DNA of 64,000 nucleotides from Candidatus Nealsonbacteria bacterium (lineage in GTDB: Bacteria > Patescibacteriota > Minisyncoccia > Minisyncoccales > MHMH01). The DNA is taken from NCBI GenBank assembly GCA_016188865.1, contig JACPGX010000001.1, positions 141,197 through 205,196 on the forward strand, in the 5' to 3' direction. The notes beneath the pieces are model-generated. The model did no database searches and was not told the DNA's origin. It saw only the letters and a program-made list of their open reading frames with translations. This document shows, in pieces, positions 1 through 64,000 of this stretch. How positions within the stretch are numbered: the stretch's first letter is position 1; each line of letters opens with the position of its first letter. Made by a program: the position numbers and the translations under genes.

Positions 1-1370
1 ACGGCAAAATTGTCGCCGTCTTTTAGGCGATTTTCAATGCGCCTTAAGGCCCTTAAAACAACGGCTAATGGTTCAGCCAAACAAGCAATTTTTGAATCCA
101 ATTTTTCTGGAATTTTATGAAGATGGATTCCAGGCATAACCATAAATTGGCTGTATGCTCCATTACAATTAATAACCCCGACTTCTTTCCTTTTTTTATC
201 ATCCCTGGACAAAATGCACTCTCCAACAACCCTGTCACCGACCCTAAACAGTTCGCGGCACTTATTATTGGCCCCGATCTTGATAATTTTTCCGGAAAAC
301 TCGTGGCCGGGAATAATGGGATATTTTGCCTGGCCATTTTTATAATAACCCAGCGAGCCATCATAAATCTCCAAATCAGTCCTGCAAATACCGACATAAT
401 CAACCTTTATTAAAATATCTCCGGGATTTATTTTCGGCAAAGGCATTTCTTCAATAACCGCCTTCTGCTTATTTTTTATCACCACTGCCTTATTGACGGT
501 CGGATAAAAAATATCGTATTTATCGCGGTTAAAATCAAGTTGCCGGTCTTTATACCAGCCCTGCCTCGTGCCTTTCCATTGGTAATAGCGAAATCGCGCA
601 ATTTCTTCCAAACGGCCCGGATAAACATTCGGCAAAGAAGCTAATAAGTCCCTGAATAAACTGCTAGCGAACCAAACTAAACCGGGCCTTGCTTGTGGCG
701 GATGGGGCAAGCCAATCCTGGAGGCAGCTATAGCCTCACGCCTATAACGGTTAAAAACTTGATGCCATTTTTCATTGTGAACGTGGCAAACAACGGCTCT
801 CGATTCGTAATATGTCAAAAATCCAAGTCCCCGCATGCGTTTTGCCCATTCAATGTCTTCCAGGCCAAATAAGTATTCATCGAAAGGATGATTTTGCCAG
901 AGATTTTTCTTGACAGCCGAATTGGCATTATTGGGATAAGCGGAGAAATCACTAAAAATTCTCTCAAAATCTTTTTTTTCGGAAAACTTTGAAGTCTCGC
1001 TGCCAATCTGTTTCCCGTACGCCATGGCAACTTTTTCGTCTTGAAGCGGTTTCAAAATACTTCCCAGCCAATGATTATCGGCAGGAACTGCGTGGGCGGA
1101 AACGAAAACCAAATACTTTCCCCCAGTCTTTTGGCAGCCGATATTAAGGGAATAACCAAAGGTAAAATCGCGGCTTTCTATTTTCAAAATATGATTGCAT
1201 CCCCAATCTTTGGCGATTTTCAGGGTATTATCAGTGGAGCCGGAATCAACAATAATTATCTCATAATCTTTATAATCTTGTTTTTTGATGGCCCGCAAAA
1301 GATTGCCGATGTGCTTTTCTTCATTGAAAGTTCTGATGATAATGCTTGTTTCAGGATTTTTTTTATACAT
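1..1370 (-). CDS. Fusion protein: N-terminal family-2 glycosyltransferase plus C-terminal zinc-type medium-chain (GroES-like) alcohol/polyol dehydrogenase; 3' end lies beyond the window
   Basis: Absent from the supplied ORF track because there is no stop inside the window. My own translation from the ATG at 1370-1368 gives MYKKNPETSIIIRTFNEEKHIGNLLRAIKKQDYKDYEIIIVDSGSTDNT (GT2 pattern). It runs without a stop into PGDILIKVDYVGICRTDLEIYDGS...YPIIPGHEFSGKI (Zn-ADH GHE motif) down to position 1. Confidence 0.8.
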   Translation of the reverse strand, partial: MYKKNPETSIIIRTFNEEKHIGNLLRAIKKQDYKDYEIIIVDSGSTDNTLKIAKDWGCNHILKIESRDFTFGYSLNIGCQKTGGKYLVFVSAHAVPADNHWLGSILKPLQDEKVAMAYGKQIGSETSKFSEKKDFERIFSDFSAYPNNANSAVKKNLWQNHPFDEYLFGLEDIEWAKRMRGLGFLTYYESRAVVCHVHNEKWHQVFNRYRREAIAASRIGLPHPPQARPGLVWFASSLFRDLLASLPNVYPGRLEEIARFRYYQWKGTRQGWYKDRQLDFNRDKYDIFYPTVNKAVVIKNKQKAVIEEMPLPKINPGDILIKVDYVGICRTDLEIYDGSLGYYKNGQAKYPIIPGHEFSGKIIKIGANNKCRELFRVGDRVVGECILSRDDKKRKEVGVINCNGAYSQFMVMPGIHLHKIPEKLDSKIACLAEPLAVVLRALRRIENRLKDGDNFA

Positions 1371-2250
1371 AATCAAAATCTCGATGCTTAATTAGTTCAA
1401 ATTGTTTTTCCAAGCTTCCGATTCTCTCGATTGTGCCTGGGTTGGGATAAAAAACTTCTTGGGCTGATAATTCTATAAATTTTCCATCGGCTACGTCTTT
1501 TCTAACGAAAAAGGCGTCATGGCCATAGCAGTCGCATCCGACTAAAATATAACCTTTCTCTTTGGCCAGCTTCGCTAAAGCTGCCAAAGATGCTCCAAAA
1601 TATGAATCTCTTTGATAATGAAAATCTGAATTGTATTTTATAGTTATCGGCCTAAGACCGAAAGCGGCATTATATTCAGCAACGACTACCCGCGGCTTAA
1701 TGGCTGTAATGGCGCGCCAAACCCAATAATCATTGCTGTCAATGTCGAGGGAAAATAAATCAATTTCTCCTTGAAAATTATTGCCCAGCAGCAATTTATT
1801 AATATTTTCCGCATTAACAAAACAATGAACTGGTTTTACTTTTTTATCCTGATAATAAATTTTGGCATTTTCTATCAATTCCTTATTGGCGTCAACAATC
1901 ATCCCCTGCCAGCCGAAATTTATAGATAGGTTGGCGGTATTGCATTCTCTGCCATCTTCAACGCCAATCTCCACAAAAGTGCGATCGGTTACGCCAACTT
2001 TTGAAAAAATATAAAGCAGTATGCCGTCGCCGCCGTTTTTGGAAAAAACCTTGAACTCGGAATTTCTAATGACTGTTTTTTGTGATAAATCTGGGGCGGC
2101 TATCTTCTGATAATAAGTTTTGAACAAAGAATTTAAATTTTCATCAACAATATATATTTTTTCAGGGTAAATCGCCTTTCTAAAAAAGGCGATAATGGAT
2201 CGGGGTAAAATTTTCTTAATTAACTTTTTTTCTCTAGAAGAAACTAGCAT
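1363..2250 (-). CDS. Putative FkbM-like SAM-dependent methyltransferase
   Basis: 295-aa ORF. FVEIGVEDGRECNTANL and GEIDLFSLDIDSNDYWVW recall FkbM-type methyltransferases found in glycan clusters. Its stop overlaps the next start by 8 nt (ATGTATAA). Confidence 0.4.
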   Translation of the reverse strand: MLVSSREKKLIKKILPRSIIAFFRKAIYPEKIYIVDENLNSLFKTYYQKIAAPDLSQKTVIRNSEFKVFSKNGGDGILLYIFSKVGVTDRTFVEIGVEDGRECNTANLSINFGWQGMIVDANKELIENAKIYYQDKKVKPVHCFVNAENINKLLLGNNFQGEIDLFSLDIDSNDYWVWRAITAIKPRVVVAEYNAAFGLRPITIKYNSDFHYQRDSYFGASLAALAKLAKEKGYILVGCDCYGHDAFFVRKDVADGKFIELSAQEVFYPNPGTIERIGSLEKQFELIKHRDFDYV

Positions 2251-2256
2251 ATATTA

Positions 2257-3465
2257 TTAAGCAATAAATTTTTGATAAAAAGCAAAAGTTTGGCGTACTT
2301 GCGATTCCAGACTAAAATGCTCTTGCACCATTAGGTAGCCGGCTTCGCCGAACTGCTTGGTTTTTTCGGGGTTTTTTAATAAATCAACGATTTTCTCCGA
2401 TGTCTGATTAATATCCAAAGGATTAATGACATAGCCAGTTACACCGTCTGCAATATTCTCGGAGGCGTAGGCAATGCAAGAGCCCACTACTGGCTTCTTG
2501 CAGGCCAGGGCCTCCACTAAAATAATGGGCGCAGCGCAAAAATAAATATCAAGCACTGTCACCAGATTAGCGGAATGATAAGCAGATTTCATGTCGTCTC
2601 TCGTCAGCCAGCCGGTAAAAACCACGTTCTCTTTTAAATCGAGCCTCTCAATTAATTTCCCTGCCTCCCCCGAAGAAACATCGGTCCCGACTGCCAATAA
2701 AATCACGTCGGGAATTTCTTTTTTTACTTCTGCCAAAACTTTAATGGCCTGCTCAGCTCCTTTTAAATAGCTCAATCTACCGCCAAAAAAAATAACAGGT
2801 CTTTCACCGAGATTGTATCTTTTTTTAAATTCTTCAATTTTTTGTGGTTCTACTCTCCAATCTGAAACATCTATTCCGTTATAAATAAGCGCAACATTGT
2901 TAATTTTATTTTCTTTAAGCGATCTTTCCAGTTCCTGGCTCACGGCAAATATCTTATCAACATATCTTAAATAATAACGAATAATAATATTACGAAAGGG
3001 GTTGTATCTTTTTTTTGCCTGTTTCACCAAATCCCACCAGGTTATTTTGCCGGAATTGGCCGTTTTGCCGCAGCTATAGAGCATGGTATCGTGAGCTGTT
3101 AAAAAAACTGCCCGGCTATATCTCTTGGCCATTTTTAGACAATGATAAGAAAGCCAGTAATGAATATTCTGAACATGGGTAATATCCGGCTTAATCTCTT
3201 TAATCAACCGCCTGACCTTCCCCACTGTCTGGGGATTATAAAGACTTAAATAATTTCGCCATCTTCCCTTATAATCAGAGCGGATTCTAAAAATATTTAA
3301 ATCCTGATATTGAAAATTCCCTTCATCTTTTTTCTCTCGGCAGGCGGTAATAACAAAAATTTCGTTTCCCATCTCTTTTAATCTTTTCGCTAAATTAAAA
3401 GTGGTCGTGCCGGCTCCCCCAAATACTTGGGGCGGAAACTCATCTGAGAGAATTAATATCTTCAT
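2257..3465 (-). CDS. Glycosyltransferase, GT-B fold, family 4-like
   Basis: The N-terminus MKILILSDEFPPQVFGGAGTTTFNLAKRL and the C-terminal region VEALACKKPVVGS are typical of group-1 glycosyltransferases. 4-nt overlap with the upstream gene. Confidence 0.8.
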   Translation of the reverse strand: MKILILSDEFPPQVFGGAGTTTFNLAKRLKEMGNEIFVITACREKKDEGNFQYQDLNIFRIRSDYKGRWRNYLSLYNPQTVGKVRRLIKEIKPDITHVQNIHYWLSYHCLKMAKRYSRAVFLTAHDTMLYSCGKTANSGKITWWDLVKQAKKRYNPFRNIIIRYYLRYVDKIFAVSQELERSLKENKINNVALIYNGIDVSDWRVEPQKIEEFKKRYNLGERPVIFFGGRLSYLKGAEQAIKVLAEVKKEIPDVILLAVGTDVSSGEAGKLIERLDLKENVVFTGWLTRDDMKSAYHSANLVTVLDIYFCAAPIILVEALACKKPVVGSCIAYASENIADGVTGYVINPLDINQTSEKIVDLLKNPEKTKQFGEAGYLMVQEHFSLESQVRQTFAFYQKFIA

Positions 3466-4592
3466 AATAAAATTTCTAAGACATTTTTGATTATGAAATC
3501 AATCTCTTGATTTTTTAACTTTGGATAAAGGGGCAGAGTAATAGTTCTTTTACTGATTGCTTCGGCATTGGGAAAATCTCCCGGTTTATAACTGTATTTT
3601 TTACGATAAAAAGTCATCAGATGAACCGGCAACGACCATTGATTGGTGGTTGGGATTCCTTTCTTTTTTAATTTTTCTTGTATTTCATTTTTTTGGGATG
3701 GATTTACCCAAATAGTAAACGACCATCGAGCATTTTTTACTCCCGGCAGGGTCTTGGGAAAATTAAGCGCCGGGATGTTTTTAAAAGCTTTCTCATATCT
3801 GCGGCAAATCTCCTGCCTTCTTTGCCAAAATTTTTCTATGCGATCAAGTTGACCCACCAGCAAAGATGCCTGAAGATTGTTCATATTATATTTCCAGCCA
3901 TCAATCGTCATGTCAGGAGAAGAAAACTTTTTTTCGTAGCGCTCGTAAGCTGACTGTTCCAATCCCTGCAAGCGCATTTTTTTTAAGGTTTTGGCGGTTT
4001 GCTCGTCGTTCAAGGCAATAGCCCCTCCCTCACAGCAGGTTATATTTTTTGTGGCATAAAAACTGAAACAGGCGGCATCGCCCAATTGTCCGGGCCTGAC
4101 GCCGTCTCTGTTCCCTTCTACGCAATGAGCGGCATCTTCTATAACTTTTAACTTGTATTTATCGGCTATTTTCCTGATTTTTTTCATATCGACCATCTGG
4201 CCGTACAAATGAACGGGCAGAATAGCTTTGGTTCTCTTGGTAATGGCTTTTTCTATCAAATCAGCATCCATATTGCCGGTTGCAGGTTCAATGTCAACAA
4301 ATACTGGTTTGGCTCCTGTATGAAAAATGGCATTGCTGGTCGCAACAAAAGTAAGGGGCGTAGTGATAACTTCGTCTCCTGAGCCAACGCCAAACGCCAT
4401 CAAAGCCAAATGCATTGCCCCGGTGCAGGAAGTTGTTCCAACGGCATATTGGCAACCTAAATACCGGGCAAGTTTTTTCTCAAAATCATCAACTATTTTA
4501 CCGGTCGATAGAAAAACTCCCCTTAAAACTTTTATAGCACTATTTATATCGCTTTCTGAAATATTATGGCGATAAAATTCTATATGAGGCAT
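3462..4592 (-). CDS. DegT/DnrJ/EryC1/StrS-family PLP-dependent sugar aminotransferase (paralogue 1)
   Basis: Motifs GDEVITTPLTFVATSNAI, VIEDAAHC and SFYATKNITCCEGG (Schiff-base Lys). Close paralogue of 7386-8519. Confidence 0.85.
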   Translation of the reverse strand: MPHIEFYRHNISESDINSAIKVLRGVFLSTGKIVDDFEKKLARYLGCQYAVGTTSCTGAMHLALMAFGVGSGDEVITTPLTFVATSNAIFHTGAKPVFVDIEPATGNMDADLIEKAITKRTKAILPVHLYGQMVDMKKIRKIADKYKLKVIEDAAHCVEGNRDGVRPGQLGDAACFSFYATKNITCCEGGAIALNDEQTAKTLKKMRLQGLEQSAYERYEKKFSSPDMTIDGWKYNMNNLQASLLVGQLDRIEKFWQRRQEICRRYEKAFKNIPALNFPKTLPGVKNARWSFTIWVNPSQKNEIQEKLKKKGIPTTNQWSLPVHLMTFYRKKYSYKPGDFPNAEAISKRTITLPLYPKLKNQEIDFIIKNVLEILL

Positions 4593-4596
4593 AATT

Positions 4597-6075
4597 TTAA
4601 TTGCTGAGGTTCATTTCCAGCCAGCTTGAAAAAAAATTAATAATAATTTTAATCCTCTTAAACAGTTTTTTCCAGCCGTCAACCGTAATAAGAGATTTAA
4701 GCCCAAATCTAACAAGACGCCAAAACCCGTGCCCAAATTGGAAAACAAGAAACTTATAATATTTTTCTATTTCCGCTGAAGTCAATTCTTCGGTATGAAA
4801 ATTAATGTAGCGCCCCGCCGGAGAAAGCTTGTAATAATCCTCGAGATTTTCCAATTTATTATCCAACAAATTGCGTTCTTGGAGATATTGTCTTAATCGA
4901 GAGCCGGGAAGAGGCACAGTAACGTGGAGGCTCACCTCGTCGGGCTTGATCTTCCTTACCAATTGGGCTGACATTTTAATATCTAAAGGCGTTTCTTTGG
5001 GAAAACCCACCATAATAAACATTAAAGATTTAAGGCCGGCCTCTTTAGCTAATCTGAAAGTTCTATAAACGTTCTCTATTGTAATATCCTTATGGATGAC
5101 TTCATCTAAAATCTTCTGGGAGCCCGATTCAACGCCCCACCAAATCCAGGCAAAACCGGCTTCTTTCATTTTTTTCAATGTTTCCAAGTCAATATAGGGA
5201 CTGCAGCGGCCTTGCGTCAAAAACTTCAAATTCAATTTTCTTTTAATGATCTCACTGCAAATATCTTTAACCCACTCATTTTGTTTTGGAGTCATACCGA
5301 CCAATTCGTCATCGTAAAAGGCTACCGATTTGAGCCCAAACTTATTCTTGTAATACTCTATTTCATCTACTATATTTTTAGGATTGCGGGGGCGATAAAG
5401 CTTCGATCCCAAACTACAGAAAGTACACCGGTGCGGACATCCCCGCGAAGCCAATATGGTGATTATCGGCTTTTTGATTTCGTAATGACTCTTGGCGATG
5501 GGCTGACCTGGGTATTTCGAAAAATCGGATGTAAGCAGATGTAAAGCCGGCCAGGGGATGGAATCAATGTCTTTGATATATTCTCGGGTCTTGGTAAGAA
5601 TTAATTTGCCATCCCGTAAAAAAGCTATTCCGGCAATATTTTCTAAATCCTTGATTTTCCCGTCATGCCATTGGACTAATTCCAAAAACGTTATCTCCCC
5701 TTCTCCTAAAACAACGAAATTAATCGCTCCGTCGCTTATTTTCAAAACCTTTTCCGGTTCATTGGTCGGTCCAAACCCTCCGACAACGATCAAGGCTTTG
5801 GGTAAAACCTGCCGAGCTATTTTGGCAGTTTTTATCAGAGCCGGCAACACTATTGAAGTTCCTCCTATCCCGACGATATCGGGATTTTCTCTGGCGAATA
5901 AATCGCCCAAATCCTGCCAGCTCATTTTTTCTATGTCGGCATCAACAACCTTAATGTCAGAATAGCCGTATTTTTCCAGATAACCTGCCAAATAAAGCAA
6001 ACTCAAAGGCGCTGACTCCGATTTACACCTGCCCAAGTCGTTAAAAACCGGCGGGTTAATTAGAAGAATTTTCAT
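4597..6075 (-). CDS. Radical SAM enzyme with cobalamin-binding-type N-terminal domain (class B-like)
   Basis: CxxxCxxC motif in SRGCPHRCTFCS. The N-terminal MKILLINPP...GIGGTS...VVGG flavodoxin-like region matches the B12-binding/radical SAM architecture. Confidence 0.75.
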   Translation of the reverse strand: MKILLINPPVFNDLGRCKSESAPLSLLYLAGYLEKYGYSDIKVVDADIEKMSWQDLGDLFARENPDIVGIGGTSIVLPALIKTAKIARQVLPKALIVVGGFGPTNEPEKVLKISDGAINFVVLGEGEITFLELVQWHDGKIKDLENIAGIAFLRDGKLILTKTREYIKDIDSIPWPALHLLTSDFSKYPGQPIAKSHYEIKKPIITILASRGCPHRCTFCSLGSKLYRPRNPKNIVDEIEYYKNKFGLKSVAFYDDELVGMTPKQNEWVKDICSEIIKRKLNLKFLTQGRCSPYIDLETLKKMKEAGFAWIWWGVESGSQKILDEVIHKDITIENVYRTFRLAKEAGLKSLMFIMVGFPKETPLDIKMSAQLVRKIKPDEVSLHVTVPLPGSRLRQYLQERNLLDNKLENLEDYYKLSPAGRYINFHTEELTSAEIEKYYKFLVFQFGHGFWRLVRFGLKSLITVDGWKKLFKRIKIIINFFSSWLEMNLSN

Positions 6076-6092
6076 ATTAATTTTTATAAAGG

Positions 6093-7319
6093 CTATCTGT
6101 AATTTTCTAAAAAATCCACGAAAGTCTTTTTAAGATATCTAAGGTGTTTTTTTTCCAGACCCTGATGGCATCCGATAAGAAAAGCGTTCTTCATAACCTG
6201 GTTGGCAACTGGATAGCCATTTTCTAATCCCCCGTGTTCAATCTTTTGGAATGCGGGCTGTTTTAGAATGTCACCGGTAAAAACCGGCCTTGTCTGGATG
6301 TTGTTTTCTTCAAGATATTTTGTTAATTCATAACGCGAAAACGGAGCTCCTTCCCTTATCAGAAGCGGAAAGATCAACCAGTTGGTTTTAACTCTCGTGT
6401 CTTGCTTGGGAAGCATAAAAAAGCGTTGATATGGCTTAAAAAAGTTTATCAGTTCAGAAAAATTTGACTGCCGGCGTTTGATAAACCCTTTTAATCTATT
6501 TAATTGCTGAAGTCCGAAAGCGCCGTTCAGTTCAGCTGATTGGAAATTGTATCCAATCTCGCTGAAAATAAACTTGGCATCATATCGCCCTCCTCCCAGC
6601 ATTCCGCTAAATCGCTTTTTAATATCCTCGGATTTTTCATAAGTACCAAAAAGAGTTGATTCTCTTCCCCAGCTGCTCATAACCAGCGCCCTCCTTGCCA
6701 ATTGGGGATCATTGAAACAAACCATGCCCCCTGCCCCGGCTGTAGTAATAATGTGGGAAGCATAAAAACTGGTTACGGAAATGTCGGTGTAGTATCCTGT
6801 TGGTTTACCTTTAAATGTAGCTCCGATGGTATCGCATGAGTCCTCAATAAGGTATAACTTGTGTTTTCTGGCGATCTCTTGAAGCCGAGATAAATCAGGA
6901 ATATTTCCAATAAGGGAAGGAATCATAAGGGCCTTGGTCTTTTTGGTGATCAAAGATTCTATCTGGTCAATATTTGCCAAATACGTTCCCTCTTTTACGT
7001 CAACAAAAACGGGTATCAGCCCCTTCTGAACAATGGGGGCCACTGTTGTTGCAAAGGTTAAAATAGGAGTAATCACCTCCGAACCTCTGGGCAAATCGAG
7101 AACCGACAGGGCAAGGAGGTTGGCCGAAGATCCCGAATTTACCATTACCCCATACTTCTTGCTGAAAAGACGCGCTATTCTGCGCTCAAATTCTTTAACG
7201 GCATTACCGGGAGCAATTCTGGTGGGATTGCTCAAAACTTCGTTAACTGCCCGTATTTCTGGCTTGCCGAAAACAGCTAAGGCAGTTGGTACCCGAAGTT
7301 TTGTTTGTGTTTTTTTCAT
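6093..7319 (-). CDS. DegT-family PMP-type NDP-4-keto-6-deoxyhexose 3-dehydratase-like enzyme (RfbH/ColD type)
   Basis: SFYASHIITTAGAGG aligns with SFYATKNITCCEGG of the neighbouring aminotransferases. His replaces the catalytic Lys, as in the E1/ColD dehydratases. Confidence 0.6.
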   Translation of the reverse strand: MKKTQTKLRVPTALAVFGKPEIRAVNEVLSNPTRIAPGNAVKEFERRIARLFSKKYGVMVNSGSSANLLALSVLDLPRGSEVITPILTFATTVAPIVQKGLIPVFVDVKEGTYLANIDQIESLITKKTKALMIPSLIGNIPDLSRLQEIARKHKLYLIEDSCDTIGATFKGKPTGYYTDISVTSFYASHIITTAGAGGMVCFNDPQLARRALVMSSWGRESTLFGTYEKSEDIKKRFSGMLGGGRYDAKFIFSEIGYNFQSAELNGAFGLQQLNRLKGFIKRRQSNFSELINFFKPYQRFFMLPKQDTRVKTNWLIFPLLIREGAPFSRYELTKYLEENNIQTRPVFTGDILKQPAFQKIEHGGLENGYPVANQVMKNAFLIGCHQGLEKKHLRYLKKTFVDFLENYR

Positions 7320-7385
7320 ATATTTATTAATTAATTATATACCTATTATCTTATTATGCTCCTCAAAAAAATCAAGTTAAAATAA

Positions 7386-8519
7386 TTATAATTTGATTAC
7401 ATCTAAAACATTGGCGATAATAAAATCAACTTCCTTATTCGTTAATTTCGGATAAAAAGGCAGGGTGATGGTTTTTTCTGAAATCGCTTCGGCCACGGGG
7501 AAATCACCCGGTTTATAGCCATACCTTTTCCGATAATAAGTCATTAGGTGGACAGCCGGCCAATAATTAACAACATTTGCCACGCCTCTTTTCTGAAGCT
7601 CCTCTCTGATTTGAGATCGTTTTCCGGAATCAACCCAAATAGTAAAAAGATGGCGAGCGTGTTTAACTCCGTCCAAGGTCTTCGGCAAATTGATGCCGGG
7701 AACATTTTGAAAGGCTTTTGTATATCTTTTGCAAATTTCCTCCCTTCTCCGCCAAAGTTTTTCAATGCGTGAGAGTTGGCCGGCTAAAAGGGATGCCTGG
7801 ATATTATTCATGTTGTATTTCCAACCATAAAAGGCCATATCGGAATGGGTAAATTTTTTTTCATAGCGTTCGTAAGCCGACTGCTCTAAGCCGTGAAGCC
7901 TTGTCTTTTTCAAAAGAGAAGCGGTCTTTTCATTGTTCAGGGAGATGGCGCCTCCCTCCCCGCAGGTTATATTTTTAGTGGCATAAAAACTGAAACAAGC
8001 GGCATCGCTCAACTGGCCCACTCTTGCGCCGTCTCTTGCCCCCTCCATGCAATGAGCAGCATCCTCTATAACTTTCAATTTGTGCTTATCGGCAATCTTT
8101 CTTATTTTTTTCATGTCAGCCATCTGCCCGTATAAATGCACCGGCAGTATCGCCTTAGTTTTTTTGGTAATAGCCCTCTCAATCAAGTCGGCGTTAATAT
8201 TGCCGGTTTCTTCTTCTACGTCAACGAATACAGGATCGGCCCCCGTATGCAAAATGGCATTGCTGGTAGCAACAAAAGTAAGAGGCGTAGTGATAACCTC
8301 GTCTCCCAAACCCACGCCAAAAGCCTCTAGGGCCAAGTGCATGGAAGCCGTGCAAGATGTAGTGCCTACGGCGTATTTGCAGCCGAGATACCCGGCAAAG
8401 GAATTTTCAAAATCGGCCACGTTTTTGCCGGTGGAAAGAAAAATGCCTTTTAAAACCTTTGCGATGTTTTTTATGTCTTGTTCGGAAATATTATGCCTAT
8501 AAAATTCTATGTGAGTCAT
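7386..8519 (-). CDS. DegT/DnrJ/EryC1/StrS-family PLP-dependent sugar aminotransferase (paralogue 2)
   Basis: MTHIEFYRHNISEQDI..., GDEVITTPLTFVATSNAI, SFYATKNITCGEGG. By eye about two-thirds to three-quarters identical to 3462-4592. Confidence 0.85.
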   Translation of the reverse strand: MTHIEFYRHNISEQDIKNIAKVLKGIFLSTGKNVADFENSFAGYLGCKYAVGTTSCTASMHLALEAFGVGLGDEVITTPLTFVATSNAILHTGADPVFVDVEEETGNINADLIERAITKKTKAILPVHLYGQMADMKKIRKIADKHKLKVIEDAAHCMEGARDGARVGQLSDAACFSFYATKNITCGEGGAISLNNEKTASLLKKTRLHGLEQSAYERYEKKFTHSDMAFYGWKYNMNNIQASLLAGQLSRIEKLWRRREEICKRYTKAFQNVPGINLPKTLDGVKHARHLFTIWVDSGKRSQIREELQKRGVANVVNYWPAVHLMTYYRKRYGYKPGDFPVAEAISEKTITLPFYPKLTNKEVDFIIANVLDVIKL

Positions 8520-9550
8520 ATCAATGCAGTTTTAGTTTTTTGCTGCTCCATTAAATGAAGATGCCATTTATCGTTATAATGTATTATATTTTGGGCAATA
8601 TCCGGAGATTTTTCCAAATGTTCCCAAATTTCAAAAACGATTTCTTCCAAAGAACGACTCGGAGTAAACTGGAATGTTTCTTTGAATAAAGTATTGTCCG
8701 CTTTATAATTGCGGCTAATATTCACCGGCCTGGTATTGATTCCGATATCGATTCCTTTGTTTTTTTTCACTATTTCTTTAACCTTTTCGGCTAATACTCC
8801 GGCATTCCAATTGTCGCTGCTGATGTTAAAGATCTTGCCGCCGATTTTTTCCAAAGGCAATTCCAAGGCTTTGGCATAAGCCGAGATGACATCATGGATA
8901 TCGATTATCGGCCTCCAAACCTGGCCGCCCGCATCCACGGTAAGCAATTGCTTGGAAAAAGCATCTTTGGTAAAAGCATTTAATATCAAATCGAATCTCA
9001 TTCTTGGCGACCAGCCGCAAACGGTGCCTTTCCTGAAGATTGTCGGCTGGAAACTGTCATCAGCTATTTCCAAAAGGGCTTGCTCGGCCGATCTCTTGGA
9101 AAGCGAATAAGCGGAAATCGGATTGATATTATCAGTTTCTTTGCTGGGAGCGGGGTCGGGAGGAGTATTATAGGTGAAGTAAACGGAGCAGGAAGAAGAG
9201 AAAATAAATCTTTTTATGCCTCTTTCCTTGGCAAATCTGGCCAACCTTTCCGTGGCCAGATGATTCAATAAATCGGTGTATCTCGGATTATACTGGGAAA
9301 CCGGCTCGGTAGAAAAGCCGGCCAGATGAATCACTCCGTCAATGCCGTCTAAAATTTCAGAGCCGACAGTGCAGACATCTCCTTTAATTAATTCAATCCG
9401 GTTCAGGATTTCTTTTATGGGCTCATCGGTAAAAATCAGCTGGTCCAAAACCCTGACTTTATATCCTTTCTCCAGCAGGGTTTTTACTAAAACGCTTCCT
9501 ATGTAGCCTGCTCCGCCTGTTACCAGAATTTTTTGATTTTTTTCTGACAT
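8516..9550 (-). CDS. NAD-dependent sugar epimerase/dehydratase (extended SDR)
   Basis: Rossmann motif ILVTGGAGYIGS and YxxxK in YSLSKRSAE. 4-nt overlap with the upstream gene. Confidence 0.8.
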   Translation of the reverse strand: MSEKNQKILVTGGAGYIGSVLVKTLLEKGYKVRVLDQLIFTDEPIKEILNRIELIKGDVCTVGSEILDGIDGVIHLAGFSTEPVSQYNPRYTDLLNHLATERLARFAKERGIKRFIFSSSCSVYFTYNTPPDPAPSKETDNINPISAYSLSKRSAEQALLEIADDSFQPTIFRKGTVCGWSPRMRFDLILNAFTKDAFSKQLLTVDAGGQVWRPIIDIHDVISAYAKALELPLEKIGGKIFNISSDNWNAGVLAEKVKEIVKKNKGIDIGINTRPVNISRNYKADNTLFKETFQFTPSRSLEEIVFEIWEHLEKSPDIAQNIIHYNDKWHLHLMEQQKTKTALI

Positions 9551-9556
9551 ATTTAT

Positions 9557-10213
9557 TTAAATTGATTTTAATTCTAAAAATAAGTTACCCTTGGGATTTC
9601 CTTTCGGTCCATAAAACCAGTTATCCTTTATGCCTTCCACTCTGTATTTGGCTTGACTTATGTCAAAATTGCTTTTTTTAAACATTTCAATCCACCATCC
9701 TGAAGGTTGTCTTATAATGTGAGAGGGATCTTTTTCATAGGCGGGAATGATGAAGTGCTCCTCAAAACCTACCGGCACCACAACAAACCACCTGTCTGCC
9801 AAGCTTCTCATTTCTGCAAGCACCGATTTTAAAAAATCTTCGTTTGCGAAAGAGTGCTCCAAAACATCTTTCGTAAAGCCAATATCGTAATGTCCGTCTG
9901 CCAAAAGAGAAACATACTGTTTTATTTCTGGGTCGGCATTTTCAATAGCATACTTGCTGATATCAACTCCGTAAGCCTGATAACCCATTCTTCTTAATGC
10001 TTTAACGAAAAAACCCTTGGCGCAGCCATAATCTATGATGGTTTCTGTCTTTTTGGGATTCATTTCACTTACAAATGCTTTTGCCGCCCTAAGGGTCGTT
10101 TTCGGCATCCAATGATAATTTGTATACATGGATTTGCCGGTTTCAATTCCCCTTTCAAAATAATCACCGTCAAACATTTTGGCTAATTTTTGTTTGGTGT
10201 ATTTCGTTTCCAT
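9557..10213 (-). CDS. Class I SAM-dependent methyltransferase
   Basis: Motif I-like IIDYGCAKGFFVKALRRMGYQAYGVDIS. Confidence 0.7.
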   Translation of the reverse strand: METKYTKQKLAKMFDGDYFERGIETGKSMYTNYHWMPKTTLRAAKAFVSEMNPKKTETIIDYGCAKGFFVKALRRMGYQAYGVDISKYAIENADPEIKQYVSLLADGHYDIGFTKDVLEHSFANEDFLKSVLAEMRSLADRWFVVVPVGFEEHFIIPAYEKDPSHIIRQPSGWWIEMFKKSNFDISQAKYRVEGIKDNWFYGPKGNPKGNLFLELKSI

Positions 10214-10222
10214 TTTTAAAAA

Positions 10223-11224
10223 TTAAGAAAAATCTTTATCGTCAACCTCTTTCAGCAGGGAATATAAAATCTGGTTCTGTTTGGCATACTTGCAGTAAGA
10301 ACAAGCGTGATGAAATACCTGAAAATTATTTTTATAATAATTTTCTATCTCGCTTGCATGGCAAACTCTAAACTTTGTCTGCATGGTTCTATTGTTCTCA
10401 ATGGCCAGCTCTGACGAAGGACAGGCATAAACATAGCCGTCGGTGTATAAGAACGGTTTCCACATGTGCATCAAGCAAGCGTTATCTTCCCTGTCGAATA
10501 AATAAACATTGAAGTCCGAAAGATAAATATATTCGTGATTTTCGTATTTTTCAAGCTCTTTTTTGATTTGATTTATCTGGTTTTTTATGGCTTCCTTGGT
10601 TTGGATGCAATCCGGCGCCAATCTTGAAAGAATTTTATGCTTATTCGTAAATTCTATAACCCTGCCGATATTCTTGCATCCTATTTCTTGGGATACTATA
10701 TAACAAGCGGTGATTTTTGTTTTATCTTGCAGGTATTTTACGTTTTCCTCAAATTTTTTAATGCGGGCCTCGTCATCGCCGTCAAAAACATTCAAGGCAA
10801 CCCTGACCCACTGGAATTTTCCCCAATTTTCTTCCTTAACGTTGTCGATAGACAAGGCATTGGTATTCATGCCCAATTTCATTTTCTTTTCAGCTACGTA
10901 TTCTGTGGCCTCATTGATGTAATGATACAGGGTTGGCTCGCCTCCGCCCGTCCATTCAACAGCCCTAATCCCTAAATTGTAGCTCTGATCCAAGGCGCTC
11001 TTTAGCAATCCAAAATCCAAACTTATCGTTCTTTCTCTTTCGCTAAAACAGCAATGCGCGCAGTTTTGATTGCAAACATTAGTTGGAGCTATATGAATCA
11101 TTACCGGACTTACTCTCCCCTGCTGAATGGCTGCCATTTTATCAAGATGTTTAAACATTTTAACCTCATTTGAGGTCACGCTGTATATAGGAGGCGCTTT
11201 AAATGATTTTTCTATCTTAACCAT
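10223..11224 (-). CDS. Radical SAM enzyme
   Basis: CxxxCxxC in IAPTNVCNQNCAHCCF, followed by a GGGEPT-type motif (WTGGGEPTLY). Confidence 0.75.
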   Translation of the reverse strand: MVKIEKSFKAPPIYSVTSNEVKMFKHLDKMAAIQQGRVSPVMIHIAPTNVCNQNCAHCCFSERERTISLDFGLLKSALDQSYNLGIRAVEWTGGGEPTLYHYINEATEYVAEKKMKLGMNTNALSIDNVKEENWGKFQWVRVALNVFDGDDEARIKKFEENVKYLQDKTKITACYIVSQEIGCKNIGRVIEFTNKHKILSRLAPDCIQTKEAIKNQINQIKKELEKYENHEYIYLSDFNVYLFDREDNACLMHMWKPFLYTDGYVYACPSSELAIENNRTMQTKFRVCHASEIENYYKNNFQVFHHACSYCKYAKQNQILYSLLKEVDDKDFS

Positions 11225-11225
11225 A

Positions 11226-11951
11226 TTACTTCAAAAACCTTTTATTATTCTCGTGCCACTTGCTGTAAAGCTCGAGGAAAAAATTAATAGTCCTTGTGGT
11301 CTCAAGATGACCCGCCATTATCTTAAAAATAGATGGGGGAGCGGTCACAATGTGGGCACCGGCTAAAAAGCAATCAACCACGTCTTTGGGAGTCTTGATG
11401 CTGCCAACGATAATTTCCGTTTTGTTTCCTTCCAGTAATTTACGGCTATTGCGAATAACGGCAAAGGGATCTCCTCCCAGCTCTTTGATATGGCCGCAGA
11501 AAATCGAAAAATAAGCGGGGTTGGTGGAAGCGGCCATTGCCACTTGGGCTTCATTCATGCCCACTGTCACGTTAACCTTAATACCCGCGTCTTCAAGTTT
11601 TTTAATGATGCCCACTTCTCCCCAGCCGATAGGTACTTTAATGTTTAAATTATTATAATTAATCTGCTGGACGAATTCCTTGGCCTGCTCAAACATTTTT
11701 TCGGGGTCGGTTTCCGTAACCATTATGCTTATTGGCACCTCCTGACCGTATTTCTTGCATAATTCAGCCATTTTCTTAACATGATTCACGTAATCAACTT
11801 TCGGGCTTAAGGTCGGCATGGGTTCTTGGGCTATGATAACCGGGTTTGTGGTAATGCCTGACATAATTCCCAGCTTTAAGCCGTCTTCCAGCTCATTCAG
11901 GTTGGCCGTGTCCCAAAATAGCTTTGGATATTGTTTTTGAGAATTGCTCAT
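11226..11951 (-). CDS. Transaldolase / fructose-6-phosphate aldolase family protein (class I aldolase)
   Basis: FWDTANLNELEDG...GITTNPVI and NIKVPIGWGE (Schiff-base Lys context) match the short TalC/FSA-type transaldolases. Confidence 0.75.
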   Translation of the reverse strand: MSNSQKQYPKLFWDTANLNELEDGLKLGIMSGITTNPVIIAQEPMPTLSPKVDYVNHVKKMAELCKKYGQEVPISIMVTETDPEKMFEQAKEFVQQINYNNLNIKVPIGWGEVGIIKKLEDAGIKVNVTVGMNEAQVAMAASTNPAYFSIFCGHIKELGGDPFAVIRNSRKLLEGNKTEIIVGSIKTPKDVVDCFLAGAHIVTAPPSIFKIMAGHLETTRTINFFLELYSKWHENNKRFLK

Positions 11952-11958
11952 AGTATTT

Positions 11959-12735
11959 TTAATTATTATTAATTTTAATTCTTTCTTTTAATTCCGGCAT
12001 TTCAGCAAATTCGCTTTCTACTATAAAGCTGTCCGAATCTTCGTCGTGGGTGGAAGATTCAATTATCACGGGATTGTCCAGACCAGCGGCCTGATGCATC
12101 AACCCCGGAGTAATTTTAATCGTCTGGCCCGGCTCTAACACGTAATATCTGTCTTCGGCATTGTCAGCCCTCAAGCGCAGCAATAATTTACCCGAATGCA
12201 TAAAATAAGTTTCCGTCTTTTTGCAGTGGAAGTGCAAACCGTGGTGATTGCCGGTCTTGAAAAATATCTTCTTGCCGGTAAAGTCCCGATTAATAATCGT
12301 TTCTATTGAATTTTCGGCGTAATCCTTGTGGCGGATATCAAAAGTGGTTGCCTTTTTGATTGTTTTTTCTCTGTCTTTTTGAGGCCAACCGAAAAAAACG
12401 TAAAGAATGCTGTCTTTTCTCGTCTCTATGTTAGAATAATTGGGAAAAGCGCCCAAGGGCAAAAATAAAGTGTCTTCCGGAACCAAATTATATGCTCCTG
12501 CTTGAATTTCGCCTGATTCCAAATAAAATAATACTTCTCTGCCTTGATAATCTTTTGAATCTAAAATAGCGATTTTCCTCTGGCCAATAATAATCTGATC
12601 CATACCATAAATTTCTTCATTAACCGCTCGGCAAAAATAACCCCATGGCTTTTCCTGACGTTCGGGTTTAGAAATCTGCTTTTCAATATCGTCAAAACTA
12701 TAACCGTATTTATAAAGTTGTTTTTGCTGCGGCAT
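11959..12735 (-). CDS. Bicupin protein, type II phosphomannose-isomerase-like
   Basis: EKPWGYF (the RPWGxY-like motif of ManC-type cupin isomerases) and a second cupin core HHGLHFHCKKTETYFMHSGKLLLRL. Confidence 0.5.
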   Translation of the reverse strand: MPQQKQLYKYGYSFDDIEKQISKPERQEKPWGYFCRAVNEEIYGMDQIIIGQRKIAILDSKDYQGREVLFYLESGEIQAGAYNLVPEDTLFLPLGAFPNYSNIETRKDSILYVFFGWPQKDREKTIKKATTFDIRHKDYAENSIETIINRDFTGKKIFFKTGNHHGLHFHCKKTETYFMHSGKLLLRLRADNAEDRYYVLEPGQTIKITPGLMHQAAGLDNPVIIESSTHDEDSDSFIVESEFAEMPELKERIKINNN

Positions 12736-12742
12736 AATATAT

Positions 12743-13681
12743 TTATTTTATTGTATTTATCAGGTCCTGCTTCTTTGGGGGCTCGGTGCCTTGAACGGTA
12801 ACGGCCAAGGCTGCCCAGATATTGGCGATATTTAAACTCTCTTGAGGATATCTCCTATCTCCACAGCTAAAGGCCGCCAAAAAAGCGTCTCCAGCGCCGC
12901 AAGGGTCAACAACCTTTACTTTATAAGGCACGCTTTCAATATAGCTGCCGTTAAACAGGGCCCTGGCTCCTTTGGCCCCGAGTTTGATGACCACATTAGA
13001 TACGCCTAACTTATCTTTTATTTTATTAATATCAATCTTTGGGTCCACGGCCTTGGCCTCCCTTCTATTCAAAAACATGCAGTCAGCTCCCTTGTAAAGA
13101 TGGTGCTTGCCCGGCTTATAGCCGATCTGAGAATCCACATATAAGGGTTTATGATATTGCTTGCTTAATTTTATCAAGTTATCAATTAAATTCTTGGTTA
13201 AAAGGCCGTGCTGATTATCGGCAACCACCGCTAAATCAGCTTCTTTGATAAGCGGCTTTATGGCATTGATTAATTTTTTCTCAATATCAGAATTAATTTC
13301 CCCGTCGGTCACTTGATTCAGCCAGAGCATTTTCTTCCCATCTGCAAAAATTCTGGATTTTGTGGTCGTTTTGCGGTCTTTATCAACTATAAAAAACTTT
13401 TTTAATTTTGGGCGGACAAAATCATTATAATATTCGGCATTCTTATCTGCTCCCATAACAGAAACAAAGAAAACTTTTGCCCCAAATTCCAGCATATTGG
13501 CTGCCACTAAACTGGCTCCTCCAAATGTCCGGAAAACATCTATTTCTTTAACTTGCGGCACTAGGGGGTAGTCAAGGTCTTTACCGACTTTTCTCCCATA
13601 AATATAAGCATCTATAATGGTGTCGCCTACTAGCAATACTTTTTTGTCTTTAAATGATTTTATGATATCTAATTTATCCAT
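12743..13681 (-). CDS. PfkB-family sugar kinase, RfaE/HldE domain I-like (heptose-7-phosphate kinase candidate)
   Basis: VLLVGDTIIDAYIYG at the N-terminus and DPCGAGDAFLAAF at the C-terminus (PfkB signature). Sits next to the adenylyltransferase gene. Confidence 0.7.
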   Translation of the reverse strand: MDKLDIIKSFKDKKVLLVGDTIIDAYIYGRKVGKDLDYPLVPQVKEIDVFRTFGGASLVAANMLEFGAKVFFVSVMGADKNAEYYNDFVRPKLKKFFIVDKDRKTTTKSRIFADGKKMLWLNQVTDGEINSDIEKKLINAIKPLIKEADLAVVADNQHGLLTKNLIDNLIKLSKQYHKPLYVDSQIGYKPGKHHLYKGADCMFLNRREAKAVDPKIDINKIKDKLGVSNVVIKLGAKGARALFNGSYIESVPYKVKVVDPCGAGDAFLAAFSCGDRRYPQESLNIANIWAALAVTVQGTEPPKKQDLINTIK

Positions 13682-13688
13682 TTATTGT

Positions 13689-14096
13689 TTATTTTTTGCT
13701 TATTTTTTTAATAATATTGGTTGTTGAATAATCTCCCAAATGCGGGCAAAATCTAATCTCAACATCTTCTGGCAATCCATCTATTTTCCTAACTTCTTCC
13801 GGAGTATATCCCTCTGCTCCTTTAACCACAATATTAGGTTTTATTTTCTTGACTATATTTCCGGCTCTCAACTCATCAAAAATCACCACCTCGTCCACAA
13901 AACGCAAAGATTCTAAAAGTGCCTTTCGGTCTTCTTGGCTGTTAATGGGCCGGCCTTCTCCTTTCAGCATCTTAATAGTTTTGTCGGAATTAATGCCCAC
14001 AATCAGCTTATCGCCTAAAGACTTGGCGAATTTTAATACTTCAAGGTGCCCTCGATGCAAAATGTCAAAACATCCGTTAGTAAAAACAACTACCAT
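13689..14096 (-). CDS. Cytidylyltransferase-fold nucleotidyltransferase, RfaE/HldE domain II-like (heptose-1-phosphate adenylyltransferase candidate)
   Basis: VVFTNGCFDILHRGHLEVLKFAK carries the (H/T)xGH motif. 135 aa is the typical size. Confidence 0.8.
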   Translation of the reverse strand: MVVVFTNGCFDILHRGHLEVLKFAKSLGDKLIVGINSDKTIKMLKGEGRPINSQEDRKALLESLRFVDEVVIFDELRAGNIVKKIKPNIVVKGAEGYTPEEVRKIDGLPEDVEIRFCPHLGDYSTTNIIKKISKK

Positions 14097-14347
14097 TTTT
14101 CAAGTATTTTTTTAGCTTTATCTTTAAACTTCTTGTAGGTATAGTACACTTCATTTTCAACATGCGGCGAAACCAATCTTAAAATTTCAGCGCCCCAAAT
14201 GCGATATTGACCTCCGACCTTGTAAGCTTTAATGATTCCTTTTTTCAGCAATCTCTTGGAAGTGCTGTCCGATATCTTCAAAAAATCCCTAGCTTCGGCA
14301 GTCGTATAAATTTGATTTGGTTTTATTTCTTCTTGATTTATGGGCAT
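14090..14347 (-). CDS. Small excisionase-family helix-turn-helix DNA-binding protein
   Basis: YTTAEARDFLKISDSTSKRLLKKGIIKAYKVGGQYRIWGAEI fits the excisionase/MerR-type HTH pattern. It is the first gene after a consensus promoter and overlaps the next gene by 7 nt. Confidence 0.65.
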   Translation of the reverse strand: MPINQEEIKPNQIYTTAEARDFLKISDSTSKRLLKKGIIKAYKVGGQYRIWGAEILRLVSPHVENEVYYTYKKFKDKAKKILEKW

Positions 14348-14364
14348 ATTATAATTCTATTTCC

Positions 14365-14393
14365 ATTGTAGAAAGACCAAGCAAGGGTGTCAA
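14365..14393 (-). promoter_or_regulatory. Sigma-70-type promoter, TTGACA-17-TACAAT
   Basis: The minus strand reads TTGACACCTATTGACACCCTTGCTTGGTCTTTCTACAATGG. The -35 is at 14388-14393 and the -10 at 14365-14370. A duplicate TTGACACC lies 10 nt upstream. The -10 is 17 nt from the ATG of the HTH gene. Confidence 0.6.
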
Positions 14394-14474
14394 TAGGTGT
14401 CAAAACGGTTCAAAAACAAAGAGGCGAGTTATCTTAACCTGCCCCTTAAAGTTTTAAAGTATTTATTTCTACGG

Positions 14475-14692
14475 CTAGTTTCTTTCCGAAAAGTACTTAC
14501 GCACGAGAATGATGTCACAGATAATATTAGCCAGCACATTAGTCGCGATTACCTCGTAGAGGCCGTTCCAAACACCATACAGCGTCCAGATGATACTACC
14601 GTCACCCAGCCGAGTATTTCTCTTAACGGGGGCATAACTATCGCTGCTATTATCAAGACCGCCAGAGCAACAGCAACTATCGCGATGGTCAT
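14475..14692 (-). pseudogene. Possible frameshifted small multi-pass membrane protein gene (PQ-loop/SemiSWEET-like remnant?)
   Basis: Frame A from the ATG at 14692 gives MTIAIVAVALAVLIIAAIVMPPLREILGW... and stops at 14549. A second frame reads ...GSIIWTLYGVWNGLYEVIATNVLANIICDIILVRKYFSERN, stops at 14475-14477 and has no start of its own. Together they look like one gene split by a frameshift. Confidence 0.3.
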
Positions 14693-14781
14693 TCTTGCCG
14701 AGGAAGAAAATACCAATCGAATATCAATTTTCGGTCTCTCAATGGAATACTTTGTCGCTAAAATCGCGATGCAGTTAGACG

Positions 14782-14806
14782 ATGTTAGACGTCCGACGTC
14801 TAACAT
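14782..14806. repeat. 25-bp perfect palindrome (REP-like hairpin), copy 1
   Basis: ATGTTAGACGTC-C-GACGTCTAACAT. It is preceded by a partial direct copy, GTTAGACG, at 14774-14781. Confidence 0.9.
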
Positions 14807-14809
14807 CTA

Positions 14810-15496
14810 TTATTCCAAGAGAAAATCCTTGGTGATTATTTTTTTTGGCTTAAGCTTTGCTGTGCTCGTTTTTATAAATTTATAATAACTATTATTATCA
14901 GAGAATTGATTGAGGATAATGTCTGGTTTTAAAAGTTCACCCCAGCGATTATTTTTGACTAAATCTTGACAGCTTGACCATGGATATTTTTCTTCTTTGT
15001 CTTTCCATGCTTCTAATGCTCTTGGATTACGATGGATATATGCTGAAAGATAGAGAAGTTGTTCATCTGTTTCTACTGGAATGGCCCGGAAAGCGCCCTG
15101 GAAAAGATGACCATGTTTTTTATATTTTGTGTTGAAATATTTTGCGTAGCCAGTTTGTATTCTTTGGAGATAATGTGAGATGCCATTACTGTTATCGGTT
15201 TTTTCTTGGACTAAAAGATGAAAATGATTTGGCATAACGGTAAATATATTCAATTCTACAATTCTTTTATCCGCAATTTGGCGTACAGTCTCCTCGGGTA
15301 TATTGAATTGCGAATACTTAAGAAAATATGAACTTTGACGGCCGATATTATAGAAAGATAACGGAGCTTGATACGCAAAAATAAAAAAGAGAAAACGGCT
15401 GTAATCTCTTTCGTCAATAAATATTGCTGATTCGTCGTTGCTGCGATTACAAATATGGTAATAGTTATTTTGCGCAAATTTAAATTTCCTTATCAT
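14810..15496 (-). CDS. IS200/IS605-family Y1 (HUH) transposase, RAYT-like
   Basis: YYHICNRSNDESAIFIDERDYSRFL, HUH motif in MPNHFHLLV, GHLFQGAFRA, and the Tyr region YIHRNP. The start is moved to the ATG at 15496 (MIRKFKF...). The tracked start at 15535 lies inside the palindrome. Confidence 0.8.
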   Translation of the reverse strand: MIRKFKFAQNNYYHICNRSNDESAIFIDERDYSRFLFFIFAYQAPLSFYNIGRQSSYFLKYSQFNIPEETVRQIADKRIVELNIFTVMPNHFHLLVQEKTDNSNGISHYLQRIQTGYAKYFNTKYKKHGHLFQGAFRAIPVETDEQLLYLSAYIHRNPRALEAWKDKEEKYPWSSCQDLVKNNRWGELLKPDIILNQFSDNNSYYKFIKTSTAKLKPKKIITKDFLLE

Positions 15497-15509
15497 GATT
15501 ATAATATAA

Positions 15510-15536
15510 CATGTTAGACGTCCGACGTCTAACATG
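15510..15536. repeat. 27-bp perfect palindrome (REP-like hairpin), copy 2
   Basis: CATGTTAGACGTC-C-GACGTCTAACATG. Its inner 25 bp are identical to 14782-14806. Confidence 0.9.
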
Positions 15537-15540
15537 TTCT

Positions 15541-16845
15541 CTATCTGGTTTTCCGGGCGCTTTCTTTGTCTAAGTTATACATTTCATCGTACAAATTGCT
15601 TTTGGTGATTTTATAAAAATCCTCCATAGTGCAGTCGGTTTCCATCAGCTCCTCCCCCATTTCATAGCCCCTTGGCAAATGAGCCAAAATAGTAAAGACT
15701 TTATTCAAAACGGCTATCTGTTTTTTCCTTTTTTCCGGAAAATTTAAAACGGAATGACTGAATAAATTATCGGCAATATCGTCGTTGTTGCCGTCATAAT
15801 ATCCTTCCTTGGCGCAAAATTCGCCTATGGGAGTTCCTCGAAGCGGTGAAAAAATTGACGTCCAAGCAACCAGAGGATTTATCTGACAATTCATTTTAAG
15901 CAGATCGAGGTCATCCTGAATGGTCGTAGTAGGAAGGCCCAGCATCTGCTGGGTCCTGAAAGTTATGCCGTATTTTCTTAAAACTTCTATGCCGGCGAAT
16001 ATCTGCTCGTTGGTCATATGCCTATTGAGCAGCTCTTTCCTTATTTTCTCGCTGGCTGATTCTATGGAAAAGGTCACGCTCAAGCAGCCTGCTTCCTTAA
16101 AAAGCTTTATTCTCTCATCGGTAGCAAGCTCTATGCGTATATTGCAGTGGAAAGGAAGGTTAATTTCTCTTTTGTATCTTTCGGTAAACTCTTTCATCCA
16201 TTCCAAATTAACGCCAAACGTATCATCCTCAAAAGCGATTAACTTCAAGGGATACTTCAATAGGGTCTTGCATTCTTTTATGACGGAATCTACCGGCCTC
16301 GGATTATATCTATAATTCGTAAATTCTTTCTGAACGATCGAGTTGTAGCAATAAGTGCACTGATAGGGGCAGCAAAAACCGGTGATGATGTTTTTGATGG
16401 GATTATTTCTCCTTTTTTCATTTTGATAAAACGTTTCCCTGCTCGATATGAATAAATCTTGGGGAGCTATGCTTTCCGAATAAATGCCTCCATCCTTTAT
16501 TTCTCCTTCGACTATTTTAAGCAAAATTCTCTCGCCAAAACCCCTGACTACAAAATCGGCATGCTTTTTGCATTCCTCGGAAAATGAAATGGTATATGGT
16601 CCGCCGATGACTATTTTTGCCTTATTTCTTATCTGGTCGGCTATCTTAAGCATTTGGTTGTGAGAGCCGGCTAAAATGCTGAAGCCCACGAAATCATAAC
16701 TTCCAAAATTAAAATTTTGCCTTTCTAAAGATTGGTAGTCGCTTATATCAACCTGGTGTCCCCTCTGTTGGAGATAATCAGTCAGGACCAAAATGCCCAA
16801 GGGTTCTACGACCGTATAATTATAAATTAATAATATTTTTTTCAT
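15541..16845 (-). CDS. Radical SAM enzyme with cobalamin-binding-type N-terminal domain (class B-like)
   Basis: CxxxCxxC in GFCCPYQCTYCYN. The N-terminal MKKILLIYNYT...FVGFSILAGSH...VIGGPY region is typical of B12-binding radical SAMs. Confidence 0.7.
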   Translation of the reverse strand: MKKILLIYNYTVVEPLGILVLTDYLQQRGHQVDISDYQSLERQNFNFGSYDFVGFSILAGSHNQMLKIADQIRNKAKIVIGGPYTISFSEECKKHADFVVRGFGERILLKIVEGEIKDGGIYSESIAPQDLFISSRETFYQNEKRRNNPIKNIITGFCCPYQCTYCYNSIVQKEFTNYRYNPRPVDSVIKECKTLLKYPLKLIAFEDDTFGVNLEWMKEFTERYKREINLPFHCNIRIELATDERIKLFKEAGCLSVTFSIESASEKIRKELLNRHMTNEQIFAGIEVLRKYGITFRTQQMLGLPTTTIQDDLDLLKMNCQINPLVAWTSIFSPLRGTPIGEFCAKEGYYDGNNDDIADNLFSHSVLNFPEKRKKQIAVLNKVFTILAHLPRGYEMGEELMETDCTMEDFYKITKSNLYDEMYNLDKESARKTR

Positions 16846-16862
16846 CTTTTAACCATAACAAA

Positions 16863-17897
16863 TTATTTTGTTCTGAACAAGACAAAATCTCTAGCGGCAT
16901 TAAAAACATTTTCCGGAGTGATTCCTTGAAGCTGATTAGCCAGCCAGCTCTTGCGAGCGGAATCCATAGCGTCGGTAAATGAATACAAATCGCTATTTTT
17001 TTGGGGTAAAATTATGGAATTTTTACCCGTCGGAGACTGCTCCCTGAAATCAAGGCAGCCGCCAATGTTAATTACGGGCGTCTGCACCGCATTGGCGATA
17101 TAAAGAGGTCCTGTATCTACGCTGATAAATAAGCTTAATTTTTTAAGTAAAGCCGGCAATTCGGAAAGCGCAAAACAACCTGCGGAATTAACGCTGCCGC
17201 CCACCATTAAATCTCGAACCCTTTCAATCGCCGGCTGGTCATTGGAGCCGCCGATAAAAATTATTTTAGCTTCCAGCTCTTTTGTCAATCTGTCGGAAAC
17301 TAAGGCAAATCTGCTATCTCCCCAATTTTTAAATCCGACTCCGGCAGTAACGCTAATGCCCACCAATAAATCCTCACTGCTTAAATTTTGCCTGCCTAAA
17401 AAATCCAAAGCTTTCTTCTCTTCTCTTTCACCCCAAAAAAGCTCTTTCTCGTCAGAACCGTCTTTAACACCGATGAATTTTAATAAATTCAGATAATGGC
17501 CCATAAGCCATGTATGGCTTTTGTATTCCAAACGATAATTATTAAAAACGGAGAGAAGCTGGGTTATTCGCCCGGCTTTCCTATGCGTGGTCGCCACCCT
17601 GCTGGGAATCAAGGACCAAAAAGCAATAATATTATTAAAGGAACCGAGCAATAAATTGAACGCCCAATCATATCTTTCTTCTTTTAATTTTTTAATAAGC
17701 CCGAACCTCGAATAATCGTTAATTATTATTATCTCATCTAAATGCGGATTATATTTCAAAAGATCGTGAGTTTGATGAGTAACTAAGGCTGCAAGATGGG
17801 AATCGGGAAATTTCTTTTTAATTTCCCGAAAAACCGGCGTTGTGCAAACTATGTCCCCTATTTTAGCGGTAGAAATAACCAATATTTTGAGATTCAT
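16863..17897 (-). CDS. Glycosyltransferase family 9 (heptosyltransferase-like)
   Basis: MNLKILVISTAKIGDIVCTTPVFREIKKKFP and ISVDTGPLYIANAVQTPVINI match the GT9 pattern. The start is moved to the ATG at 17897. The tracked 36-aa extension is encoded by a GC-rich hairpin. Confidence 0.7.
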   Translation of the reverse strand: MNLKILVISTAKIGDIVCTTPVFREIKKKFPDSHLAALVTHQTHDLLKYNPHLDEIIIINDYSRFGLIKKLKEERYDWAFNLLLGSFNNIIAFWSLIPSRVATTHRKAGRITQLLSVFNNYRLEYKSHTWLMGHYLNLLKFIGVKDGSDEKELFWGEREEKKALDFLGRQNLSSEDLLVGISVTAGVGFKNWGDSRFALVSDRLTKELEAKIIFIGGSNDQPAIERVRDLMVGGSVNSAGCFALSELPALLKKLSLFISVDTGPLYIANAVQTPVINIGGCLDFREQSPTGKNSIILPQKNSDLYSFTDAMDSARKSWLANQLQGITPENVFNAARDFVLFRTK

Positions 17898-17927
17898 CCC
17901 GCCTTCGCCCTTCGGGCTTCGGCGGGC
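17898..17927. repeat. GC-rich imperfect hairpin directly upstream of the GT9 start codon
   Basis: CCCGCCTTCGCCCTTCGGGCTTCGGCGGGC. It shares its first 10 nt, CCCGCCTTCG, with 54965-54998. Confidence 0.6.
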
Positions 17928-18009
17928 AAGCAAAAAATACAGCCAAGGAGCGAAAAAATAAGTCAAAAACAGCCAAAAAAAATTATTGAAATAAGCCTTT
18001 AGCAAGTGT

Positions 18010-19752
18010 TTAAGACCCGAGGTTAAACAAGTAAACTTTAATTTTGTTTTCCTTGTCCTCGTAGGTCTCTTTTAAAAACGGGTATTTATCCAAAGCCCAC
18101 TCGGGCTCTTTTTTCATATCCCAGACAGCGTATTTTATGCTAAATCTTTGGAATAATGCTTGAACCGGAATATTGTAAAGAGCCCTGTAATATTCAATAA
18201 GAGGATAAAAAGCTTCATCGGGGGCGTTTTCCCACTCTCCGAATTTTTGACGGTAATACTCTCCGAAAATTTTCCAGGAAACGAAGCCTCTTTCTCCTGT
18301 TAAAAATATTTTTGAGGCGTCATCTGGCTTTACTCCCTGCAAACGATATTTTAAAAACATTCTCTCGACTAGCTCCTGCCGAGGAACTAAATATTGATTA
18401 ACCCACTTAGAATCGTAAGCATTAAGCGAAGTATAGATGGGAATTAAAACAGAAAAATTGCCGTTTGCTAAAACGACCTCTTCTTTTTTGGCATTTTTAT
18501 CGAGCCAACCCAGAACTGGCCCGTATTTCTGCCTATAAACGATGGAATCATAATCCTGTCCGAGGGTGTAAAAATAATCGATAAAACTCGTGGTAATGCC
18601 GTTTAAAATAAAAGCTGATATGATTGTCCCGGCTGCTAATTTTTTAAAAAATCCGGATGATGTTATCTTTTCCAGCAAATAGAAAAAGATGATGGTCATA
18701 AAAATTAAAGACAAGGGCTTGGAATAATACCAATGGTAATGGTCGTTAATGAGCACCTTGCCCGTAATAATCTGCTGATTCAGGGCTATCAATGGAGAAG
18801 CCAACAAAGCTGCGCAAAATACGTATCTTTTCTTCCAAGCTCGGGGGAAAATAACCAAAAAAACAAGAAATACCGCGGGAATCAGTAGGGCCTGGGTTGG
18901 CTTGTGACTCTCAATAAGGCCCATTCGTCCGGCCGACTCAAAGTATTCGGGGTATTGCATCGATTGGAGGGTGTTTAGAAAATAGGGAATTGCCACTAGC
19001 AGGGATACGGCTGCCACCAAGAGAATCTTTCTAAGGTCTGCCCAGTCTTTCCTAAACAGAAGAAACAGTCCAAATATTCCCATAAAAGCGTAGATCAAAC
19101 TCCAGGTATAGAAGAAGACGTAAAACGACATGCCCAGCAATATACCGCTTATAATACCGAAAATCTTTCTTTCCCTAATTAAAAATAGCCACAAAAACAA
19201 AAGGGAGCTGAAAAACAAAAGAGAACTGATTTGAGGAATAACCGGCCTGGCATAGCCCAAGGACTGGTAAGGAACGATATCTCCTTTGAGCAGATTAAGA
19301 ATAAAAGGACGGGAAAAAACATTGTCAGTAAGCAATAAACCCAATGGAGCAATCAAAGCAACGTATTTCTTTTTAACCAAAAGATAAACAAGTCCGTAAA
19401 CTGACAAGAAAATCAAAGACGGAAAAATAATCCGCGATAAAACAATGGTATCGTTTATGCCCAAGCCAAAAATCTTTCCCGGGAAAGCTGTTATGATTTC
19501 ACCTAAAGGCGGCTGGATATAGGGCCTGTCTTTATATTCTGCAAGCCAAACATTGCCCAAAAAAGCGTGCCCGTCTCTTACTTCCTGAATTCTTCCCCAA
19601 TAGAAATGCTCTGCTCCAGTAAGAGGCATGTCGATCCCCTGATAAGAATCATCGGAGCGAAAATATAATTGGGGGAAGACGATAATCAAGCCTGCTAAAA
19701 ACGCCAGAATAACCGCCCATTTGTGATTTTTTAATATGGTTATTATTTTCAT
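18010..19752 (-). CDS. Large polytopic membrane protein with C-terminal soluble domain (GT-C-like glycosyltransferase/polymerase candidate)
   Basis: 580 aa. There are more than 10 hydrophobic segments in the first ~400 aa, followed by a hydrophilic ~180-aa tail. It sits in a glycan operon. Confidence 0.45.
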   Translation of the reverse strand: MKIITILKNHKWAVILAFLAGLIIVFPQLYFRSDDSYQGIDMPLTGAEHFYWGRIQEVRDGHAFLGNVWLAEYKDRPYIQPPLGEIITAFPGKIFGLGINDTIVLSRIIFPSLIFLSVYGLVYLLVKKKYVALIAPLGLLLTDNVFSRPFILNLLKGDIVPYQSLGYARPVIPQISSLLFFSSLLFLWLFLIRERKIFGIISGILLGMSFYVFFYTWSLIYAFMGIFGLFLLFRKDWADLRKILLVAAVSLLVAIPYFLNTLQSMQYPEYFESAGRMGLIESHKPTQALLIPAVFLVFLVIFPRAWKKRYVFCAALLASPLIALNQQIITGKVLINDHYHWYYSKPLSLIFMTIIFFYLLEKITSSGFFKKLAAGTIISAFILNGITTSFIDYFYTLGQDYDSIVYRQKYGPVLGWLDKNAKKEEVVLANGNFSVLIPIYTSLNAYDSKWVNQYLVPRQELVERMFLKYRLQGVKPDDASKIFLTGERGFVSWKIFGEYYRQKFGEWENAPDEAFYPLIEYYRALYNIPVQALFQRFSIKYAVWDMKKEPEWALDKYPFLKETYEDKENKIKVYLFNLGS

Positions 19753-20381
19753 AATTTTTCACAAATCAATATAATATCAGGAAAAGGAAGGTCTTTTTGC
19801 GCTTTAGCTATCGCAACCCTAAAGCCGAAGTCCTCAAGAGTTTTTTTCCATTCAAAAGCTGAACGATAATAAAGGGGTTTCCCAATGTTCAACGAAGTAT
19901 CAACCAACAGGGAACAAAAGTATTTCCAACGGGGAAAATTATCCGCATCTTGAATTACCAATGTTCCGTCAGAAGCAAGTTTTTCATAAATAATCTTAAA
20001 AAGATTTTTAGAAACGGCCAAGGGGATATGGTGCAGAAAATCGGTCATTACCGCTCCCCGGCAGGATCCCGGGGCCACATCTTTTATGTCTTGGCTGAAG
20101 AACTGAATATTTTTTCTATCGCCTATACTTAATTTTGCGACGGCAATTCTTTCGGCAGAACCATCAATGCCCAGAACCTCTCTTTCTTTTGATTTTAAGG
20201 CCATCAAATTAGCCAGAATGCCGTAGCCGCAACCCAAATCCAAAATTTTGCCTTTTCGAGGAACATACTTTTCAACTTCTTCAAAAGGACAAAGCCGCCA
20301 CCTTAATTTCACGTATAATTTCTGCCTCAAGTTAGCCTTATCATAAAGGTTTTCCAAATCTTTTGGTATGGGGCCTATCAT
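19749..20381 (-). CDS. Class I SAM-dependent methyltransferase
   Basis: Motif I in KILDLGCGYGILANLMA; DFLHHI lies downstream. Confidence 0.7.
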   Translation of the reverse strand: MIGPIPKDLENLYDKANLRQKLYVKLRWRLCPFEEVEKYVPRKGKILDLGCGYGILANLMALKSKEREVLGIDGSAERIAVAKLSIGDRKNIQFFSQDIKDVAPGSCRGAVMTDFLHHIPLAVSKNLFKIIYEKLASDGTLVIQDADNFPRWKYFCSLLVDTSLNIGKPLYYRSAFEWKKTLEDFGFRVAIAKAQKDLPFPDIILICEKL

Positions 20382-20384
20382 ATT

Positions 20385-21812
20385 TTAAGTTAACCTCTTT
20401 ATAATCAACCACTTGATAAATTCTATCCCAGTTTTGAACCAATAGCGAGCTTCTTCTAAATTTCTGATTTTGGAAAGCATATGAATAATATAATCTGGCC
20501 TAAGATAAAAAGAGCGGGTAATTTTTCTTTGCAGATCCATAAGCTGTTTTGGCGTGAAATGCTCCGTCCGCCAATAAGGCAGCTTGTCGAGCATAACGAA
20601 CTTTTCCCAATCTTCCGTAAAAATATAACCTCTCTCTTTCATAAGATTGTAAACTTCTGTGCCGGGATATGGGACCACCCAATTAACGGCGATCAAATCC
20701 GGTTTAATTTCTTTAATCAAATCAACGGTTTCCTCCACATCTTTTATGGTTTCTGAAGGATGGCTGCCGATGATAAACGTTCCTTCAATATATTTAAAAC
20801 CAGCCTGCCTCGCCCACTTAAAGGCATTTTTCACCTGTTCCACTGTAATGTTTTTCTTGATCGATTCCAATATCCTCGGACTGCCCGACTCCACTCCGAA
20901 AACTATTTTTTTGCATCCGGTTTTAACCATCAATTTAAGAAGCTCGGGAGAAACGGTATTGACCCTGGCTCCTTCGCAATGCCATGATTTAACTCCCAGT
21001 TTTTGAAGCCCTTGGCAAATTTTAGCCGCCCTATCTTGATTAATGGTGAAAGTATCATCGCCAATTGCAATGTGGTTAAAATGATATTTATTCAAACATT
21101 CTTCAGCTTCAGCTAAAACATTTTCCGGACTTCGCAAGCGCACCCTTAAACCATTAATTACTTTGCTCGCGCAAAAGATGCAAGCAAAGGGACATCCCCG
21201 GGAAGTAAAAATCTGGGTATTTCTCAAACGATTGCTTATTCCACGAGAAATATGGCCCTTGCGTTTCAAATTAAGGTTGAACAAATTGCGGCTGGGAAAA
21301 GGAAGCTCGTCCAAATTTTCAATTAAAATCCTTCTTTGTTCTTCCTTGATGCCATCGTGGCTCCTCCAAACTAAACCCTTGATTCCCTGCCAGCCTTTAT
21401 TATTTTCTACAGCCCGACAAACCTCCAAAAGGGTTTCCTCGCCCTCCCCCACTGCTGCCAAATCAAAATAAGGAAATTCCTCCAAAGTTCCCTTAGGAAA
21501 AGCCGCAGAATGAGGACCGCCAACTATAGTAATTATTGAAGGAAAATTTTCTTTTACTATTCTCGCCAGTTTGTGACCGATCACAATGGTGGGCGTAAAG
21601 CAGCTGAAGCCAATTATTGCAGGACTTAAAGTCCTTATTCTACTGATAAAACTTTCCGAAAAAAACTGCTCCGCTTCGTAATCCCAGAGTTCTACGGAGT
21701 AACCTTTTTTAATTAAGAAAGCTGCTAAATATCCCAAATTCATCGGGGCGGCATGAGAAAGTATGGAAACCCCTCCTCTCGGGTCAGGCGGCCTAATTAA
21801 AACAATTTTCAT
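20385..21812 (-). CDS. Radical SAM enzyme with cobalamin-binding-type N-terminal domain (class B-like)
   Basis: CxxxCxxC in SRGCPFACIFCAS. The N-terminal MKIVLIRPP...IIGFSCFTP...IVGGPH region is B12-binding-like. Confidence 0.75.
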   Translation of the reverse strand: MKIVLIRPPDPRGGVSILSHAAPMNLGYLAAFLIKKGYSVELWDYEAEQFFSESFISRIRTLSPAIIGFSCFTPTIVIGHKLARIVKENFPSIITIVGGPHSAAFPKGTLEEFPYFDLAAVGEGEETLLEVCRAVENNKGWQGIKGLVWRSHDGIKEEQRRILIENLDELPFPSRNLFNLNLKRKGHISRGISNRLRNTQIFTSRGCPFACIFCASKVINGLRVRLRSPENVLAEAEECLNKYHFNHIAIGDDTFTINQDRAAKICQGLQKLGVKSWHCEGARVNTVSPELLKLMVKTGCKKIVFGVESGSPRILESIKKNITVEQVKNAFKWARQAGFKYIEGTFIIGSHPSETIKDVEETVDLIKEIKPDLIAVNWVVPYPGTEVYNLMKERGYIFTEDWEKFVMLDKLPYWRTEHFTPKQLMDLQRKITRSFYLRPDYIIHMLSKIRNLEEARYWFKTGIEFIKWLIIKRLT

Positions 21813-21814
21813 AA

Positions 21815-22840
21815 TTAATGCATTTCAATTTTGCCATCTTTGGTTTTAATGGGCACCAACCTCATGTCTTTCTGTTTTTCCCACCAACTTTCATTATTCT
21901 TGTACCACTCGATGGTCTTTTTCAAGCCATCCTTAAAGGGTATTTCTGCCTGAAAACCGAGCAATTCTTTAGCTTTTTGGGTAGAAGCCAAATGTCTGGC
22001 AACTTGACCGGGCCGGTCACTGATGTATTCAATCAAGGTTTCTGGTTTGCCCAAATTCTCTAAAACCATTTTAGCTATTTCAATATTGCTCAAATCTTTT
22101 CCGTAGGCAATATTAATAATTTCAAACTTAATCTTTTCTAAATCGGCGTGAAGGGCCCTATCAATGGCCCGGCAAGTATCCTCTACGAAAATCCAATCAC
22201 GCAAATATTCACCTCTGCCATGAATGGTTAAGGGTTCATTTTTTAAGGCAGAGGTAATGAATCTGGGAATAACTTTTTCCAAGTGCTGATTGTAGCCGTA
22301 ATTATTAAAAGGCCTTAAAATTATCGCTGGAATTTCGTAAGTTAGCATGTAAGAACGCACCAAACGATCGGCTCCTGCCTTGGCTGCGGCATATGGGCTT
22401 CTGGGTTCTAGGGGATGGCCTTCAGTCATCGGCGCCTCGCGAGAGGTGCCGTAAACCTCTGAACTGGAAATATGAATAAAACGTTCAATATTTTTATTAG
22501 CTACCACCGCATTGCTTATAACTTGGGTGCCAATGACATCTGTTTCAAAAAACTTGGAATCGTCGAAAATAGAGCGGGAAACATGCGTTTCTGCAGCCAA
22601 ATGCACGATTGCATCGGCTCTTTTAGCCAGCTGATTTACAATAGCCGGATCACAGACATTTCCGTGCCAAAACTCGTATCTGTCGCTCTTTTTTATCTCC
22701 TCAGGAATATTATCCAAAGTTCCGGCATAAGTAAGAGCATCCAGAACTATAAAGTGATATTCAGGATATTTATTGAAAAGAAGTTTTAACAAGTTGCTGC
22801 CGATGAAACCGGCCGCTCCCGTAATTAAAATAGTCCTCAT
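21815..22840 (-). CDS. rfbB: NDP-glucose (dTDP-glucose-type) 4,6-dehydratase
   Basis: ILITGAAGFIGSNL, LDALTYAGTLDNI, HLAAETHVSRS, YAAAKAGADRLVRSY and RPFNNYGYNQHLEKVIPRF closely follow the RmlB pattern. The start is moved to the ATG at 22840, 1 nt after the upstream stop. Confidence 0.8.
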   Translation of the reverse strand: MRTILITGAAGFIGSNLLKLLFNKYPEYHFIVLDALTYAGTLDNIPEEIKKSDRYEFWHGNVCDPAIVNQLAKRADAIVHLAAETHVSRSIFDDSKFFETDVIGTQVISNAVVANKNIERFIHISSSEVYGTSREAPMTEGHPLEPRSPYAAAKAGADRLVRSYMLTYEIPAIILRPFNNYGYNQHLEKVIPRFITSALKNEPLTIHGRGEYLRDWIFVEDTCRAIDRALHADLEKIKFEIINIAYGKDLSNIEIAKMVLENLGKPETLIEYISDRPGQVARHLASTQKAKELLGFQAEIPFKDGLKKTIEWYKNNESWWEKQKDMRLVPIKTKDGKIEMH

Positions 22841-22841
22841 G

Positions 22842-23774
22842 TTACCAAATTTTTTCCTTAATAATATAAAGCGGCCTTCCCTTGGTTTCAATATAAATCC
22901 TTCCGACATATTCTCCGACGATCCCTAAAATTATAAGCTGGATTCCGCCCAGGAAAAAAACCGCGAGAATTATTGAAAAATATCCCGACGCAGATGAACC
23001 GTGCGCTGTCATGTCCCAAACAAAATATAGGCCCATCAAAAAAGCGATGGCCGAGATGAAAAATCCTATAACGCTTGCTATTTTAAGAAGGCGGTTTGAA
23101 AAAGAAAACGTTGCGTCCAAAGCTAATCTAAAAAGCTTGCCTATGGTATATTTGGATTTTCCGCGGAATCTTGCCTCGTGGGGAACCCAAACAAAAGCTT
23201 GCGGGAAACCTAACCAGTTTATTAAGCCAATAACGTATCTATTTCTTTCCTGGCATTGTCGAAGATTTTCTACAACCCGACGGGCCATTGCCCGAAAAAC
23301 AATCGTGTCTATTTCGGTCTCTTCATCGACTAATCTTCTCATCAAAAAATAGAAGACCCTCGAAATAATTTTTCTAAATAAGGGGTCTTTGCGGCTCATT
23401 CTTTTGCCGCAAACCATATCGTATCCCTCTCCCATTTTATCGAGCAGTTTGGGAATGTCTTCAGGCCGGTCCTGCAGGTCACCATCCATGGTCAGAACGA
23501 TATCACCGGAAGCGAAATCCAAGCCGGCCGAAAAAGCGATGTGCTGGCCGAGATTGCGGGCAAACTGAAGAATCTTTACTGCGTCATCCTTGGCATGTAG
23601 TTCCCTTAAAATCAAGGGAGTCTTATCTTTACTGCCATCGTCAACGAAGATAATCTCGTAAATTTTAGCAGATTTCAAGAGGACAGCCCTGAGGCGTCGA
23701 TACAATTCTTCAACGTTCTCTTCTTCATTATAAACAGGTATTATGACAGATAAATCAATATTTTTTGACTCCAT
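22842..23774 (-). CDS. Family-2 glycosyltransferase with C-terminal TM helices (polyprenyl-phosphate sugar synthase, ArnC/GtrB-like)
   Basis: LSVIIPVYNEEENV, FVDDGSKDKT and MDGDLQDRPEDI (DxD), followed by two C-terminal hydrophobic helices. Confidence 0.75.
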   Translation of the reverse strand: MESKNIDLSVIIPVYNEEENVEELYRRLRAVLLKSAKIYEIIFVDDGSKDKTPLILRELHAKDDAVKILQFARNLGQHIAFSAGLDFASGDIVLTMDGDLQDRPEDIPKLLDKMGEGYDMVCGKRMSRKDPLFRKIISRVFYFLMRRLVDEETEIDTIVFRAMARRVVENLRQCQERNRYVIGLINWLGFPQAFVWVPHEARFRGKSKYTIGKLFRLALDATFSFSNRLLKIASVIGFFISAIAFLMGLYFVWDMTAHGSSASGYFSIILAVFFLGGIQLIILGIVGEYVGRIYIETKGRPLYIIKEKIW

Positions 23775-23797
23775 AAAAATACTATAAAATAAATCTA

Positions 23798-24205
23798 CTA
23801 ATTTTTCAAGCCGGGAGCTGGCCTTTTGAAAAACATCAAAAATATGCCGGAAATTACGACCACAATGCCGAAAACCTGGGGTAGGGACAAATTTTCCTTA
23901 AAAATAAATGAGGAGGCTATGGCCACGAAGATAATCGTACCGCTAATCATCACCGGGTAAACAATATTGAGCTGGGTTCGCGAGAGAATCAAAAGGTATA
24001 AAAGAAAAGTTAAAACCATAAAAAATAATCCTGCTACCAGCCAATAATTGCTGATGATGCGTAAAAATAAAAAAAACGTATTTGACAGAGAAAATTCAAA
24101 GTCTGTCAGATCAAGATTCAAAACTCCCCTCTTCTGTAAAACTTGTCCGCTAGTGGAAAATGAAATTAAAATCAGAACTGACAAAAATTTGGCGATAATA
24201 GACAT
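23798..24205 (-). CDS. Small 4-TM DMT/SMR-like membrane protein (ArnE/ArnF-like flippase subunit candidate)
   Basis: 135 aa with four hydrophobic segments. It is paralogous in layout to 25446-25844. Confidence 0.5.
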   Translation of the reverse strand: MSIIAKFLSVLILISFSTSGQVLQKRGVLNLDLTDFEFSLSNTFFLFLRIISNYWLVAGLFFMVLTFLLYLLILSRTQLNIVYPVMISGTIIFVAIASSFIFKENLSLPQVFGIVVVISGIFLMFFKRPAPGLKN

Positions 24206-24210
24206 TTGAG

Positions 24211-25449
24211 TTAAAAGCCGGACAAATAATAATGAAAATCGTTGTAATTGAAAATCTGATAAATATTAATGCTGGAAATAAGCATTATTATTCCGATAAT
24301 TATTGCCTGAAAAATGCTGGATTTATTCAATCTTTCCATGCCCAGAACGGCCGTTGGATAAATGATGGGAAAAAGCAGAAAGACATGGCGGATGAAGTAA
24401 GCGCCCATGATGAGGCCCAAAAGGAATACGGAGGAAAGAGAACCAAAATAAATCGCATTTTTATGTTTGAAGGGAAGCTTTCGAAAGCCCAAAACCGATA
24501 AAATTACCGGTATCACCAGAAAACTGAAGGTAAGAGCGGTAACAAAATCTGGCAAAACATTAACGAAAATCTGAAAAGTTTTCTGCCAGGGCCAATAAAA
24601 TATTTCAAAAAACCAAACTCCAAAATGCCAATTTTGGACTTCGTTGACAAAATAAGGAATATGCCAAACCTGTCTCACCCATAAATACCACAGAAAAAGT
24701 GGCGCCAAATGAATCATTAAAAAAATAACTCCTTCTTTGCAGCGTTTAAAACAAATTGCCAAAAGTAAAATAAAAATCGACAGGGCAAAAAACATTTTCC
24801 CCAACATGAATATCCCGACAATCAAAGAAAAAAGTACCAGCTTAAAGACCGATGATTTTTGAATGTAATTGTGAAGTAAAAAGCAACTAAGCACAACAAA
24901 GAAAGCCATGAGCATTTCGGCTAATGGTTGATTGATGTAACCGTGAACGTATGGAGAAAAAATCAGCAATAAAGAAGACAACCAAGCCACCTTCAAAGAG
25001 AATAATTTTCGGAGAAGAAAGAAAAACAGAATAACCGTTGCGCTTATTAAGATAAAATTAAGCAGAATGGACAAGCCGAAAATTACGCCATAAGAAGTAG
25101 GAATAAAAAATTTGGTCGGCAGAGAAGCTAAAAAAATCAAAAAGGGATGAAGGGGCCGCTGTAAAAATGGGCTGCCCGCGAAATACTCTTTAGAAAAATT
25201 GCGGCCGAGTTCCAGATAATGGCCGACATCGGAATTCAAACGGTATTGAGGAGAAATCAGAGGATAAATTTTACTTAAAAGAAAATTATCGGAACTTTCA
25301 GACGAAAATTTCTCCAAGTATTGGCTTATCGGCAGCCAAGCTGAAGTCTGGCCGTTAGAGGGAAACAAAAAACTGTAAATTAATTGAAAAATAATAAAAG
25401 AAATCAAAACAAAAAAAACAAACCATTGTTTTTGAAATATATTTGTCAT
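24211..25449 (-). CDS. Polytopic membrane protein, GT-C (ArnT/PMT-like) glycosyltransferase candidate
   Basis: 412 aa with about 10 or more TM segments. The first loop, SDVGHYLELGRNF, resembles the D-x3-Y-x-E loop motif of ArnT/PMT enzymes (from recollection, not verified). Confidence 0.45.
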   Translation of the reverse strand: MTNIFQKQWFVFFVLISFIIFQLIYSFLFPSNGQTSAWLPISQYLEKFSSESSDNFLLSKIYPLISPQYRLNSDVGHYLELGRNFSKEYFAGSPFLQRPLHPFLIFLASLPTKFFIPTSYGVIFGLSILLNFILISATVILFFFLLRKLFSLKVAWLSSLLLIFSPYVHGYINQPLAEMLMAFFVVLSCFLLHNYIQKSSVFKLVLFSLIVGIFMLGKMFFALSIFILLLAICFKRCKEGVIFLMIHLAPLFLWYLWVRQVWHIPYFVNEVQNWHFGVWFFEIFYWPWQKTFQIFVNVLPDFVTALTFSFLVIPVILSVLGFRKLPFKHKNAIYFGSLSSVFLLGLIMGAYFIRHVFLLFPIIYPTAVLGMERLNKSSIFQAIIIGIIMLISSINIYQIFNYNDFHYYLSGF

Positions 25450-25844
25450 TTAATTACTAAAAGTAAAATACCGAAAATTATAATCACGATTCCGGAAATT
25501 TGATAAAAAGTCATTGTTTCTTTCAATAGAAAGCGGGAGGCAAAAAACACTAAAATGACGCTGCCGCTGACTGCGACGGGATAAGCAATATCAAGCTGCA
25601 AATTAGCTAAAGCAAAGATATAAGAGAGAAAACTTATCACGTATAAAATTATACCGGACAGCAGCCAGCGATTTTTTAAAATCCGCGAAATTAAATAAAA
25701 AACATTGGAGAAAGAAATTTCTAAATTTCCCAATCGCAACATTCCCTTTTTTAAAAAAACCTGGGCAGAACTGGACGTTAGAATGGAAACGAGCAGAAAC
25801 AAAAAAGTCATTATCTTAACAAATTGAATTTCATTATGTACCAA
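25446..25844 (-). CDS. Small 4-TM DMT/SMR-like membrane protein (ArnE/ArnF-like flippase subunit candidate)
   Basis: 132 aa with four hydrophobic segments. It overlaps both neighbouring genes. Confidence 0.5.
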   Translation of the reverse strand: MVHNEIQFVKIMTFLFLLVSILTSSSAQVFLKKGMLRLGNLEISFSNVFYLISRILKNRWLLSGIILYVISFLSYIFALANLQLDIAYPVAVSGSVILVFFASRFLLKETMTFYQISGIVIIIFGILLLVIK

Positions 25845-26509
25845 AGCGCGGCTAAGCCGTCTTTGGCGCGCACTTTTTTACCTTCTTTAGCTGTGCGAAG
25901 AATACCCTGAAAAGAAAGAGGGACTTCACAAATTCGATATTTTTTCTTAGCGATAAATGCAGTTAATTCTGGTTCGATTTCAAATCTATTGCCGGTCAAG
26001 TATGGCCCAATTTGCTCGATAACCTCTTTTTTAAAAGCTTTATGGCAGGTAAGCATGTCGGTTAAATGAAATCCTGTAAGTAAATTGGAAAAACCGGTCA
26101 AAACTTTGTTGGCTAAATGATAAAGCCTAGAAAGATGGCGGTATTCCGGATTCAAAAACCTAGATCCAAAAACAACATCCGCCTCGTCTTGCAAGATTGG
26201 CCTTAATAAATTGGGGTAATTTTCCGGGTTATATTCTAAATCGGCATCTTGAATCAAAATTATGTCGCCCGTAACATGGGTAAAACCCGCTCTAATGGCA
26301 GCTCCCTTGCCCTGATTTTTCGGCTGATAAATAATTTTGTATTTACTTTCCAATTTTTTTAAAATATCTCTCGTGCCATCAGTGGAACAGTCGTCAACTA
26401 AAATAATTTCTTTTTTAATTTCTTTTAAATCGATTCTTTCCACTTTTTCCAAAATATCTAAAATTGTATTTTTCTCGTTGAAAATTGGGATAACTATAGA
26501 GAGTACCAT
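25811..26509 (-). CDS. Family-2 glycosyltransferase (dolichyl/polyprenyl-phosphate sugar synthase-like, soluble form)
   Basis: LSIVIPIFNEKNT, LVDDCSTDGT and IQDADLEYNP (DxD). Confidence 0.75.
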   Translation of the reverse strand: MVLSIVIPIFNEKNTILDILEKVERIDLKEIKKEIILVDDCSTDGTRDILKKLESKYKIIYQPKNQGKGAAIRAGFTHVTGDIILIQDADLEYNPENYPNLLRPILQDEADVVFGSRFLNPEYRHLSRLYHLANKVLTGFSNLLTGFHLTDMLTCHKAFKKEVIEQIGPYLTGNRFEIEPELTAFIAKKKYRICEVPLSFQGILRTAKEGKKVRAKDGLAALWYIMKFNLLR

Positions 26510-26513
26510 AATT

Positions 26514-27395
26514 TTATATTATCTTCTTTTCCTTAAATTCCCCTATCACTGATTTTATCCCCTCTTTAATATTAGTCTTGGGATTAAACGATAAAACTTC
26601 TTTTGCTTTTTTAGGGTCGGCATAACACTTATTCGTGCTGTAGGAGGGGCCAGTAATATATTTAATCTTACTTTTGCTTTTTAATTCCTTAACAATTATT
26701 TTAGCTAAATCTTTTAAATAAACTGGCTTGCCGAAAGAGAGAATAAAATCGTCATGCAATTTTTGCGACTTTTCTACTTCTTGCATGCATTTCCAAATGC
26801 CATCTAAAATATCATCTATGTGAGTGAAATCAAATATCTCATGACCTGTCCCATAAATAGTCAGGGTGTCATTTTTTGCGGCTAAAATAATAAATTTTGG
26901 AATTATTCTCTGCAATTTATCGTCTTGCCCCCCATAAACGCTGGTAAAACGGAGAATCCTCGTTTTCAAACCGTAACTTTCTGAATAAGCTCTGCATAAT
27001 TCTTCTCCGGCAAATTTAGTTATTCCATAAATACTCACTGGTTTTCTGGGAGTCTTTTCGGTTATGGGAAGAATTTTAGCTTGACCAAATACCTCTCTAG
27101 AGGAAATGAAAATTACCCAGGGACATCCTGCCTGCCTTGCTGCCTCCAAAATATTAGCGGTTCCCCCTATATTTATATTTACACAACCTAGGGGATTATC
27201 AAAGGTTGATTTTGGCTGACTCATGGCAGCTAAGTGCACGATTCCCGTCGCTCCTTTCATTTTAGATTTTAAATTTTTAAAATTTAGTATATTATCCTTC
27301 TGATCGTAAGAAATTGCTTGAACTCTTTTTTTTTCTAAAAAATTCTTGAGAGAGCTGCCGATAAAGCCGGAACTCCCTGTAAGCAAAATTTTCAT
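26514..27395 (-). CDS. NAD(P)-dependent sugar epimerase/reductase (extended SDR)
   Basis: MKILLTGSSGFIGSSL and YxxxK in YGITKFAGE. Confidence 0.75.
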   Translation of the reverse strand: MKILLTGSSGFIGSSLKNFLEKKRVQAISYDQKDNILNFKNLKSKMKGATGIVHLAAMSQPKSTFDNPLGCVNINIGGTANILEAARQAGCPWVIFISSREVFGQAKILPITEKTPRKPVSIYGITKFAGEELCRAYSESYGLKTRILRFTSVYGGQDDKLQRIIPKFIILAAKNDTLTIYGTGHEIFDFTHIDDILDGIWKCMQEVEKSQKLHDDFILSFGKPVYLKDLAKIIVKELKSKSKIKYITGPSYSTNKCYADPKKAKEVLSFNPKTNIKEGIKSVIGEFKEKKII

Positions 27396-28402
27396 AGGTT
27401 AATCCATCTTTTATTTTGGTCGATTACCATCCATTTTATCATTTTGTCAAAACTTTCTTCGAAAGACAGCTTAGCTTCCCAGCCTAATTCTTTCGCCTTG
27501 GTCCCATCGAGGGCATATCTTTTATCATGCCCCGGCCGGGCTGTATGAAATTCGATATATTCTATCTCGTCTTTCAGGAGCGGCCTCCCCTTAATAATTT
27601 GGGAAATTCTGTTTGCCAGATCCAGAACGTTTCTTTCTTCCCCCTTAATGTTATAAATTTCTTTAGAATGTCCCTTATCCATTAAAAAAATTAAAAAGTC
27701 GGCAACATTCCTGGCGTGGATCCAACAACGCGAGCTTAATTCACTCTCCGAGCCATGAATAATGACTTTTTTATTCTCTAAAATAGCTTTGACTGTCTTG
27801 GGAATGAATTTCTCCGGATATTGCCTCTCCCCGAAAACATTCATGCATCTGGTAATAATAACGGGGATGCCAAAAGCATGCGCAAATGAATAAGCCATCA
27901 TATCGGCCCCAGCCTTTGAGGCAGAGTAAGGATTAGAGGGCCTTAAATGAGCGTCTTCGGTATAAAATATGCCGTCGGGAGCTGCGCCATAAACTTCATC
28001 TGTCGAAAATTGAATAAATTTTTTTAAATTCGGCTGATGACATTTTACGTGCTCCAGCAAATTGGCTGTTCCTAGAACATTATTGGTGACAAAAGGAATG
28101 GCATCCTCCAGGCTTTTATCAATATGACTTTCAGCAGCCAAATGCCAGATATAATCAACCGGGCCGATCATTTTATTGGTGGTTTCCGAAATTGGAGATT
28201 TCAAATCATGCCAAATAAATTTAACTCTGTGTTTTTGGCTTTCCCATGGACCGATGTCTGTCAGTTTGTTCAGATTTCCGGCATAAGTCAAACTATCCAA
28301 ACCAATCACATTCCAATCGGTCTGCTTGAGTACGCCCTCCAAAATGTGGTGGCCGATAAAACCGGCCATTCCGGTGATTAAAACTGTTTTTTTATTATCC
28401 AT
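27392..28402 (-). CDS. Second NDP-hexose 4,6-dehydratase-like SDR
   Basis: VLITGMAGFIGHHI, LDSLTYAGNLNKL, HLAAESHIDKS and YSASKAGADMMAYSF (RmlB-like). Confidence 0.7.
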   Translation of the reverse strand: MDNKKTVLITGMAGFIGHHILEGVLKQTDWNVIGLDSLTYAGNLNKLTDIGPWESQKHRVKFIWHDLKSPISETTNKMIGPVDYIWHLAAESHIDKSLEDAIPFVTNNVLGTANLLEHVKCHQPNLKKFIQFSTDEVYGAAPDGIFYTEDAHLRPSNPYSASKAGADMMAYSFAHAFGIPVIITRCMNVFGERQYPEKFIPKTVKAILENKKVIIHGSESELSSRCWIHARNVADFLIFLMDKGHSKEIYNIKGEERNVLDLANRISQIIKGRPLLKDEIEYIEFHTARPGHDKRYALDGTKAKELGWEAKLSFEESFDKMIKWMVIDQNKRWINL

Positions 28403-28787
28403 AAAAATTATACTTTACAGTATCTTCCGGCTTAAAACGCTTCTTTGAAAATTCAATGGCGTGGCCAGCCTTAATGGTTTTAAGCCTATGAGCGAATTTT
28501 GGAGGGATTGAAATGAGGTCTCCGTCTTTCACCTTGATTTTTTCTATTACTCCGGTATCTGAATCAACCATTTCCATTTCCATTATCCCCCGAATAATAT
28601 AAAAATATTCGTGGCGGGTATGGTAATGCCCGCCCCTGGTTTTTCCTTTAGGAAATTCAATGTAAGCAATATGCCTGATGGGTTCCGGCGAATTATATAT
28701 TTCAGCCAGCTCGCCTTTTTCAAGAAAAATCCTCTTCGGCTCCCATATTTTGACCTTTCCCCTAAATAACTTCTTCACTAAACCCAT
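28395..28787 (-). CDS. Small cupin protein (NDP-sugar isomerase/epimerase candidate)
   Basis: 130 aa. Cupin core GGHYHTRHEYFYIIRGIMEM...PPKFAHRL. Confidence 0.5.
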   Translation of the reverse strand: MGLVKKLFRGKVKIWEPKRIFLEKGELAEIYNSPEPIRHIAYIEFPKGKTRGGHYHTRHEYFYIIRGIMEMEMVDSDTGVIEKIKVKDGDLISIPPKFAHRLKTIKAGHAIEFSKKRFKPEDTVKYNFYG

Positions 28788-28793
28788 ATATAC

Positions 28794-28822
28794 TTTTTAC
28801 ATCATGATTTCTCTTGAGTCAA
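28794..28822 (-). promoter_or_regulatory. Weak promoter candidate, TTGACT-17-TAAAAA
   Basis: It follows the terminator at 28826-28861. The -10 lacks the conserved final T. There are 6 nt between the hexamer and the ATG at 28787. Confidence 0.3.
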
Positions 28823-28825
28823 GAT

Positions 28826-28861
28826 GTAAATAAAAGGCAGAGTCTTCAAGAACTCTGCCTT
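28826..28861 (-). terminator. Rho-independent terminator
   Basis: The minus strand reads AAGGCAGAGT-TCTTGAAG-ACTCTGCCTT followed by TTATTT. The hairpin includes the stop codon of 28846-29805. Confidence 0.55.
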
Positions 28862-29805
28862 AATTCATCTAGCCAACCCACTGTCTTTTTGAGGCTGGTC
28901 TTTAAATTAGTAAGCTCAATCAAATTTTTGTCATTAATCTCCAGCACAATGCTCAAGTCTTGACCTAAGGAAAATTCCGAAAAATACCGGAGAAGCTCCT
29001 TAAAAATCTTTTCTCCAATCCTCCCCTCGCCCGGCACCACCCCCTCTTCGGCAAGGGAAACAAAAGGCTGCCAAACCCTCTTAATGTCGGTAAAGTGAAC
29101 GTGCTGCAATCCGCCGCCCAACTGCTTGATTTCTCCCAGCAATTGGGATGAATCGTAAACAGCGGCCAGATGGCAAGTATCAACGGTAGCAAAAATATTA
29201 TTTCCGGGATTAACTACGCTCAAAAAATCCTTCAAGTCGACAAAGCAGGTTTCATAAATCATGTCGTTGGGATCCGGAGCCAAATCGTGATCCCAGCAAT
29301 ACGGCATATTTTCCAAACAAATTTTCTGTTGAGGATATCTCGAATGAGCCTCCGCTAAGACCGCGCCCACTCTTTCTATCAGCTCTCTTTTGCGAATTTC
29401 TAGGTTGCCGGCAGCACTTATTTTTCTTAATTCATCATTCGTGCAGAATAAGGAAGCGTGAAGGTTCACCAAATGAACCCCGAAAAAATCGGCCAAATAA
29501 AAAACATGGAGAAGATTGGTAAATCCTTTATCGGAACTGAAAAAATTCCTTTTCCAGTTGACTCTCGCGTCGTAAGGAGCGTGCAACGAAAGATACAAAG
29601 ATTCGGGCAAACTGCGCAGGCTTTTCTGAATAACTTTAACATTTTTGAGAGAGAAAAAATCATTCCAGGGCCCGACTATTTCAATCCCAAATTGATAACC
29701 CGTATCTTTGTAATCCTCCAATAATCCTAACTTTGCTCTTAATTGCTCTCCATCAGTCACCCTGCAGGGGACTTGCAATGCCAGCATTCTGCTGCCTCCT
29801 TCCAT
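28846..29805 (-). CDS. Xylose-isomerase-like TIM-barrel protein (sugar-phosphate isomerase/epimerase family)
   Basis: VNLHASL, CLENMPY, VDTCHLAAV and HVHFTD form a metal-ligand-like pattern typical of the AP-endonuclease-2/xylose-isomerase-like fold. Confidence 0.5.
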   Translation of the reverse strand: MEGGSRMLALQVPCRVTDGEQLRAKLGLLEDYKDTGYQFGIEIVGPWNDFFSLKNVKVIQKSLRSLPESLYLSLHAPYDARVNWKRNFFSSDKGFTNLLHVFYLADFFGVHLVNLHASLFCTNDELRKISAAGNLEIRKRELIERVGAVLAEAHSRYPQQKICLENMPYCWDHDLAPDPNDMIYETCFVDLKDFLSVVNPGNNIFATVDTCHLAAVYDSSQLLGEIKQLGGGLQHVHFTDIKRVWQPFVSLAEEGVVPGEGRIGEKIFKELLRYFSEFSLGQDLSIVLEINDKNLIELTNLKTSLKKTVGWLDELRQSS

Positions 29806-29838
29806 ATCTAAATTTAAAAAAACTCTTGATTTATGACT

Positions 29839-29867
29839 ACCTTATCATAAATTTAAAATAATGTCAA
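29839..29867 (-). promoter_or_regulatory. Promoter candidate, TTGACA-17-TAAGGT with TG at the extended -10 position
   Basis: The minus strand reads TTGACATTATTTTAAATTTATGATAAGGT, upstream of 28846-29805. Confidence 0.3.
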
Positions 29868-29875
29868 CTTATTTT

Positions 29876-30955
29876 CTAACGATTGAGTAAAAAATTATAG
29901 ATTATATCCACGAAAAGTATTTTTTGGTTTACTGAAACGAAAAAATAATTTAAAACTATGACAGCCGAGATAACTAAAACCATCGCCCATGGTTTTATTT
30001 TTTTAAAGCCGTGGCTGGCAAGCAATATTCCCAGAGGAGCAAAGATAAAAACTGCTCTGGCGCTGCCGGTCGTTGACCAGACAAAAAAAGAAAATGAAGC
30101 CGGCAGCAGGGCCAAATATATTTTAATTCTTTCCCAATTTCTCTCCCGCCACTCTTTTGTGATTCCCATAAAAATGAAAATCCAGAGAATTCCCAGAATC
30201 CTGAATAATTGGCCAAAGTATCTTAACAACGACAGAAAAATGCTTTCCCCGCGGCTGCCCGGCGGATTTCTTAAGTACCAATCCAAAGAAGTGTAATTAA
30301 AATAATGGTAGACAAAAACCTGTATTACTATAGTGGGGATTAAAAACAATGTCCCGAAGTAAATCAATTTTTTAATCTTTTCTTTGGCGCTGAATTCTTT
30401 TGAAAGAAAAATCATCAAGCCGAAAAACAAAATTCCCAATCCCCCGTTTTCTTTTATAAGAACGGCCAGCCCGGATATTAGAGCATTTACGGTGATTAAC
30501 CAATCCTCTCTTCTTTTAAAATAAAGCAGAGTTAAAAATATGGAGAACAAATAGAAAAACCAGGCTCCTGTGTCAGTCAAATAAGCCAATCCTGATTCAA
30601 TCACCGGGGTGGCCGTAACAAAAAACAAAGAGGCGAAAAATGCCTGCTTTTTGTCGTGATAAATTATTTCAACAATTTTAAATACGAGAAAGGCGCAGAG
30701 CAGATAAAAAAATATGTTTTGGACTACCAGTCCGGCTCCTTCTCCCAAAAATTCAAAAGGCAGAGCCAAGAAGGGTCCCAGGGGCCTCAAAATTCTAGCC
30801 ATTTCGGCTTGACCCCCCTCCCCCTGCAACCAATTGATTAAAGCAATGTTTTCGCCTGTGTCCCCGTATTTTTGCGGCCCGAAAATACCAAAAACAGCTC
30901 CCATGTTCAAAAGAGCAAAAATTATAGCTAAGATTAAAAATTTGCGGGTTTTCAT
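29876..30955 (-). CDS. Polytopic membrane protein (GT-C-like / glycan polymerase candidate)
   Basis: 359 aa with about 10 hydrophobic segments, inside the glycan island. Confidence 0.4.
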   Translation of the reverse strand: MKTRKFLILAIIFALLNMGAVFGIFGPQKYGDTGENIALINWLQGEGGQAEMARILRPLGPFLALPFEFLGEGAGLVVQNIFFYLLCAFLVFKIVEIIYHDKKQAFFASLFFVTATPVIESGLAYLTDTGAWFFYLFSIFLTLLYFKRREDWLITVNALISGLAVLIKENGGLGILFFGLMIFLSKEFSAKEKIKKLIYFGTLFLIPTIVIQVFVYHYFNYTSLDWYLRNPPGSRGESIFLSLLRYFGQLFRILGILWIFIFMGITKEWRERNWERIKIYLALLPASFSFFVWSTTGSARAVFIFAPLGILLASHGFKKIKPWAMVLVISAVIVLNYFFVSVNQKILFVDIIYNFLLNR

Positions 30956-32347
30956 TTAAGAGATTAATTTATAAATGGGCCTGCCTTCTTCTGAATTGCC
31001 AATAAATTCGGCCTTCTTAAAACAAGAATTTTCAATAATAAAATTAACAAATTGATCCGGGGCATAACTCTTGTAAAATGGCCTGGAGCCGAATTCTTTC
31101 GGCAAATAAGACTCAAAAAACAATTCCCTAACCTTGAGTTTTTGCAAAAATTTAATCAGATTTGAATAACTATCCTTACTTTCCAGAAAATGATGGAAAA
31201 TGCTTAAAGCCAATACCACGTCAAAAACTACCTCCTGATTACTTTTGTATTCAAAGAGTGATTCGGGGATTATCTCAAATCTTCTGTTTTCTGCTTTTTT
31301 TAATTTTCTTAAGAAATAAAGGCACATTCGATTTTCTTCTAAAGCGTAGCAATGGAATCCCTCCTCTTCGAATTTATGGCAGAAATATCCCAAATTAGCT
31401 CCGATATCCAGCAGGGTTTTATTTTCCAGAGAAAGATTGTCTTTAATTATTTTAAAGCGCAAATCTTCCCTGCGATGCGGTATATCCTGCAAGTCGGGAT
31501 GCGTCAAGGGCTGGTAAAGCTGTCCCCCTTGATAATTTTTGGAAAAAGTAATCAATTCTCTTTTGAAATTCATCCATTCAGCATGGCGAGCGATAATTCT
31601 GACTGGAATTTCGGGAATATTAAGCAGCTTGGCTATGGCAAGCCTATGCCTTCCGTCAATAAACAAAAGTTGCCCGGTTCTCCCTACGGCAACGGACACA
31701 TCATCTAAAACAGCTGAAGATTTTTCCAATTTACCAAGCCATCCTTCTGGAGAATGAAGTTCTTCCTTGGATTTGTACCCGTTCTTCTTTATCCGGCTAT
31801 ACAGTAAATCTATATTCTTGAATCTCTCATCCAGCTCTTCTTTATTTTTGCACCCCCTGTTTACTTCCCCATTTGCTATATAACCGAGAATTCTTTTGTA
31901 AAACTCTGTCTCTTCCCATTTTTTACCCTCAAGAAATCTCTGCTGAATCGCCTTATATGAATCTAATTCTTCAAACTTGGGACCGAGCTTATCCCAGTCT
32001 CCCGCCAATATTTTTCCGTAATTACGCCACTTGTTAAACGGCGCACTCAAACAAAATTCTATTTTTTGCGGACTGACCAAATAAATTTTATCTAAATCCG
32101 GAGCATTGCTTCCGTAATCAATTTTAGCCTTTATTTTCAATGCTCTTTTTTCTGTTATAAATTTTAAGGCGCAAAGCAGCCTCCAAACCGCAACCAGTGG
32201 TTTTCCGATAATGGGAAACCTCTTTTCCAAACGGAAAATAAACTGCCTGGCGCTGAAAATAATTTTATTTTTTATTTTTCTCAAGAAAGCAATTCTCATA
32301 AATCTTCTGGGCTCGTTTCTGCCAAGTAAATTCCTTGACGTCTTCAA
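30956..32347 (-). CDS. Fusion: ParB/sulfiredoxin-like nucleotide-binding domain plus class I SAM methyltransferase
   Basis: LLFIDGRHRLAIAKLLNIPEIPVRII fits the ParB-N/Srx DGxHR pattern. It is followed by LLDIGANLGYFCHKFEEEGFHCYALE (methyltransferase motif I). The start is uncertain because the ORF overlaps the upstream gene by 83 nt. Confidence 0.55.
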   Translation of the reverse strand: MKTSRNLLGRNEPRRFMRIAFLRKIKNKIIFSARQFIFRLEKRFPIIGKPLVAVWRLLCALKFITEKRALKIKAKIDYGSNAPDLDKIYLVSPQKIEFCLSAPFNKWRNYGKILAGDWDKLGPKFEELDSYKAIQQRFLEGKKWEETEFYKRILGYIANGEVNRGCKNKEELDERFKNIDLLYSRIKKNGYKSKEELHSPEGWLGKLEKSSAVLDDVSVAVGRTGQLLFIDGRHRLAIAKLLNIPEIPVRIIARHAEWMNFKRELITFSKNYQGGQLYQPLTHPDLQDIPHRREDLRFKIIKDNLSLENKTLLDIGANLGYFCHKFEEEGFHCYALEENRMCLYFLRKLKKAENRRFEIIPESLFEYKSNQEVVFDVVLALSIFHHFLESKDSYSNLIKFLQKLKVRELFFESYLPKEFGSRPFYKSYAPDQFVNFIIENSCFKKAEFIGNSEEGRPIYKLIS

Positions 32348-33386
32348 AGGCTTTCGCTAAAATTTTATCAGATAAATTATGATCCTGCAAAACAATTTTA
32401 ATGCCCTCAGCCAACTTTTCCGGACTATCTGGTTCCACTAAAACCGCATTATCTTCGTTTAAAACTTCTCTTATCGAAGGCAGGTCAGAGGCAACGATTG
32501 GTATTCCAGAAGCCATATATTCAAACATTTTTAGCGGCGAAGTCCACTTTCTGGAGATCTCTTCTTTGCCGGAATTCGGCAAAACCAAAACATCAGCCGC
32601 TTGCAGCCAAAGAGGAATCTCTGGATATGGCCGATGACCAACTACATTTAAATTTTTAATTTTAAATTTTTCTACATCTTCTTTGGTGCCACCCACGAAA
32701 TAAACATCGACATTTTCTGGCAAATACTGCGAAGCTTCAGAGAGGGTTTGGACTCCTTTCCACTCGTACAAATGACCGGCATACAGCACTATTTTTTTAT
32801 CCAACGGCAAATTTAGCATTCGTCTGGTTTCGGATTTCGTGCTTCGGATTTCGAATTTCGTTAAGTCTACTCCATCCGGAGCTACTAAAATTTTTTCCGG
32901 ACTAATCCCATTCTTAACAAACAAATTTTTAAGTCCATGAGTTATAACTACCATTCCCTTCAATTTTTTCAAAAATGGAAAATATAAAAAATAACGTTTA
33001 GGAAAGGTATGGGCTTCAAAAATAATATTTTTTTTAAAAAAACTAAAGGGCAGAAGAAACTTGTCTCGGCTGTAAATTATATCGGCTTTTTTAAAAATTA
33101 TATAAATTAAGGCTGGGAAGAAAAAAGTCAAACCCTCCAGCCATAATCCAAAATGGCCGATATGCTTATGGAAACGAATCAAATCTAAACACGGAAGTTT
33201 TTTTATCCTAAAAGTTTCGGCTATCCCGTAATAATCAAAGGGTCTCTCCTTAATCCAGTTATACCTCTCCGGGACAACCAGCTCCACATTTGATTCTTTA
33301 GCCAATGCTTCGCACATTTTCATTACCTGAATACCATGAGCTTTTTCCGTGGGGATTCTGCTGTTTGTAATGTAGAGCAATGTCAT
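32265..33386 (-). CDS. Glycosyltransferase, GT4-like
   Basis: GVDLTKF...KKIVLYAGHLYEWKGV and FEYMASGIPIVASD (EX7E region). Confidence 0.8.
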   Translation of the reverse strand: MTLLYITNSRIPTEKAHGIQVMKMCEALAKESNVELVVPERYNWIKERPFDYYGIAETFRIKKLPCLDLIRFHKHIGHFGLWLEGLTFFFPALIYIIFKKADIIYSRDKFLLPFSFFKKNIIFEAHTFPKRYFLYFPFLKKLKGMVVITHGLKNLFVKNGISPEKILVAPDGVDLTKFEIRSTKSETRRMLNLPLDKKIVLYAGHLYEWKGVQTLSEASQYLPENVDVYFVGGTKEDVEKFKIKNLNVVGHRPYPEIPLWLQAADVLVLPNSGKEEISRKWTSPLKMFEYMASGIPIVASDLPSIREVLNEDNAVLVEPDSPEKLAEGIKIVLQDHNLSDKILAKAFEDVKEFTWQKRAQKIYENCFLEKNKK

Positions 33387-34480
33387 AATAAAACTTCTAA
33401 TTTTCTAATATTTTCTTTAATATCGTATTTTTGAGCTGTTACTTTGCAATTTTCAGAGAAATAAGCCTGCCCCCTGCCTGCAATTTCCTGCATTTTCCGA
33501 GAAACATCTTCTTTATCCCCTTCAACCAGATATCCATTCAGGCCGTCAATAACGTACTCGTCGGGGCCGGCTACCTTAGTTGAAACCACAGGCAAACCCA
33601 AGGACATGGCCTCAATGCAAGCAATAGCGAATCCTTCAATTTTTGAGGTAAGAACAAAAAATTCAGAAATAAACATATACTCAAAAACGTTTTTCTTGCG
33701 GCCCAGCAAAAATATTTTATCTTCTAAATTTAATTCTTTTACGTACCCGGTCAAAAAATCCAACATCGGTCCCTGGCCCAAAATAATTAATTTATAGCCG
33801 CTGTTTCTTTTAATAAATTCGGCGAAGCCGTCAATCAATAATTTATGATTTTTTTGCGGCCACAATTTTGCCACGTTAATTATGAATTTATCTTCTTTTT
33901 TAAAGCCGAGTTTTTCCTTCAGATCGTCCTTGTTATAATTTTTAATCTTTGCCTGTATATCACTATAATCTATGGCGTCGGGAATAACCGCAAATTTATT
34001 TTGATTGATTTTTTCCTGATCTGCCGTAAACAGTTTAACTGTTTCCGATACGGCGACTATTTTGTAGGTGAAATAAGAAAAAATTTTGTCAGCCATTATT
34101 TGCCATTTCTTTTTTTTAGTATAAGTATTGTGCTCATAAATAATAACTTTATAACCAAAAAATGGCTTCAAGGCCCTTAAAACCGTATTGCTAAAAAACA
34201 AATTAGATAAAATGATATCTGGCCTATACTCCCTCAAAATACGGCAGGTTTCCAGCCAGTTTTTAATGTCGCAAAAACCCTTAAAATTCAATCTATAGTT
34301 TTTAAGATTTCCCGGGAGTAAATCAAAAAAATTATTATCATCTTTGGGCTGGAAAAAACTCAATAAGGCGAGCTCGTATTTGTTTCTATCAAGATTATTA
34401 ATTATGTCGGCTGCCAATTTAGGAGCTCCAGACATATCAAATTCCGTAATGCCTACCAATAATTTAATTTTTGGATTCAT
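33383..34480 (-). CDS. Glycosyltransferase, GT4-like
   Basis: GFAIACIEAMSLGLPVVSTKVAGPDEYV and the typical two-domain length. Confidence 0.75.
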   Translation of the reverse strand: MNPKIKLLVGITEFDMSGAPKLAADIINNLDRNKYELALLSFFQPKDDNNFFDLLPGNLKNYRLNFKGFCDIKNWLETCRILREYRPDIILSNLFFSNTVLRALKPFFGYKVIIYEHNTYTKKKKWQIMADKIFSYFTYKIVAVSETVKLFTADQEKINQNKFAVIPDAIDYSDIQAKIKNYNKDDLKEKLGFKKEDKFIINVAKLWPQKNHKLLIDGFAEFIKRNSGYKLIILGQGPMLDFLTGYVKELNLEDKIFLLGRKKNVFEYMFISEFFVLTSKIEGFAIACIEAMSLGLPVVSTKVAGPDEYVIDGLNGYLVEGDKEDVSRKMQEIAGRGQAYFSENCKVTAQKYDIKENIRKLEVLL

Positions 34481-35489
34481 ATATAGAACAAGTTTTACAC
34501 AAAGGATACCCTCTTTTTTGGGCTATTTTGCGTCTTTCTCTGACGACTGGATCAAACCAAATATCTTTTAATTTCTGCGATAAAACATTGCCGTAAAAAT
34601 ATCGACCGTTTAAGTCATAACAGCACATCGACACTGACCCGTCTGCCAAAACTACCAAATGTGACTTGGCCAAGGGACATTTATCGGGGGGATTTTTTAT
34701 TTTCAGTTTGCCATCTTCTTTTTTGTATCTTACGGACCTGTCGTTTTCTGACTTGTCAGGAAAAAACTTTCTAGATAATTCCTCTCTTTCTTTTTCGGAA
34801 TAAGCATACTCTCCCAGATTAAAAGATCTTATGGAGAGTCTGTCGACTTTTAAATCTTTTGCTATTTTTTTGACATCTTCCAACTCATTTTGATTTAATT
34901 TATTAAAAACAAACTGCAATTCAATAAACGGTCTTCTCAGCTTTAGGGCCTGCTTCTGTCGGCAGAAATAAGTAATATTGCCCAAAACCTGCTCGAAATT
35001 GGCTCCCACTCTAAATTGCTCATAAGATTCCTTGGAGGTTCCATCTAAATCAAGAATGATCCTGTCTAATTTTGAACGAAATAAATCATTCGTCATCTCC
35101 CTATTCAGCAAAACCGCATTAGTGCTTATTTCAGTATATAAGCCATTTTGGTGGGCATACCCTGCCATTCTAGAAATATCGGGGTTGAGCAAGGGCTCAT
35201 TGGTAAAATATAAAAGTACGACCTGTACCGAATCTTTGATGTTATCAATGACTTTTTTGAAATTATCGAAAGACATCAGTTCTCTTTTTCTGCAGATTTT
35301 ACCGGCTGGCGTAGGGCAGGTGGGGCATCGCAAATTACAATAATTCCCCACCTCAATCAGGGCAGCATAGGGATGCCCAAAAAGCCGATATTTAATATTG
35401 GCTTTTATAAAATGCCATGGCTTAGAAAAATTTCTTTCTAATATATTGATTAAAATATGCTTCTTAAAAGCCGGGTAAATGCGATTCAT
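34464..35489 (-). CDS. Radical SAM enzyme with Cys-rich C-terminal (SPASM-like) extension
   Basis: CxxxCxxC in VGNYCNLRCPTCPT. C-terminal cysteines occur in CPLAKSH...SMCCYD...PLCKTCSIY. Confidence 0.7.
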   Translation of the reverse strand: MNRIYPAFKKHILINILERNFSKPWHFIKANIKYRLFGHPYAALIEVGNYCNLRCPTCPTPAGKICRKRELMSFDNFKKVIDNIKDSVQVVLLYFTNEPLLNPDISRMAGYAHQNGLYTEISTNAVLLNREMTNDLFRSKLDRIILDLDGTSKESYEQFRVGANFEQVLGNITYFCRQKQALKLRRPFIELQFVFNKLNQNELEDVKKIAKDLKVDRLSIRSFNLGEYAYSEKEREELSRKFFPDKSENDRSVRYKKEDGKLKIKNPPDKCPLAKSHLVVLADGSVSMCCYDLNGRYFYGNVLSQKLKDIWFDPVVRERRKIAQKRGYPLCKTCSIYESKN

Positions 35490-36529
35490 TTAAATTCAAA
35501 GATTATTTTATCAATAAAATTGTTTAAATTATGGTTTTTGACAACTATTTCTCTTAGGGCGGGGTCTTCCGCGGCTCCCATTAAATTAAGCATCTTTTGA
35601 GCTAAATCTTTCTCATCTCCTTTTTTGAACATGTACTTTTGAGCCAAAATCTCTCGATATGCCTCATTGCAGGTAAGAACCAGGCAACCCGAAGACATGG
35701 CTTCTAAAACCACCTTATCCAGACTGCCGGTTGAGCTGGGATTAACGAAAAGGTCGGCCCAATTAAAGTATTCCGGCATTTCAGAAAAAGAAACTCCGCC
35801 GGCAAACTCAATATGGCTCTCCAAATTATAATTTTTAACCAAATTTTTCAAATCGGCTAAGTATTCTTCCTGAGATTTTAAAAGCGGCCGGCCGAGGATC
35901 CTCGCCTTTAAATTATTAATGTTCTTTTGATTGACTAAGATATTAACTGCCTCAATTAAAGTTTTGTGGTCTTTCACCGGCACAAGTCGGGCGGCGTACA
36001 GAATTTTGATTACGCGAGGTTTGACCTCCTCGGGGGGTCGAACCTCTTTAATTGGTTTAAAAAATTCCGTATCTATCGCCTGTCCGACTACTTCAATTTT
36101 TTTACTTTTTAACCGGCAGCCGGCAGAAGATGAGGTAACAATAACATTCACTAATTTTTCTGCTAATTTCAGCTTCCAGGGAAGAGCGCCGTGGGCATAC
36201 CATAAAACCAGTTTTTTGCCGAAAAGCTTAGCCAAAGGAAAAGCGGCTATAGCGAAAATAGAACCCATGTGGCAATAAACGCCGTCTGATTCCGGCAGGC
36301 ATTTAAATAGAATTTTCTGCATTCTAAAAAACTGCCTTATTTTGGAATAGCCCTTTTCTTTGCCCAAAGAAAAAACCTCAACGTTTTCCGGCAAATGATG
36401 CTCTCCAACCTGCAACCCTACAACAAAAACTTTTTCCAGTTTTTCTGAAAATTTTTCCAAAATCCTATGAAAAAAACTTAAGTTATCATCGTTAAAATCT
36501 ACTCTTTGAACGATAATTAAGAGTTTCAT
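35486..36529 (-). CDS. Glycosyltransferase, GT4-like
   Basis: GSLDKVVLEAMSSGCLVLT and ILYAARLVPVKD. It carries the 31-nt palindrome at 36016-36046 in its interdomain linker. Confidence 0.75.
   Translation of the reverse strand: MKLLIIVQRVDFNDDNLSFFHRILEKFSEKLEKVFVVGLQVGEHHLPENVEVFSLGKEKGYSKIRQFFRMQKILFKCLPESDGVYCHMGSIFAIAAFPLAKLFGKKLVLWYAHGALPWKLKLAEKLVNVIVTSSSAGCRLKSKKIEVVGQAIDTEFFKPIKEVRPPEEVKPRVIKILYAARLVPVKDHKTLIEAVNILVNQKNINNLKARILGRPLLKSQEEYLADLKNLVKNYNLESHIEFAGGVSFSEMPEYFNWADLFVNPSSTGSLDKVVLEAMSSGCLVLTCNEAYREILAQKYMFKKGDEKDLAQKMLNLMGAAEDPALREIVVKNHNLNNFIDKIIFEFK
36016..36046. repeat. 31-nt palindromic element (type B, degenerate copy) inside a GT4 gene
   Basis: GAGGTTTGACCTCC-TCG-GGGGGTCGAACCTC. 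Translated on the minus strand as EVRPPEEVKP. Confidence 0.75.
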
Positions 36530-36576
36530 TCTTTATTTACCATCCTAACAAAAAACTGCCTTTTTGGCAATTGTCC

Positions 36577-36597
36577 GGGAGTCCGACTCCCCCCCCC
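36577..36597. repeat. Intergenic GTCCGAC-centred hairpin followed by a C9 tract
   Basis: GGGAGTC-C-GACTCCC (36577-36591) runs into a run of 9 C (36589-36597). It lies between two GT4 genes. Confidence 0.8.
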
Positions 36598-36629
36598 AGA
36601 AATTGAATGTCTTTAATGGCGTTCGCTAG

Positions 36630-37631
36630 TCAGCCCTGTGGATAATTTATCATTCTCAAATAATTATCTGTGTATTTTTCGTTGGAAAATTTGTTTTGAA
36701 CTAACTCGCGGCCGCGCCTGCCCATTTCAACGGCTATATTTTTATTCCTTAATAAAGTTCTTAATTTTTCAGCTAGTTGCTCGACATTACCAACTTCAAA
36801 TAAGAAACCGGTCTGGCCATCTTTGACCAAATCGGGTATACCCCCCACATTGCTGGCAATTACCGGTTTCCCTAAGGCCATGGCCTCTAATATAACTCTT
36901 GGCAAACCCTCCGATAAAGATGGAACAATCAAGCAATAACAATCCCTCATTCTTTCCCTAACTTCTATCAGAGACAATTTACCATCGGGCAAACCTTCGC
37001 CCGCTAAAACCAATTTAAAATCTAAAAATTCCTGCTTAATCTTATCAAATGCTTCCACCAAATATTTTACCCCCTTAACCGGATCATTCCTTCCCACCAA
37101 TAAAACAAAATTATTGAATTTTATATCGCTTTCAGTCAAAAAATCGTCTAAATCGGTAAAGGTCGGAAAAATAAAATATGGTTTGTCGGGAGCAATTTTC
37201 TCTGCCTTATCGATAAGATATTGTGCCACTCCCCTAATCTTATCTGCGTTGCGAAAACTAAACGGAGCTAAAAAGGCAATACTCTTTTTGACTTCCCAGT
37301 CGCCGTGCATTTCAATAATCAGCTCTTTACCTAATATCTTCTTCAAAATAACTCCGACAAAACCCTCCATTAATGGCGATTGAGCCACAATAACGTCAAT
37401 TCTTTTAAACAAACACAGCCAAAAAGACAAACAAAAAGCCGAGGGCCAGAAAAAAACATTTCTGGGCAAAAGATAAAATTCTGCACCCCAAAGCTTTTTG
37501 CCAAAAGTCATTTTCCCCCGAGCCAAAACATAGGACTTTATTCCTCTGGCCAGCCCTTCGAACTTTTTTCTCAAATGGACGTCCTTTTCTAAATCATATT
37601 TAGTTACGCTGATGAATAGAACGTTTTTCAT
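36630..37631 (-). CDS. Glycosyltransferase, GT4-like
   Basis: EGLPRVILEAMALGKPVIASNVGGIPDLV. Confidence 0.8.
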   Translation of the reverse strand: MKNVLFISVTKYDLEKDVHLRKKFEGLARGIKSYVLARGKMTFGKKLWGAEFYLLPRNVFFWPSAFCLSFWLCLFKRIDVIVAQSPLMEGFVGVILKKILGKELIIEMHGDWEVKKSIAFLAPFSFRNADKIRGVAQYLIDKAEKIAPDKPYFIFPTFTDLDDFLTESDIKFNNFVLLVGRNDPVKGVKYLVEAFDKIKQEFLDFKLVLAGEGLPDGKLSLIEVRERMRDCYCLIVPSLSEGLPRVILEAMALGKPVIASNVGGIPDLVKDGQTGFLFEVGNVEQLAEKLRTLLRNKNIAVEMGRRGRELVQNKFSNEKYTDNYLRMINYPQG

Positions 37632-37647
37632 GGTTTTATGATATCCG

Positions 37648-37702
37648 ACTTAGGACTTAGGAACTTAGTTTCTAAGTAAACTTAGAAACTAAGTTCCTAA
37701 GT
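37648..37702. repeat. 48-bp perfect palindrome (22-bp arms, 4-nt loop) preceded by an extra ACTTAGG unit
   Basis: ACTTAGGAACTTAGTTTCTAAG-TAAA-CTTAGAAACTAAGTTCCTAAGT at 37655-37702, with an extra ACTTAGG at 37648-37654. It covers the stop codon of 37697-38689. Confidence 0.9.
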
Positions 37703-38689
37703 TCGTTTTAATATCCGTAACGTTTTCTCCACTAAATTATCCCAGCTAAAATCTTTTAATTTCTCTCTAGAATTGCGGATAAATTTTTCCTGCAAACTCT
37801 TGTCGCTCCACAACTTCAAAATAGCTTGCTTTATCTGTTCTTTATTCTTGTATTCTACCAAAAAACCATTAAAATTATCTTCAATTAATTCCGGATTGCC
37901 CCCTTCACTGCTGGCTATCACCGGCACTCCAAAACTCATTGCTTCCAATATGACATGAGACAGACCCTCATAGCCTGAATTTAAAACAAACATATCGGCA
38001 GCCTTAAAGTAAAAAGGCATTTCTTCATGGGGAACTTTTTTATCCTCTCCGACAATTACTAATTTGAAATTTGGATTTTCTTTAAGCAAGTCTGGCATAA
38101 TGGCCCTTAAGTCGTCGAAGCCCTTCCATGGCACAGGACGTCCAACTGATAAAATAATATTTCCGTCAATGCCAATATTTTTTTTGGCATCCTCCTTAGA
38201 AATATCCGGTCGAGAACCGTTCTCGACCGCATTATAAATAACCTCTATTTTGTTCTCCGATACGCGCCAAGAAGCCACCATTTTTTTAACATACCTGCTG
38301 GGAACAATAATTTTATCAGCTCCTCTGGCAACATAAGCCTGAATACTTTTTAAATAATTCTTCTTCTGCTCCCAGGCTGCATCCCCGACAACCTTTAAAA
38401 CAAATTTTTTTCTTAATAATTTTGCCGCCCAGAAAGCCGGCAATCCTGCGCTAGTCGGATTTTGAGCATAAATAACATCAGCCTCTTTTGCCAGCCGAAG
38501 CAAACCCAAGAAATATAAAAAATGCTTTAAACCTTTAGGGTATTTTTTCAATCTTCCTGAATAACTAATAACTGGCTGATTCAATTCTTTGGCCAGCCTT
38601 TTAACATATGTCGCTGGCCCGCCAATGTCAGGCGGATATATGCCGGTGGCTAAGACAATTTTCATATATTTTAAATACCTCTTGGGCAA
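37697..38689 (-). CDS. Glycosyltransferase, GT4-like
   Basis: MKIVLATGIYPPDIGGPATYV and EGLSHVILEAMSFGVPVIASSEGGNPELI. The likely true start is the ATG at 38665. Confidence 0.8.
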   Translation of the reverse strand: MPKRYLKYMKIVLATGIYPPDIGGPATYVKRLAKELNQPVISYSGRLKKYPKGLKHFLYFLGLLRLAKEADVIYAQNPTSAGLPAFWAAKLLRKKFVLKVVGDAAWEQKKNYLKSIQAYVARGADKIIVPSRYVKKMVASWRVSENKIEVIYNAVENGSRPDISKEDAKKNIGIDGNIILSVGRPVPWKGFDDLRAIMPDLLKENPNFKLVIVGEDKKVPHEEMPFYFKAADMFVLNSGYEGLSHVILEAMSFGVPVIASSEGGNPELIEDNFNGFLVEYKNKEQIKQAILKLWSDKSLQEKFIRNSREKLKDFSWDNLVEKTLRILKRT

Positions 38690-39740
38690 TATTCTGCCAA
38701 TCGTATCTCGTTAATCCTGCAATAGCAAAATTAACGAGGCGCTCTCTTAATTCTGGATTATTATAAATTCTTAATATGGCTTTGGCAATCTCCTCTGGAT
38801 TTCCCGGCGTCACCAAAAGACCATTTTTCTCATTTTCGATAATATCTAAAATTCCGCCAACCTTGCTTGCAATAACCGGGACCCTAGCTGCTATGGCTTC
38901 CAAGATAGCTATGCCGAAGCCCTCTTTCAGGGAAGGCAAAACGAAACAGTCCGCCATAGCCAGATATTCTGGAATGCCTTCTGGAGGAATCGGTCCCAAA
39001 AATTTTACTTTCTTCACTAAGCCGAGCTCTCTGGTCAAATTTTCTAAATTTTTTCTTTCAGAACCATCGCCGATAATGAATAATTGGAGATCCGACCCCG
39101 CCAAGGCGAGATCGGATCTTGTAAAAGCCCTAATCAAATATTCTATCCCCTTTACTTTTTCCAACCTCGCCACCGTCATCACCACAAAACCATCTTTTTG
39201 TTGTTTCTTTAAATTCTCAAATCTTTTTAAATCAACGCCGTTAGGTATTACCTCAATATTTGAGCATCCGATTTCTTTAAAATATTCTTTGATGGCGGAA
39301 CTTGCAGCAATGCAGACTTTAGCGTTTCTATAAACTATTTTTTTTAAGAAATTATTCCCCTCCAACCTCTGAACGGTCACAATGTAGGGTATGTTGACAA
39401 TTTTTGAAATATAATATCCTATGCAGGCCCCCAGAAATCCTTGGCAGTGTAAAAGATTAATTTTCTGTAATAATATTAGAAAAAAAGAGCGCGAAAATAT
39501 GAATGGCATAGCTGTCAAAATGTGAAAGAACGAAGAATAGGAAAGGTCTTTCAGGGCAAATAAAGATGTCCGAAAAATTTTAACTCCATTTTTAACTTCG
39601 TGTTTGGCGCTATCCCCAACCCTAGCTGTAACAACAAAAATTTCGGCTTTATTCGCAAGCTTTTCGGCAATATTTTGCGTCCAGGTCTCTAATCCTCCGA
39701 TCACGGGATAATAATGTAAAACCGGCATTAAAATTCGCAT
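38628..39740 (-). CDS. Glycosyltransferase, GT4-like
   Basis: MRILMPVLHYYPVIGGLETW and EGFGIAILEAIAARVPVIASKVGGILDII. Confidence 0.8.
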   Translation of the reverse strand: MRILMPVLHYYPVIGGLETWTQNIAEKLANKAEIFVVTARVGDSAKHEVKNGVKIFRTSLFALKDLSYSSFFHILTAMPFIFSRSFFLILLQKINLLHCQGFLGACIGYYISKIVNIPYIVTVQRLEGNNFLKKIVYRNAKVCIAASSAIKEYFKEIGCSNIEVIPNGVDLKRFENLKKQQKDGFVVMTVARLEKVKGIEYLIRAFTRSDLALAGSDLQLFIIGDGSERKNLENLTRELGLVKKVKFLGPIPPEGIPEYLAMADCFVLPSLKEGFGIAILEAIAARVPVIASKVGGILDIIENEKNGLLVTPGNPEEIAKAILRIYNNPELRERLVNFAIAGLTRYDWQNIAQEVFKIYENCLSHRHISA

Positions 39741-40828
39741 AGTACATTTTTTATTGATTCCAACATCGTTCTAATATCTTTTTCCGCGTAGTAATTCTGC
39801 AAGGGGAAATTGATGATTCTCTTGGCGACTTCAAAGGTGTTGGGGAATTCTTCCCGGCTTAAAACAATAGGCGTGTGCCAAATGCGGGTGCAGAAAACTC
39901 GGTACCTTCTCAATCCCGCCACAATTTCATCTCTTTTATTTTCCAAATTTTTGGGGACTAAAGCGGAAAGATAACAAAAAACGTTGTTTTCGTGCTCTTG
40001 AACTTCAAAACCTAAATTTTGAAGCTCTTGCTGAAAAAACTTAGCAAGCTTTATCCTGTTTTGCATAGATTTTTCAAAATCTTCCAGAGAATAATAGAAA
40101 AGGGCCAAAGATAACTTATTGAGGCCTGCGGGCTCCGGTAATTTTTCCTTTCTTAGCATCTTCGGAGCGATATCGTTGCCAAACTTTTTAAAAATAAAGG
40201 CGAAAAAAGGAAGGCAATTCAGTAAAGAAATGAAATCCCTGAAATTAAAATTGGTTTTTGGCAGAGAGATTTGCCAATCCTTGGGACAAACTAACAATCC
40301 GCCTCTTAATGCCGGGAATTGCTTGTAAAGACTGAAAAATGCAATATCACTTTTCGGCTTAACCCCGAAAGCATGAGCGCAATCTTCAATAATCGCAATA
40401 TCGGAGGTCCGACCTCCCGACAAATATGACGGGAGGTCGGACCTCAATCCATCAACATCGAACGGGAGACCGTAGGTGTGGCACACTAAAATCGCCTTTG
40501 TCCGGGGAGTAATCTTCCTAAAGATTTCTTCTCTTTTAATATGAAAAGTTTTCAAATCAATATCCAAAAAAATCGGTTTTATATTATATTTCTCTAAAAT
40601 TGGCTGGAATATATCGCAAATATAAGCCGGCATCATTATTTCTGAATTTTGAAGATTCAACTTTCCAATAATAATTTTGAAAGCAGACCGGCCCATGTCG
40701 GTGAAAATAAGCTGTTTACTCGGAAAATATGACTCAAGTTTTTGAGCTAAATTAATCTTCTTGAAATTATTAAGTTTTATTTGCGGGTGGACGAAAAACA
40801 TACTAGTCTTACTCTGGCTAGGCACCAT
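39728..40828 (-). CDS. Divergent DegT-family PLP-dependent aminotransferase carrying an in-frame palindromic element
   Basis: HTYGLPFDVDG, IIEDCAHAFG and FFSLYKQFPALRGG (Lys retained). The residues LRSDLPSYLSGGRTSD are encoded by the repeat at 40403-40445. Confidence 0.65.
   Translation of the reverse strand: MVPSQSKTSMFFVHPQIKLNNFKKINLAQKLESYFPSKQLIFTDMGRSAFKIIIGKLNLQNSEIMMPAYICDIFQPILEKYNIKPIFLDIDLKTFHIKREEIFRKITPRTKAILVCHTYGLPFDVDGLRSDLPSYLSGGRTSDIAIIEDCAHAFGVKPKSDIAFFSLYKQFPALRGGLLVCPKDWQISLPKTNFNFRDFISLLNCLPFFAFIFKKFGNDIAPKMLRKEKLPEPAGLNKLSLALFYYSLEDFEKSMQNRIKLAKFFQQELQNLGFEVQEHENNVFCYLSALVPKNLENKRDEIVAGLRRYRVFCTRIWHTPIVLSREEFPNTFEVAKRIINFPLQNYYAEKDIRTMLESIKNVLCEF
40403..40445. repeat. 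42/43-nt nested double-hairpin element (type A), copy 1, inside a DegT-family gene
   Basis: GGAGGTCCGACCTCC-CGACAAATATGAC-GGGAGGTCGGACCTC. Its reverse complement matches 46914-46955 at 40 of 42 positions. Confidence 0.9.
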
Positions 40829-41475
40829 CCAAACGGCCTGCCAAAAATATTTTCAAATGATAAAAAAAATTTAGGAGATAAATTCAAATTTAATGGAGGA
40901 TAAGTATTAAAAATCTTCTGTTTCCTGAAAACGAAGCCTTCTTTTTTAAACTCTCGTTTGATGCCGGAGAGTGAAAGATAGTAAGGGGAGTTTCTGTTGA
41001 TAAGCCTTTTCAGGCTGCCAAAAATCTTATAAAAAGACAGGCAATTTATAAAGTCGCAGATTAAAGTGCCCCCTGGCTTTAAAACTCTGACAATCCCTCT
41101 TTGAACTCCCGGATAGGTAGCGGCCGAAACGTAGCCGAAGCTGGTCACAACATCAAAATAATTATCTGGATATTTAAGATTATAAACATCTCCCTCTTCT
41201 ATATTAATTCTGTTTTCGAGGCCGGCTTTTCTAACTTTTTCCCTGGCGGTCTCAATCGCTTTTTTTGAAATATCAAACCCGATTATTGCAAAATCAGTGT
41301 TCTTGGCCAAAAGAATATCAATTTCGCCTAAGCCGCAGCCGATATCCAGCAGTCTGCCGCTTTTTTTCTCGCCCAAAAGCGCCAAAGTATTTTCTAAGGT
41401 TAAGGTAATTGTAGCCTGCCGCGCTGAATTTAATCTGTAATTTTTTTGACTATATTGCTCCCACTTTTCGCTCAT
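40777..41475 (-). CDS. Class I SAM-dependent methyltransferase
   Basis: Motif I in RLLDIGCGLGEIDILLA; LKPGGTLI lies downstream. Confidence 0.75.
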   Translation of the reverse strand: MSEKWEQYSQKNYRLNSARQATITLTLENTLALLGEKKSGRLLDIGCGLGEIDILLAKNTDFAIIGFDISKKAIETAREKVRKAGLENRINIEEGDVYNLKYPDNYFDVVTSFGYVSAATYPGVQRGIVRVLKPGGTLICDFINCLSFYKIFGSLKRLINRNSPYYLSLSGIKREFKKEGFVFRKQKIFNTYPPLNLNLSPKFFLSFENIFGRPFGWCLARVRLVCFSSTRK

Positions 41476-42458
41476 AATTTATATTTTAATAAATACGGGC
41501 TTAATTTTTTAATTAAAAATGGCGGTAAAAGGCCGAAAATATTTCTGAGGGTTTCGAAGTCCAGCTTCCCTGGAAGGCCGGACTTCATCGTTCCTCCGCA
41601 ATTCGTTAATTCAAAAATCGGATATTCCCTGCCTCCCCAGCCCTGTTTGAAAATTTGCAAAGGAGAACCAATTCTTGTCCCTCCAAAATCGAAAATTTTA
41701 TTATCCTGCAAACTCTTTTGAATTTGTTCCCATAGTATTAAATAATTGGCTCCCAAATTTTTATACTTTTCATCGATGGCATTTTGAAAATAATGGACGA
41801 ATTTTTCATAAAAGAGAAAGGCGCTTCCGGCTATAACAAGGTTATTCTTTTTGGCTAAAATAATCTCCGATTCATTGGAGTTAAAAAAATAATCAAAAAA
41901 AGAAAATGGATATGCCGGAATTTTGTGTCTTTTAGCGCTTTTAAGATATAAATTATAAAAATTTTTAAGGTCTTTCTGGCTTTGACATTTCTCAACTTGA
42001 ATATTATTGGCCTTGGCTTTTTCTATTTCGTGGCGCGTAGTTTTCCTTAAATCAATATCCTCCAAAAAATAACTTACCCTGCCCGACTGGTCGAGAACGC
42101 TTCTCGCCCCATCGAGAGCGAGAAACGTTCTCGCTAGTTGGGGGTGGAAGTTGATTCTGACGCGATTCTTGAATTCAGACAATAAATCCTGCTTAAATTT
42201 TTCGGCATCAATATTTTCCAGCAAAGGCAATGGCCCGCCGTATTCGCAAAATGGATGAGAAATCAATTTATCCCCCACTCTGGCCATGCTTAATAATGCC
42301 TTATCATCGTACATATACCTTTCAAATTTCAACCATTTAAATTGCCTTTCAAGGAATTCCTCCCATTCCATATAATGAAAAAAAGTCTTGAATAAGACTT
42401 TTCCCAACAAATCCTGCCATTCATTTTTGTTTGTAATTTTGGTAAATTTGTTCTCCAT
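41472..42458 (-). CDS. FemAB/GNAT-like acyl- or aminoacyl-transferase family protein
   Basis: The HPFCEYGGPL, LYLKSAKRHKIPAYPFSFF and AGSAFLFYEKFVHYFQNA pattern resembles FemAB-type (Acetyltransf_6-like) proteins. It contains two in-frame palindromes. Confidence 0.45.
   Translation of the reverse strand: MENKFTKITNKNEWQDLLGKVLFKTFFHYMEWEEFLERQFKWLKFERYMYDDKALLSMARVGDKLISHPFCEYGGPLPLLENIDAEKFKQDLLSEFKNRVRINFHPQLARTFLALDGARSVLDQSGRVSYFLEDIDLRKTTRHEIEKAKANNIQVEKCQSQKDLKNFYNLYLKSAKRHKIPAYPFSFFDYFFNSNESEIILAKKNNLVIAGSAFLFYEKFVHYFQNAIDEKYKNLGANYLILWEQIQKSLQDNKIFDFGGTRIGSPLQIFKQGWGGREYPIFELTNCGGTMKSGLPGKLDFETLRNIFGLLPPFLIKKLSPYLLKYKL
41557..41585. repeat. 29-nt imperfect palindrome (type C) inside the FemAB-like gene
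   Basis: AAGTCCAGCTTCCCTGGAAGGCCGGACTT. Translated on the minus strand as KSGLPGKLDF. Confidence 0.55.
42092..42133. repeat. 42-nt nested palindrome (16-nt arms, 10-nt spacer) inside the FemAB-like gene
   Basis: CGAGAACGCTTCTCGC-CCCATCGAGA-GCGAGAAACGTTCTCG, with one arm mismatch. Each arm is itself a CGAGAA..TTCTCG hairpin. Translated as ARTFLALDGARSVL. Confidence 0.8.
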
Positions 42459-43146
42459 TTAAAAATTGGTAATTTTTGCTTTCTAGTAATTTTATGATTT
42501 TTTTGAAATTTTTCAAACTATCCCAGGAGTGAATGCTTAAAGTTATAAAACCCGGACAATAAATAAAAAATAAAATTTTATATAATAAATATGGCAATCT
42601 GCTAATCCATGCGCCGGCTAGAGGAATGCCAAACATTTGCCCTCTAACCGGAATTTCGAGTAATCTAGGTAATTTCAGGTGGTAATAAGGAATTAAGGGA
42701 AATCTGCCCTTATAGCCGCGGTATTTCTTAAATGGCGGGTAATGCGGGACAATACTGCTGTCGTATAAAAACCCATTTTTCTCTAAAATTTCCAGGCCAT
42801 GCTCATCAATAATGTGAGAAGGAGCGCGGAAACCCAGCGGTAACCTTTTGAAAAAACGCCGGTAAAGATCAATAAAATTATCTAATTCTTTTTTTCTTTC
42901 TTCATGGCTTAGAGTATTCCAGAAACGATGAGTAAAGCTATGACAGGCAATTTCATAATCTTCGGCCCATTTCAAAATTTGTAATTGATATTTTTCTAGG
43001 ATTTGGCCGGTTGCAAAAAGAGTGGCAACGACTTTATTCTCTTTGAAAATATCGATAATCTCCTCCATCTTTTCTATGTCGCGCTCGACGTCAACGGAAA
43101 CAAAGCAAACTTTATCTGGCATCTTGCTTTTTACCGTAATAATCAA
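42421..43146 (-). CDS. Polysaccharide deacetylase (NodB/CE4 family)
   Basis: FVSVDVERD, ATLFATGQILEKY and EIACHSFTH (metal-binding His motifs). Confidence 0.7.
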   Translation of the reverse strand: MIITVKSKMPDKVCFVSVDVERDIEKMEEIIDIFKENKVVATLFATGQILEKYQLQILKWAEDYEIACHSFTHRFWNTLSHEERKKELDNFIDLYRRFFKRLPLGFRAPSHIIDEHGLEILEKNGFLYDSSIVPHYPPFKKYRGYKGRFPLIPYYHLKLPRLLEIPVRGQMFGIPLAGAWISRLPYLLYKILFFIYCPGFITLSIHSWDSLKNFKKIIKLLESKNYQFLNGEQIYQNYKQK

Positions 43147-44098
43147 TAATTCTCTTGAGGCTTTCTTCTAACGAAATTTTCGGCTCGTAACCTATAAATT
43201 TTTGGATCTTTGAAAGATCGGGTTTTCTGCGGGCCATATCGTCAAAATCCTCGCCGTAAACTTTGGCGTAAGGAATAAAAGCAATGCTTGATTTGCTGTT
43301 TGCCAATTTTTTGATTTTTTGGGCTAATTCTTTTATCGAAATTTCCTCGTCAGAACCCAAATTAAAAATATGGCCTATCGCTTTGGGGTTATCCGCAAGT
43401 TTAATTAAGGCATCTACCACATCGTCGATATAGCCGAAGCACCTCGTCTGGTAGCCGTCTCCGTAAATGGTTATTGGTCTCCCGGCTAAAGCTTGCTGCA
43501 CGAATCTGGGAATGACCATACCATACACTCCTGTTTGCCTGGGACCTATTACATTGAAAAGTCTGACGGTGATGGCGGGAAGCCCTTTTTCTCTGTAATA
43601 AGCTAAAGCTAAAAATTCATCTGCTCCTTTGGACATGGCATACCCCCAGCGATTATGATAAGCAGAACCGTAAACCCTATCTGATTCTTCGGTAAAGGGC
43701 AACTTATCGTTTTTCCCGTAAATTTCAGAGGTAGAAGCAACAAGAACCGGAACTTTATATTGTAACGCAGCGTTTAGAACAATTTCCGTCCCCCTGATAT
43801 TTAAAAGAAACGAATCTAACGGCTTATCGATAATTGTTTTCACGCCAACGGCAGCGGCTAAGTGATAAATCTGATTAACTTTTTTTGCTAATTTTTCTAT
43901 TTTTTGGCTATCAAGAATTGTGCCTTTTATAAAATGAAAATTTTTGTTTTTCTTTAAATGCGCGATGTTTTTTAAGCTGCCGGTTGATAAATCGTCAATT
44001 ACAAAAACCTCTTCGCCTGATTTGAGAAGTTTTTCTACAAGATGAGAGCCGATAAACCCCGCGCCACCCGTGACTAATGTTTTATTGGTTTTTGTCAT
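43112..44098 (-). CDS. NAD-dependent sugar epimerase/dehydratase (extended SDR)
   Basis: TLVTGGAGFIGSHLVEKL and YAMSKGADEFLALAYY. Confidence 0.8.
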   Translation of the reverse strand: MTKTNKTLVTGGAGFIGSHLVEKLLKSGEEVFVIDDLSTGSLKNIAHLKKNKNFHFIKGTILDSQKIEKLAKKVNQIYHLAAAVGVKTIIDKPLDSFLLNIRGTEIVLNAALQYKVPVLVASTSEIYGKNDKLPFTEESDRVYGSAYHNRWGYAMSKGADEFLALAYYREKGLPAITVRLFNVIGPRQTGVYGMVIPRFVQQALAGRPITIYGDGYQTRCFGYIDDVVDALIKLADNPKAIGHIFNLGSDEEISIKELAQKIKKLANSKSSIAFIPYAKVYGEDFDDMARRKPDLSKIQKFIGYEPKISLEESLKRIIDYYGKKQDAR

Positions 44099-44997
44099 TT
44101 TTCTGATTCTAGCAATCTTTTAATGCCTTCTTCTAGGGCTATTTCCGGTTGCCAGCCAAGCAATTCTCTGGCTTTGGCAATATCAGCTAAAGTATCGCGC
44201 ATTTCTCCCACGGGCAGGGGAATATATTTTTTCTCTCCACCAATAAGATTGGCTATTTCATTCATGCTGTGATTGTGACCCCCTCCGACATTAATTACCT
44301 CTCCCTTGCCAGTTTTCTCTGATTCCATGGCTAAAATATTCGCTCGTGCCACATCGTAAACATTGGTAAAATCACGAGTTTGCTCGCCATCGCCGCTGAT
44401 AGTCAATGGTTTCCCTTCTTTTTTTTGTGTTAAAAAAATCCCGATTACCGGAGTGTAGGCTCCCTCCCTTGGCTGGCGTAGCCCGTAAACATTAAAGTAT
44501 CTCAAAGAAACAGTTTTGAGTCCATAAATATCAAAGAAAATTTTACAGTAAAGCTCGCCAACATATTTTTGCAAAGCATAGGGATTTAAGGGAGAACATG
44601 GCATATCCTCACGCATGGGAAGCGATGCTTGATGGCCGTAAGCCGAAGAAGATGCGGCGTAAATAAATTTTTTGACTCCGGCCTCTTTTGAGGCAATCAA
44701 AGCATTGAGTGTTCCACCGATATTTACATCATTGGTTTCTTTTGGCTTAGCAATCGACAAAGGAATTCTCGGCAAGGCCGCCTCGTGAAAAACAAAGTCA
44801 GCTCCTTCAAAAATTGGACGGATTCTTTCAAAATTACGCAAATCTTCTTTAAAAAACTTAACTCGTGTGTTAAGATTTTCTTTTTTGCCTGTGCTTAAAT
44901 TATCAATAACAAAAACTTCGTGCTCCTTTTTAATAAGGGCGTCTATTATGTGAGAACCAATAAATCCGGCGCCGCCGGTAACGATTATTTTTGGCAT
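44095..44997 (-). CDS. NAD-dependent nucleotide-sugar 4-epimerase-like SDR
   Basis: IIVTGGAGFIGSHIIDAL and YALQKYVGELYCKIF. Confidence 0.8.
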   Translation of the reverse strand: MPKIIVTGGAGFIGSHIIDALIKKEHEVFVIDNLSTGKKENLNTRVKFFKEDLRNFERIRPIFEGADFVFHEAALPRIPLSIAKPKETNDVNIGGTLNALIASKEAGVKKFIYAASSSAYGHQASLPMREDMPCSPLNPYALQKYVGELYCKIFFDIYGLKTVSLRYFNVYGLRQPREGAYTPVIGIFLTQKKEGKPLTISGDGEQTRDFTNVYDVARANILAMESEKTGKGEVINVGGGHNHSMNEIANLIGGEKKYIPLPVGEMRDTLADIAKARELLGWQPEIALEEGIKRLLESEK

Positions 44998-44999
44998 AA

Positions 45000-45836
45000 T
45001 TAAAATGTTTTTCTCACGCCGTATTTTTCGGGGTCGTCAATGTTCTGCTGCTTCATCAATTCGGCATTAATAGACTCGGCGGCTTTGTGAAGCTTGAGGT
45101 CAACGCCTTTTACGTCTGCCAGCTGAATAAAAGCCTTAATGTCTTTCGGCAGGCATTTCCCCCCATATCCCCTGTAGCCTTTGTGAAAAACATTAAGATG
45201 AGTTCGGCCGATTCTTTTATCGGCAGCTGCAGCCTCCACCATTCTATCGTAGTCTGCTCCCAAGGCCTGGCAAACATCATACATCTGATTGGCGAAGCTA
45301 ACCTTAATTGAAAACCAGGTATTGCCAAAATACTTTACCAATTCCGCTTCGGTGGCGGGTACGATTCTTTCGAAAGGAGCTAAGGGTAATAATTGCATTA
45401 AATCGCCGGCCACATCGTGGCTTTTTTCTGTATAACCCACAATCTGACGGTCGGGATACATCATATCCTGATCAGCGGTTTCTTCGGTTAAAAATTCGGG
45501 ATTCATTAAAAGCTTATGCTGGTGATATTTTTTCTGGAGCATTTCAGTGGTACCCGGCAAAACTGTTGATTTAATAACAACTACTTTCTCGCCCGAAAGC
45601 CAAGAAAGAGTTTCTTCAACATAAGACAAATCAAAACCGGTGCCATCTTTTAAGTAGGGAGTTGGCACGCAAATAAAAACGACTTCGGCTTTATTCACTT
45701 CTTCCGGCGAACCCAAATTCTGTCCCTTATCATACACAAAAAGCCCAAGGCCCTCCTTTTTCTCGCAGTATCTCTTCATCGCTCCTCCCACCATCCCAAC
45801 TCCTACAACGCCTACTTTGGTAAATCTTTTATACAT
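45000..45836 (-). CDS. Short UDP-glucose/GDP-mannose dehydrogenase-family protein (lacks the usual C-terminal nucleotide-sugar-binding domain)
   Basis: VGVVGVGMVGGAM Rossmann motif and the catalytic-Cys motif GGKCLPKD. It is only 278 aa, whereas this family is usually about 390-450 aa. Confidence 0.65.
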   Translation of the reverse strand: MYKRFTKVGVVGVGMVGGAMKRYCEKKEGLGLFVYDKGQNLGSPEEVNKAEVVFICVPTPYLKDGTGFDLSYVEETLSWLSGEKVVVIKSTVLPGTTEMLQKKYHQHKLLMNPEFLTEETADQDMMYPDRQIVGYTEKSHDVAGDLMQLLPLAPFERIVPATEAELVKYFGNTWFSIKVSFANQMYDVCQALGADYDRMVEAAAADKRIGRTHLNVFHKGYRGYGGKCLPKDIKAFIQLADVKGVDLKLHKAAESINAELMKQQNIDDPEKYGVRKTF

Positions 45837-45847
45837 ACCTATAATTT

Positions 45848-45876
45848 ATTATTAGGCAACCCAAAAAATAAGTCAA
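45848..45876 (-). promoter_or_regulatory. Promoter candidate, TTGACT-17-AATAAT
   Basis: It lies directly after the terminator at 45884-45917 and upstream of the dehydrogenase-family gene. Confidence 0.4.
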
Positions 45877-45883
45877 CCCCAAT

Positions 45884-45917
45884 AAAAAAGCCCGAGGCGT
45901 TAGCCTAGGGCTTTTTT
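45884..45917 (-). terminator. Rho-independent terminator with bidirectional shape (A6 and T6 flanks)
   Basis: AAAAAAGCCC-T-AGGC-TAAC-GCCT-C-GGGCTTTTTT. It includes the stop codon of the YdcF-like gene. Confidence 0.6.
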
Positions 45918-46526
45918 GATTAGTTGTTCTTGCTCTTCTTTGGGCAAGGACATAAGTTTTTGAAAAACAGGATAAAGCCTGCTGGGAGACTCGACTACAA
46001 CTGGCCATTTGCCTTTTTCTCCGTAAAGGATTTGGCTGGGCCATACCGAGAAATTGCCGAAATAAGATCTAAAATCTGTGATTTCAGAAAAAATATTCAT
46101 GGCATCTCTCATGCATCGCGAGGCGTGATCGGGACTGGAAACGGAAACAATCATTTCCATCCCGGCATCTTTGAAAATCCTAGTGGAGTATAGTATTTCC
46201 TCAAAAGTATTTTTTGACCTAGTTTCCAAACGGGAAATCTCGGCGATTCTCTTTCGGAGTTTCTCTAAATCAATACCCAAAAAATCAGGCAATACCGCCA
46301 ATTCATCAACATATTCCAACAAATAATCTCTCATGATTTCGGCCTCGACTTTGCCGTCTTTGATGCTGGCTCCAGTGCCAAAAACTATTAACTCCGGTTT
46401 TATCAAAGAAACTACTCTTGCTCCCTGCGGCAGCCTTCCAATTAGCTCTGGGCTTTTCCGCCAGACTACCTCTTGCCAATTTGGCGAATTGACATTATAG
46501 CCATGAATCAAAACTCCCGTCTTCAA
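45900..46526 (-). CDS. DUF218/YdcF-like protein
   Basis: The VSVSSPDHASRC region resembles YdcF/ElyC-family proteins. TTG start at 46526 is preceded by AAAGGAGGTAAAAA (SD 7 nt upstream). Confidence 0.45.
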   Translation of the reverse strand: MKTGVLIHGYNVNSPNWQEVVWRKSPELIGRLPQGARVVSLIKPELIVFGTGASIKDGKVEAEIMRDYLLEYVDELAVLPDFLGIDLEKLRKRIAEISRLETRSKNTFEEILYSTRIFKDAGMEMIVSVSSPDHASRCMRDAMNIFSEITDFRSYFGNFSVWPSQILYGEKGKWPVVVESPSRLYPVFQKLMSLPKEEQEQLIKKALG

Positions 46527-46570
46527 TTTTTACCTCCTTTGCTATATACTAGAACTGCATATCAAATTTT

Positions 46571-47713
46571 ATGGAAACTGTCAATACCGCAAAACGCAAA
46601 ATACTCTTTCTGGTCACCCAATCTGAAATGGGCGGCGCGCAGAGGTATATTTATGAAGTATCAAAAATACTGTCAGAAAGACACGAGATTTTGGTTGCGG
46701 CCGGAGAGGGAGATGGAGAGTTCTTCCAGAAACTAAAAAATACACCGGTTGAACCGGTGTATCTGAAACATCTGCAAAGAACTCCTGAACCGCATTCAAT
46801 TATCATGGCTATCGTTGAAATAATAAAACTTCTCAAGGCAGAAAGGCCGGATGTTTTGTTTTTGTGTTCTACTACTGCTGGGCTACTCGGCTCCATTGCC
46901 GCCCGAATTTACAGAGGTCCGACCTCTCGTCAGATTTGTCGGGAGGTCGGACCTCGCGTAATCTATCGTATTGGCGGCTGGGCCTTCAACGACCCTCGCC
47001 CATTCTGGAAAAATTGGCTTATCCTGCTGGCGGAGAAATTAACCGCCCGATTTAAAGATATAATCGTAGTGAACTCCGAATATGACCTGCGGATTGCGTT
47101 AGAAAAACGAATCGTTTCTCCGGAAAAAATAGTGAAAATCTATAATGGGCTTGATCGAAATTCTTTGAATTTCTTGCCCAAAGACGAAGCCCGTGGTCTG
47201 TTGACATCCGATGTCAACAGACGAATGATTGGGTGCGTGGCGAATTTTTATAAGACTAAAGGGCTAAAGTGCCTTATTGACGCTTTCGATTTTCTGATGT
47301 CCGGCTTCCCGAAGAAGTCGGACATCAAGCTATTCGTCATCGGCGATGGGAAACTGCGGTCGGAACTTGAAGCTCAAATAAAAAAACTCGACTTAGAAGA
47401 CAGGGTGATTTTAGCCGGCAGAATGCCCGACGCCTATAAATATCTAAAGGCATTTGATGTCTTCGTGCTTCCCTCTCTTAAGGAGGGTTTTCCATGGGTC
47501 ATACTGGAAGCTGCGGTAGCTGACGTTCCGATTGTCGCCACAAAAGTAGGAGCCATACCAGAAATATTGCCGGAAGAATTTTTAGTAAAACCAGGCGATG
47601 CCCAAGCTTTGGCAAAAAAAATTGGCTGGATGCTTGAACATCCAGCCGTACCAAAACTCAAGCAGAACTTCTCTCTGCAAAAAATGGCAGAGGAAACCGA
47701 GAGGCTACTCTAA
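46571..47713 (+). CDS. Glycosyltransferase, GT4-like (only plus-strand gene) carrying in-frame palindromic elements
   Basis: SEMGGAQRYIYEV and EGFPWVILEAAVADVPIVATKVGAIPEIL. RGPTSRQICREVGPRV is encoded by the repeat at 46913-46955. Confidence 0.8.
   Translation: METVNTAKRKILFLVTQSEMGGAQRYIYEVSKILSERHEILVAAGEGDGEFFQKLKNTPVEPVYLKHLQRTPEPHSIIMAIVEIIKLLKAERPDVLFLCSTTAGLLGSIAARIYRGPTSRQICREVGPRVIYRIGGWAFNDPRPFWKNWLILLAEKLTARFKDIIVVNSEYDLRIALEKRIVSPEKIVKIYNGLDRNSLNFLPKDEARGLLTSDVNRRMIGCVANFYKTKGLKCLIDAFDFLMSGFPKKSDIKLFVIGDGKLRSELEAQIKKLDLEDRVILAGRMPDAYKYLKAFDVFVLPSLKEGFPWVILEAAVADVPIVATKVGAIPEILPEEFLVKPGDAQALAKKIGWMLEHPAVPKLKQNFSLQKMAEETERLL
46913..46955. repeat. 42/43-nt nested double-hairpin element (type A), copy 2, inside a GT4 gene
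   Basis: AGAGGTCCGACCTCT-CGTCAGATTTGTC-GGGAGGTCGGACCTC. Confidence 0.9.
47297..47325. repeat. 29-nt imperfect palindrome (type C) inside the plus-strand GT4 gene
   Basis: ATGTCCGGCTTC-CCGAA-GAAGTCGGACAT. Translated as MSGFPKKSDI. Contains GTCGGAC. Confidence 0.55.
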
Positions 47714-47717
47714 TATT

Positions 47718-49247
47718 TTACTTCCCTAAGAGAGAGTTTAATTTTGCGCGGGTGGCGGAACCAATCAGGCCGGTTCCTTTGGTAAGACCCGAGGGAGTTA
47801 GAATATCTGAAGCATACTTTTCCTGAAATTTAATCACAGCAGTTTTAGTCAGAGGACCAAACATGCCGGTATCTAATCCTTCTGATAAAAGTCCCTGACT
47901 AATCAAAATAATCTGTAAATATTTAACTGCACTGCTAGAATGACCCTGCTTAAGAGTGCCGGTAAAAGCAAAGTCAGATGGTACCCCGGCAATACCTTCT
48001 GCGGCAGTTAATTCAGTTAATTGGACCCGCAATTGCTGAACTGCGGCCAATATCTCTATAATTTTGGCCTCCAATTCTGCTTTAGTCATTTGAGAAATTG
48101 GTTTTTCCGCTGGAATGGCCGGCGTTGCGGGAGTCGCAGGAGTTGCAGGAGTTGCTGGAACTGCGGGAGTTACTGGCGTTGCCGGCGTTGCCGGTATCGC
48201 TGGCACTGCTGGAACCGCCGTAGTTGCAGACGCCGGCGCCTCGGTTTTTAAAGTAATGGTGTCGGAAACAGCAGCCGAATTTATTCCGTCAGCGCTGACA
48301 AATTTAGCATAAACTGTTTTTACTTCGTCACCCTCGGTTAATGTCCAAGTTTTGGTTGCTGCATAATTTTCCAAAGAACAATTAAGGAAATCTGAACGGT
48401 TGCAAATAGTCATCAAACTGGCGTCTCCTGCTTTTAAAGCAAGGGTAACTGCCCTGGTATTAACAACGGCAGCTCCCGCATTGATAACCAAAGAATCAGA
48501 ATAGGTGGTTGGCGCTACCCTGTTTACTCCGCCCGCTATAGCGGCTGTGGTAGCGGCTTTGATGGTGGCATAACTTGCGCTTGTCGTGGATAGGTTAGCG
48601 ACAGTGGTAGAAGCCCATAAACTGAAATAGTAAGTATGCTCCTTAGGCAAATTATTAAAAGTTATAAATGCCACAGAAGGAAGATCTCCCCATGAACCGC
48701 TTGAAGTCGCAGTGGGATAATCAGTGCCGTCATTGTATCTAATCGCGGTTTTTATAGATCCGGTGCCTGCTGTCCATATTATTTTTATACTATCTTCCGT
48801 GCTTTTTGACGATAAACTGGTTGGCGTATCTACGCCAGTCAAAAATGTCAGCTCACTGCCATACTTTAAGTCTAGGCTGACTGCGCCATCCCCACTTGCG
48901 GAAGTGGAAGAAGCGGCGTAAGCCCTAAAATAATAGACTGTGCCGGCAGACAAACTGGTGGTTGCATGGCTAAAATTTCCGTCTCCTGAAAAAGCTCCGC
49001 TTTCCGTAGAACTCCCCATGTTGTAATTTCCTGCGCTGGCACTAGCCGTACCTAAATTAAAACCCCTTATATCATATTTTTCGGTGGCTCCGGAGATATC
49101 TATTGTTCCGCTCAAAGTAACTGAAGTAAGGCCGGTTGAGGCAGCATTAGAAGTGACACTAGTGATGGCAGCCAAAGAAACCGCTGGGGAAATTAAAAAA
49201 AACCCCCCGATAAATAATAAAGAAAGTATTAAAAAACTATTCCGCAT
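47718..49247 (-). CDS. Secreted surface protein: FN3-like repeats, Pro/Ala/Thr linker, coiled coil, C-terminal peptidoglycan-binding (PG_binding_1-like) domain
   Basis: Signal/anchor MRNSFLILSLLFIGGFFLISPAVSLA, then PATPATPVTPAVPATPATPATPATPA. The C-terminus GHSSSAVKYLQIILISQG...FGPLTKTAVIKFQEKYA fits the PG-binding repeat pattern. Confidence 0.7.
   Translation of the reverse strand: MRNSFLILSLLFIGGFFLISPAVSLAAITSVTSNAASTGLTSVTLSGTIDISGATEKYDIRGFNLGTASASAGNYNMGSSTESGAFSGDGNFSHATTSLSAGTVYYFRAYAASSTSASGDGAVSLDLKYGSELTFLTGVDTPTSLSSKSTEDSIKIIWTAGTGSIKTAIRYNDGTDYPTATSSGSWGDLPSVAFITFNNLPKEHTYYFSLWASTTVANLSTTSASYATIKAATTAAIAGGVNRVAPTTYSDSLVINAGAAVVNTRAVTLALKAGDASLMTICNRSDFLNCSLENYAATKTWTLTEGDEVKTVYAKFVSADGINSAAVSDTITLKTEAPASATTAVPAVPAIPATPATPVTPAVPATPATPATPATPAIPAEKPISQMTKAELEAKIIEILAAVQQLRVQLTELTAAEGIAGVPSDFAFTGTLKQGHSSSAVKYLQIILISQGLLSEGLDTGMFGPLTKTAVIKFQEKYASDILTPSGLTKGTGLIGSATRAKLNSLLGK
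48110..48240 (-). repeat. Coding low-complexity 9-nt-periodic tract (Pro-Ala-Thr linker)
   Basis: Repeated GGNGTTGCN units on the + strand also generate the spurious antisense GVAGVAG ORF at 48115-48312. Confidence 0.8.
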
Positions 49248-49259
49248 ATTTTTATTTAT

Positions 49260-49298
49260 CCCCCCACCTTTCAGAATACCCCACCGAAAGGTGGGAGG
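49260..49298 (-). repeat. Structured 5'-leader element with two mutually exclusive hairpins
   Basis: On the + strand, CCCCCCACCTTTC (49260-72) can pair with GAAAGGTGGGAGG (49286-98). Alternatively CCCACC (49280-85) pairs with GGTGGG (49290-95) through a 4-nt loop. Confidence 0.6.
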
Positions 49299-49335
49299 AT
49301 TTAATTAATTATTTTTAATTGCAATTGCTAAGTTT

Positions 49336-49362
49336 ATTGTACCATATGGGGGGGGCAGTCAA
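49336..49362 (-). promoter_or_regulatory. Promoter candidate, TTGACT-15-TACAAT, with extended -10 (TGG) and a C8 tract in the spacer
   Basis: The minus strand reads TTGACT G CCCCCCCC ATATGG TACAAT, about 90 nt upstream of the 509-aa surface protein ATG. Confidence 0.45.
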
Positions 49363-49414
49363 AAGAAAAGTTATCCACAGGCCTTCGCTAAAGCTATGGC
49401 CCGCAATGCACCCC

Positions 49415-50452
49415 TTAAAAACGCGATTCAAGCCAATTGGCAAAAGATTCGAATGCACTGAAAAGACTGGCTTGGGCTGCGGAAATTTGCTGCTGCAAAA
49501 GCTGAATTAATTGCGCAAGCAAATTAATGATTTTTTGCTGGAGTTCTTGAATTAAAGCCCGGAGTTCTTCTGGAGAAAGAGGACCACCGGTGCCGGTGGG
49601 AGCGGGTTCTTCTTCCTTTATTTGTTGAGGTTCGACCTCCTCGGGAGGTCGAACCTCTTCGATTTCGGGCAGTGGCAGAGTTTTAACGTCCGGGAAAACC
49701 GTTAAAGCAGAAACTAAATTTTGCCCTCGGTCGTTAAAAGCTTTTATCTGCCTTCCAGAATATTCCGTATCAGGCCTTAAGCCTGTTTCGTCAAGATAAG
49801 AAATGTTTGCTCCGCCCGAAGCTACCGTATTCAGATTCTCATCTAAAATTTTAAAGCCGAACTCATTATTGGATAAATCCGTAAAATGCCACCTGATTGT
49901 TGAAGTGGATATTGCCTCGCCTGACTTTGCCAAGGGAGAAACAGGAGCAGAAGGAGTGTCGCTTCCTGCCAGAATCATTCTTTCAAGGCCAATAATTTTT
50001 TTGTCAGTGGGACCCTTAAGACTGACGTCAGGAAAAACTGCTGAATTTATTTGTATTTCCGGTTTAATTGTTTTTCCAGTATAGGTAGTAGAAGCGATGT
50101 CTACGGTAATAAAAATCCTTTGCTTTGTAAAAGTTCCATTGAGAGTTGTGTCAAAAAAAGGAGAAAATGATTTCCTCAATTTTTCAGATTCATCGCCGTC
50201 CCAACCCGGCGAAACGCCGTCTTCATAAATTGAAAGCTGGGAAATATCATATTGCTGAACAGTTCCGGTGTTATCAATTTTTATTGAAGTTAAACCGGCG
50301 CCGGGAAGAGTCAAATCTAAAATCAAGAGGTTAGTAGTGCCAGCCGGCACAGCGTAAGTTGACTGCGGGTTGACTATAAAATCATTGGCTGTTGAAGCAA
50401 AAGAAAAACCAGGCGCTAAAACAAAAACTAAAACTAAAATAATTTTCCTCAT
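49415..50452 (-). CDS. Secreted protein with FN3-like domain and C-terminal coiled coil
   Basis: Signal peptide MRKIILVLVFVLAPGFSFAS. STIRWHFTDLSNNEFGFKILDENLN...TEYSGRQIKAFNDRG is FN3-like. The C-terminus is LRALIQELQQKIINLLAQLIQLLQQQI. Confidence 0.6.
   Translation of the reverse strand: MRKIILVLVFVLAPGFSFASTANDFIVNPQSTYAVPAGTTNLLILDLTLPGAGLTSIKIDNTGTVQQYDISQLSIYEDGVSPGWDGDESEKLRKSFSPFFDTTLNGTFTKQRIFITVDIASTTYTGKTIKPEIQINSAVFPDVSLKGPTDKKIIGLERMILAGSDTPSAPVSPLAKSGEAISTSTIRWHFTDLSNNEFGFKILDENLNTVASGGANISYLDETGLRPDTEYSGRQIKAFNDRGQNLVSALTVFPDVKTLPLPEIEEVRPPEEVEPQQIKEEEPAPTGTGGPLSPEELRALIQELQQKIINLLAQLIQLLQQQISAAQASLFSAFESFANWLESRF
49584..49599. repeat. 16-nt palindrome inside the 345-aa secreted protein gene
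   Basis: CCACCGG-TG-CCGGTGG, translated as PTGTGG. It lies 27 nt from the type B element. Confidence 0.6.
49627..49657. repeat. 31-nt perfect palindromic element (type B) inside the 345-aa secreted protein gene
   Basis: GAGGTTCGACCTCC-TCG-GGAGGTCGAACCTC (14-bp arms). Translated as EVRPPEEVEP. Confidence 0.85.
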
Positions 50453-50458
50453 TATTAA

Positions 50459-50467
50459 ATTATATCA
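50459..50467 (-). promoter_or_regulatory. Extended -10 promoter TGATATAAT, 6 nt from the ATG
   Basis: The minus strand reads GTTATGATATAAT-TTAATA-ATG, immediately after the terminator of the giant gene. Confidence 0.45.
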
Positions 50468-50469
50468 TA

Positions 50470-50496
50470 ACAAAAACGCCCCGAGAAGGGGCGTCT
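50470..50496 (-). terminator. Rho-independent terminator of the giant surface protein gene
   Basis: The minus strand reads ACGCCCC-TTCTC-GGGGCGT followed by TTTTTG. Confidence 0.65.
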
Positions 50497-50518
50497 TTGC
50501 GTTTCCACAAGGATGAAA

Positions 50519-53500
50519 CTATTTGCTCAAACTAAGCGTGGCTGTCGGGAAAGTAGCAATTTTGTACTCGTTACTCCAGTCGGTGCTGACGTAATTATGA
50601 GTAGCGCCAGAGCCAGATTGGTCTGACCAGACAAAGGTCGGAGCGGTAGAAGTGACATAGTTGTGAGCGTTCGGCGAAGCCATATCGGTGGAAGTAGCAA
50701 ATGAGGCAGCTGTGAAGAAGTTAACGGTAGAAGTAGCAGTAGCTCTCTTGGCAATCTTGGTAGAAATTGAGTCGCCGGCTTTTCCGCCGTACAAAATGTC
50801 TCCCCTTAACTCATAAGTCTTGGTTGCGCCAGCAGAAACAACTTGTTCTGTTTTTGCAACAAAGGCTACTCTGGCCCCTCCTGCGTAATAGTTGTAAACA
50901 CTAACACCTGCATCCGTTTGAACGTCAGTAGTCGTGCCGAGAATCTGATCGCCAGTGGCCACGTCGTAAACCTTGAGCGTGCTGCTGGATATCAATAGTT
51001 TGGCTACAGCGTTAAAGCTTCCTGAATCGCCCGGAGTAGTGGTGGTACCCATGTAAATACCAAAGGTAGTGGTAGCTCCACCAGCGCCGATGGTATAAGT
51101 ATCAGAACCAATCTGAACGGAACCAGACACATCAAAGATCACCTTTACCCAACCGATTGCGCCCTCTGGGCCAGCAGTCACTGTCCATCTATAGAGCGTC
51201 TTTTCGCCGGCAGAAAAAGTGGTGCTCGGCAGAGAAGACGCGGCTATTGTAGGTTTGGACTTATGAATAAGCTGCCAGTTGCCGCAAAGTTTCCCTGCAT
51301 CAGTAGTGCCGGAAGGATTAATTACAACTCCAGAGCTTACTCCTTTAACAGTGCTTGTCGCATAGCAAAGCGCAGGAGTGTCTCCGGTGGTAGCGCCCGC
51401 CTGATCAGCTGATTTTACTCCATAAAGATCTGCCTTAATGGTCAAGACCTTAGTGGTGTCTTTAGGAACTACCCAGAAAGAACCAGCTGAAAAATTAAAG
51501 GTGGTTGATGAGTTAGCTAGACCGTAGTTAACCAAAACCTGGTCTGTCCCCAATTGAGTAGTGCCATCCCACAAACTAACATTGACAAAATCAGAATCTG
51601 CAGTGGTGGTTCCGGTTCCAAATTTCCTTTCTATGACAATGGATTGTACGCTGATATCTTCTCTAGCGGCAGTAAAGTTGACTTTCGTAAAGACAACATC
51701 CTGCTTGATACTGCCAGTTGGACCAACAGTTACGATAGTTGAATCCGGAGTATCGGCTGCGCTAGTTATAGCTAAAGTACCAGAACTTTGTAAGGTAATA
51801 TAGCTTAGCGAGCTCTCGGTAGAAGTGGCAAAGTTAGCTGTGCCATGCACGCCGGTGATAGTAGTAGTCGGGGTTGTATTGGAAGAAAGACCGGTAAAGG
51901 TTACATCTCTTGTCCCATTCAATCCGCTCATGCCGGAAGCCAAATCAGAAGAGCTGGCAATACCAATAGCAACGATATCGCTCGCATTGCCGGTTGAAAG
52001 AAAATCACTTTTTACGGTAATCGTCTTCTGGGCTCCTTTGGTAATGGTAATGCCTTGCGCGTTCAAGAAGTCAGAAGCTGAAAAGGTAACGGTGGTAGCT
52101 GAAGTGGAATCCCAGCCTTTTACTGAAGTTAATCTGGTGGCTCCATCGTAAAGGGCGAAATTGGAGAAGTCTGCTTGGAATTCTGTTGCTGAAGGAGTAC
52201 CGCCTCCTTGAGAACCGGTTAATTTAATTCTGGTTATTCTGACATCTTCAGCTGAACCGGCCGTAAAGACCAAACCAACTACTGGAACCGCATCGGAGCC
52301 AATAATTATATTTTGGTCGCCGGGATTAGCTGCAGCAGAAACAGTTAAGGCACCCTGTCCAAAGGTCATGGTTTTGCCATAAACCGATGTAGCTGTTTCG
52401 GTAATGGTGGCAGTTGAAGCAGATCCTTGAGTGGTTATCTTGGTGGCATTAGTCACCTGAACGCTGCCGGTGCTCAAAGCTGTATTGCTGGGAATATCGG
52501 CCACCACTTTCAGGGTTATTGTTTCTGAAGCAGGTACTGTTAAATTAAAACTGAAAGAAGCGTTGGTAGTCGGAGAAGGGACAGTAGAACCCAACTGAGT
52601 GCCATCTAGCTTCAAAAGTTTGACATTGGTGTAATCTCCTGAAGCAGCGTTGGTGGGCGAAGACGCCGCATCGCCGCTATTCAGGTTTACTTCCAAAGAC
52701 GATACAAGCATATCTTCCCCAGAATCAGCCGTTAAATTGATTCTCATCATTTCAATGCCCGATGCTCCCTTAATAATGGTTTGAGCTGCCGGGGTATTGG
52801 CTGATAAAGCTAACGTTAAGGCTCCGCTGGCTGTAACCGTATGAAGGTTGCCATTACCGGAAGTCAAAACAATGTTAGTTGTGCTTTGGGTAATATCGTA
52901 CTTTGACTCTAAACCGTCAATCCAGATATCGCTATAAGTATCAATATCTAGATCAAGCGTGTTATTGGTCGTAGCGCCGCTCGGAACGTCAGCTTTAACT
53001 TGCAAAGTCTTGTTGCTTGACTTCGCTATATCAATGATGCCCGGGTCATCCCAGCCAATGGTGTTTGAACCAAAGGTTGCATATGAACCGATCAAAGATA
53101 CTGGGCCGCCTACCTGAGTAGTTCCGTCCCAAAGGGTGATATTGGAAATATCAGTAGCTGAACCGCTTCCATTACTGAGCTTAAGCCTTAGCTTAACCAA
53201 TCTTACGCCCTCTCTTGAACCAGCGGTAAACTTAAATGCCGAAATTAATCGGTTAGAAGTTCCCTTAACATAGTTCTGGGCAGCAGGATTGTAAGCTGCG
53301 TCAACATTAACGGTTAATGAACCCTGCCCAATAGTCATGGTGTTACCGGTTGATTTCTGATAGGCTTGGGTATCATTGTGAGAAGCTTCAATTTGCCCAC
53401 CTGAATTGGCGCCATAAGCAGTCACATCATTGAATTGAGTGATTTCAAAGATGACTGTTCGGTTTGTCCAGATTCCGGGAGCAATATCAGCGTAAGCGTA

Positions 53501-54796
53501 AACTGTCTTAGATTGGCTGGCTAAAAGTGCCAATGGGCTGGCTGATAAATCAAAAGTGGCCTGATTTTGAGCGTCCAAAGCAGTTACTGTTGCGCCAATC
53601 TGCGCGCCGGCATACTTCAACTTAATGTTGGAAATGTCGGTGGCGGCAGCTGAACCAGTATGAGTAATAGTAATTGAGTGGACATCAGTAGCTTCAGTTG
53701 AAGAAGCTTCAAAGGTAAAGCCAGCTATTTCCTGATCGACAGATCCTGATAAAATCGTAGCGGCAGCCGGAGAAGTTGAAGTGGCAACAAACAACTCGCC
53801 AACTGAAGTTCCTGCTATTGTTAAGGCTTTTCCGTTTATCGGGAAAACGCCCGTAGGAGCAACAGTGGAAGTAATGTCGCCCGCCGCTTCAATGCCTAAC
53901 TCTAAACCGTCGCCAACTGTGGCAACTCCTTTAGCCGCAATGCTCACTTTCACGGTCAAGTACTTGGTTTCTCCTGCTGGGATTATCCAGCTAAGGCCGG
54001 AAAAAGTGGCTTTGTGCGTGTTGGTGTTTAAAGCTTGCGATGAACCGAGTTGTTTTGCGCCATCATAAAGTTTGATGGCGGAAACATCGGCATCAGTCGA
54101 AACTCCGCCTCGCTTTATAATTATTTTGGAAACCGTGTAATCAGAAGCGCCAGCAGTGAATTGAATCTTAGTAGCAACACTATTGACTGCTCCCAAGGCT
54201 ATTTGTTTAGCCGCAGACGTGTCGGCAGCCAAAGAAACTGAAGCTACAGTTGAAACTGGCGTAGTCGGGGTTGTTGGTGTAGTTGGAGTTGTCGGGGTGG
54301 TTGGAGTTGTTGCTCCTAACATAGAGTTTAATTTAGCTCTTGTTCCCGAACCGACAAAACCAGTGCCCGAAGTTAAACCAATGGGCGTTAAAACATCAGA
54401 AGCGTATTTGTTCTGAAATTTGACAACTGCCGCTTTGGTTAAAGCGCCAAAGAAAGTGGTTTCACTTCCTTTAGAACCTACTCCCGAAGCAGCAATCTGC
54501 GTTGCAGAATCCGAGTTCAAAACAATCTGCAGATATTTCACTGCATTGCCTGAACTGCCCTGCTTCAAGTTGGCTGTAAAGCTGAAATCAGCCGGAACGC
54601 CTGTAATAGCGCCTCCAGCTGCTGGTGTTTCTACAGTAGCTAACTGGGACTGCAAAAGAGCCAATTGAGCCATTAGGGCGTCAATTTGCGTTTGCAATTC
54701 AGCAGCTGTCAAAGCAAAAGCAGAACCCGGAATCATCCAAGCAGCTACAGTCATAGTCGTCACAACCGCAATAATCTTTTTCTTTAAGTTATTCAT
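50519..54796 (-). CDS. Giant (1425 aa) surface protein: N-terminal anchor, coiled coil, PG-binding domain, (TTP)n linker, six tandem Ig-like modules and a distinct C-terminal domain
   Basis: MNNLKKKIIAVVTTMTVAAWMIPGSAFA; AELQTQIDALMAQLALLQSQL; GSSGNAVKYLQIVLNSD...FGALTKAAVVKFQNKYA; TTPTTPTTPTTPTTPTTP. There is a recurring motif of the form D(I/F)SN(I/F)xL(W/Y)DG(T/A)xQ(L/V)G. Confidence 0.75.
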   Translation of the reverse strand: MNNLKKKIIAVVTTMTVAAWMIPGSAFALTAAELQTQIDALMAQLALLQSQLATVETPAAGGAITGVPADFSFTANLKQGSSGNAVKYLQIVLNSDSATQIAASGVGSKGSETTFFGALTKAAVVKFQNKYASDVLTPIGLTSGTGFVGSGTRAKLNSMLGATTPTTPTTPTTPTTPTTPVSTVASVSLAADTSAAKQIALGAVNSVATKIQFTAGASDYTVSKIIIKRGGVSTDADVSAIKLYDGAKQLGSSQALNTNTHKATFSGLSWIIPAGETKYLTVKVSIAAKGVATVGDGLELGIEAAGDITSTVAPTGVFPINGKALTIAGTSVGELFVATSTSPAAATILSGSVDQEIAGFTFEASSTEATDVHSITITHTGSAAATDISNIKLKYAGAQIGATVTALDAQNQATFDLSASPLALLASQSKTVYAYADIAPGIWTNRTVIFEITQFNDVTAYGANSGGQIEASHNDTQAYQKSTGNTMTIGQGSLTVNVDAAYNPAAQNYVKGTSNRLISAFKFTAGSREGVRLVKLRLKLSNGSGSATDISNITLWDGTTQVGGPVSLIGSYATFGSNTIGWDDPGIIDIAKSSNKTLQVKADVPSGATTNNTLDLDIDTYSDIWIDGLESKYDITQSTTNIVLTSGNGNLHTVTASGALTLALSANTPAAQTIIKGASGIEMMRINLTADSGEDMLVSSLEVNLNSGDAASSPTNAASGDYTNVKLLKLDGTQLGSTVPSPTTNASFSFNLTVPASETITLKVVADIPSNTALSTGSVQVTNATKITTQGSASTATITETATSVYGKTMTFGQGALTVSAAANPGDQNIIIGSDAVPVVGLVFTAGSAEDVRITRIKLTGSQGGGTPSATEFQADFSNFALYDGATRLTSVKGWDSTSATTVTFSASDFLNAQGITITKGAQKTITVKSDFLSTGNASDIVAIGIASSSDLASGMSGLNGTRDVTFTGLSSNTTPTTTITGVHGTANFATSTESSLSYITLQSSGTLAITSAADTPDSTIVTVGPTGSIKQDVVFTKVNFTAAREDISVQSIVIERKFGTGTTTADSDFVNVSLWDGTTQLGTDQVLVNYGLANSSTTFNFSAGSFWVVPKDTTKVLTIKADLYGVKSADQAGATTGDTPALCYATSTVKGVSSGVVINPSGTTDAGKLCGNWQLIHKSKPTIAASSLPSTTFSAGEKTLYRWTVTAGPEGAIGWVKVIFDVSGSVQIGSDTYTIGAGGATTTFGIYMGTTTTPGDSGSFNAVAKLLISSSTLKVYDVATGDQILGTTTDVQTDAGVSVYNYYAGGARVAFVAKTEQVVSAGATKTYELRGDILYGGKAGDSISTKIAKRATATSTVNFFTAASFATSTDMASPNAHNYVTSTAPTFVWSDQSGSGATHNYVSTDWSNEYKIATFPTATLSLSK
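51400..54250 (-). repeat. Six divergent tandem protein modules (~110-140 aa each) inside the 1425-aa gene
   Basis: Module anchors: VSAIKLYDGAKQLGS, DISNIKLKYAGAQIGA, DISNITLWDGTTQVGG, YTNVKLLKLDGTQLGS, FSNFALYDGATRLTS, FVNVSLWDGTTQLGT. Each is preceded by an FTA(G/x)S..E motif and followed by a KT(L/I)xVKAD motif. Boundaries are approximate. Confidence 0.6.
54255..54312 (-). repeat. Coding 9-nt tandem repeat encoding (Thr-Thr-Pro)6
   Basis: GGNGTNGTN units on the + strand are translated on the minus strand as TTPTTPTTPTTPTTPTTP. Confidence 0.8.
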
Positions 54797-54964
54797 TTTT
54801 TGTTAATTTTTATTTTATTTTCGACTATTTATGGTGAATTTATTGAACCATTTTAATAATCGATTTAATTTAATTCTTATTTAATTTAATGATTATTTTT
54901 GGCCTCGTTTGTCGACCGGACCATCGCCTTTTGAATATCAATAATTATTAATTTGGGAGCTCCC

Positions 54965-54998
54965 CCCGCCTTCGTCCCGTTAAGCGGGACTACTGCGG
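54965..54998. repeat. GC-rich nested hairpin in the region upstream of the giant surface protein gene
   Basis: CCCGCCTTCG-TCCCG-TTAAG-CGGGA-CTACTGCGG. The inner stem is GTCCCG/CGGGAC. It shares CCCGCCTTCG with 17898-17927. Confidence 0.6.
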
Positions 54999-55011
54999 AC
55001 ACAAGCATATT

Positions 55012-55037
55012 CAAAAAGTGAGGTTAAAAACGACCTC
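55012..55037 (-). terminator. Weak terminator-like hairpin after the anti-sigma-like gene
   Basis: The minus strand reads GAGGTCGTTTTTAACCTC followed by ACTTTTTG. The stem is only 5 bp. The arms resemble the GAGGTCGAACCTC arm of the type B element. Confidence 0.3.
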
Positions 55038-55055
55038 TAAATTCAAAATTAATTA

Positions 55056-55751
55056 TTATTTATTTGATAAGAACCAAAGTTTTTCCAAAGCTAGAGTATA
55101 TGCGCCCGCTTCAAAAGATTCTTTGGCTTCTGCTAATAATTGCTGGCCTTGTTCGTCTAGGGTTCTATTCTCTAAATCGGCAATAAGATAGCCTGCTAAT
55201 TGTTTTTCCAATTTTTCTGTTTCACCGCCAATCTGTACGCCCAAAACGCTTTCCACTTTCTGTTTGTTTGCTTCCAATTTTTGAGTTTCTGCCACTAGTC
55301 CTTTGAGCGTTGCCGAATTCATTTGAGATAAGCCATCCAAGGCTCCTGTTATATTATCTTGAAATGCCTTAATGGTCGGAGACAAGCTTCTTACTTTATT
55401 GGCCTCGGCTATTCCATTTAGCTCTTCTAGGCGCTTGTTGGCTAATCTTAAATGAACTTCTGACTTTTCTCCTGTCAAAGAAAGGCCAATTTCCATGGTT
55501 TCGGTAACTTGCTTAACCGGAAAAAGAAAATCTCCCGGCACCGTATTGCTGGCAAAACCGAAGAGCCCGATTACAACCACAAGAGAAATTACTGGAGCAA
55601 ACGCCATCTTCCAATGAAATATGTTAGACACCGAGTACCCAACAATTTCTTCTTCTGGTAAAATCTGGCGTTTAGTCAAAAGCACCCAGTCTTTTCCGGG
55701 CTTGATTGCCTTAAGTTCTTTGAGTTGCTTTATGAGGTCTTTTTCCGTCAT
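55056..55751 (-). CDS. Single-pass membrane protein, anti-sigma-factor-like (DUF5667-like ectodomain)
   Basis: TM helix MAFAPVISLVVVIGLFGFA is followed by PGDFLFPVKQVTE and a helical ectodomain. It lies immediately downstream of the sigma factor gene. Confidence 0.5.
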   Translation of the reverse strand: MTEKDLIKQLKELKAIKPGKDWVLLTKRQILPEEEIVGYSVSNIFHWKMAFAPVISLVVVIGLFGFASNTVPGDFLFPVKQVTETMEIGLSLTGEKSEVHLRLANKRLEELNGIAEANKVRSLSPTIKAFQDNITGALDGLSQMNSATLKGLVAETQKLEANKQKVESVLGVQIGGETEKLEKQLAGYLIADLENRTLDEQGQQLLAEAKESFEAGAYTLALEKLWFLSNK

Positions 55752-55775
55752 TCTATAGTTATGACGGAATTTAAG

Positions 55776-56273
55776 CTATTTTATTACACCGCGAAGAGCG
55801 TTTATGGCGCGATGAATCTGTACCCTTACTGCTTCCTCTGACTTGCCGAGAATTTTAGCTATTTCCGGCGCTGATAGCTCATCTAAATAATACCAAATAA
55901 TTATCTCACGATAATCGTCGTTTAGGTTGGCCAAAGCCGCTTTCACGTTGTTGACATCTGATTTTAGCATTGATTTCTCTTCTAAACCCATACTGGAATC
56001 GATCAAGGGAAGAGCGTCGGTAGAAACCAACTGGGCTTGGCCTTTTTGTCGATAATGGTCGACAACTAAATTACGGGCTATTTGGTACAAAAAGGCTTGA
56101 AGATTCTTAATGTCGCATTTATTTTTTTTAAAGCTTTCCCAACCTCTGGTAAAGACCTCAGAAGTTAAATCTTCGGCTATTTCTTGCGAATTTACTTTTA
56201 AAAAAACAAAACGATAGATTTTTTCTATATATTTGTCGTAAATTTCGCCGAATTGTTTCTGTAATTGCGACAT
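55776..56273 (-). CDS. ECF-type sigma-70 family RNA polymerase sigma factor
   Basis: Region 2 is IYDKYIEKIYRFVFLKVNSQEIAEDLTSEVFTRGW. Region 4 is YREIIIWYYLDELSAPEIAKILGKSEEAVRVQIHRAINALR. Confidence 0.85.
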   Translation of the reverse strand: MSQLQKQFGEIYDKYIEKIYRFVFLKVNSQEIAEDLTSEVFTRGWESFKKNKCDIKNLQAFLYQIARNLVVDHYRQKGQAQLVSTDALPLIDSSMGLEEKSMLKSDVNNVKAALANLNDDYREIIIWYYLDELSAPEIAKILGKSEEAVRVQIHRAINALRGVIK

Positions 56274-56280
56274 GTCTTAT

Positions 56281-56835
56281 TTAATGTGTCCCATTTTTAA
56301 CATAATATACTCCCCTGCCGGCGCCATTCCTTACCATTATGCCGGTTTGACAAAGCTTATCTAAATCTCGGAGAACGGTTCTCCGATTAATTTCTGGGAA
56401 AAGCCCAACCACATCGCCTATTCTAAATCGGCCGTTTCCGTTAATGTATGCAATAATTTTCTCCTGTCGCCCCGCCTTTGCCAAGGCTTCGGTAGGCAGA
56501 TAGTTATCCACAGTTTTTCCAGAGTCGTGTTGCCCAACATCCGATGTTTGACATAGCTGACTCAACTTATTATATTCTCTCCTTAGGACCTCAAAATTCC
56601 TCGAATCCACCCAATTATTCTGCTTGGCTAAATCAAAAAGCCCAAAAATCTCTGTAATCTTACGAGAACACATCTCGTCCTGACGAGAAATGTTCTCGTA
56701 AGATTCCACCATTATTCTATCAGCTAATTCTCTTATTTTAGAAGCCAAATCCTCTCCAACGGGAAAAAGAGCGGTCACTTTATAGACCGCTAAAGTCAAT
56801 TTTAGAAGATGTTCTTTGTCCAGATTTTGCCGCAT
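56281..56835 (-). CDS. Putative transcriptional regulator: N-terminal four-helix-bundle domain plus C-terminal winged HTH
   Basis: HLLKLTLAVYKVTALFP...IRELADRI is four-helix-bundle-like. INRRTVLRDLDKLCQTGIMVRNGAGRGVYY is a DeoR-like wHTH. Confidence 0.5.
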   Translation of the reverse strand: MRQNLDKEHLLKLTLAVYKVTALFPVGEDLASKIRELADRIMVESYENISRQDEMCSRKITEIFGLFDLAKQNNWVDSRNFEVLRREYNKLSQLCQTSDVGQHDSGKTVDNYLPTEALAKAGRQEKIIAYINGNGRFRIGDVVGLFPEINRRTVLRDLDKLCQTGIMVRNGAGRGVYYVKNGTH

Positions 56836-56841
56836 TTCTCC

Positions 56842-56869
56842 ATTTTATAATTGCGACATCATCTGTCAA
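56842..56869 (-). promoter_or_regulatory. Promoter candidate, TTGACA-16-TAAAAT, 6 nt from the ATG
   Basis: The minus strand reads CTTGACAGATGATGTCGCAATTATAAAATGGAGAAATG. It heads the regulator / sigma / anti-sigma-like operon. Confidence 0.45.
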
Positions 56870-56884
56870 GTGTGAATATCTTAA

Positions 56885-56918
56885 AATAAAAATGCGACAC
56901 CCTTACGGCGCCGCATTT
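56885..56918 (-). terminator. Imperfect terminator-like hairpin after the PP2C gene
   Basis: The minus strand reads ATGCGGCGCC-GTAA-GGGTGTCGCAT followed by TTTTATTTT. Confidence 0.35.
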
Positions 56919-56929
56919 AATTTTGTTGA

Positions 56930-57754
56930 TTATCTAAAAAAATCAATCCCGATTGCCGCCATATCGTCATGCTGTTTGAGTCTGGGATATTTCCAGCAAT
57001 AAGGATCTGTCTTCTCCAGTTCTCTTATATAGTCAGCCAAACCTTCTAAGCCGCCACTTTGATAAAGTTTAACAAATAGCGGCCATTTTTCCGGTTTCTC
57101 AACATCTCTTTTTGGTATAAGCAACCCATCAGTGAAAAGCACCAATGATCTCACGTTCGCCAGCGGAATCTTGCCGAGCTCAAAGAATCGTTCCGCTTCC
57201 TTTTCTCCGGTCAAAAAACCATAGGTCACATTCGCTTCTCGTCTTACTTTAATAATTTGTTCAATTAATTCCGCTCTAATGTTCTTTACTTTTTGAGCCG
57301 CTAAATTTTTGCACAAACGAAGATTTTCCAAGTCATGATTGACGATTACATCAGGAAATTGCCTGAAAGAACCATCCTGGAATATGGCCAGGATAAAACA
57401 GTCGCTAATTTGGAAAAAATCGGCTTCATGATCAAGCAATCTGAACGCTGCCACCCCCACCATCCAGAGTCCTTCTTTTTGTTGTAAATCAACGCCCTCG
57501 CTTGCCATCGCTTTCCCGAGCCGCTGATTCGCCTCAATCGCTAATTCTTTCAATGGTTTATCATTCTGGGCAAAAGTTTCTTTAACAATCTCGGCGCCAA
57601 TTCTACCGCCCGTCTTGCCCTCTTTGTTTTTAAATGGCACTATACTGGTTGCTCCGTCAAAAACAGCGAAAAGATTATCTCCAATAAGCAATTCGTCTTC
57701 GCTTATTTCTTTAGTTCCCTTCCGATAAATTTTTTGGACTTTAATTTTGGACAT
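56930..57754 (-). CDS. PP2C-family protein serine/threonine phosphatase-like protein
   Basis: LFAVFDGATS, LVLFTDGLL and DDMAAIGIDF fit the PP2C/SpoIIE metal-binding Asp motifs. Confidence 0.55.
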   Translation of the reverse strand: MSKIKVQKIYRKGTKEISEDELLIGDNLFAVFDGATSIVPFKNKEGKTGGRIGAEIVKETFAQNDKPLKELAIEANQRLGKAMASEGVDLQQKEGLWMVGVAAFRLLDHEADFFQISDCFILAIFQDGSFRQFPDVIVNHDLENLRLCKNLAAQKVKNIRAELIEQIIKVRREANVTYGFLTGEKEAERFFELGKIPLANVRSLVLFTDGLLIPKRDVEKPEKWPLFVKLYQSGGLEGLADYIRELEKTDPYCWKYPRLKQHDDMAAIGIDFFR

Positions 57755-57765
57755 TTCTTTCCTCC

Positions 57766-58509
57766 CTACCTATAGATGTTGTCAGGCCATAAGTCTGGAT
57801 GGCAACAAAAGAAAATAAACCACAAGGAGTTTGATATGCCCATCCGATAAACAGCCCCATCTGCTTTTCCGACGCCTACTCTTCTAATCAATTCTCTGAC
57901 GGAAATATATTCGGCTTTATATATGGGTTCCGTAGCGTCTTTTTTCCTTTCCACTATCTTCTGCAAATCCACTTCAACAAAACACAGGTCAGTCCAGGAA
58001 CGCACAAAACTAGGACATGCATTCTGGTATGGATATGGCGGAACTTCGATGGCGAGGATTACGGAAGCACCTGCTTCTTCGGCCGTCTCCCTTTTGGCCG
58101 CATCCGTAAAATGCTCCATTTCTTCTTTCCCTATGAGTTTATCCATAAAACCCATGGGAAGCTGGCCGAATACCATTTCTTCGGTGGAGCTGCGATCCTC
58201 AGGGTCGTCAGCATGCGGCCTGGGTTGATGGATTACGGCGATTTTAACCTCGCCTGTCACGGCATCGCGGCCCCAAGCAACAATACTAACGCCCGGAGCT
58301 TCAGAATAGCTAGGCCTGTCAAATAATGGCCTGCCCTCTTTGTCTACCACCACGGCCGCCTCAACGCTGCCAAACCTGCTTTTTACTTTCCAGTCCGTTC
58401 CCGGAGGAAACCGTTTCCCATCAACCTCAAGAATCCAATTATTTTCTCCCTTGTCCTCGCAAAATTTTTCAAAGTTATTTACTTCGATCGGTCTTTTCGT
58501 CGCCGCCAT
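57766..58509 (-). CDS. NUDIX hydrolase (ADP-ribose pyrophosphatase-like)
   Basis: NUDIX box core AAKRETAEEAGA. It is preceded by a consensus promoter and an AAGGAGGG SD 6 nt before the ATG. Confidence 0.65.
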   Translation of the reverse strand: MAATKRPIEVNNFEKFCEDKGENNWILEVDGKRFPPGTDWKVKSRFGSVEAAVVVDKEGRPLFDRPSYSEAPGVSIVAWGRDAVTGEVKIAVIHQPRPHADDPEDRSSTEEMVFGQLPMGFMDKLIGKEEMEHFTDAAKRETAEEAGASVILAIEVPPYPYQNACPSFVRSWTDLCFVEVDLQKIVERKKDATEPIYKAEYISVRELIRRVGVGKADGAVYRMGISNSLWFIFFCCHPDLWPDNIYR

Positions 58510-58537
58510 CTAATCCCTCCTTCTTATTTGATTTGAT

Positions 58538-58566
58538 ATTATATTATACTACCTCAAATCAGTCAA
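58538..58566 (-). promoter_or_regulatory. Consensus sigma-70 promoter, TTGACT-17-TATAAT
   Basis: The minus strand reads CTTGACTGATTTGAGGTAGTATAATATAATATC. It is followed by the AAGGAGGG SD and the NUDIX ATG. Confidence 0.6.
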
Positions 58567-58567
58567 G

Positions 58568-58595
58568 AAAAAAAACGGACGATTTATCGTCCGCT
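58568..58595 (-). terminator. Rho-independent terminator
   Basis: The minus strand reads CGGACGA-TAAA-TCGTCCG followed by T8. Confidence 0.7.
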
Positions 58596-58605
58596 CTTGT
58601 TTTTG

Positions 58606-58971
58606 TTATAAAATAACTTCAAATGTTACTGCGTATAGCTTTGTTCCAGCTGCGGGAGAATCCTTTAATTCTTCTCCAGCAAAGGTAGTTTTACTGCGTC
58701 CTTGCTCAATGCCAGCAAGCACATTCCAACAGCAATAACCTTCCACGACAAACTTATCTTCCGTGCCTTCCGCAGCTACGGTAACGCGATACTTCGCGCA
58801 AGCTAAATAATCAGGCGTATCATTAAGAAGGTATCCGGCGAGGACCATACCCTCAAAAGTGCGGCCATCCGGAACGGGAGTCCAGCCAGCTCTTTCCAGC
58901 CGCTTAATCAGATGAACAGAACCATAACCTTCATAAATTTCTTGGCAGCCTTTGACGGGTTTCTTTCTCAT
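58606..58971 (-). CDS. Hypothetical protein (121 aa)
   Basis: The start is moved to the ATG at 58971 (MRKKPVKGCQ...). GAGGAGGAGCAGA lies directly upstream (SD GGAGG, 6-nt spacing). I recognised no family. Confidence 0.55.
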   Translation of the reverse strand: MRKKPVKGCQEIYEGYGSVHLIKRLERAGWTPVPDGRTFEGMVLAGYLLNDTPDYLACAKYRVTVAAEGTEDKFVVEGYCCWNVLAGIEQGRSKTTFAGEELKDSPAAGTKLYAVTFEVIL

Positions 58972-59029
58972 TCTGCTCCTCCTCTTTGTCAAGGTCTCTA
59001 TTTTATCCTATAAAATACCAAAATAAAAA

Positions 59030-59836
59030 TCAATCCCTGTTATTTTTCAAACGTTCACGGATATCGCCAATGAGGCCGCCAACTTTTAAGAGTTCTTCAA
59101 AGGCAAGAAACATAATACTTAATCCGCCATAAAAAAAGAAATGACTGAAATAAACAATTTGATACTCGGGAATCCCTGCCCCGTCTTCTATAAATTCATA
59201 AAAAATATTAAAAAGCATGGAAACCGTCACAAAAATAAGCATAGCTTTAAGAGAGCGGAAAAAACCGACAAATGAAGGATTTAAAGATTTTCTAAGGCGT
59301 AAAAGGCGCCTCCAGAATAAAAATGCCAAAAGCAATGACGCTGCCCCATAAAGATAAGGAGTAATGCCTTCGGGCTCCAAAGAAATAGCTTCTGGCCTCA
59401 CGGAAAAAAGGAAAGAAAGATAGATGAATATGGCGATAAGGATGCCGCCGATTATAATAAAAATTCTTGAACGGCGATATCCAGAATATGCCCGGATAAA
59501 TATTTCTGAACCCAGTATCATAAAAAGTATGCTTGTCAGATAAAAATTAACCGTAATCGCGAAAATGTGGTCATTATATCCTCCGGAAAAATGAAACTGA
59601 ATAAATTCAGAAATATGAGAAGCTGAAAACAAAATAAAGGCAAATATGCTGGCTATTAAAAATTTTTTAAATATGGGGTCGGCCAGATAATAATTTCTTG
59701 CCAAAGATATGCCTGCCGTAATCACAAAAAGTAAGGCGATAATATGAATTATGCCCTCGTCAAAAAACAAGGTACCGAACAACTCGGTAGTTAAAATAAT
59801 CAAGGCGTTAATTAATATAAAAATATAGGCCTTCAT
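59030..59836 (-). CDS. Polytopic membrane protein, unknown function
   Basis: 268 aa with about 8 hydrophobic segments. An extended -10 (TGGTATAAT) lies 11 nt upstream of the ATG. Confidence 0.55.
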   Translation of the reverse strand: MKAYIFILINALIILTTELFGTLFFDEGIIHIIALLFVITAGISLARNYYLADPIFKKFLIASIFAFILFSASHISEFIQFHFSGGYNDHIFAITVNFYLTSILFMILGSEIFIRAYSGYRRSRIFIIIGGILIAIFIYLSFLFSVRPEAISLEPEGITPYLYGAASLLLAFLFWRRLLRLRKSLNPSFVGFFRSLKAMLIFVTVSMLFNIFYEFIEDGAGIPEYQIVYFSHFFFYGGLSIMFLAFEELLKVGGLIGDIRERLKNNRD

Positions 59837-59847
59837 GGGTTTATTTT

Positions 59848-59856
59848 ATTATACCA
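59848..59856 (-). promoter_or_regulatory. Extended -10 promoter candidate, TGGTATAAT
   Basis: It lies 11 nt upstream of the ATG at 59836. The -35 would fall in the end of the protease gene. Confidence 0.4.
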
Positions 59857-59861
59857 ACAAA

Positions 59862-60557
59862 CTAAAACCCAATAAACTGGCGAATTTTGGTGACAGGAAC
59901 CGCCCAAACCCTACCCGTCTCGCCAATTACGCTTAAACCAACCACATTTCCCTCGATATTGAAAAGCGGCGAACCATTAACTGCGGAGGTATCAAGAATA
60001 TTAGTCTGAATTATATCTTTATCAAAAGTTTTAATAATGCCCTCATTAACTGCTAATTTCGGGGTGCTGGAGCTGAATTCAAACCCCAATAAAAAAACTC
60101 TCTCTCCTATTTTTATTTTCTCTAAATCGGCAAATCCGGCGGTGGCGAATCCTCCGCCATCAACTTTAATCAATGCCAAATTATTCCTAAAATCTCTCTT
60201 TAAAATTTCGTAATTCGGCCATTTGGCATCGACATAAAAAGCAAAATCAGACCCTTGAGGCACAAGCTCGGCTAAAGTAACAAAAAAGCCATCATTGGTG
60301 ACCATTAGGCCGGAGCCTTTTGAATTTTTAACTCCGACAACTGTCCGGGCAACTTTTTCCGCTGCTTCTCTTAAGGCAACATTTTCTTGAATATAATTAG
60401 TTATTTCTCTTCTCTCGGTTACATAAACCGGCGTCTGCTCCAATCGATACTTTAAAAAAAGCGGCCTTTCCACAAAATAAGGCCACAAAATCTGGTCGGC
60501 AAAAATCCCGCCAACTGTCCCAATAATAAAAATGGCTAAAAATTTAAACAGAAACAT
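59862..60557 (-). CDS. Membrane-anchored trypsin-like serine protease (HtrA/S1C-like, no PDZ domain)
   Basis: N-terminal TM helix, then [19 protein letters not shown] and [19 protein letters not shown] (Ser-containing GxSGxP-like site). Confidence 0.6.
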
Positions 60558-63228
60558 TTGAATCGCTGGGAGTTCTAAAAATCACTTTTTCTCCATCGGC
60601 GTCAATAACCACCCTGTCTTTCTCTGTAATCTGGCCGGTAACAATTCTCAAGGCTAAAGGATCCAAAACTAATTTTTGGATAACTCTTTTCAAGGGCCTT
60701 GCTCCCAAATTTTGGTCAAAGCCTTTTTCTGCTAGAAGTTCTTTAGCCGGCTGGCTAACTTTAATTTCAATTCCTTTTTGTAAAAGCCGATCTGCCACTT
60801 TCTTCAGCTCGAGTTCAACAATTTCTCTGATTTCCGGTTTGCCCAAATGATTAAAAATAACAATTTCATCTATTCTATTTAAAAATTCCGGCTTAAAGTT
60901 ATCGCGCAAAGCTTCCATAACTTTATCTCTTAAATCCTGTTTTTCTTCTTCGGCTTTATTGTTGCCTAAAAATCCCAAAGAGCTCATTTTGGCAATATGT
61001 TCTGAGCCAAGATTGGAAGTCATAATCAAAATAGTATTTTTAAACGAGGCTGTTCTGCCTTTAGCGTCTGTTAATCTGCCGTCTTCCAAAATCTGCAAAA
61101 GAATATTAAAGACTTCGGGGTGAGCCTTTTCAATTTCATCAAAAAGAATAACAGCATAAGGCCTTCTTCTTATTTTTTCAGTCAGCTGGCCGCCTTCCTC
61201 ATAGCCCACATAGCCGGGCGGAGAGCCTATAATTTTAGAAACCGTATGCTTTTCCATATATTCTGACATATCCAGCCGAACTAAGGCCTTCTCATCGTTA
61301 AATAAAAACTCAGCCAAGGCCCTGGCGGTTTCAGTTTTGCCCACTCCTGTCGGGCCCAAAAAGATGAAAGAGCCCATTGGTTTTGATTCTTCAGAAATAC
61401 CTGCCCGCGACCTGCGAATAGCGTTAGAAACTGCCATAATTGCCTCTTTTTGGCCGATAACTCTCTTTGCCAAGATATCCTCCATTTTCTCCAATTTTCT
61501 TGCTTCCTCCTCTATAAGCCGCATTACTGGAATGCCTGTCCAGCGAGAAACAACCCTGGCTACATCTTCTTCTGACACTTCTTCTTTTAAGAGACGATTC
61601 TTTTTCTGAAAAGCAGTCAGCTCTTTTTCTTTTTTCTGAATATCTTTTAAGAGCATGGGCACTTTGCCGTATTTAATTTCGGCCACTTTCTGCAAATCTC
61701 CTTCTCTTTGCAGGGCCTCTGCTTGAAAATTCACATCCTCCATTTCTTTTCTCATAGCTCTTATGCTTTGAATCAAATCTTTTTCGGTTTTCCACTTAAG
61801 TTCTAAATTTTTTGCTTTTTCTCCTAAATCAGCTAAAGACCTGTCAATGATAGTAATTTTTCTTTTTAACAAAGGGGACGGCTTCTCTGATTTTAAAGCC
61901 GCTTTTTCAATTTCCAATCTTTGGATTTCCTGCTTTAATTCTTCCAATTCCGAGGGCTCTGATTCAATTTCCAAACGCAAGGCAGAAGCAGCTTCATCCA
62001 TTAAATCTACGGCTTTATCCGGCAAAAATCTGTCGGTGATATAGCGCGAGGCAAGCTCGGCGGCTGCCACAATGGCTGAATCTTTTATTTTTACGCCGTG
62101 GTGAACTTCGTATTTTTCTTTTAAGCCCCTTAAAATGGCGATGGCGTCTTCTACTGACGGTTCTGAAACATAAATTGGCTGAAATCTTCTTTCCAGAGCC
62201 GGATCTCTTTCGATATATTTTTGATATTCTTTGAGCGTAGTGGCTCCAATGGCCTTTAATTCGCCTCTGGATAAAGCCGGCTTCAGCAAATTAGAAGCGT
62301 CAATAGCGCCTTCAGCGGCTCCTGCCCCCACTAAGGTATGAAGCTCGTCAATAAATAAAAGATAACGGCCGCCAGCCCTGCTTAGCTCTTTTAAAAGGGC
62401 TTTTATTCTGTCTTCAAACTCCCCTCGGTATCTGGTGCCAGCTATCATAGCACCCAAATCAAGGGCAATAATTTCTTTGTTTCTAATGGATTCCGGAACG
62501 TCTCCCTTGATGATTTTCTGAGCCAAACCTTCGACAACGGCTGTTTTGCCCACGCCAGCTTCGCCGATTAATACAGGATTATTTTTAGTTCTACGAGAGA
62601 GCACCTGCATTAATCTGCGAATTTCGTTGTCTCTGCCGATAACCGGATCTAATTTTCCTACCCTTGCCAATTGAGTGAGATTTCTGGCATACCTTTCAAT
62701 GACCTGATATTTTGATTCTGGCTCAGGATCGGTAATTCTTGTTCCGCCCCTGATTTGAGATAAAATTCTAAGCGCTTCTTGATAATTTAACCTGCCCGAT
62801 TCTAAGGAAGCTATTCCTCCGCCAGATTGCAAAAAATTGGCTTTTTCTAAAATTTCCTTAGCTTTGGTATCGGTATCCAATAATGCTAAAAACATATGCT
62901 CTACCGAAATAAACTCGTCGGACATTTTCATTGATTCTTGACGGGCTCTGTCTAAAACTTTAGCCATATCTTGAGTCAGGTAAAACTGGCCGAAAGTTTG
63001 CGGAGTGGCGATGACGGGAAGCCTTTCTAGCGCTGATTGAGCTTTCCTCTTTAATCCTTCAACGTCAACTCCTAATTTCTGGAGCAATGTTAAAACCACG
63101 CTTCCTTCCTGCGACATTAAAGCCAAAAGCAAATGCAGGGCGTCAATTTGCTGCTGCCCCCTTTCTCTGGCTATGTCTTGCGCCACCAAAACAGCTTCCT
63201 GCGCTTTGTGAGTAAAATTGCCGTTCAT
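60544..63228 (-). CDS. clpB: ATP-dependent chaperone ClpB (two AAA+ modules plus coiled-coil M-domain)
   Basis: Clp N-domain [37 protein letters not shown]. Walker A motifs [15 protein letters not shown] and [15 protein letters not shown]. There is a long coiled-coil middle region. Confidence 0.9.
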
Positions 63229-63235
63229 ATTTTTT

Positions 63236-63244
63236 AATTTAACA
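63236..63244 (-). promoter_or_regulatory. Extended -10 candidate, TGTTAAATT, 7 nt from the clpB ATG
   Basis: The minus strand reads TTTTATGTTAAATTAAAAAATATG. Confidence 0.35.
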
Positions 63245-63252
63245 TAAAATAT

Positions 63253-63612
63253 TTAAAAAATCAATGGCCAAAATATCAAAACTCCTATAATAACTGACGC
63301 AATGGAAGCAATCAACACAATGCCTGCCAGCATGTCTTTAATGATTTTAATCCGGCCGTCTATATTGGGATGAATAAAATCCAAAAATTTTTCAACTATT
63401 GAATTAACCACTTCCAAAGTCAAAACCAAGGTAATTATCATAAACAAAACGGCTTTTTGCGTCAGCGACAAATTAAAATAAAACATAGCGGCTGTCACCA
63501 AAGCCGCGATATAAAGCATAATACGAAAAGGCTGTTCTTCCTTGAAAATCGTTTTTATGCCCGAAAAAGCAAATCTAAAACTCGCAACTAACTTTTTAAA
63601 ATTAATAAACAT
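63253..63612 (-). CDS. dgkA: Diacylglycerol kinase family protein (DgkA-like)
   Basis: FRFAFSGIKTIFKEEQPFR and LTLEVVNSIVEKFLDFIHP fit the prokaryotic DAGK pattern. The start is moved to the ATG at 63612 because the tracked ATG at 63660 lies inside a terminator-like hairpin. Confidence 0.65.
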   Translation of the reverse strand: MFINFKKLVASFRFAFSGIKTIFKEEQPFRIMLYIAALVTAAMFYFNLSLTQKAVLFMIITLVLTLEVVNSIVEKFLDFIHPNIDGRIKIIKDMLAGIVLIASIASVIIGVLIFWPLIF

Positions 63613-63639
63613 ATTCAAATATATCTTAGTCTTTTTGTG

Positions 63640-63675
63640 GAAAAAAATAAAGAAGCTCATTTTATATGAGCCCCT
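63640..63675 (-). terminator. AT-rich terminator-like hairpin
   Basis: The minus strand reads GGGGCTCAT-ATAAA-ATGAGCTTC followed by TTTATTTTTTT. Confidence 0.45.
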
Positions 63676-63696
63676 TGATAATGAACGTCTACGAAC

Positions 63697-64000
63697 TCAA
63701 TCTTTTCTTAACCGATGATCTACCCAGATACCGAATATGTAATTTGACGTGATATATGCCTTCTGTTGTTTCTCAATATACCAAGATACTATCTCTAATT
63801 CCGGATGCGCATTTTCAAATGCGGTGAGAACGCCAAGGATTGTTGAAATATGTTCAGAAGGATTTCCGCTAATATTGAGTGGAATATAAGAACGATTGCC
63901 GATAGTTTGCACGACACTCATGTCATATTGCTGCTCACCAGGCTCAAGCTCAACCGGCGGTTTTAACGTCGACGGCCCGCACCCGGTAAATGCAATCAAC
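63697..64000 (-). CDS. Probable lipoprotein, 5' end beyond the window
   Basis: The ORF is open to the window edge. A lipobox-like AFTGC occurs near the visible N-terminus. I recognised no family. Confidence 0.45.
   Translation of the reverse strand, partial: LIAFTGCGPSTLKPPVELEPGEQQYDMSVVQTIGNRSYIPLNISGNPSEHISTILGVLTAFENAHPELEIVSWYIEKQQKAYITSNYIFGIWVDHRLRKD

Follow-up and report, generated by a model that had tools for sequence, protein, structure and literature searches.

The locus analysed here, a 64-kb window of a Candidatus Nealsonbacteria MAG (CPR/Patescibacteria; lineage per NCBI label), raises the question of what five radical SAM (rSAM) enzymes do among the sugar genes of a single island. 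Candidatus Nealsonbacteria is a symbiotic bacterium with a tiny genome. The assignment comes from the names given by NCBI to R1, R3, R4 and R5 and to the flanking ClpB and sigma factor; R2 takes its name from a shorter member of its 90% cluster, on the same 271-kb contig. An initial annotation had picked out five CxxxCxxC ORFs, three of them with B12-type domains; all five (R1–R5) were recovered, on the minus strand, each with one motif (C213 in R1, C51 in R2, C159 in R3, C207 in R4 and C51 in R5). Among the 48 ORFs checked the motif was limited to these proteins, against 0.02 ORFs expected by chance from cysteine frequency. Radical_SAM scores in Pfam were 81, 42, 70, 91 and 64 bits for R1 to R5 (cut-off 29.5 bits), and R1, R3 and R4, at 59, 46 and 77 bits, also exceeded the B12-binding cut-off of 32.1 bits, which upholds a class-B architecture for three of the five. 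None of R1–R5 reached a curated NCBIfam cut-off and therefore none is a housekeeping enzyme; HMM classification, proposed in the initial annotation as a check, did not return coproporphyrinogen oxidase-like or MoaA-like families. Identities as HemN/HemZ, MoaA, BchE, HpnJ or AprD4 were rejected, the model scores lying far under the curated cut-offs. New here are the CPR host, a conserved partner gene for each rSAM and the SPASM/twitch nature of R2 and R5.

The gene content bears out a cell-surface glycan island as the setting of the five rSAMs. The left edge of the window cuts a GT2+ADH fusion ORF, so the island is already open there; it runs from before position 1 to ~47.7 kb, at least 47 kb and larger than first described. 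The interleaving of the rSAM genes with sugar-modifying genes is real: domain profiles show five PLP enzymes of DegT type and seven SDR epimerase/dehydratases, of which two resemble dTDP-glucose 4,6-dehydratase, together with no fewer than four class I methyltransferases. Glycosyltransferases number about nine in GT4, three in GT2 and one in GT9, and two to three membrane proteins are GT-C-like. Around every rSAM the genes lie on one strand, with gaps of 1–17 nt or overlaps of 4–17 nt, and the island order is kept in other metagenomes at ~80% identity (L177; L001–L004; L174/L175). Each of the five rSAMs belongs to a tightly packed, conserved module. Since the host is a member of the CPR/Patescibacteria, the island is not an O-antigen/LPS locus; the probable product, rather than LPS, is a glycan of the S-layer, one linked to protein or one belonging to a wall polymer. 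The 64-kb window showed no initiating phosphoglycosyltransferase, no Wzx/Wzy and no ABC exporter.

R1 (4597..6075, minus strand; 492 aa) is a class-B enzyme in which Pfam recognizes a B12-binding domain and a radical SAM domain, with CPHRCTFC at 213. Around it lies an amino/deoxy-hexose cassette (2257..9550, minus strand; Pfam and NCBIfam) of a GT4 (2257–3465), two PseC-like aminotransferases (3462–4592 and 7386–8519), an RfbH-like PMP 3-dehydrase (6093–7319) and a GalE-like SDR (8516–9550), all on the minus strand; the immediate neighbours of R1 are a PseC-like and an RfbH-like PLP enzyme, one on each side. The two aminotransferases are paralogues (73% identical; PseC-like NCBIfam scores 325/336 bits), and the RfbH-like enzyme scored 343 bits against a cut-off of 423. 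The R1 family has 2411 matches at E≤1e-20, including many from named Patescibacteria, and in two relatives (P0474 and P0372) a methyltransferase-like domain is fused at the C terminus.

R2 (10223..11224, minus strand; 333 aa) has Radical_SAM as its sole Pfam domain, followed by a SPASM/twitch-like C-terminal domain of five cysteines that Pfam does not recognize. The family alignment (A2) showed C51/55/58/59 and C250/268/288/308/311 to be invariant, and the closest folds to the AF2 model (pLDDT 90.8) were SuiB, DesII, CteB, viperin-like enzymes, BlsE, BtrN and SpeY. Its partner MT9 (9557..10213, minus strand; 218 aa) is a class I SAM methyltransferase (Pfam Methyltransf_23/31/11) with the SAM motif DYGCAKG. 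The R2+MT9 pair recurs in L009, L010, L011 and the cyanophage locus L204, and on at least 125 viral contigs; an MT9 homologue was present in 75 of the 80 viral loci examined and adjoined R2 in 65. In the cyanophage Synechococcus phage SynMITS9220M01 the pair directly follows annotated heptose genes (heptose 7-phosphate kinase, phosphoheptose isomerase and ADP-heptose epimerase). R2 with its methyltransferase partner is carried by many phages beside heptose-sugar genes.

In the window R2 adjoins a putative NDP-heptose supply cassette (11226..14347, minus strand; NCBIfam and Pfam). It consists of an FSA/transaldolase (11226–11951; Pfam TAL_FSA, NCBIfam FSA 119 bits), a cupin isomerase-like protein (11959–12735; weak Pfam Lyx_isomer match), an HldE domain-I-like kinase (12743–13681; Pfam PfkB, NCBIfam rfaE_dom_I 151 bits), an HldE domain-II-like adenylyltransferase (13689–14096; NCBIfam rfaE_dom_II 145 bits) and an excisionase-type HTH protein (14090–14347), all on the minus strand, the heptose enzymes all scoring under the NCBIfam equivalog cut-offs. 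The cassette is repeated in L177, L178 and L180, and partly in the viral locus L097; no GmhB-type phosphatase was seen with the heptose enzymes. MT9 is an obligate partner of R2, beside HldE-like heptose-activation genes.

R3 (15541..16845, minus strand; 434 aa, CPYQCTYC at 159) is a divergent class-B enzyme whose family aligned with that of R4 at 100% probability from residue 13 (hhalign). Its conserved upstream partner is the heptosyltransferase-like GT9 (16863..18005, minus strand; Pfam Glyco_transf_9 69 bits; NCBIfam heptosyltransferase II/III 87/85 bits, under cut-off), which lies directly upstream of R3, both in the window and in every one of the six related loci whose sequence reaches that far (L176, L177, L178, L180, L181 and L183), overlapping it by 4 bp in three of the six. 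Between MT19 and GT9 lies a polytopic membrane protein (18010..19752, minus strand; 580 aa, at least eight TM-like segments by hydropathy estimate), which is conserved in L177 (778 bits) and had no match in Pfam, NCBIfam or PADLOC.

R4 (20385..21812, minus strand; 475 aa, CPFACIFC at 207) belongs to a very large class-B family in which the GGPH motif and C279/C300 are invariant (alignment A1). Its AF2 model (pLDDT 91.3) matched the folds of QCMT, AprD4, TsrM, OxsB, CysS and TokK. Members of the family occur in glycan loci of Saganbacteria, Desulfobaccales, Omnitrophota, Planctomycetota and DPANN, alongside a PgfS/ArnC-like GT2 in 14 of 32 such loci. The class I methyltransferase MT19 (19749..20381, minus strand; 210 aa; Pfam Methyltransf_23/25/11) lies 3 nt downstream of R4, an order repeated in the syntenic L177 and in L001–L003. 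On the other side begins an Arn/Pgf-like polyprenyl-phosphate decoration module (21815..28787), all on the minus strand, with two dTDP-glucose 4,6-dehydratase-like SDRs (21815–22909 and 27392–28402), a further SDR (26514–27395), a cupin (28395–28787), a PgfS/ArnC-like GT2 with two TM segments (22842–23774), two small 4-TM proteins (23798–24205 and 25446–25844; weak Pfam EamA labels, from L001), a GT-C/PMT_2-like protein (24211–25449) and an AglJ-like GT2 (25811–26509).

R5 (34464..35489, minus strand; 341 aa) is a radical SAM/SPASM enzyme (SPASM 48 bits, cut-off 21.5) whose gene overlaps a GT4 gene on either side. Its top NCBIfam score was 116 against a cut-off of 380, its sequence matches among solved structures were GDGT-MAS, CteB, BtrN, PqqE, DesII and BlsE, with SuiB weakly, and its family comprises 761 cluster representatives at E≤1e-30. 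The remainder of the island (29876..47713) holds a GT-C-like protein (29876), GT4 genes (32265, 33383, 35486, 36630, 37697, 38628 and 46571+), methyltransferases (30956 and 40777), a DegT-like gene (39728), SDRs (43112 and 44095), a truncated UDP-sugar dehydrogenase (45000), a FemAB-like gene (41472), a polysaccharide deacetylase (42421) and DUF218 (45900).

We consider it probable (roughly 70%) that the five rSAMs are dedicated sugar-tailoring enzymes of the Nealsonbacteria cell-surface glycan island, which would be built of co-transcribed modules. As the best explanation of the observed set of genes, their order, their close packing and their conservation, we infer the following chemistry. 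In the heptose module, the FSA/transaldolase, cupin isomerase, HldE-like kinase and adenylyltransferase would yield NDP-heptose, from which the 5'-deoxyadenosyl radical of R2 may abstract a hydrogen, with oxidation, dehydration or epimerisation as the outcome; MT9 would methylate the product and GT9 transfer the heptose. R3, whose gene is next to that of GT9 and translationally coupled to it in three relatives, may modify the heptose or its acceptor. The PseC-like aminotransferases, the RfbH-like 3-dehydrase and R1 would act together on an amino-deoxyhexose. In the Arn/Pgf-like module, the 4,6-dehydratases, R4 and MT19 would tailor a 6-deoxyhexose, the PgfS/ArnC-like GT2 load it onto polyprenyl phosphate, the small 4-TM proteins flip it and the GT-C enzyme attach it outside the cell. 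R5 would act within the GT4 assembly block.

For the class-B enzymes, concern that the N-domains might lack cobalamin-binding features fell away: profiles built from the R1, R3 and R4 families align, N-domains included, with the cobalamin domains that crystal structures have verified in TokK, CysS and TsrM, and the R1 and R4 profiles also with that of OxsB, likewise verified, whereas cobalamin-free AprD4 is aligned over the rSAM core only. These N-domains are homologous to solved cobalamin domains, and cobalamin use is predicted. As the initial annotation had remarked, there are no cobalamin biosynthesis genes in the window: no synthesis or uptake domain was detected in any ORF scanned across it, nor a cobalamin riboswitch (Rfam, window). 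CPR genomes are generally considered incapable of B12 synthesis; the host being a CPR bacterium, its own synthesis is unlikely, and the cofactor would be scavenged. Judged from sequence, cobalamin-dependent methylation of an unactivated sugar carbon is the most likely single chemistry for the trio, and the odds that at least one of R1, R3 and R4 performs it seem to us about even. The precedents would be GenK and GenD1 (gentamicin) and MoeK5 (moenomycin), class-B rSAM sugar C-methyltransferases that prefer already-glycosylated substrates. They share with R1, R3 and R4 an N-terminal B12-type Rossmann domain and rSAM core, and act on sugars in pathways that, like the island, include aminotransferases, dehydratases and glycosyltransferases; the glycosyltransferase adjoining R3 fits their substrate preference. 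However, every curated class-B model lies far under its cut-off for R1, R3 and R4, the likeness being one of architecture, not orthology, and the context here is a CPR cell-surface glycan rather than an actinomycete antibiotic pathway. These precedents are listed in PMC12931638.

The initial annotation had moved from class B to C-methylation; the architecture stands for three enzymes, but the class-B fold does not imply that chemistry. The trio might instead deoxygenate, deaminate or epimerise sugars, or contract their rings, by radical chemistry like that of AprD4, DesII or HpnJ, and cobalamin might be missing or put to another use; we regard this as possible, if doubtful. AprD4 (PDB 6fd2), a cobalamin-free, class-B-like rSAM 1,2-diol dehydratase of the aminosugar paromamine, is the first or second sequence match for all three and among the leading fold matches of R4, the only class-B enzyme modelled, to which the C-methylase QCMT is equally similar (Foldseek); yet only the rSAM core aligns, NF033070 scores 43–100 bits against 500, and the N-domains, unlike that of AprD4, resemble true cobalamin domains (TokK, OxsB, CysS and TsrM), with a GGPH-type motif kept. 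The top named NCBIfam families are likewise non-methylases: HpnJ (hopanoid cyclitol-ether formation), thought to rearrange a sugar ring, at 215 bits for R4, and BchE at 194 for R1, both nearly full length, although these scores are less than half of the cut-offs (578 and 481) and the window is without hopanoid or bacteriochlorophyll genes. The invariant C279 and C300 of the R4 family recall the extra cysteines that donate hydrogen in radical epimerases, the place of R1 between aminotransferases and an RfbH-like dehydrase resembles DesI/DesII/DesV logic, and the window holds no B12 genes; this reading would suit a B12-auxotrophic CPR cell. Against it, class I methyltransferases are repeatedly adjacent or fused, which points to methyl-rich products.

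R2 and R5 are of the SPASM/twitch type and probably catalyse oxidation, dehydration or epimerisation, not alkylation. They match, in fold or sequence, DesII, BtrN, SpeY, BlsE and HygY/NeoN, sugar-acting SPASM/twitch and related rSAMs that all abstract a hydrogen at a carbon of a sugar or cyclitol, and the conserved C-terminal cysteine set of R2 resembles an auxiliary-cluster domain; identity is only 10–18%, however, with TM-scores of ~0.4–0.6, and none of these enzymes shares the methyltransferase partner and heptose-gene context of R2. That some rSAMs, R5 above all, modify a peptide or protein (a glycan-receiving S-layer or surface protein, or a RiPP) seems rather unlikely. Most SPASM enzymes of known function mature peptides, R5 matches CteB, PqqE and, weakly, SuiB, SuiB is the top fold match of R2, the protein C-methylase QCMT is among the top matches of the class-B enzymes and large surface proteins lie beside the island, but GT4 genes overlap R5 on both sides, neither a short precursor-peptide ORF nor a RiPP recognition element is annotated, the sugar-acting BtrN, DesII, BlsE and SpeY also match R2 and R5, and genes like R5 lie beside GT9 or class-B genes in further glycan islands. 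The sugar-acting rSAMs characterised so far, such as GenK, AprD4, BtrN and DesII, come from antibiotic pathways, a precedent that together with the wealth of aminotransferases might suggest a secreted, aminoglycoside-like glycoside natural product instead of a surface glycan. About thirteen glycosyltransferases make this very improbable, as do the PgfS/ArnC-like polyprenyl-phosphate GT2, the membrane transferases of GT-C type, the small proteins resembling flippases, the polysaccharide deacetylase and the FemAB-like gene; cyclitol synthase, PKS/NRPS and resistance genes were not found. Hardly credible is a set of ordinary housekeeping or viperin-like anti-phage genes merely located in the island: PADLOC pVip matches (R2 31 bits, R5 43 bits) are weak and superfamily-level only, and viperin-like folds do appear for R2, but no housekeeping equivalog was reached, conserved partners and synteny link each rSAM with sugar genes, and to our knowledge viperins have no five-cysteine C-terminal domain like that of R2.

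Close known systems include the three-component polyprenyl-phosphate glycosylation systems Arn (ArnA–F, ArnT), Pgf and Gtr, which the R4-associated module resembles in its PgfS/ArnC-like GT2 bearing TM helices at the C terminus, pair of small 4-TM proteins, GT-C/PMT_2 transferase, SDR and aminotransferase supply line and deacetylase; unlike them, it adds a class-B rSAM and a methyltransferase, in a monoderm-like CPR cell. Other CPR glycan islands hold three to four rSAMs each, and multi-rSAM glycan islands recur across CPR, Omnitrophota, Planctomycetota and DPANN. Large surface proteins adjoin the present island, and ClpB and sigma factor genes flank it.

Five minus-strand ORFs of the window encode radical SAM (rSAM) enzymes, in keeping with the initial annotation, and lie at 4597-6075 (R1), 10223-11224 (R2), 15541-16845 (R3), 20385-21812 (R4) and 34464-35489 (R5). 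The CxxxCxxC motif occurs in exactly these five of the 48 proteins examined, once in each, against 0.02 expected from cysteine frequency, and all five exceed the Pfam Radical_SAM gathering score (PF04055; 42-91 bits versus 29.5). B12-binding domains, claimed at the outset for three of the enzymes, are likewise found above the PF02310 threshold of 32.1 bits in R1 (59 bits), R3 (46 bits) and R4 (77 bits), which are distant paralogues of one another (23-29% identity). R5 carries a SPASM domain (PF13186; 48 bits versus 21.5), with cysteines at positions 271, 289, 290, 331 and 334, and R2 is an rSAM core alone by Pfam.

We compared the five proteins with 18,950 NCBIfam models, and none reached a curated cut-off. 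The best scores were those of R1 with BchE (TIGR02026; 194 versus 481), R4 with HpnJ (TIGR03471; 215 versus 578), R3 with PhpK (92 versus 600), R5 with a tungsten-maturase model (116 versus 380) and R2 with ScmF (39 versus 400); the remaining HpnJ and BchE scores were also below cut-off (R4, 188 with BchE; R1, 148 with HpnJ; R3, 78 and 47, respectively). Membership of an ordinary housekeeping family, which would have refuted the original assignment, finds no support, the HemN/HemZ, MoaA, NrdG and MiaB/RimO models scoring lower still, at no more than 53 bits for any of R1-R5 versus cut-offs of 131-1007. A prokaryotic viperin or other defence role was considered and rejected, since the PADLOC pVip matches are at superfamily level only (R2, 31 bits; R5, 43 bits) and the context consists of sugar genes. 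The five enzymes are new, uncharacterised variants of rSAM classes already known, their biological setting is unusual, and the finding is real and non-trivial.

That setting is a run of minus-strand genes, nearly uninterrupted from the left edge of the window to ∼46.5 kb, in which the rSAM genes are interleaved with sugar-modifying genes much as first described: five DegT-type PLP enzymes, seven SDRs (two of them close to dTDP-glucose 4,6-dehydratase), methyltransferases, and GT4, GT2 and GT9 glycosyltransferases, together with GT-C-like membrane proteins, a polysaccharide deacetylase and a FemAB-like protein. What is directly seen is the gene content, the close operon-like spacing and the conservation of partner genes. 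The window proteins correspond to NCBI entries MBI2450049 to MBI2450105, from a 271-kb contig of a Candidatus Nealsonbacteria MAG, a lineage of the Parcubacteria/Patescibacteria (CPR) group. A Leptospira rfb locus, considered first, was rejected in the light of these names. Genomes in the CPR group are very small and the cells lack LPS; the island is therefore more likely to serve a protein-linked, S-layer or wall-polymer glycan.

The neighbours of the individual rSAM genes are conserved well beyond this genome. The R4 family is large, with 5600 matches at E≤1e-10 and at least 565 confirmed genome stretches, its hosts including other CPR bacteria (Daviesbacteria, 64% identity), Omnitrophota, Planctomycetota, Desulfuromonadales, Saganbacteria and DPANN archaea and, more distantly, Bathyarchaeia, where an R4-like clade of 33-36% identity is present in dozens of genomes. 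R4-family neighbours are glycan genes; a PgfS/ArnC-like GT2 is present in 14 of 32 loci with closer R4 homologues (mostly ≥40% identity), and in the window this GT2, two small four-TM proteins and a GT-C protein form an Arn/Pgf-like set. The R1 family is dominated by Patescibacteria. R1 itself is flanked by PseC-like aminotransferases and an RfbH-like PMP dehydrase; the two aminotransferases (3462-4592 and 7386-8519), on either side of R1 and the RfbH-like gene, are 73% identical, which points to a probable recent tandem duplication within the R1 cassette. Two R1-family proteins, P0474 (682 aa) and P0372 (728 aa; 10001-12187 of locus L173), each carry a different fused C-terminal class I methyltransferase-like domain, and in loci L172 and L173 a methyltransferase of ∼200 aa lies directly before the R1 homologue. 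Because such domains are fused to R1-family enzymes, or such genes directly precede them, the data suggest that class-B rSAMs are functionally coupled to conventional methyltransferases. The R5 gene overlaps a GT4 gene at each end, and SPASM genes like it recur in other multi-rSAM glycan islands.

R3 belongs with a glycosyltransferase and a putative heptose cassette. The GT9 gene (16863-18005) directly precedes R3 in all six related loci with upstream sequence, with a 4-bp overlap in three, and the heptose cassette (11226-14347) adjoins GT9/R3 in the window and in three of the six. Scores with the ADP-heptose pathway models were 151 versus 345 for rfaE_dom_I, 145 versus 181.5 for rfaE_dom_II and 87 versus 135 for heptosyltransferase II. 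The cassette holds no SIS-type GmhA, having a cupin in its place (SIS+PfkB occupies this position in L173), and no GmhB phosphatase was seen in the window.

On its other side the same cassette leads into the pair formed by R2 and MT9, a 218-aa class I methyltransferase (9557-10213; the pair spans 9557-11224): an FSA/transaldolase, the cupin, an HldE-domain-I-like kinase and an HldE-domain-II-like adenylyltransferase are followed by R2 and MT9. An MT9 homologue follows R2 in three distant metagenomic loci and is present in 75 of 80 IMG/VR viral loci with R2, the two genes being adjacent in 65 (pair sites include L091-L170 and L011). Overall, the pair is found on at least 125 IMG/VR contigs ranging in GC content from 27% to 59%. 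A word-indexed protein search, which returned 73 proteins, had made the R2 family appear very small; this figure is too low, given the 125 loci confirmed by the IMG/VR scan, and no rarity is claimed. Most of the viral contigs are true phages, with genes such as those for DnaB and a virion structural protein (phrog_1645, 515 bits), and they share a conserved block of two GT-like proteins, R2, MT9, a TylF-like methyltransferase and often a nucleotidyltransferase-kinase fusion; no PHROG represents R2. The viral locus L097 also contains part of the heptose cassette. In the isolated Synechococcus cyanophage SynMITS9220M01 (L204; MT408532.1, 167225-168956), genes annotated as heptose 7-phosphate kinase, phosphoheptose isomerase and ADP-heptose epimerase and then two unnamed ORFs precede the R2 and MT9 homologues, the gp210/gp211 pair, which are followed by a glycosyltransferase; the R2 homologue is annotated there as 'hypothetical protein'. 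A weaker match occurs in Pelagibacter phage HTVC008M.

Pfam detects no SPASM domain in R2, nor does it recognise the five C-terminal cysteines, at positions 250, 268, 288, 308 and 311, which are invariant across 33 sequences. The R2 model (pLDDT 91) matches the folds of SuiB, DesII, CteB, anSME, viperin-like enzymes, BlsE, BtrN and SpeY. We propose that R2 would be a SPASM/twitch-type enzyme performing sugar C-H activation on a heptose nucleotide, and that MT9 would then methylate the product. The deposited R2 entry (MBI2450054, 311 aa) probably starts too far downstream, because the 333-aa ORF contains an N-terminal motif conserved in the family, S-x-T-S-N-x-x-K-x-x-K-H (residues 15-26). R4 also has a class I methyltransferase beside it (MT19, 19749-20381); MT9 and MT19 have no paralogy detectable by BLASTP (E<1e-5), and the two rSAM-methyltransferase pairs are therefore independent. 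The heptose-associated R2-MT9 pair, which phages also carry, is the most novel element.

Single sequences and family profiles of R1, R3 and R4 match one set of structures, comprising AprD4, QCMT (PDB 9ccb), TokK, OxsB, CysS and TsrM, of which QCMT is a cobalamin-dependent glutamine C-methylase (PMC12931638). In solved class-B enzymes cobalamin is bound base-off with no conserved ligand, and the residue below the corrin varies, such that no sequence motif is diagnostic (PMC12931638). AprD4 is a cobalamin-free diol dehydratase and shows that a class-B-like fold can occur without cobalamin. A fold search with R4 did not serve as a discriminator, the AF2 model (pLDDT 91) matching the whole class-B set about equally (TM 0.65-0.75), with no separation of cobalamin-dependent from cobalamin-free relatives. 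The alignment to AprD4 is limited to the rSAM core for all three proteins, and none reaches the AprD4 diol dehydratase model (NF033070, cut-off 500; R1 59, R3 43 and R4 100 bits). The N-domain profiles themselves align to the cobalamin-binding Rossmann domains of TokK, CysS and TsrM for R1, R3 and R4, and to that of OxsB for R1 and R4. In the comparison of R4 with TokK, the aligned region takes in the GGPH strand and the Ser-Cys loop that lies beneath the corrin, with TokK W76 replaced by proline in the R4 family and the adjacent Ser-Cys common to both, and the R3 and R4 families align by hhalign with 100% probability from residue 13. Taken with the R4 fold matches, these alignments indicate that the N-domains have the predicted features of real cobalamin domains, the absence of which would have refuted the original assignment.

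Cobalamin-dependent C-methylation would be the most likely chemistry of R1, R3 and R4, and we give roughly even odds to its being performed by at least one of them; the radical deoxygenation, deamination or rearrangement alternative we consider less likely. The adjacency or fusion of class I methyltransferases and the N-domain homology point indirectly to putative methyl transfer to an unactivated carbon. The overall interpretation of the initial annotation, that the locus makes unusual, probably C-branched or C-methylated sugars, is partly supported: rSAM identity, class-B domains and glycan setting hold, and no curated model for class-B C-methyltransferases of the GenK, Fom3, TokK or CysS type is reached. 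Cobalamin synthesis genes, correctly reported as missing from the window, are absent among the window ORFs scanned, as are cobalamin uptake genes, and neither an Rfam scan at gathering thresholds nor a tRNA scan of the whole window gave any RNA feature, a cobalamin riboswitch included. This raises the question of the cobalamin source for a minimal genome. Cobalamin would be obtained by scavenging, which is plausible in epibionts of corrinoid-rich methanogens.

Characterised sugar-acting rSAMs come almost entirely from antibiotic pathways, and CPR cell surfaces mediate obligate attachment to hosts. In the mechanism that we favour, the rSAMs would modify sugars linked to NDP or to a lipid, with R2 and R5 using hydrogen abstraction for oxidation, dehydration or epimerisation. 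These ultra-small, probably B12-auxotrophic CPR symbionts would draw on scavenged cobalamin and on five or more radical enzymes to make C-alkylated or radically rearranged surface heptose and amino-deoxyhexose, and R2-MT9 would represent a previously undescribed heptose-tailoring chemistry that marine and freshwater phages, including SynMITS9220M01, also possess and plausibly use to remodel host or virion glycans. We regard this joint reading as tentative, with a probability of about 0.3. Conserved synteny connects four or five uncharacterised rSAM families with surface glycan assembly in CPR, with concrete enzyme-partner pairs (R2-MT9 with NDP-heptose, GT9-R3, and R4-MT19 with a PgfS-like GT2), and a CPR glycan gene pair is linked to an auxiliary gene pair widespread in phages.

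Glycan islands with several rSAMs also occur outside this genome. The island itself is found elsewhere in metagenomes with the same gene order and ∼80% identity, a Portnoybacteria locus combines three class-B enzymes and one SPASM enzyme within 21 kb, and three to six tandem class-B genes lie in glycan-like loci of Omnitrophota, Planctomycetia and Myxococcota MAGs (L014, L018, L019, L025 and L040) and on metagenome contig L198; L009 has four rSAMs in tandem. The same association of rSAM and glycan genes extends to Omnitrophota, Planctomycetota, DPANN and Bathyarchaeia. The literature searched, on rSAMs in O-antigen, nucleotide-sugar or CPR settings and on Patescibacteria cobalamin, yielded no description of rSAM-rich glycan islands.

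Several further features concern the structure and borders of the island. At the left edge, an open ORF (1-1370, minus strand) encodes a GT2 domain fused to a zinc alcohol-dehydrogenase-like domain, and the island therefore extends past the window; a GT2/alcohol-dehydrogenase-type fusion (616 aa) also lies directly after the R1 homologue in L173. Logan contigs matching this end are short and stop at the same place. A REP-associated tyrosine transposase/IS200-like gene (Y1_Tnp; 14810-15535, and also 14397-14885 on the plus strand) lies between R3 and the heptose cassette, a position at which L177 has a different 2.2-kb filler, and this is therefore a variable or mobile insertion point. A UDP-sugar dehydrogenase ORF (45000-45836) spans residues 67-318 of a 415-aa homologue and is probably a gene remnant, because it has neither an N-terminal NAD motif nor the C-terminal domain. 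On the right, the island is flanked by large genes for putative surface proteins, one of which has a peptidoglycan-binding domain. The products of 47718-49247 and 50519-54796, one of which has this domain, have in common a 133-residue segment (56% identity); the 1425-aa one has no Pfam match and a hydrophobic segment at its N-terminus. Both are candidates for surface or S-layer proteins and may serve as glycan acceptors. Just past these genes (55056-56273), a DUF5667 protein that may act as an anti-sigma factor comes after a sigma factor of the ECF type, and the pair may regulate envelope genes.

Follow-up and report, generated by a model that had tools for sequence, protein, structure and literature searches.

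A probable REPtron-like unit in Candidatus Nealsonbacteria: a RAYT/TnpA_REP-like gene between two putative cognate palindromes

We analyzed a 64,000-nt stretch of DNA from Candidatus Nealsonbacteria (GCA_016188865.1, contig JACPGX010000001.1, positions 141,197-205,196), hereafter the window, to which all coordinates below refer. An intact gene for a Y1 HUH protein lies here between two palindromes, at the junction of a B12-binding radical SAM (rSAM) gene and the remnant of a PQ-loop gene, as follows:

14365-14393, minus strand: TTGACA-17-TACAAT, a sigma-70 promoter close to consensus that precedes the HTH_17 gene (14090-14347)
14478-14776, minus strand: PQ-loop gene remnant, aligning by tblastn/blastn with two segments (residues 73-132 and 167-206) of its intact counterpart in locus L009
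14774-14781: third half-site, GTTAGACG, just beyond the downstream palindrome
14781-14807: downstream palindrome, 27 nt, perfect, GATGTTAGACG-TCCGA-CGTCTAACATC; core at 14782-14806
14810-15496, minus strand: RAYT/TnpA_REP-like Y1 HUH gene, an intact ORF of 228 aa
15503-15531, minus strand: promoter-like site that overlaps the upstream palindrome, with the -35 element TAGACG in the left arm and a 17-nt spacer
15508-15538: upstream palindrome, 31 nt, perfect, 13-bp stem, AACATGTTAGACG-TCCGA-CGTCTAACATGTT; core at 15511-15535
15541-16845, minus strand: B12-binding rSAM gene, the upstream neighbor, with the stop codon at 15541-15543, 2-5 nt from the palindrome

The cores of the two flanks are identical 25-nt perfect palindromes, ATGTTAGACG-TCCGA-CGTCTAACAT, in agreement with the preliminary description of this DNA, which had placed a Y1 HUH gene between identical GTCCGAC-containing palindromes. 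Folded as single-stranded DNA, the upstream palindrome reaches -14 kcal/mol (z -8.6) and the downstream one -11.5 kcal/mol (z -6.2). The proximity of the rSAM stop codon to the palindrome, also pointed out in that description, is confirmed; the promoter it had placed on the other side of the unit exists, but lies ~390 nt from the left palindrome, with the PQ-loop remnant in between. That remnant and the half-site at 14774-14781 had been overlooked, as had the palindromes at 47196-47222 and 56536-56548 discussed below. Of 183 hairpins elsewhere, 23 are followed by a similar GTCTA(A)C half-site at a distance of 0-15 nt (mostly, 5-8 nt), compared with an expected 1.6%. An Rfam scan of 13500-17000 produced no match.

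The Y1 gene starts with MIRKFKF at 15496. A longer ORF of 241 aa, starting from an ATG within the hairpin, was rejected because the equivalent frame of L009 contains a stop codon and all homologs begin with M(I)RK. The promoter-like site includes a TG-extended -10 element, TATATT, the predicted end of which is only 6 nt ahead of the ATG, suggesting a leaderless or near-leaderless transcript, and homologous loci repeat this layout of hairpin, TGnTAWWAT, 6-13 nt, and ATG. At the rSAM/PQ-loop junction, L009 carries a syntenic ortholog of the Y1 unit, and L217 presents a clean empty site, with the rSAM and PQ-loop genes 12 nt apart; no RAYT follows the rSAM ortholog in L217, L216 or L218. Compared with the intact PQ-loop gene of L009, ~310 nt are gone beside the downstream palindrome; where this deletion ends on the far side, L009 showed no convincing microhomology or further CGTCTAAC site. 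The flank hairpins are identical between the window and L009 (25/25 nt) despite a dS of 1.1 for the RAYT gene, and at this dS, the dN/dS of the two Y1 orthologs is 0.07; the gene is under strong purifying selection.

The protein encoded by this gene contains the HUH motif NHFHLLV and the catalytic tyrosine within YIHRNP, followed by a conserved C-terminal YPWSS..NRWGELL region; H91, H93 and Y153 are invariant in an alignment of 24 homologs. It matches the Pfam family Y1_Tnp (PF01797) with 39.6 bits, above the curated cutoff of 23. The best NCBIfam match is REP_Tyr_transpos (NF047646), with 45.2 bits and an E-value of 8.6e-12, short of the cutoff of 80, compared with 14.6 bits for the IS200 model (NF033573), the cutoff of which, 55, is missed as well. 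In a Foldseek search, E. coli TnpA_REP (4ER8) was the top structural match, with a TM score of 0.61, for an AlphaFold model of moderate quality (pLDDT 67, with a poor C-terminal third). A profile search of the PDB gave weak, non-discriminating matches, with ISDra2 TnpA slightly over 4ER8; the Foldseek and profile matches also included 2XM3 and 2VJU, and a single-sequence search of PDB sequences retrieved only noise. The enzyme is nearer to RAYTs than to IS200 by NCBIfam and only marginally nearer by fold. With a single Y1 gene in the 64-kb window, the evidence supports its assignment, made already in the preliminary description, as a RAYT/TnpA_REP-like Y1 enzyme, with its own palindromes on either side of the gene, rather than an ordinary IS200 transposase.

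The protein has 1858 homologs, with a 100% match to a protein of a Nealsonbacteria MAG. Among 13 distinct full-length homologs from other Patescibacteria (47-84% identity), encoded in other contexts (rpoC/ftsK, rpsT, greA and others), 10 have perfect GTTAGACG-type hairpins both upstream and downstream of the gene, and the remaining three have one hairpin or an imperfect copy; the distances between hairpin and gene are conserved. Across the family, the stem, (T)GTTAGACG/CGTCTAAC(A), is constant, and the central pentamer varies from genome to genome. Because the center changes between genomes, the signature of the family is the stem rather than the GTCCGAC heptamer that had been taken for it. 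We detected no unpaired conserved motif 5' of the hairpin stem, including a GT[AG]G tag, target or guide, in 10 loci.

Hairpins of this family are also dispersed in related genomes. The MAG H14-bin043_1 contains at least three diverged paralogs, each with its own center class, and at least 12 solitary hairpins, of which 11 fall into the TCTGG/CCAGA and CTAAG classes; solitary hairpins were found in Nealsonbacteria MHMH01, Wildermuthbacteria MHTR01 and CAZVFV01 as well. Paralogs from a single genome share 65-80% identity with the query, and each occupies one fixed context across samples; no identical copies of the gene-plus-hairpin unit were seen. The solitary hairpins mostly adjoin gene ends, and some are located within genes, in frame as VRRxTSN (MurC, IleRS, XseA and a histidine kinase). 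The MurC hairpin at the orthologous site bears the center of its own genome, and the inserts in IleRS strike the same loop in different frames in L057 and L121. Palindromes with the TCCGA center but other stems surround two distant paralogs (~32% identity), namely, GTGCAAA-TCCGA-TTTGCAC and GTAGGACA-TCCGA-TGTCCTAC. Within the 64-kb window, there is no solitary copy of the flank hairpin; the dispersed copies detected belong to related genomes.

We consider it likely that this locus is a REPtron-like unit, in which a single-copy RAYT/TnpA_REP-like Y1 HUH enzyme, a member of a Patescibacteria-wide clade, is encoded between two cognate palindromes. The cognate element would be a perfect odd-length palindrome with the stem (A)TGTTAGACG / CGTCTAACA(T) and a genome-specific central pentamer, here TCCGA, which would form a CCG triloop closed by T-A. 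By analogy with TnpA_REP and the IS200/IS605 enzymes, the protein would bind the hairpin extruded on single-stranded DNA, and its tyrosine would cleave near the hairpin, after which the ends would be rejoined; this cleavage and rejoining might maintain the hairpins and occasionally copy them. Overlap of the upstream palindrome with the predicted promoter of the Y1 gene suggests autoregulation, and the position of the same palindrome right after the rSAM stop codon is such that it may terminate or stabilize the rSAM transcript. Most likely, an ancestor shared by the window and L009 lineages acquired the unit at the rSAM/PQ-loop junction, and purifying selection has kept it since then. Several observations count against the REPtron reading, namely, the missed NCBIfam RAYT cutoff, the rank of ISDra2 TnpA above 4ER8 in the profile search, the lack of a GT[AG]G tag, the lack of solitary copies within the 64-kb window, and the moderate AlphaFold model; movement of the whole unit as one element would likewise agree with the presence/absence polymorphism and with the many contexts in which the unit occurs.

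There are precedents both for REPtrons specific to their own repeats and for REPs inserted in frame within genes (PMC6006769, PMC3733652). Examples of REPtrons include E. coli YafM (PDB 4ER8) and the group-3 systems of Stenotrophomonas maltophilia and Marinomonas, where the palindromes are short and perfect, with 3-nt loops (PMC8266576, PMC6006769, PMC3116915). The unit described here resembles REPtrons in that the Y1 HUH enzyme has a post-core extension with a conserved Ser (YPWSS in this protein), the gene lies between palindromes that also occur dispersed (here, in related genomes), each paralog has its own palindrome class, and low copy number is combined with vertical persistence and purifying selection; with the group-3 systems, it shares the perfect palindrome with an effective 3-nt loop. 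Unlike in REPtrons, however, the Patescibacteria hairpins lack the 5' GT[AG]G tag of canonical REPs, the stem is conserved down to ~50% protein identity whereas the center is genome-specific, and the 228-aa protein is longer, with an inserted segment following beta-1, and falls short of the NCBIfam RAYT cutoff. Patescibacteria is also a different host phylum, and the hairpin density seen here is low. TIRYT/TIRtrons (PMC3733652) are similar with respect to the RAYT-like gene, flanking repeats without a GTAG tag, and moderately abundant repeat families. In contrast to those systems, the flanks here are each a self-complementary perfect palindrome rather than a terminal inverted repeat pair, and the GGGGWSAS motif is missing.

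The heptamer GTCCGAC/GTCGGAC, on which the preliminary description had based a connection between the enzyme and other palindromes, occurs 10 times in the window, compared with 1.54 expected, and none of 100 shuffles reached 10. Contrary to the preliminary description, not all of these copies have a palindromic context: eight of the 10 are within palindromes, and those at 36082 and 62917 are outside any. The 108 occurrences of TCCGA/TCGGA in the window are what composition predicts (61 vs 64 expected and 47 vs 56, respectively), whereas, as the center of a stem of at least 4 bp, these pentamers occur 9 times vs 0.4 expected. Because the overall frequency of TCSGA is as expected, only its palindromic use is unusual, and the possibility that it is a restriction-avoided or generally favored word was rejected. 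The other palindromes of the window that are relevant here are the following:

36016-36046: type B doublet 1, GAGGTTTGACCTC-CTCGG-GGGGTCGAACCTC, in frame in a GT gene, reading EVRPPEEVKPR
36577-36591: weak intergenic hairpin, GGGAG-TCCGA-CTCCC, -4.7 kcal/mol, z -2.2
40404-40445: type A doublet 1, GAGGTCCGACCTC-N16-GAGGTCGGACCTC, in frame in a DegT-like gene, reading LRSDLPSYLSGGRTS
46914-46955: type A doublet 2, in frame in the GT4 gene at 46571-47713 but in a different frame, reading RGPTSRQICREVGPR
47196-47222: TCCGA-centered perfect palindrome, 11-bp stem, GTCTGTTGACA-TCCGA-TGTCAACAGAC
47297-47329: type C imperfect palindrome, GATGTCCGGCTTC-CCGAA-GAAGTCGGACATC, with the heptamer in an arm
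49627-49657: type B doublet 2, in frame in an unrelated 345-aa protein, reading EVRPPEEVEPQ
56536-56548: TCCGA-centered palindrome, 4-bp stem

Rather than two small GTCCGAC-centered hairpins, as had been proposed, the favored single-stranded DNA fold of the type A doublets is one long 16-bp hairpin (-23.4 kcal/mol for the copy at 40404 and -19.3 kcal/mol for the other), with GTCCGAC in one arm base-paired to GTCGGAC in the opposite arm; the heptamer of the type C palindrome, previously assigned to its center, is in the arm instead. The type B arms belong to the same family as those of type A, with the center TTYGA. Three indel hotspots are present in the GT4 gene, namely, the type A site, as seen in the alignment of orthologs, the palindrome at 47196-47222, which is in frame (LLTSDVNRR), and the type C site. 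At the DNA level, the type A site contains a single arm in L093 and L095 and a doublet in the window and L094. The type A and type B repeats display inverted arms, a short spacer, a fold into one long hairpin, and coexistence of singlets and doublets, all of which are features of REPINs, but their arms are not the REP that flanks the RAYT (GAGG-TCSGA-CCTC vs GTTAGACG-TCCGA-CGTCTAAC), with the central 7 nt alone in common.

That the sharing of the heptamer is incidental is a serious possibility, one that we stop just short of favoring. The type A, B and C repeats and the other intragenic palindromes would then be independent in-frame insertions of the kind of the Rickettsia palindromic elements (RPE) or intragenic REPs, with some other process responsible for their spread or maintenance, and the RAYT palindromes would be only a local terminator and operator, in line with the terminator-like or promoter-like positions of both. 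GTCCGAC itself is a 3+1+3 palindrome, so that the sharing comes down to two inner base pairs and one central base. The window also harbors a GAGAAC-N-GTTCTC family (5 vs 0.1 expected) and a CTWAG doublet at 37655-37702, the GT4 hotspots bear many unrelated inserts in orthologs, and relatives have GAGG...CCTC arms with other centers, such as TCAAA, TGGAA and CCCGA. RPEs and intragenic REPs (PMC3733652) are likewise singlet or doublet palindromes inserted in frame in loops of conserved proteins, with tRNA synthetases among the targets and with inserts that vary among orthologs; in-frame REP insertions occur in subclass 2.4 tnpA_REP genes as well (PMC6006769). In contrast to these elements, at least two stem families are represented here, GTTAGACG (VRRxTSN) and GAGG-N5-CCTC (RGPTS, EVxPP or RSDL), the host genomes are very small CPR genomes, and several inserts are found in the same loop in different frames. 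An incidental origin is at odds with the enrichment of palindromic TCSGA centers and their co-occurrence on contigs with TCCGA-class RAYT hairpins, and with the recurrence of the TCCGA center around distant RAYT paralogs.

The same enrichment in the window (9 vs 0.4) would also fit a scenario in which this RAYT, or a paralog elsewhere in the genome, also mobilized the type A/B repeats and other TCSGA-centered palindromes, an extension of the REPtron-like explanation that does not exclude it and that we regard as possible but doubtful. Under this scenario, which in its details is equally tentative, the enzyme would read the hairpin center, that is, the triloop and the closing pairs, and tolerate any stem. 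The center of RAYT-type hairpins is shared with other palindromes of their genome or contig 18 times vs 5.7 under permutation, a value reached in none of 5000 permutations, and in a second data set, the signal is weak (17 vs 8.8, p 0.019). TCCGA-centered hairpins other than RAYT-type ones number 9 in 191 kb of TCCGA-class loci, compared with 9 in 1105 kb elsewhere, and GAGG-TCSGA-CCTC arms are present in 4 of the 36 TCCGA-class hairpin loci but in none of the 167 others; these four loci probably come from organisms closely related to that of the window, so that the co-occurrence may reflect common descent. In addition, genome H14 combines a GAGG-CTWAG-CCTC doublet with a CTAAG-class RAYT hairpin, the flanks of the distant paralogs share the TCCGA center although their stems differ, and group-3 TnpA_REP is known to require loop bases but to accept stem changes (PMC8266576). 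Against such mobilization, the type A/B stems are unrelated to the conserved stem of the family, the heptamer is buried in the stem of the favored long type A hairpin, and the type B centers are TTCGA/TTTGA, not TCCGA. Furthermore, L094 and L095 have the GAGGTCCGACCTC arm, single or as a doublet, at the GT4 site orthologous to that of the window (the genome of L095, with the arm GAGG-CCCGA-CCTC, has its rSAM ortholog on the same 206-kb contig), and the 42 kb examined of the L095/L216 contig, including the syntenic rSAM junction, contain neither a RAYT nor a RAYT-type hairpin. In relatives with an island devoid of the RAYT gene, the type A arm at the GT4 site is ancestral. The link between the enzyme and the intragenic repeats of types A and B is no more than suggestive.

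A broader proposal, which we deem unlikely, is that the CPR Y1 clade (~230 aa) recognizes the hairpin center, a triloop of the T-CSG-A type, instead of a GTAG tag or the stem. One enzyme could then maintain and spread palindromes with unrelated stems, including in-frame inserts that would remodel surface loops of the essential proteins MurC and IleRS and of the glycan-island enzymes, and the genome-specific center would represent a co-evolving specificity code.

An autonomous IS200-like insertion sequence that moves as hairpin-gene-hairpin, with ends that happen to be identical perfect palindromes and with solitary hairpins as its scars or MITE-like derivatives, would account for the empty rSAM/PQ-loop site in L217, the absence of the unit in L216 and L218, the occurrence of the whole unit in many unrelated contexts at fixed hairpin-to-gene distances, the several paralogs in one genome, and the ~310-nt deletion adjoining one end, but is improbable in view of the lack of identical copies (with paralogs 65-80% identical to the query, in one fixed context each), the synteny with L009 at dS 1.1 and dN/dS 0.07, the 14.6 bits against the IS200 cutoff of 55, a protein of 228 aa rather than ~130-150, and the lack of a conserved target sequence 5' of the left hairpin. 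In common with the IS200/IS605 TnpA systems (IS608, ISDra2, IS200), the locus has the HUH/Tyr catalytic core and fold, subterminal hairpins on both sides, and presence/absence polymorphism at the insertion site. It differs from them in that both ends are identical perfect palindromes instead of distinct imperfect LE/RE hairpins, there is no tnpB gene, no identical multi-copy elements were seen, and the protein is ~80 aa longer.

Most descriptions of REP/RAYT systems come from Proteobacteria, with a few other phyla also represented, and it is debated whether they are domesticated transposases or long-lived replicators within the genome. The arrangement we favor, a REPtron-like unit, is the known REP/RAYT one, and a literature search for REP/RAYT in Patescibacteria/CPR found no description of this setting. 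A conserved REPtron-like clade of ~1,900 proteins among the Patescibacteria, with their streamlined genomes, would place the system in genomic surroundings of a very different kind. The combination of a clade-wide stem with a genome-specific center would represent a natural specificity code that short oligonucleotides would make it possible to test in vitro. Judging from the in-frame copies in MurC and IleRS, together with the glycosyltransferase indel hotspots, palindromic repeats may routinely generate variation in protein loops in these organisms. If the enzyme indeed acts on the intragenic repeats, a domesticated transposase would be linked to the diversification of cell-surface glycan enzymes.

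The single Y1 HUH gene in the 64-kb window (G+C content, 40%) is bracketed by two identical copies of a 25-nt perfect palindrome, ATGTTAGACG-TCCGA-CGTCTAACAT, as had been proposed from inspection of the sequence, and the gene and the palindromes together probably represent a RAYT/REPtron-like unit. The single-stranded DNA folds of the two palindromes have energies of -11.5 and -14 kcal/mol, which were matched by no shuffled sequence.

Features of the unit and its flank
14478-14776: PQ-loop transporter pseudogene (remnant), intact in the related loci L009 and L217
14774-14781: additional half-site, GTTAGACG
14782-14806: downstream palindrome, core; extends to 27 nt
14810-15496, minus strand: Y1 coding sequence, 228 aa, beginning MIRKFKF
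15511-15535: upstream palindrome, core; extends to 31 nt

A longer Y1 open reading frame, starting inside the hairpin, was rejected as an artefact because the equivalent frame in the L009 orthologue is closed by a stop.

The Y1 protein has a 100%-identical counterpart in a Candidatus Nealsonbacteria (Patescibacteria/CPR) MAG and matches Pfam Y1_Tnp (39.6 bits; cutoff, 23); its HUH motif reads NHFHLLV and its tyrosine motif YIHRNP. In an alignment of 24 sequences, the HUH and Tyr residues are invariant, and a C-terminal YPWSS...NRWGELL block is conserved. A profile search of PDB sequences yielded weak matches to ISDra2 TnpA and E. coli TnpA_REP. The identification as a RAYT rather than an IS200 transposase is well supported: the nearest NCBIfam model is REP_Tyr_transpos (45 bits, under the cutoff of 80), with the IS200 model far behind (14.6 bits), and the structure closest to the AlphaFold model (mean pLDDT 67; the core is good, the C-terminus poor) is 4ER8, TnpA_REP in complex with a REP hairpin (TM 0.61, a slight lead over IS200-family structures).

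Nearly all of the ~1,858 Y1 homologues are unnamed or labelled Patescibacteria. Those with 47-84% identity occupy unrelated contexts (rpoC/ftsK, rpsT, greA/lysS) and also the vicinity of the same rSAM gene. Ten of the 13 full-length homologues have a perfect hairpin on either side, its stem being (T)GTTAGACG / CGTCTAAC(A), the other three having one hairpin or an imperfect copy, and the spacing is conserved (hairpin, 14-22 nt, ATG; stop, 5-40 nt, hairpin). Because the central pentamer differs among homologues (TCCGA, TCTGG/CCAGA, CTGAG, CTAAG, CCGAG and others), the signature of the family, on sequence grounds, is this stem and not the GTCCGAC heptamer, which the preliminary description, largely right as an observation, took as the defining feature. 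The heptamer (GTCCGAC/GTCGGAC) is indeed in excess in the window (10 observed vs 1.54 expected), but 2 of the 10 copies lack a palindromic setting. Nor is it the hairpin centre of the intragenic repeats of types A and C, being located within the arm in type C and hidden in the stem of the single long hairpin that is the stable fold of type A. Given that the palindrome is perfect, hairpin “orientation” amounts to the identity of the central base alone, which is reversed between the window and L009. Two distant Y1 paralogues (L070:2757-3533 and L111:9523-10322; 225-234 aa, ~32% identity) have other stems in their flanking palindromes (GTAGGACA, with the canonical GTAG, and GTGCAAA), with TCCGA at the centre in both.

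On the gene strand, the upstream hairpin includes a -35-like TAGACG, followed 17 nt on by a TG-extended TATATT, which leaves 6 nt to the ATG, a layout repeated in homologous loci. The overlap of these promoter-like elements with the hairpin and their proximity to the ATG suggest a leaderless Y1 transcript and a palindromic operator across the promoter. Of the proposed operon boundary, one side holds, the upstream hairpin lying 2-5 nt beyond the rSAM stop codon; the consensus promoter placed on the other side (14393-14365) serves an HTH gene and is not adjacent to the unit. An Rfam scan covering 13500-17000 produced no family match.

In L009, from a related lineage, the gene order is the same (rSAM, hairpin, RAYT, hairpin, PQ-loop), the hairpins are identical (25/25), and dN/dS for the RAYT is 0.07 at dS 1.1. 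The PQ-loop remnant in the window has lost ~310 nt (the first ~72 codons and the upstream region), flush with the downstream palindrome. In L217, from a third lineage, where the rSAM is 85% identical, only 12 nt separate rSAM from PQ-loop, with neither RAYT nor hairpin, and the unit is also absent from L216 and L218. Hence, the operon junction records either the ancient insertion of a discrete unit or its clean loss, and the unit has since been retained by selection. An IS-like past accordingly stays plausible, although each paralogue has a single fixed context across samples; identical copies of the unit were not seen in the homologue loci examined.

The intragenic repeats of types A and B belong to a single arm family, GAGGT-YYG-ACCTC.

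Intragenic repeats
40404-40445 and 46914-46955: type A, in frame in unrelated proteins, differing reading frames
36016-36046 and 49627-49657: type B, in frame in unrelated proteins

The glycosyltransferase (GT4) gene at 46571-47713 contains three palindromes (46914-46955, type A; 47196-47222; 47297-47329, type C), each at an indel hotspot where, in an alignment of 22 orthologues, a loop is hypervariable in length, being either free of inserts or occupied by one arm, by a doublet or by an unrelated insert. In IleRS orthologues, type B-like or type A-like inserts occur at one site in different frames: L057:3409-3439 and L121:2483-2530 hold different GAGG-arm doublets (EVRPPQEVGPRV vs RSDLPSDLSGGRTSTV) in one position, between FG and IAGDF, which implies repeated insertion or turnover at a single loop.

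The proposal that the window's RAYT seeded the type A/B repeats seems to us possible but rather doubtful. The type A/B stems are unrelated to the RAYT-type stem, type A folds as a single long hairpin, type B centres differ, and relatives have the type A arm at the GT4 site as an ancestral feature; moreover, the 42 kb examined of the L095/L216 contig contain no RAYT and no RAYT-type hairpin. What may connect the two is the centre. In the window, TCSGA (TCCGA/TCGGA) has the expected overall frequency, yet nine stems of at least 4 bp are centred on it (0.4 expected). Across other genomes, RAYT-type hairpins share their centre with other palindromes beyond permutation (18 vs 5.7, with 0/5000 permutations reaching 18; in a second data set, 17 vs 8.8, p 0.019). 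Non-RAYT hairpins centred on TCCGA are ~6-fold denser in TCCGA-class loci, and GAGG-TCSGA-CCTC arms are found in 4/36 such loci vs 0/167 others, although the co-occurring loci probably come from close relatives of the window organism. A GAGG-CTWAG-CCTC doublet likewise coexists with CTAAG-class flanks in the related MAG H14-bin043_1, and the two ~32%-identity paralogues keep the TCCGA centre under other stems. There is a precedent in group-3 TnpA_REP enzymes, which depend on the bases of the loop and accept altered stems (PMC8266576).

Other repeats and word biases are also apparent in the window. An intergenic, perfect 23-nt inverted doublet at 37655-37702 (ACTTAGGAACTTAGTTTCTAAGT / ACTTAGAAACTAAGTTCCTAAGT), in a region with seven CTTAG/CTAAG words in ~60 nt, closely resembles at least four doublets (AAAAGAAGCTTAGCTTCTCACTTAGAAGCTAAGCTTCTAAGT) in H14-bin043_1 (L026, L049, L051, L062) and looks like a second REPIN-like family common to CPR genomes. 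GAGAAC-N-GTTCTC (up to 1 mismatch) has five copies vs 0.1 expected (38212, 42093, 42120, 56371, 56685), partly inside longer palindromes (e.g. CGGTCGAGAACCGTTCTCGACCG, 38207-38229), recurs in L094 and L095, both syntenic, and may be an operator or a further repeat family. Under a maximal-order Markov model, CTCAG (8 vs 28 expected) and CTGAG (12 vs 36) are strongly depleted, perhaps because a CTSAG restriction site is avoided; CTAAG and CTTAG have the expected frequencies over the whole window. A 9-nt tandem array of ~11 GTTGCnGGA-like units (48101-48231) in the 509-aa ORF 47718-49247 would encode a short tripeptide repeat; 54256-54296 also belongs to this observation.

Dispersal of solitary RAYT-type hairpins is evident in related genomes. 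An exact scan for GTTAGACG-N5-CGTCTAAC, with one genome per species, returned many matches in Patescibacteria. H14-bin043_1 holds ~20 RAYT-type hairpins, part of which flank three diverged paralogues, with one centre per paralogue; at least 12 are solitary, chiefly with TCTGG/CCAGA and CTAAG, two of the paralogue centre classes. Centres are genome-specific (CCGGG in CAZVFV01; TCSGA in MHMH01, CAZWNE01 and JAQBTT01; TTCAA in JAUSJT01), and beyond 23/183 hairpins there is a third half-site, GTCTA(A)C, vs 1.6% expected. The majority of the solitary hairpins lie a few nt from gene ends; several are in frame within long genes, translated every time as V-R-R-x-T-S-N.

In-frame RAYT-type hairpins in essential genes of related loci
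L015:1220, L016:977, L041:434: MurC
L057:5098, L121:821: IleRS-like (one a 1139-aa protein)
L044:2535: XseA
L052:5552: histidine kinase

In MurC, the hairpin occupies the same residue position in two lineages, in each case with the centre of its own genome (TCCGA or TCTGG), which points to homogenisation of hairpin centres within genomes. Our literature search for REP/RAYT in Patescibacteria/CPR found no such description. The hairpins and Y1 genes of Patescibacteria show the same pattern as the repeat-specific REPtrons described for RAYTs (PMC6006769, PMC3733652), in a different host phylum and with hairpins that lack the GT[AG]G tag.

Follow-up and report, generated by a model that had tools for sequence, protein, structure and literature searches.

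Why does a glycosyltransferase gene of a Candidatus Nealsonbacteria genome carry a 31-nt palindrome within its coding sequence? We addressed this using a window of 64 kb, meaning the whole 64,000-nt stretch of DNA analysed. The features considered are collected in Table 1. The original prediction described the palindrome as a slightly degenerate copy of a perfect one elsewhere in the window. This is correct: the 36016 copy differs from the 49627 copy at 2 of 31 positions. Both differences are broken stem pairs in the 36016 copy, leaving two stem positions unpaired. Predicted RNA folds have energies of -17.2 kcal/mol for the 36016 copy and -27.5 kcal/mol for the perfect copy. A covariance model of the element detects the 36016 copy with E=8e-11. 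The flagged copy has acquired two uncompensated mutations and is itself decaying. It is probably a copy, slightly decayed, of a small mobile hairpin repeat that resembles REP and REPIN elements, moves through ultra-small bacteria and persists as in-frame insertions in protein loops.

The 36016 copy is in frame and encodes residues E162-P171 of its host (EVRPPEEVKP). The C-terminal domain of this protein is a GT4-type Glycos_transf_1 domain. As anticipated from the letters alone, the peptide lies between the two Rossmann-like halves. Briefly, the AlphaFold model has a mean pLDDT of 93 and a single low-confidence block, residues 161-170 (mean 53). These residues form a coil just ahead of strand 174-179, with which the C-terminal Rossmann half begins. 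The 49627 copy is also in frame. It was expected to encode EVRPPEEVEP in an unrelated secreted protein, and does so, in a hypervariable linker. No Pfam family matched ORF 49415-50452; some sources name its distant homologues fibronectin type III proteins. In the window, each type B copy falls at a domain boundary. We rejected the possibility that the 36016 hairpin is an intrinsic terminator. On the gene strand it is followed by GCGTAATC, the site is mid-gene, and a broken T-run (TTTAATTGGT) occurs only antisense.

Table 1. Palindromic elements, host genes and transposase locus in the 64 kb window.
Feature	Position	Strand	Details
Type B doublet, 31 nt (flagged copy)	36016..36046		GAGGTTTGACCTCC-TCG-GGGGGTCGAACCTC; two arm mismatches
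GT4-type glycosyltransferase, 347 aa; host of 36016 copy	35486..36529	-	Doublet at edge of C-terminal Rossmann domain
Type B doublet, 31 nt, perfect	49627..49657		GAGGTTCGACCTCC-TCG-GGAGGTCGAACCTC, 14-bp arms; covariance model E=2e-13
Host gene of 49627 copy, 345 aa	49415..50452	-	N-terminus signal-peptide-like
Type A doublet, 42 nt	40404..40445		In frame (RSDLPSYLSGGRTS) in DegT-family aminotransferase, ORF 39728-40828, minus strand
Type A doublet, 42 nt	46914..46955		In frame (RGPTSRQICREVGP) in second GT4, ORF 46571-47713, plus strand
Decayed family member	47293..47329		GATGTCCGGCTTC-CCGAA-GAAGTCGGACATC; same GT4 as 46914 copy; covariance model E=1e-5
Decayed family member	41553..41589		GAAGTCCAGCTTC..GAAGGCCGGACTTC; FemAB-like ORF 41472-42458; covariance model E=6e-4
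RAYT-like Y1/HUH (IS200-type) transposase	14810..15535	-	HUH motif PNHFHLL, Tyr motif YLSAYIHRNP
Hairpin	14781..14807		GATGTTAGACGTC-c-GACGTCTAACATC; 2 nt past transposase stop codon
Hairpin, same as 14781 one	15506..15540		ATAACATGTTAGACGTC-c-GACGTCTAACATGTTCT; 5' end of transposase gene

The repeat unit is a 13-mer, GAGGT-YYG-ACCTC, that is a mini-palindrome in itself. Two such units, inverted around a spacer of 4-16 nt, form a doublet. The element measures 30-42 nt. These are core lengths only, and most of them are not divisible by three. One or two bases separate the type B arms from the type A arm, GAGGTCCGACCTCC, and it had been proposed that the two types are one family. Consistent with this, the arms of both types are the same 13-mer unit. 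Furthermore, a covariance model built from 31-nt copies only recovers both 42-nt type A copies at E about 1e-9. In 845 kb there are 116 inverted doublets (spacer of at most 16 nt), compared with 6 true solo units. Folds of the copies have z values of -3.9 to -7.7, those of intact copies being -6.7 to -7.7. The doublet is the putative mobile form of the element, and is a G+C-rich hairpin when single-stranded.

Four intact and two decayed copies are present in the window, each inside an ORF. All four intact copies are in frame within genes. The two type A copies are 40/42 identical after reverse complementation, and their host genes are unrelated. The 14-mer, with up to 2 mismatches, has 12 matches in the window compared with 0.59 expected. 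The full doublet pattern is found at 4 loci, compared with 0.00 in 100 shuffles. A chance origin of the doublets is excluded. Searching the whole window against Rfam 15 gave 0 matches at gathering score. The two decayed copies, the decay of the flagged copy and the transposase described below go beyond the original prediction.

To follow the element beyond the window we scanned 185,579 species genomes for the 13-mer, a 4-16 nt spacer and an inverted copy, a genome-wide pattern search having been proposed in the original prediction. The doublet was present at no fewer than 111 genome loci, mostly in Patescibacteria/CPR and Omnitrophota, with up to 7 copies per genome among the matches listed. 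Over 60 assemblies, produced by different projects with different assemblers, contain the same 13-mer; one of them is a closed chromosome. The doublet pattern had 0 hits in 2.9 million viral contigs, and BLAST of the 31-mer found nothing in plasmids and phages. Open frames of at least 150 codons contain 87 of 119 copies. Frames 0, 1 and 2 are used 27, 29 and 31 times, giving unrelated peptides (EVRP.., RSDL.. and GPTS/GSTS..). The host proteins are also unrelated. Searches of solved structures confirmed TsaD, RNase HI, GatB and DegT; further hosts, read from conserved motifs, include IleRS, LigA, UvrA, UvrC and DnaG. We do not claim intragenic enrichment. The window is 92% coding and random insertion would give the same picture.

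In alignments with solved structures, the element falls in loops of DegT, TsaD, RNase HI and GatB. Net length gains are +1 (GatB), +6, +6, +7 (the 40404 copy in DegT) and +17 amino acids. Four of these five gains are below the element length, and no clean empty site was found among the homologues compared. Hence, simple insertion is not demonstrated by these alignments.

Two levels of constraint, the peptide and the nucleic acid, were considered. If EVRPPEEV were a linker motif selected at the protein level, DNA palindromy would be incidental. The motif EVRPPxEV(E/G/K)P does recur in the same frame in linkers of both GT4 and secreted-protein orthologues, and it is Pro/Glu-rich like the adjoining linker sequence. 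The original prediction named recurrent linkers with non-palindromic codons as the outcome that would speak against it. Recurrence was found, in about 8 of 47 GT4 homologues and about 9 of 40 secreted-protein orthologues. However, every intact EVRPPEEV-type linker in either set is encoded by palindromic codons. Against selection of a peptide, the three frames are equally used over 119 copies, and the peptides of type A copies differ although the arms are the same. Orthologue arms are identical at 22-26 of 26 positions (85-100%), compared with 38-58% at four-fold sites and 55-73% for the proteins. Synonymous arm positions are conserved far above background.

We also looked for compensatory stem changes, as had been suggested. 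Because the pattern that selected the fetched loci leaves few arm bases free and sets how the two units are oriented, covariation can be measured at few positions only. Compensation at the arm centres was seen in 112 of 119 copies, compared with about 49 expected from marginal frequencies. Pair 9:29 is UA in 26 copies, CG in 9 and unpaired in none. Its covariation score is 0.173 against 0.096 in shuffles, and was reached by 0 of 500 shuffles. Such paired changes couple a synonymous with a non-synonymous site: the left-arm C-to-T change is synonymous (GTC/GTT), while the partner right-arm G-to-A change replaces Gly by Glu. Taken together, the use of three frames, the compensatory arms, the arm conservation and the genome-own spacers described below indicate that DNA or RNA structure is constrained, not the peptide. 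We consider selection of a peptide motif highly improbable. A test of in situ compensation using the P0020 variant (GAAGCCCGGCTTC..GAAGCCGGGCTTC, four coordinated changes per arm) was abandoned. In a metagenome scan this variant was mostly on high-GC contigs and often terminator-like. Since it is itself widespread, in situ evolution and insertion of another subfamily are inseparable.

Near-identical pairs of copies make up 28% within genomes compared with 2.6% between genomes. Every genome carries a spacer subfamily of its own, and not all spacers are palindromic. The element thus multiplies within individual genomes. Local template switching, by quasi-palindrome correction or inverted duplication, or assembly error might instead have generated hairpins that are not mobile copies. 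Indeed, the window contains 39 hairpins with a stem of at least 11 bp, compared with 7-13 in shuffles, and several of these palindromes have a unique sequence and a centre of 1 nt. Copy-specific flanks also continue the palindrome in some genomes. However, the same 13-mer recurs in unrelated genes across the many assemblies, closed chromosome included, and the copies keep the reading frame. Template switching could help keep the arms perfectly paired but cannot create shared sequence. Template switching or assembly error has only a very slight chance of being the source of the family.

The window encodes a candidate mobilising enzyme. The ORF at 14810-15535 matches PF01797 (Y1_Tnp) at 39.7 bits, above the gathering score of 23. 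One database annotates it as a 228-aa 'transposase', which by arithmetic places the start near 15496. Its best NCBIfam model is the REP-associated tyrosine transposase, at 45-54 bits, which is under the curated cut-off of 80. Among 26 homologues the HUH histidines and the Tyr do not vary. A profile built from this set matched the solved structure of ISDra2 TnpA (E=5e-4) and, weakly, that of E. coli TnpAREP (E=0.12). These matches come from the profile search only; a single-sequence PDB search with the transposase returned nothing. No tnpB gene was seen next to it. At least 1,356 homologues form a CPR 'transposase' family, and these are probably RAYTs.

The transposase gene has a hairpin at each end. 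The core 13-mer of the 14781 hairpin, GACGTCCGACGTC, matches the element arm except that pair 3:11 is C:G instead of G:C. Both hairpins are of the GACGTC variant, which was seen only there, and not of the dispersed GAGGTC type. Types A and B may therefore depend, in this genome, on an enzyme encoded beyond the window. Using tblastn, we identified five homologous transposase genes in four loci that had been fetched solely for carrying the palindrome. In locus L079, the transposase lies between two identical 38-nt GAGGT-type doublets, 10 nt upstream and 4-6 nt downstream. In L049, a doublet begins right after the transposase stop codon, on one side. In L059, related nested palindromes are found at both transposase ends. 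The RAYT-like protein of the window is the candidate mobiliser.

No target-site duplication was detected. Direct-repeat flanks are at chance level, with 2 nt in 16 of 119 copies and 3 nt in 2 of 119, and this is consistent with Y1 transposition. No conserved target was found either; the flanks of copies show T-rich bias only, plus frequent palindrome extension. A MITE derived from a DDE transposon was rejected, as there is no target-site duplication and no DDE transposase among the 30 window ORFs scanned. Resemblances of the 13-mer to a T-loop, an anti-Shine-Dalgarno sequence and restriction sites were dropped as coincidences.

Spread might also occur by transformation and short-patch recombination rather than transposition, with the element acting as a DNA-uptake or recombination signal like DUS or USS. 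Distant orthologues share the element together with short flanks (ATTAAA.., ..GCGTAATC), and close relatives lack it. Native sequence is often replaced rather than added to, as in GatB. Moreover, the USS of Pasteurellaceae sit within genes, in all frames. However, the density of the element, about 6 per 64 kb, is low against the roughly one per kilobase of DUS and USS. The excess of inverted doublets over solo units, identical copies in unrelated genes of one genome, and direct adjacency to Y1 transposase genes also oppose an uptake signal, which we regard as improbable.

We conclude that the 31-nt palindrome is most likely one copy of a very short, non-autonomous mobile family of the REP/REPIN-RAYT type, mostly intragenic like the palindromic elements of Rickettsia (RPEs). 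Copies would be made by a RAYT-like HUH/Y1 (IS200-type) transposase, which we infer to catalyse the movement. As enzymes of this type do, it would recognise hairpins in single-stranded DNA and insert them without target-site duplication. With genomes about 92% coding, most insertions would hit genes. Most frames of the element are free of stop codons, and the residues encoded (E, V, R, P, G, S, T and D) suit loops. Hence, copies may persist where their frame matches that of the gene and a loop or linker tolerates them, the native loop often being partly replaced. The flagged copy would have entered a hot-spot linker of the GT4 gene and later acquired its two mutations. The analysis itself demonstrates that the copies form one family, that the hairpin covaries, that copies have spread within and between genomes, that they lie in frame inside genes and that they are physically linked to RAYT-like genes; catalysis by the RAYT-like enzyme and the single-strand mechanism are inferred from this.

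The GT4 linker is an insertion hot spot across orthologues. The original prediction proposed comparing linker lengths, and in homologues that lack the element the linker is 1-6 residues shorter. The closest homologues (P0002-P0010, 80% identity) lack the element and have an unrelated, shorter linker in its place, so the insertion boundaries could not be defined. Intact palindromes occur at the same linker in several separate clades, a pattern needing recurrent insertion, recombination or selection.

Could the host keep the hairpin because it is useful as DNA or RNA, with purifying selection at orthologous linkers? It might, for example, make ribosomes or polymerases pause where two domains meet, serve RNase III or mRNA stability, or be a domesticated REPIN. 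The high arm identity between orthologues whose four-fold sites are near saturation is in line with this. So are the intact palindromes at the same linker in several clades and in two unrelated proteins, the very stable folds of intact copies, and the domain-boundary position of both type B copies. Conversely, the closest homologues do without the element, and many orthologous copies, like the flagged one, are decayed or, in some cases, down to a solo arm. Copies occur in both spacer orientations relative to the gene and at arbitrary loops of unrelated proteins, and the window has no Rfam match. The genome-specific subfamilies denote recent copying; with re-insertion into tolerant linkers, this explains the conserved arms too. 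We think a host function unlikely. Similarly doubtful is the possibility of a partial domestication of the REPIN-RAYT system in Patescibacteria and Omnitrophota, with intragenic copies that are more than passengers. Selection or RAYT-dependent re-copying would keep its domain-boundary hairpins over long times; these would function as nucleic acid (in pausing, or as a recombination or uptake signal), and would repeatedly remodel loops and linkers of essential proteins.

The non-autonomous mobile family favoured here can be compared with known systems. REP and REPIN elements are likewise short (20-40 bp), G+C-rich and palindromic. As defined in PMC3337134, the replicating form of REPINs is two inverted units around a spacer, forming one hairpin. 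The doublet has this same inverted two-unit form. Other shared properties are many dispersed copies per genome, genome-specific sequence populations, the lack of target-site duplication, and a Y1/HUH transposase gene flanked by repeats, of GAGGT type on both sides in L079 and on one side in L049. The unit differs, being 13 nt with a 5-bp stem and a 3-nt centre, whereas REP stems are 8-9 bp or longer and are accompanied by a tag and a tail. REP units carry a conserved GTAG or CGTC tetranucleotide at one end, and CCTC is a listed tag variant (PMC3733652). No GTAG tag was found at element copies. CGTC occurs only in the transposase-flanking GACGTC variant and in type A spacers. The common unit has CCTC at the place of the tag, but inside the stem. 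Most element copies are intragenic, in contrast to the extragenic position that defines REPs. Intragenic REP dimers are a minority case, reported in uvrA, ligase and tRNA synthetase genes of some species (PMC3733652). The hosts, Patescibacteria and Omnitrophota, and the transposase, at about 228 aa and under the NCBI cut-off for RAYTs, also set the system apart.

RPEs provide a parallel for location. These palindromic repeats lie in frame in unrelated housekeeping genes that remain functional, in a bacterium whose genome is reduced, and add peptides to the protein surface (PMC10969869). RPE-4 and RPE-6 have been classed as CGTC-type REPs (PMC3733652). In both cases insertion is in frame, in functional genes and at fold-compatible sites, here the loops of DegT, TsaD, RNase HI and GatB and the low-pLDDT linker of GT4. 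However, the first-described RPEs are about 150 bp, have a conserved peptide per family and occur in Rickettsia (PMC10969869). The present element is 30-42 nt, uses three frames, has unrelated sequence and has another host range.

IS200/IS605 elements share the transposase superfamily (PF01797) and the use of hairpin DNA signals. Their mechanism is single-stranded and leaves no duplication. Unlike them, dispersed copies of the present element carry no gene. The ends of the window transposase are the same symmetric palindrome and not distinct left and right subterminal hairpins. Organellar G+C-rich palindromes, including yeast mitochondrial GC clusters, 'byp' elements and those of Volvox, spread in A+T-rich compact genomes, coding regions included. 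The likeness is again of short G+C-rich hairpins that spread in compact genomes and can be intragenic. We know of no Y1 transposase for these organellar elements. Translation bypasses byp elements, but the present element is crossed by an uninterrupted reading frame. The palindromes of Volvox organelles are treated in PMC2670323.

REP/REPIN-RAYT systems have been studied mostly in Proteobacteria, as extragenic elements. We found no report of such systems in Patescibacteria or Omnitrophota in the literature searched. Six 13-mers appeared in no relevant paper, and nothing relevant joined palindromic or in-frame elements, RAYT or IS200 with CPR. The REP/REPIN-RAYT logic is seen here in CPR/Patescibacteria and Omnitrophota. 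CPR and Omnitrophota genomes have almost no intergenic space, hence the repeats live inside genes. This explains a class of odd G+C-rich insertions in CPR proteins, rich in Pro, Gly and Arg. Annotators and structure predictors should take care, since loops of this sort are selfish DNA rather than functional motifs. If the doubtful case of domestication were true, loops and linkers of essential proteins would have been remodelled across two phyla of ultra-small bacteria. The family is also a natural system for the persistence of hairpin elements and their enzyme in minimal genomes. Its hairpin subfamilies are of GAGGT, GACGT, AAGGC and GCTTAACT types. The compensated subfamilies (GAGGT, GACGT and AAGGC) offer a ready test of structure-based recognition by the enzyme.

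The palindrome at 36016 had been described, from the sequence, as a slightly degenerate copy of the perfect palindrome at 49627. The same original prediction joined these 31-nt type B copies with the 42-nt type A palindromes in one family. Both statements stand. The 36016 and 49627 copies differ at two positions, each disrupting one stem pair in the former. The RNA fold of the 36016 copy is predicted at -17.2 kcal/mol (z = -3.9), compared with -27.5 (z = -6.7) for the perfect copy, and this order is unchanged with DNA parameters. Type A has the same arms, two inverted 13-mers of the form GAGGT-YYG-ACCTC, with the arm centre CC/GG instead of TC/GA. A covariance model trained solely on 31-nt copies scores type A at E ~1e-9 and also detects two decayed members. 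In the window, the 14-mer with up to 2 mismatches has 12 matches against 0.59 expected. The full doublet pattern, GAGGTYYGACCTC-N(4-16)-GRGGTCRRACCTC, matches exactly the four type A and B loci (shuffles 0.00). Rfam had no match anywhere in the window.

Positions of the palindromic elements and associated features in the window
Feature	Position	Host ORF (strand)	Host product	Frame	Sequence or peptide
Type B, flagged copy	36016-36046	35486-36529 (-)	GT4-type glycosyltransferase	0	GAGGTTTGACCTCC-TCG-GGGGGTCGAACCTC; EVRPPEEVKP
Type B, perfect palindrome, arms 14 nt	49627-49657	49415-50452 (-)	signal-peptide protein, no Pfam family	0	GAGGTTCGACCTCC-TCG-GGAGGTCGAACCTC; EVRPPEEVEP
Type A	40404-40445	39728-40828 (-)	DegT-family aminotransferase	1	peptide RSDLPSYLSGGRTS
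Type A	46914-46955	46571-47713 (+)	second GT4	2	peptide RGPTSRQICREVGP
Decayed members	41553-41589; 47293-47329
8-mer (also at loci L083, L089, L114)	36047-36054; 46956-46963				GCGTAATC
CGAGAA-NNN-TTCTCG solo unit, extended stem	38211-38225	37697-38689	GT4
CGAGAA-NNN-TTCTCG inverted doublet	42092-42133	41472-42458	FemAB-like
CGAGAA-NNN-TTCTCG inverted doublet	56653-56708	56281-56835	HTH
Unique-sequence palindromes, 1-nt centre	2171-2193; 34025-34047; 35380-35406; 46738-46764; 47194-47224

All four doublets lie within long ORFs and preserve the reading frame. Since 92% of the window is coding, intragenic position alone is no enrichment. The flagged copy had been placed between the two Rossmann halves of its GT4, and the near-identical peptide of the 49627 copy in an unrelated protein; both placements hold. 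In the AlphaFold model of this GT4 (mean pLDDT 93.1), the sole low-confidence block is residues 161-170 (mean 53). This coil immediately precedes strand 174-179, the first of the C-terminal Rossmann half. Hence, the model supports an interdomain linker as the site of the flagged copy. More broadly, most of the window, over 1-46000, is a single long run of genes on the same strand that encode glycosyltransferases, sugar-modifying enzymes, radical-SAM proteins and related products. G+C climbs from ~0.38 to 0.44-0.46 across 46-54 kb. This stretch has a 1,425-aa ORF and encodes two proteins that look secreted, one of which carries PATPATP repeats and a PG_binding_1 domain.

The original prediction had proposed a genome-wide pattern search. 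A scan of 185,579 species genomes matched the doublet at no fewer than 111 loci. The window itself derives from a Candidatus Nealsonbacteria MAG, within a 271-kb contig. Among the matches listed, almost all are from Patescibacteria/CPR (Nealsonbacteria, Saccharibacteria, Paceibacterota, Giovannoni-, Zambryski-, Kaiser-, Moran-, Falkow-, Chisholmbacteria and others) and Omnitrophota, including one closed chromosome; a few bear other taxon labels, as given in the database. The pattern was not found in viral contigs, plasmids or phages. Open frames of at least 150 codons contain 87 of the 119 copies among the matches listed, with the three frames used 27, 29 and 31 times. Hence, the encoded peptide varies between copies. 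The host proteins are housekeeping proteins with no relationship to one another. Solved-structure searches confirmed TsaD, RNase HI, GatB and DegT, and conserved motifs point to IleRS, DNA ligase, UvrA, UvrC, DnaG, PheT, MnmA, RlmN and alanine racemase. Aligned to solved structures, the element falls in loops of TsaD, DegT, RNase HI and GatB, with net length gains of +17, +7, +6 and +1 aa, respectively. Hence, it often takes the place of part of the native loop. Most core lengths are not divisible by three, and no empty site was found. An assembly artefact is excluded by many independent assemblies and by the intact reading frames.

Arm centres are complementary in 112 of the 119 copies among the matches listed (TC/GA 62, CC/GG 37, CT/AG 10, TT/AA 3); by our arithmetic, ~49 are expected from marginal frequencies. 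Across 35 distinct copies of 31 nt, pair 9:29 is never unpaired (UA 26 times, CG 9 times), and the loop is closed by CG in 27 copies and by GC in 5. The covariation score for these copies is 0.173 versus 0.096 in shuffles (0/500 attain 0.173), with few positions free to covary, since most arm bases and the relative order of the units are set by the search pattern. Compensatory stem changes, for which the original prediction had proposed a test, are present. Read in frame 0, the C/T change of the left arm is synonymous (GTC/GTT) and its partner turns Gly into Glu, a pairing for which peptide selection cannot account. Constraint acts on the nucleic acid. Frame usage, together with conservation at synonymous sites, rules out a peptide motif. 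Local template switching may help to keep the arms perfectly paired but is unable to generate the 13-mer common to all copies. No terminator tail is present on the gene's strand at the element.

Sorted by assembly, the matches listed form subfamilies specific to each genome. One Omnitrophota chromosome carries four identical 31-mers, another six 39-mers with the non-palindromic spacer GACAATCGGGGCC, and a Saccharibacteria MAG three copies with spacer AAAGGATGCCCA. Near-identical pairs account for 28% within genomes versus 2.6% between genomes, among the matches listed. The two type A copies of the window, in unrelated host genes, are 40/42 identical after reverse-complementing one, and their spacer recurs in a third gene of a related Nealsonbacteria MAG. 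Such a pattern marks an element that replicates. Target-site duplication was looked for and not found. The palindrome of some genomes extends into subfamily-specific outer stems, and the 8-mer GCGTAATC (encoding R-V-I) comes immediately after the element in three unrelated genes, namely both window GT4s and an apparent IleRS. Hence, the true ends are wider than the core, and one subfamily's mobile unit probably includes the outer stem GATTACGC/GCGTAATC. Tandem or nested partial copies in some host loops (GSTSGGGRTSNISGGGRTS in L006 4038-4100; RFDLGHRGRTSDSFGYRGPTSD in L105 388-470; ACCTC-N-GAGGT pieces and a solo arm in L243, the P0129 linker) suggest repeated insertion into pre-existing copies.

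Hairpins with a stem of 11 bp or more number 39 in the whole window, compared with 7-13 in shuffles. Two of them have TGTTAGACGTC-C-GACGTCTAACA in common and flank ORF 14810-15535 (-) on both sides, one 2 nt past the stop codon and the other, at the 5' end, closely preceding the publicly annotated start (228 aa). This ORF matches Pfam Y1_Tnp (IS200-like transposase) at 39.7 bits (cut-off 23). Its best NCBIfam match, under the curated cut-off, is 'REP-associated tyrosine transposase' (RAYT). No variation was seen among 26 homologues at the HUH histidines or at the Tyr of YIHxNP, and a profile of these homologues finds the solved ISDra2 TnpA (E = 5e-4) and, weakly, E. coli TnpAREP (E = 0.12). 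The CPR family is large (at least 1,356 homologues at E <= 1e-10) and is named just 'transposase' where sources name it. The flanking core, GACGTC-C-GACGTC, differs from the element arm, GAGGTC-C-GACCTC, in having C:G instead of G:C at internal pair 3:11; the window's transposase is flanked by this variant, not the dispersed type. The decisive result came from tblastn of loci fetched solely for the palindrome, which found five homologous transposase genes in four loci. In L079 (Saccharibacteria), an identical 38-nt GAGGT-type doublet lies 10 nt upstream and 4-6 nt downstream of the gene. In L049 a doublet begins immediately past the stop codon, and in L059 related nested palindromes occupy both ends. 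L017 has a different palindrome at both ends and a GAGGT doublet 144 nt distant. Repeats flanking the gene are the arrangement described for RAYT genes (PMC3733652). Near the window's RAYT-like gene, an 85-aa ORF, 14090-14347 (-), resembles in sequence a helix-turn-helix, excisionase-like protein. The ~430 nt between them was judged non-coding, since the ORFs there, on either strand, are only weak and overlap one another; one is a 162-aa GTG-start ORF. A partial direct repeat, GTTAGACG, adjoins the 3' hairpin.

The closest kinds are REP/REPIN-RAYT systems, with REPINs as defined in PMC3337134, and Rickettsia palindromic elements. However, the unit here is very short and nested, the GTAG tag is absent, copies are mostly intragenic, host phyla differ and the associated transposase is longer and divergent. 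Intragenic REP dimers in repair and tRNA synthetase genes have been reported in a few species (PMC3733652; PMC10969869). A description of the GAGGT-type family was not found in the searchable literature.

The GT4 and secreted-protein linkers are hot spots. Comparison of linker lengths, also raised by the original prediction, showed that where GT4 homologues lack the element, the linker is 1-6 residues shorter and its sequence is unrelated. The element-type linker occurs in ~8 of 47 GT4 homologues, at 5 or more separate places on a neighbour-joining tree; the window GT4's closest relatives (74-80% identity) have no element. Orthologous DNA at the linker includes intact palindromes, both TTC/GAA and TCC/GGA. 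It also includes a perfect GAAGCCCGGCTTC..GAAGCCGGGCTTC variant, each arm of which has four coordinated changes, one copy with a decayed right arm and one solo arm. In the secreted-protein family, ~9 of 40 orthologues carry the element, in a hypervariable linker. One has arms 26/26 identical to the window copy and a different loop, two more copies are decaying, and another orthologue has fragments and a solo arm. Between orthologues, identity at four-fold third positions outside the element is 38-58%, versus 22-26/26 for the arms, so synonymous sites are indeed conserved within the arms. Hence, either the arms are selected or they were repeatedly and recently acquired. Because there is evidence of active copying within genomes, we favour re-insertion or conversion into tolerant linkers over selection on the arms. 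A hairpin kept for host function fits less well with decay, arbitrary host sites, the doublet rule and the transposase association, even though it would also account for conserved arms and patchy orthologous distribution. The same balance applies to a signal for uptake and recombination of the DUS kind.

Y1/HUH transposases of the IS200/IS605-RAYT group use single-stranded DNA substrates, recognise hairpins and leave no duplication. We propose that the doublet is a mobile hairpin, copied in trans by a RAYT-like enzyme. With a genome 92% coding, most landings would be within genes, and only in-frame, stop-free copies in loops and linkers would persist. These would later drift, as the flagged copy has done, or be overwritten by new insertions. 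Weaknesses of this scheme are the variant hairpin carried by the window's transposase, the failure to find an empty site, and core lengths that are seldom divisible by three.

Among metagenome loci (L120-L239), soil and sediment contigs of high GC (55-74%) carry the variant GAAGCCCGGCTTC-N-GAAGCCGGGCTTC doublet in abundance; low-GC contigs have ~ten copies. A-rich/T-rich flanks resembling a bidirectional terminator are frequent, and sometimes two copies lie ~50 nt apart. Hence, the nested-palindrome architecture extends past CPR. The window also holds a second family, CGAGAA-NNN-TTCTCG, with five units versus 0.16 expected; its architecture is like that of the GAGGT family but its sequence differs. 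A perfect palindrome at 37653-37704 (arms 25 nt, centre 2 nt; GGACTTAGGAACTTAGTTTCTAAGT aa ACTTAGAAACTAAGTTCCTAAGTTC) lies in the short gap that separates two GT genes, where it overlaps the ORF 37697-38689 stop codon. In metagenome loci L132 and L209, ACTTAG/CTAAGT motifs also flank a doublet of the GAAGCC type. For the unique-sequence palindromes, inverted duplication or footprints are possible origins. Five palindromes lie within the GT4 at 46571-47713.
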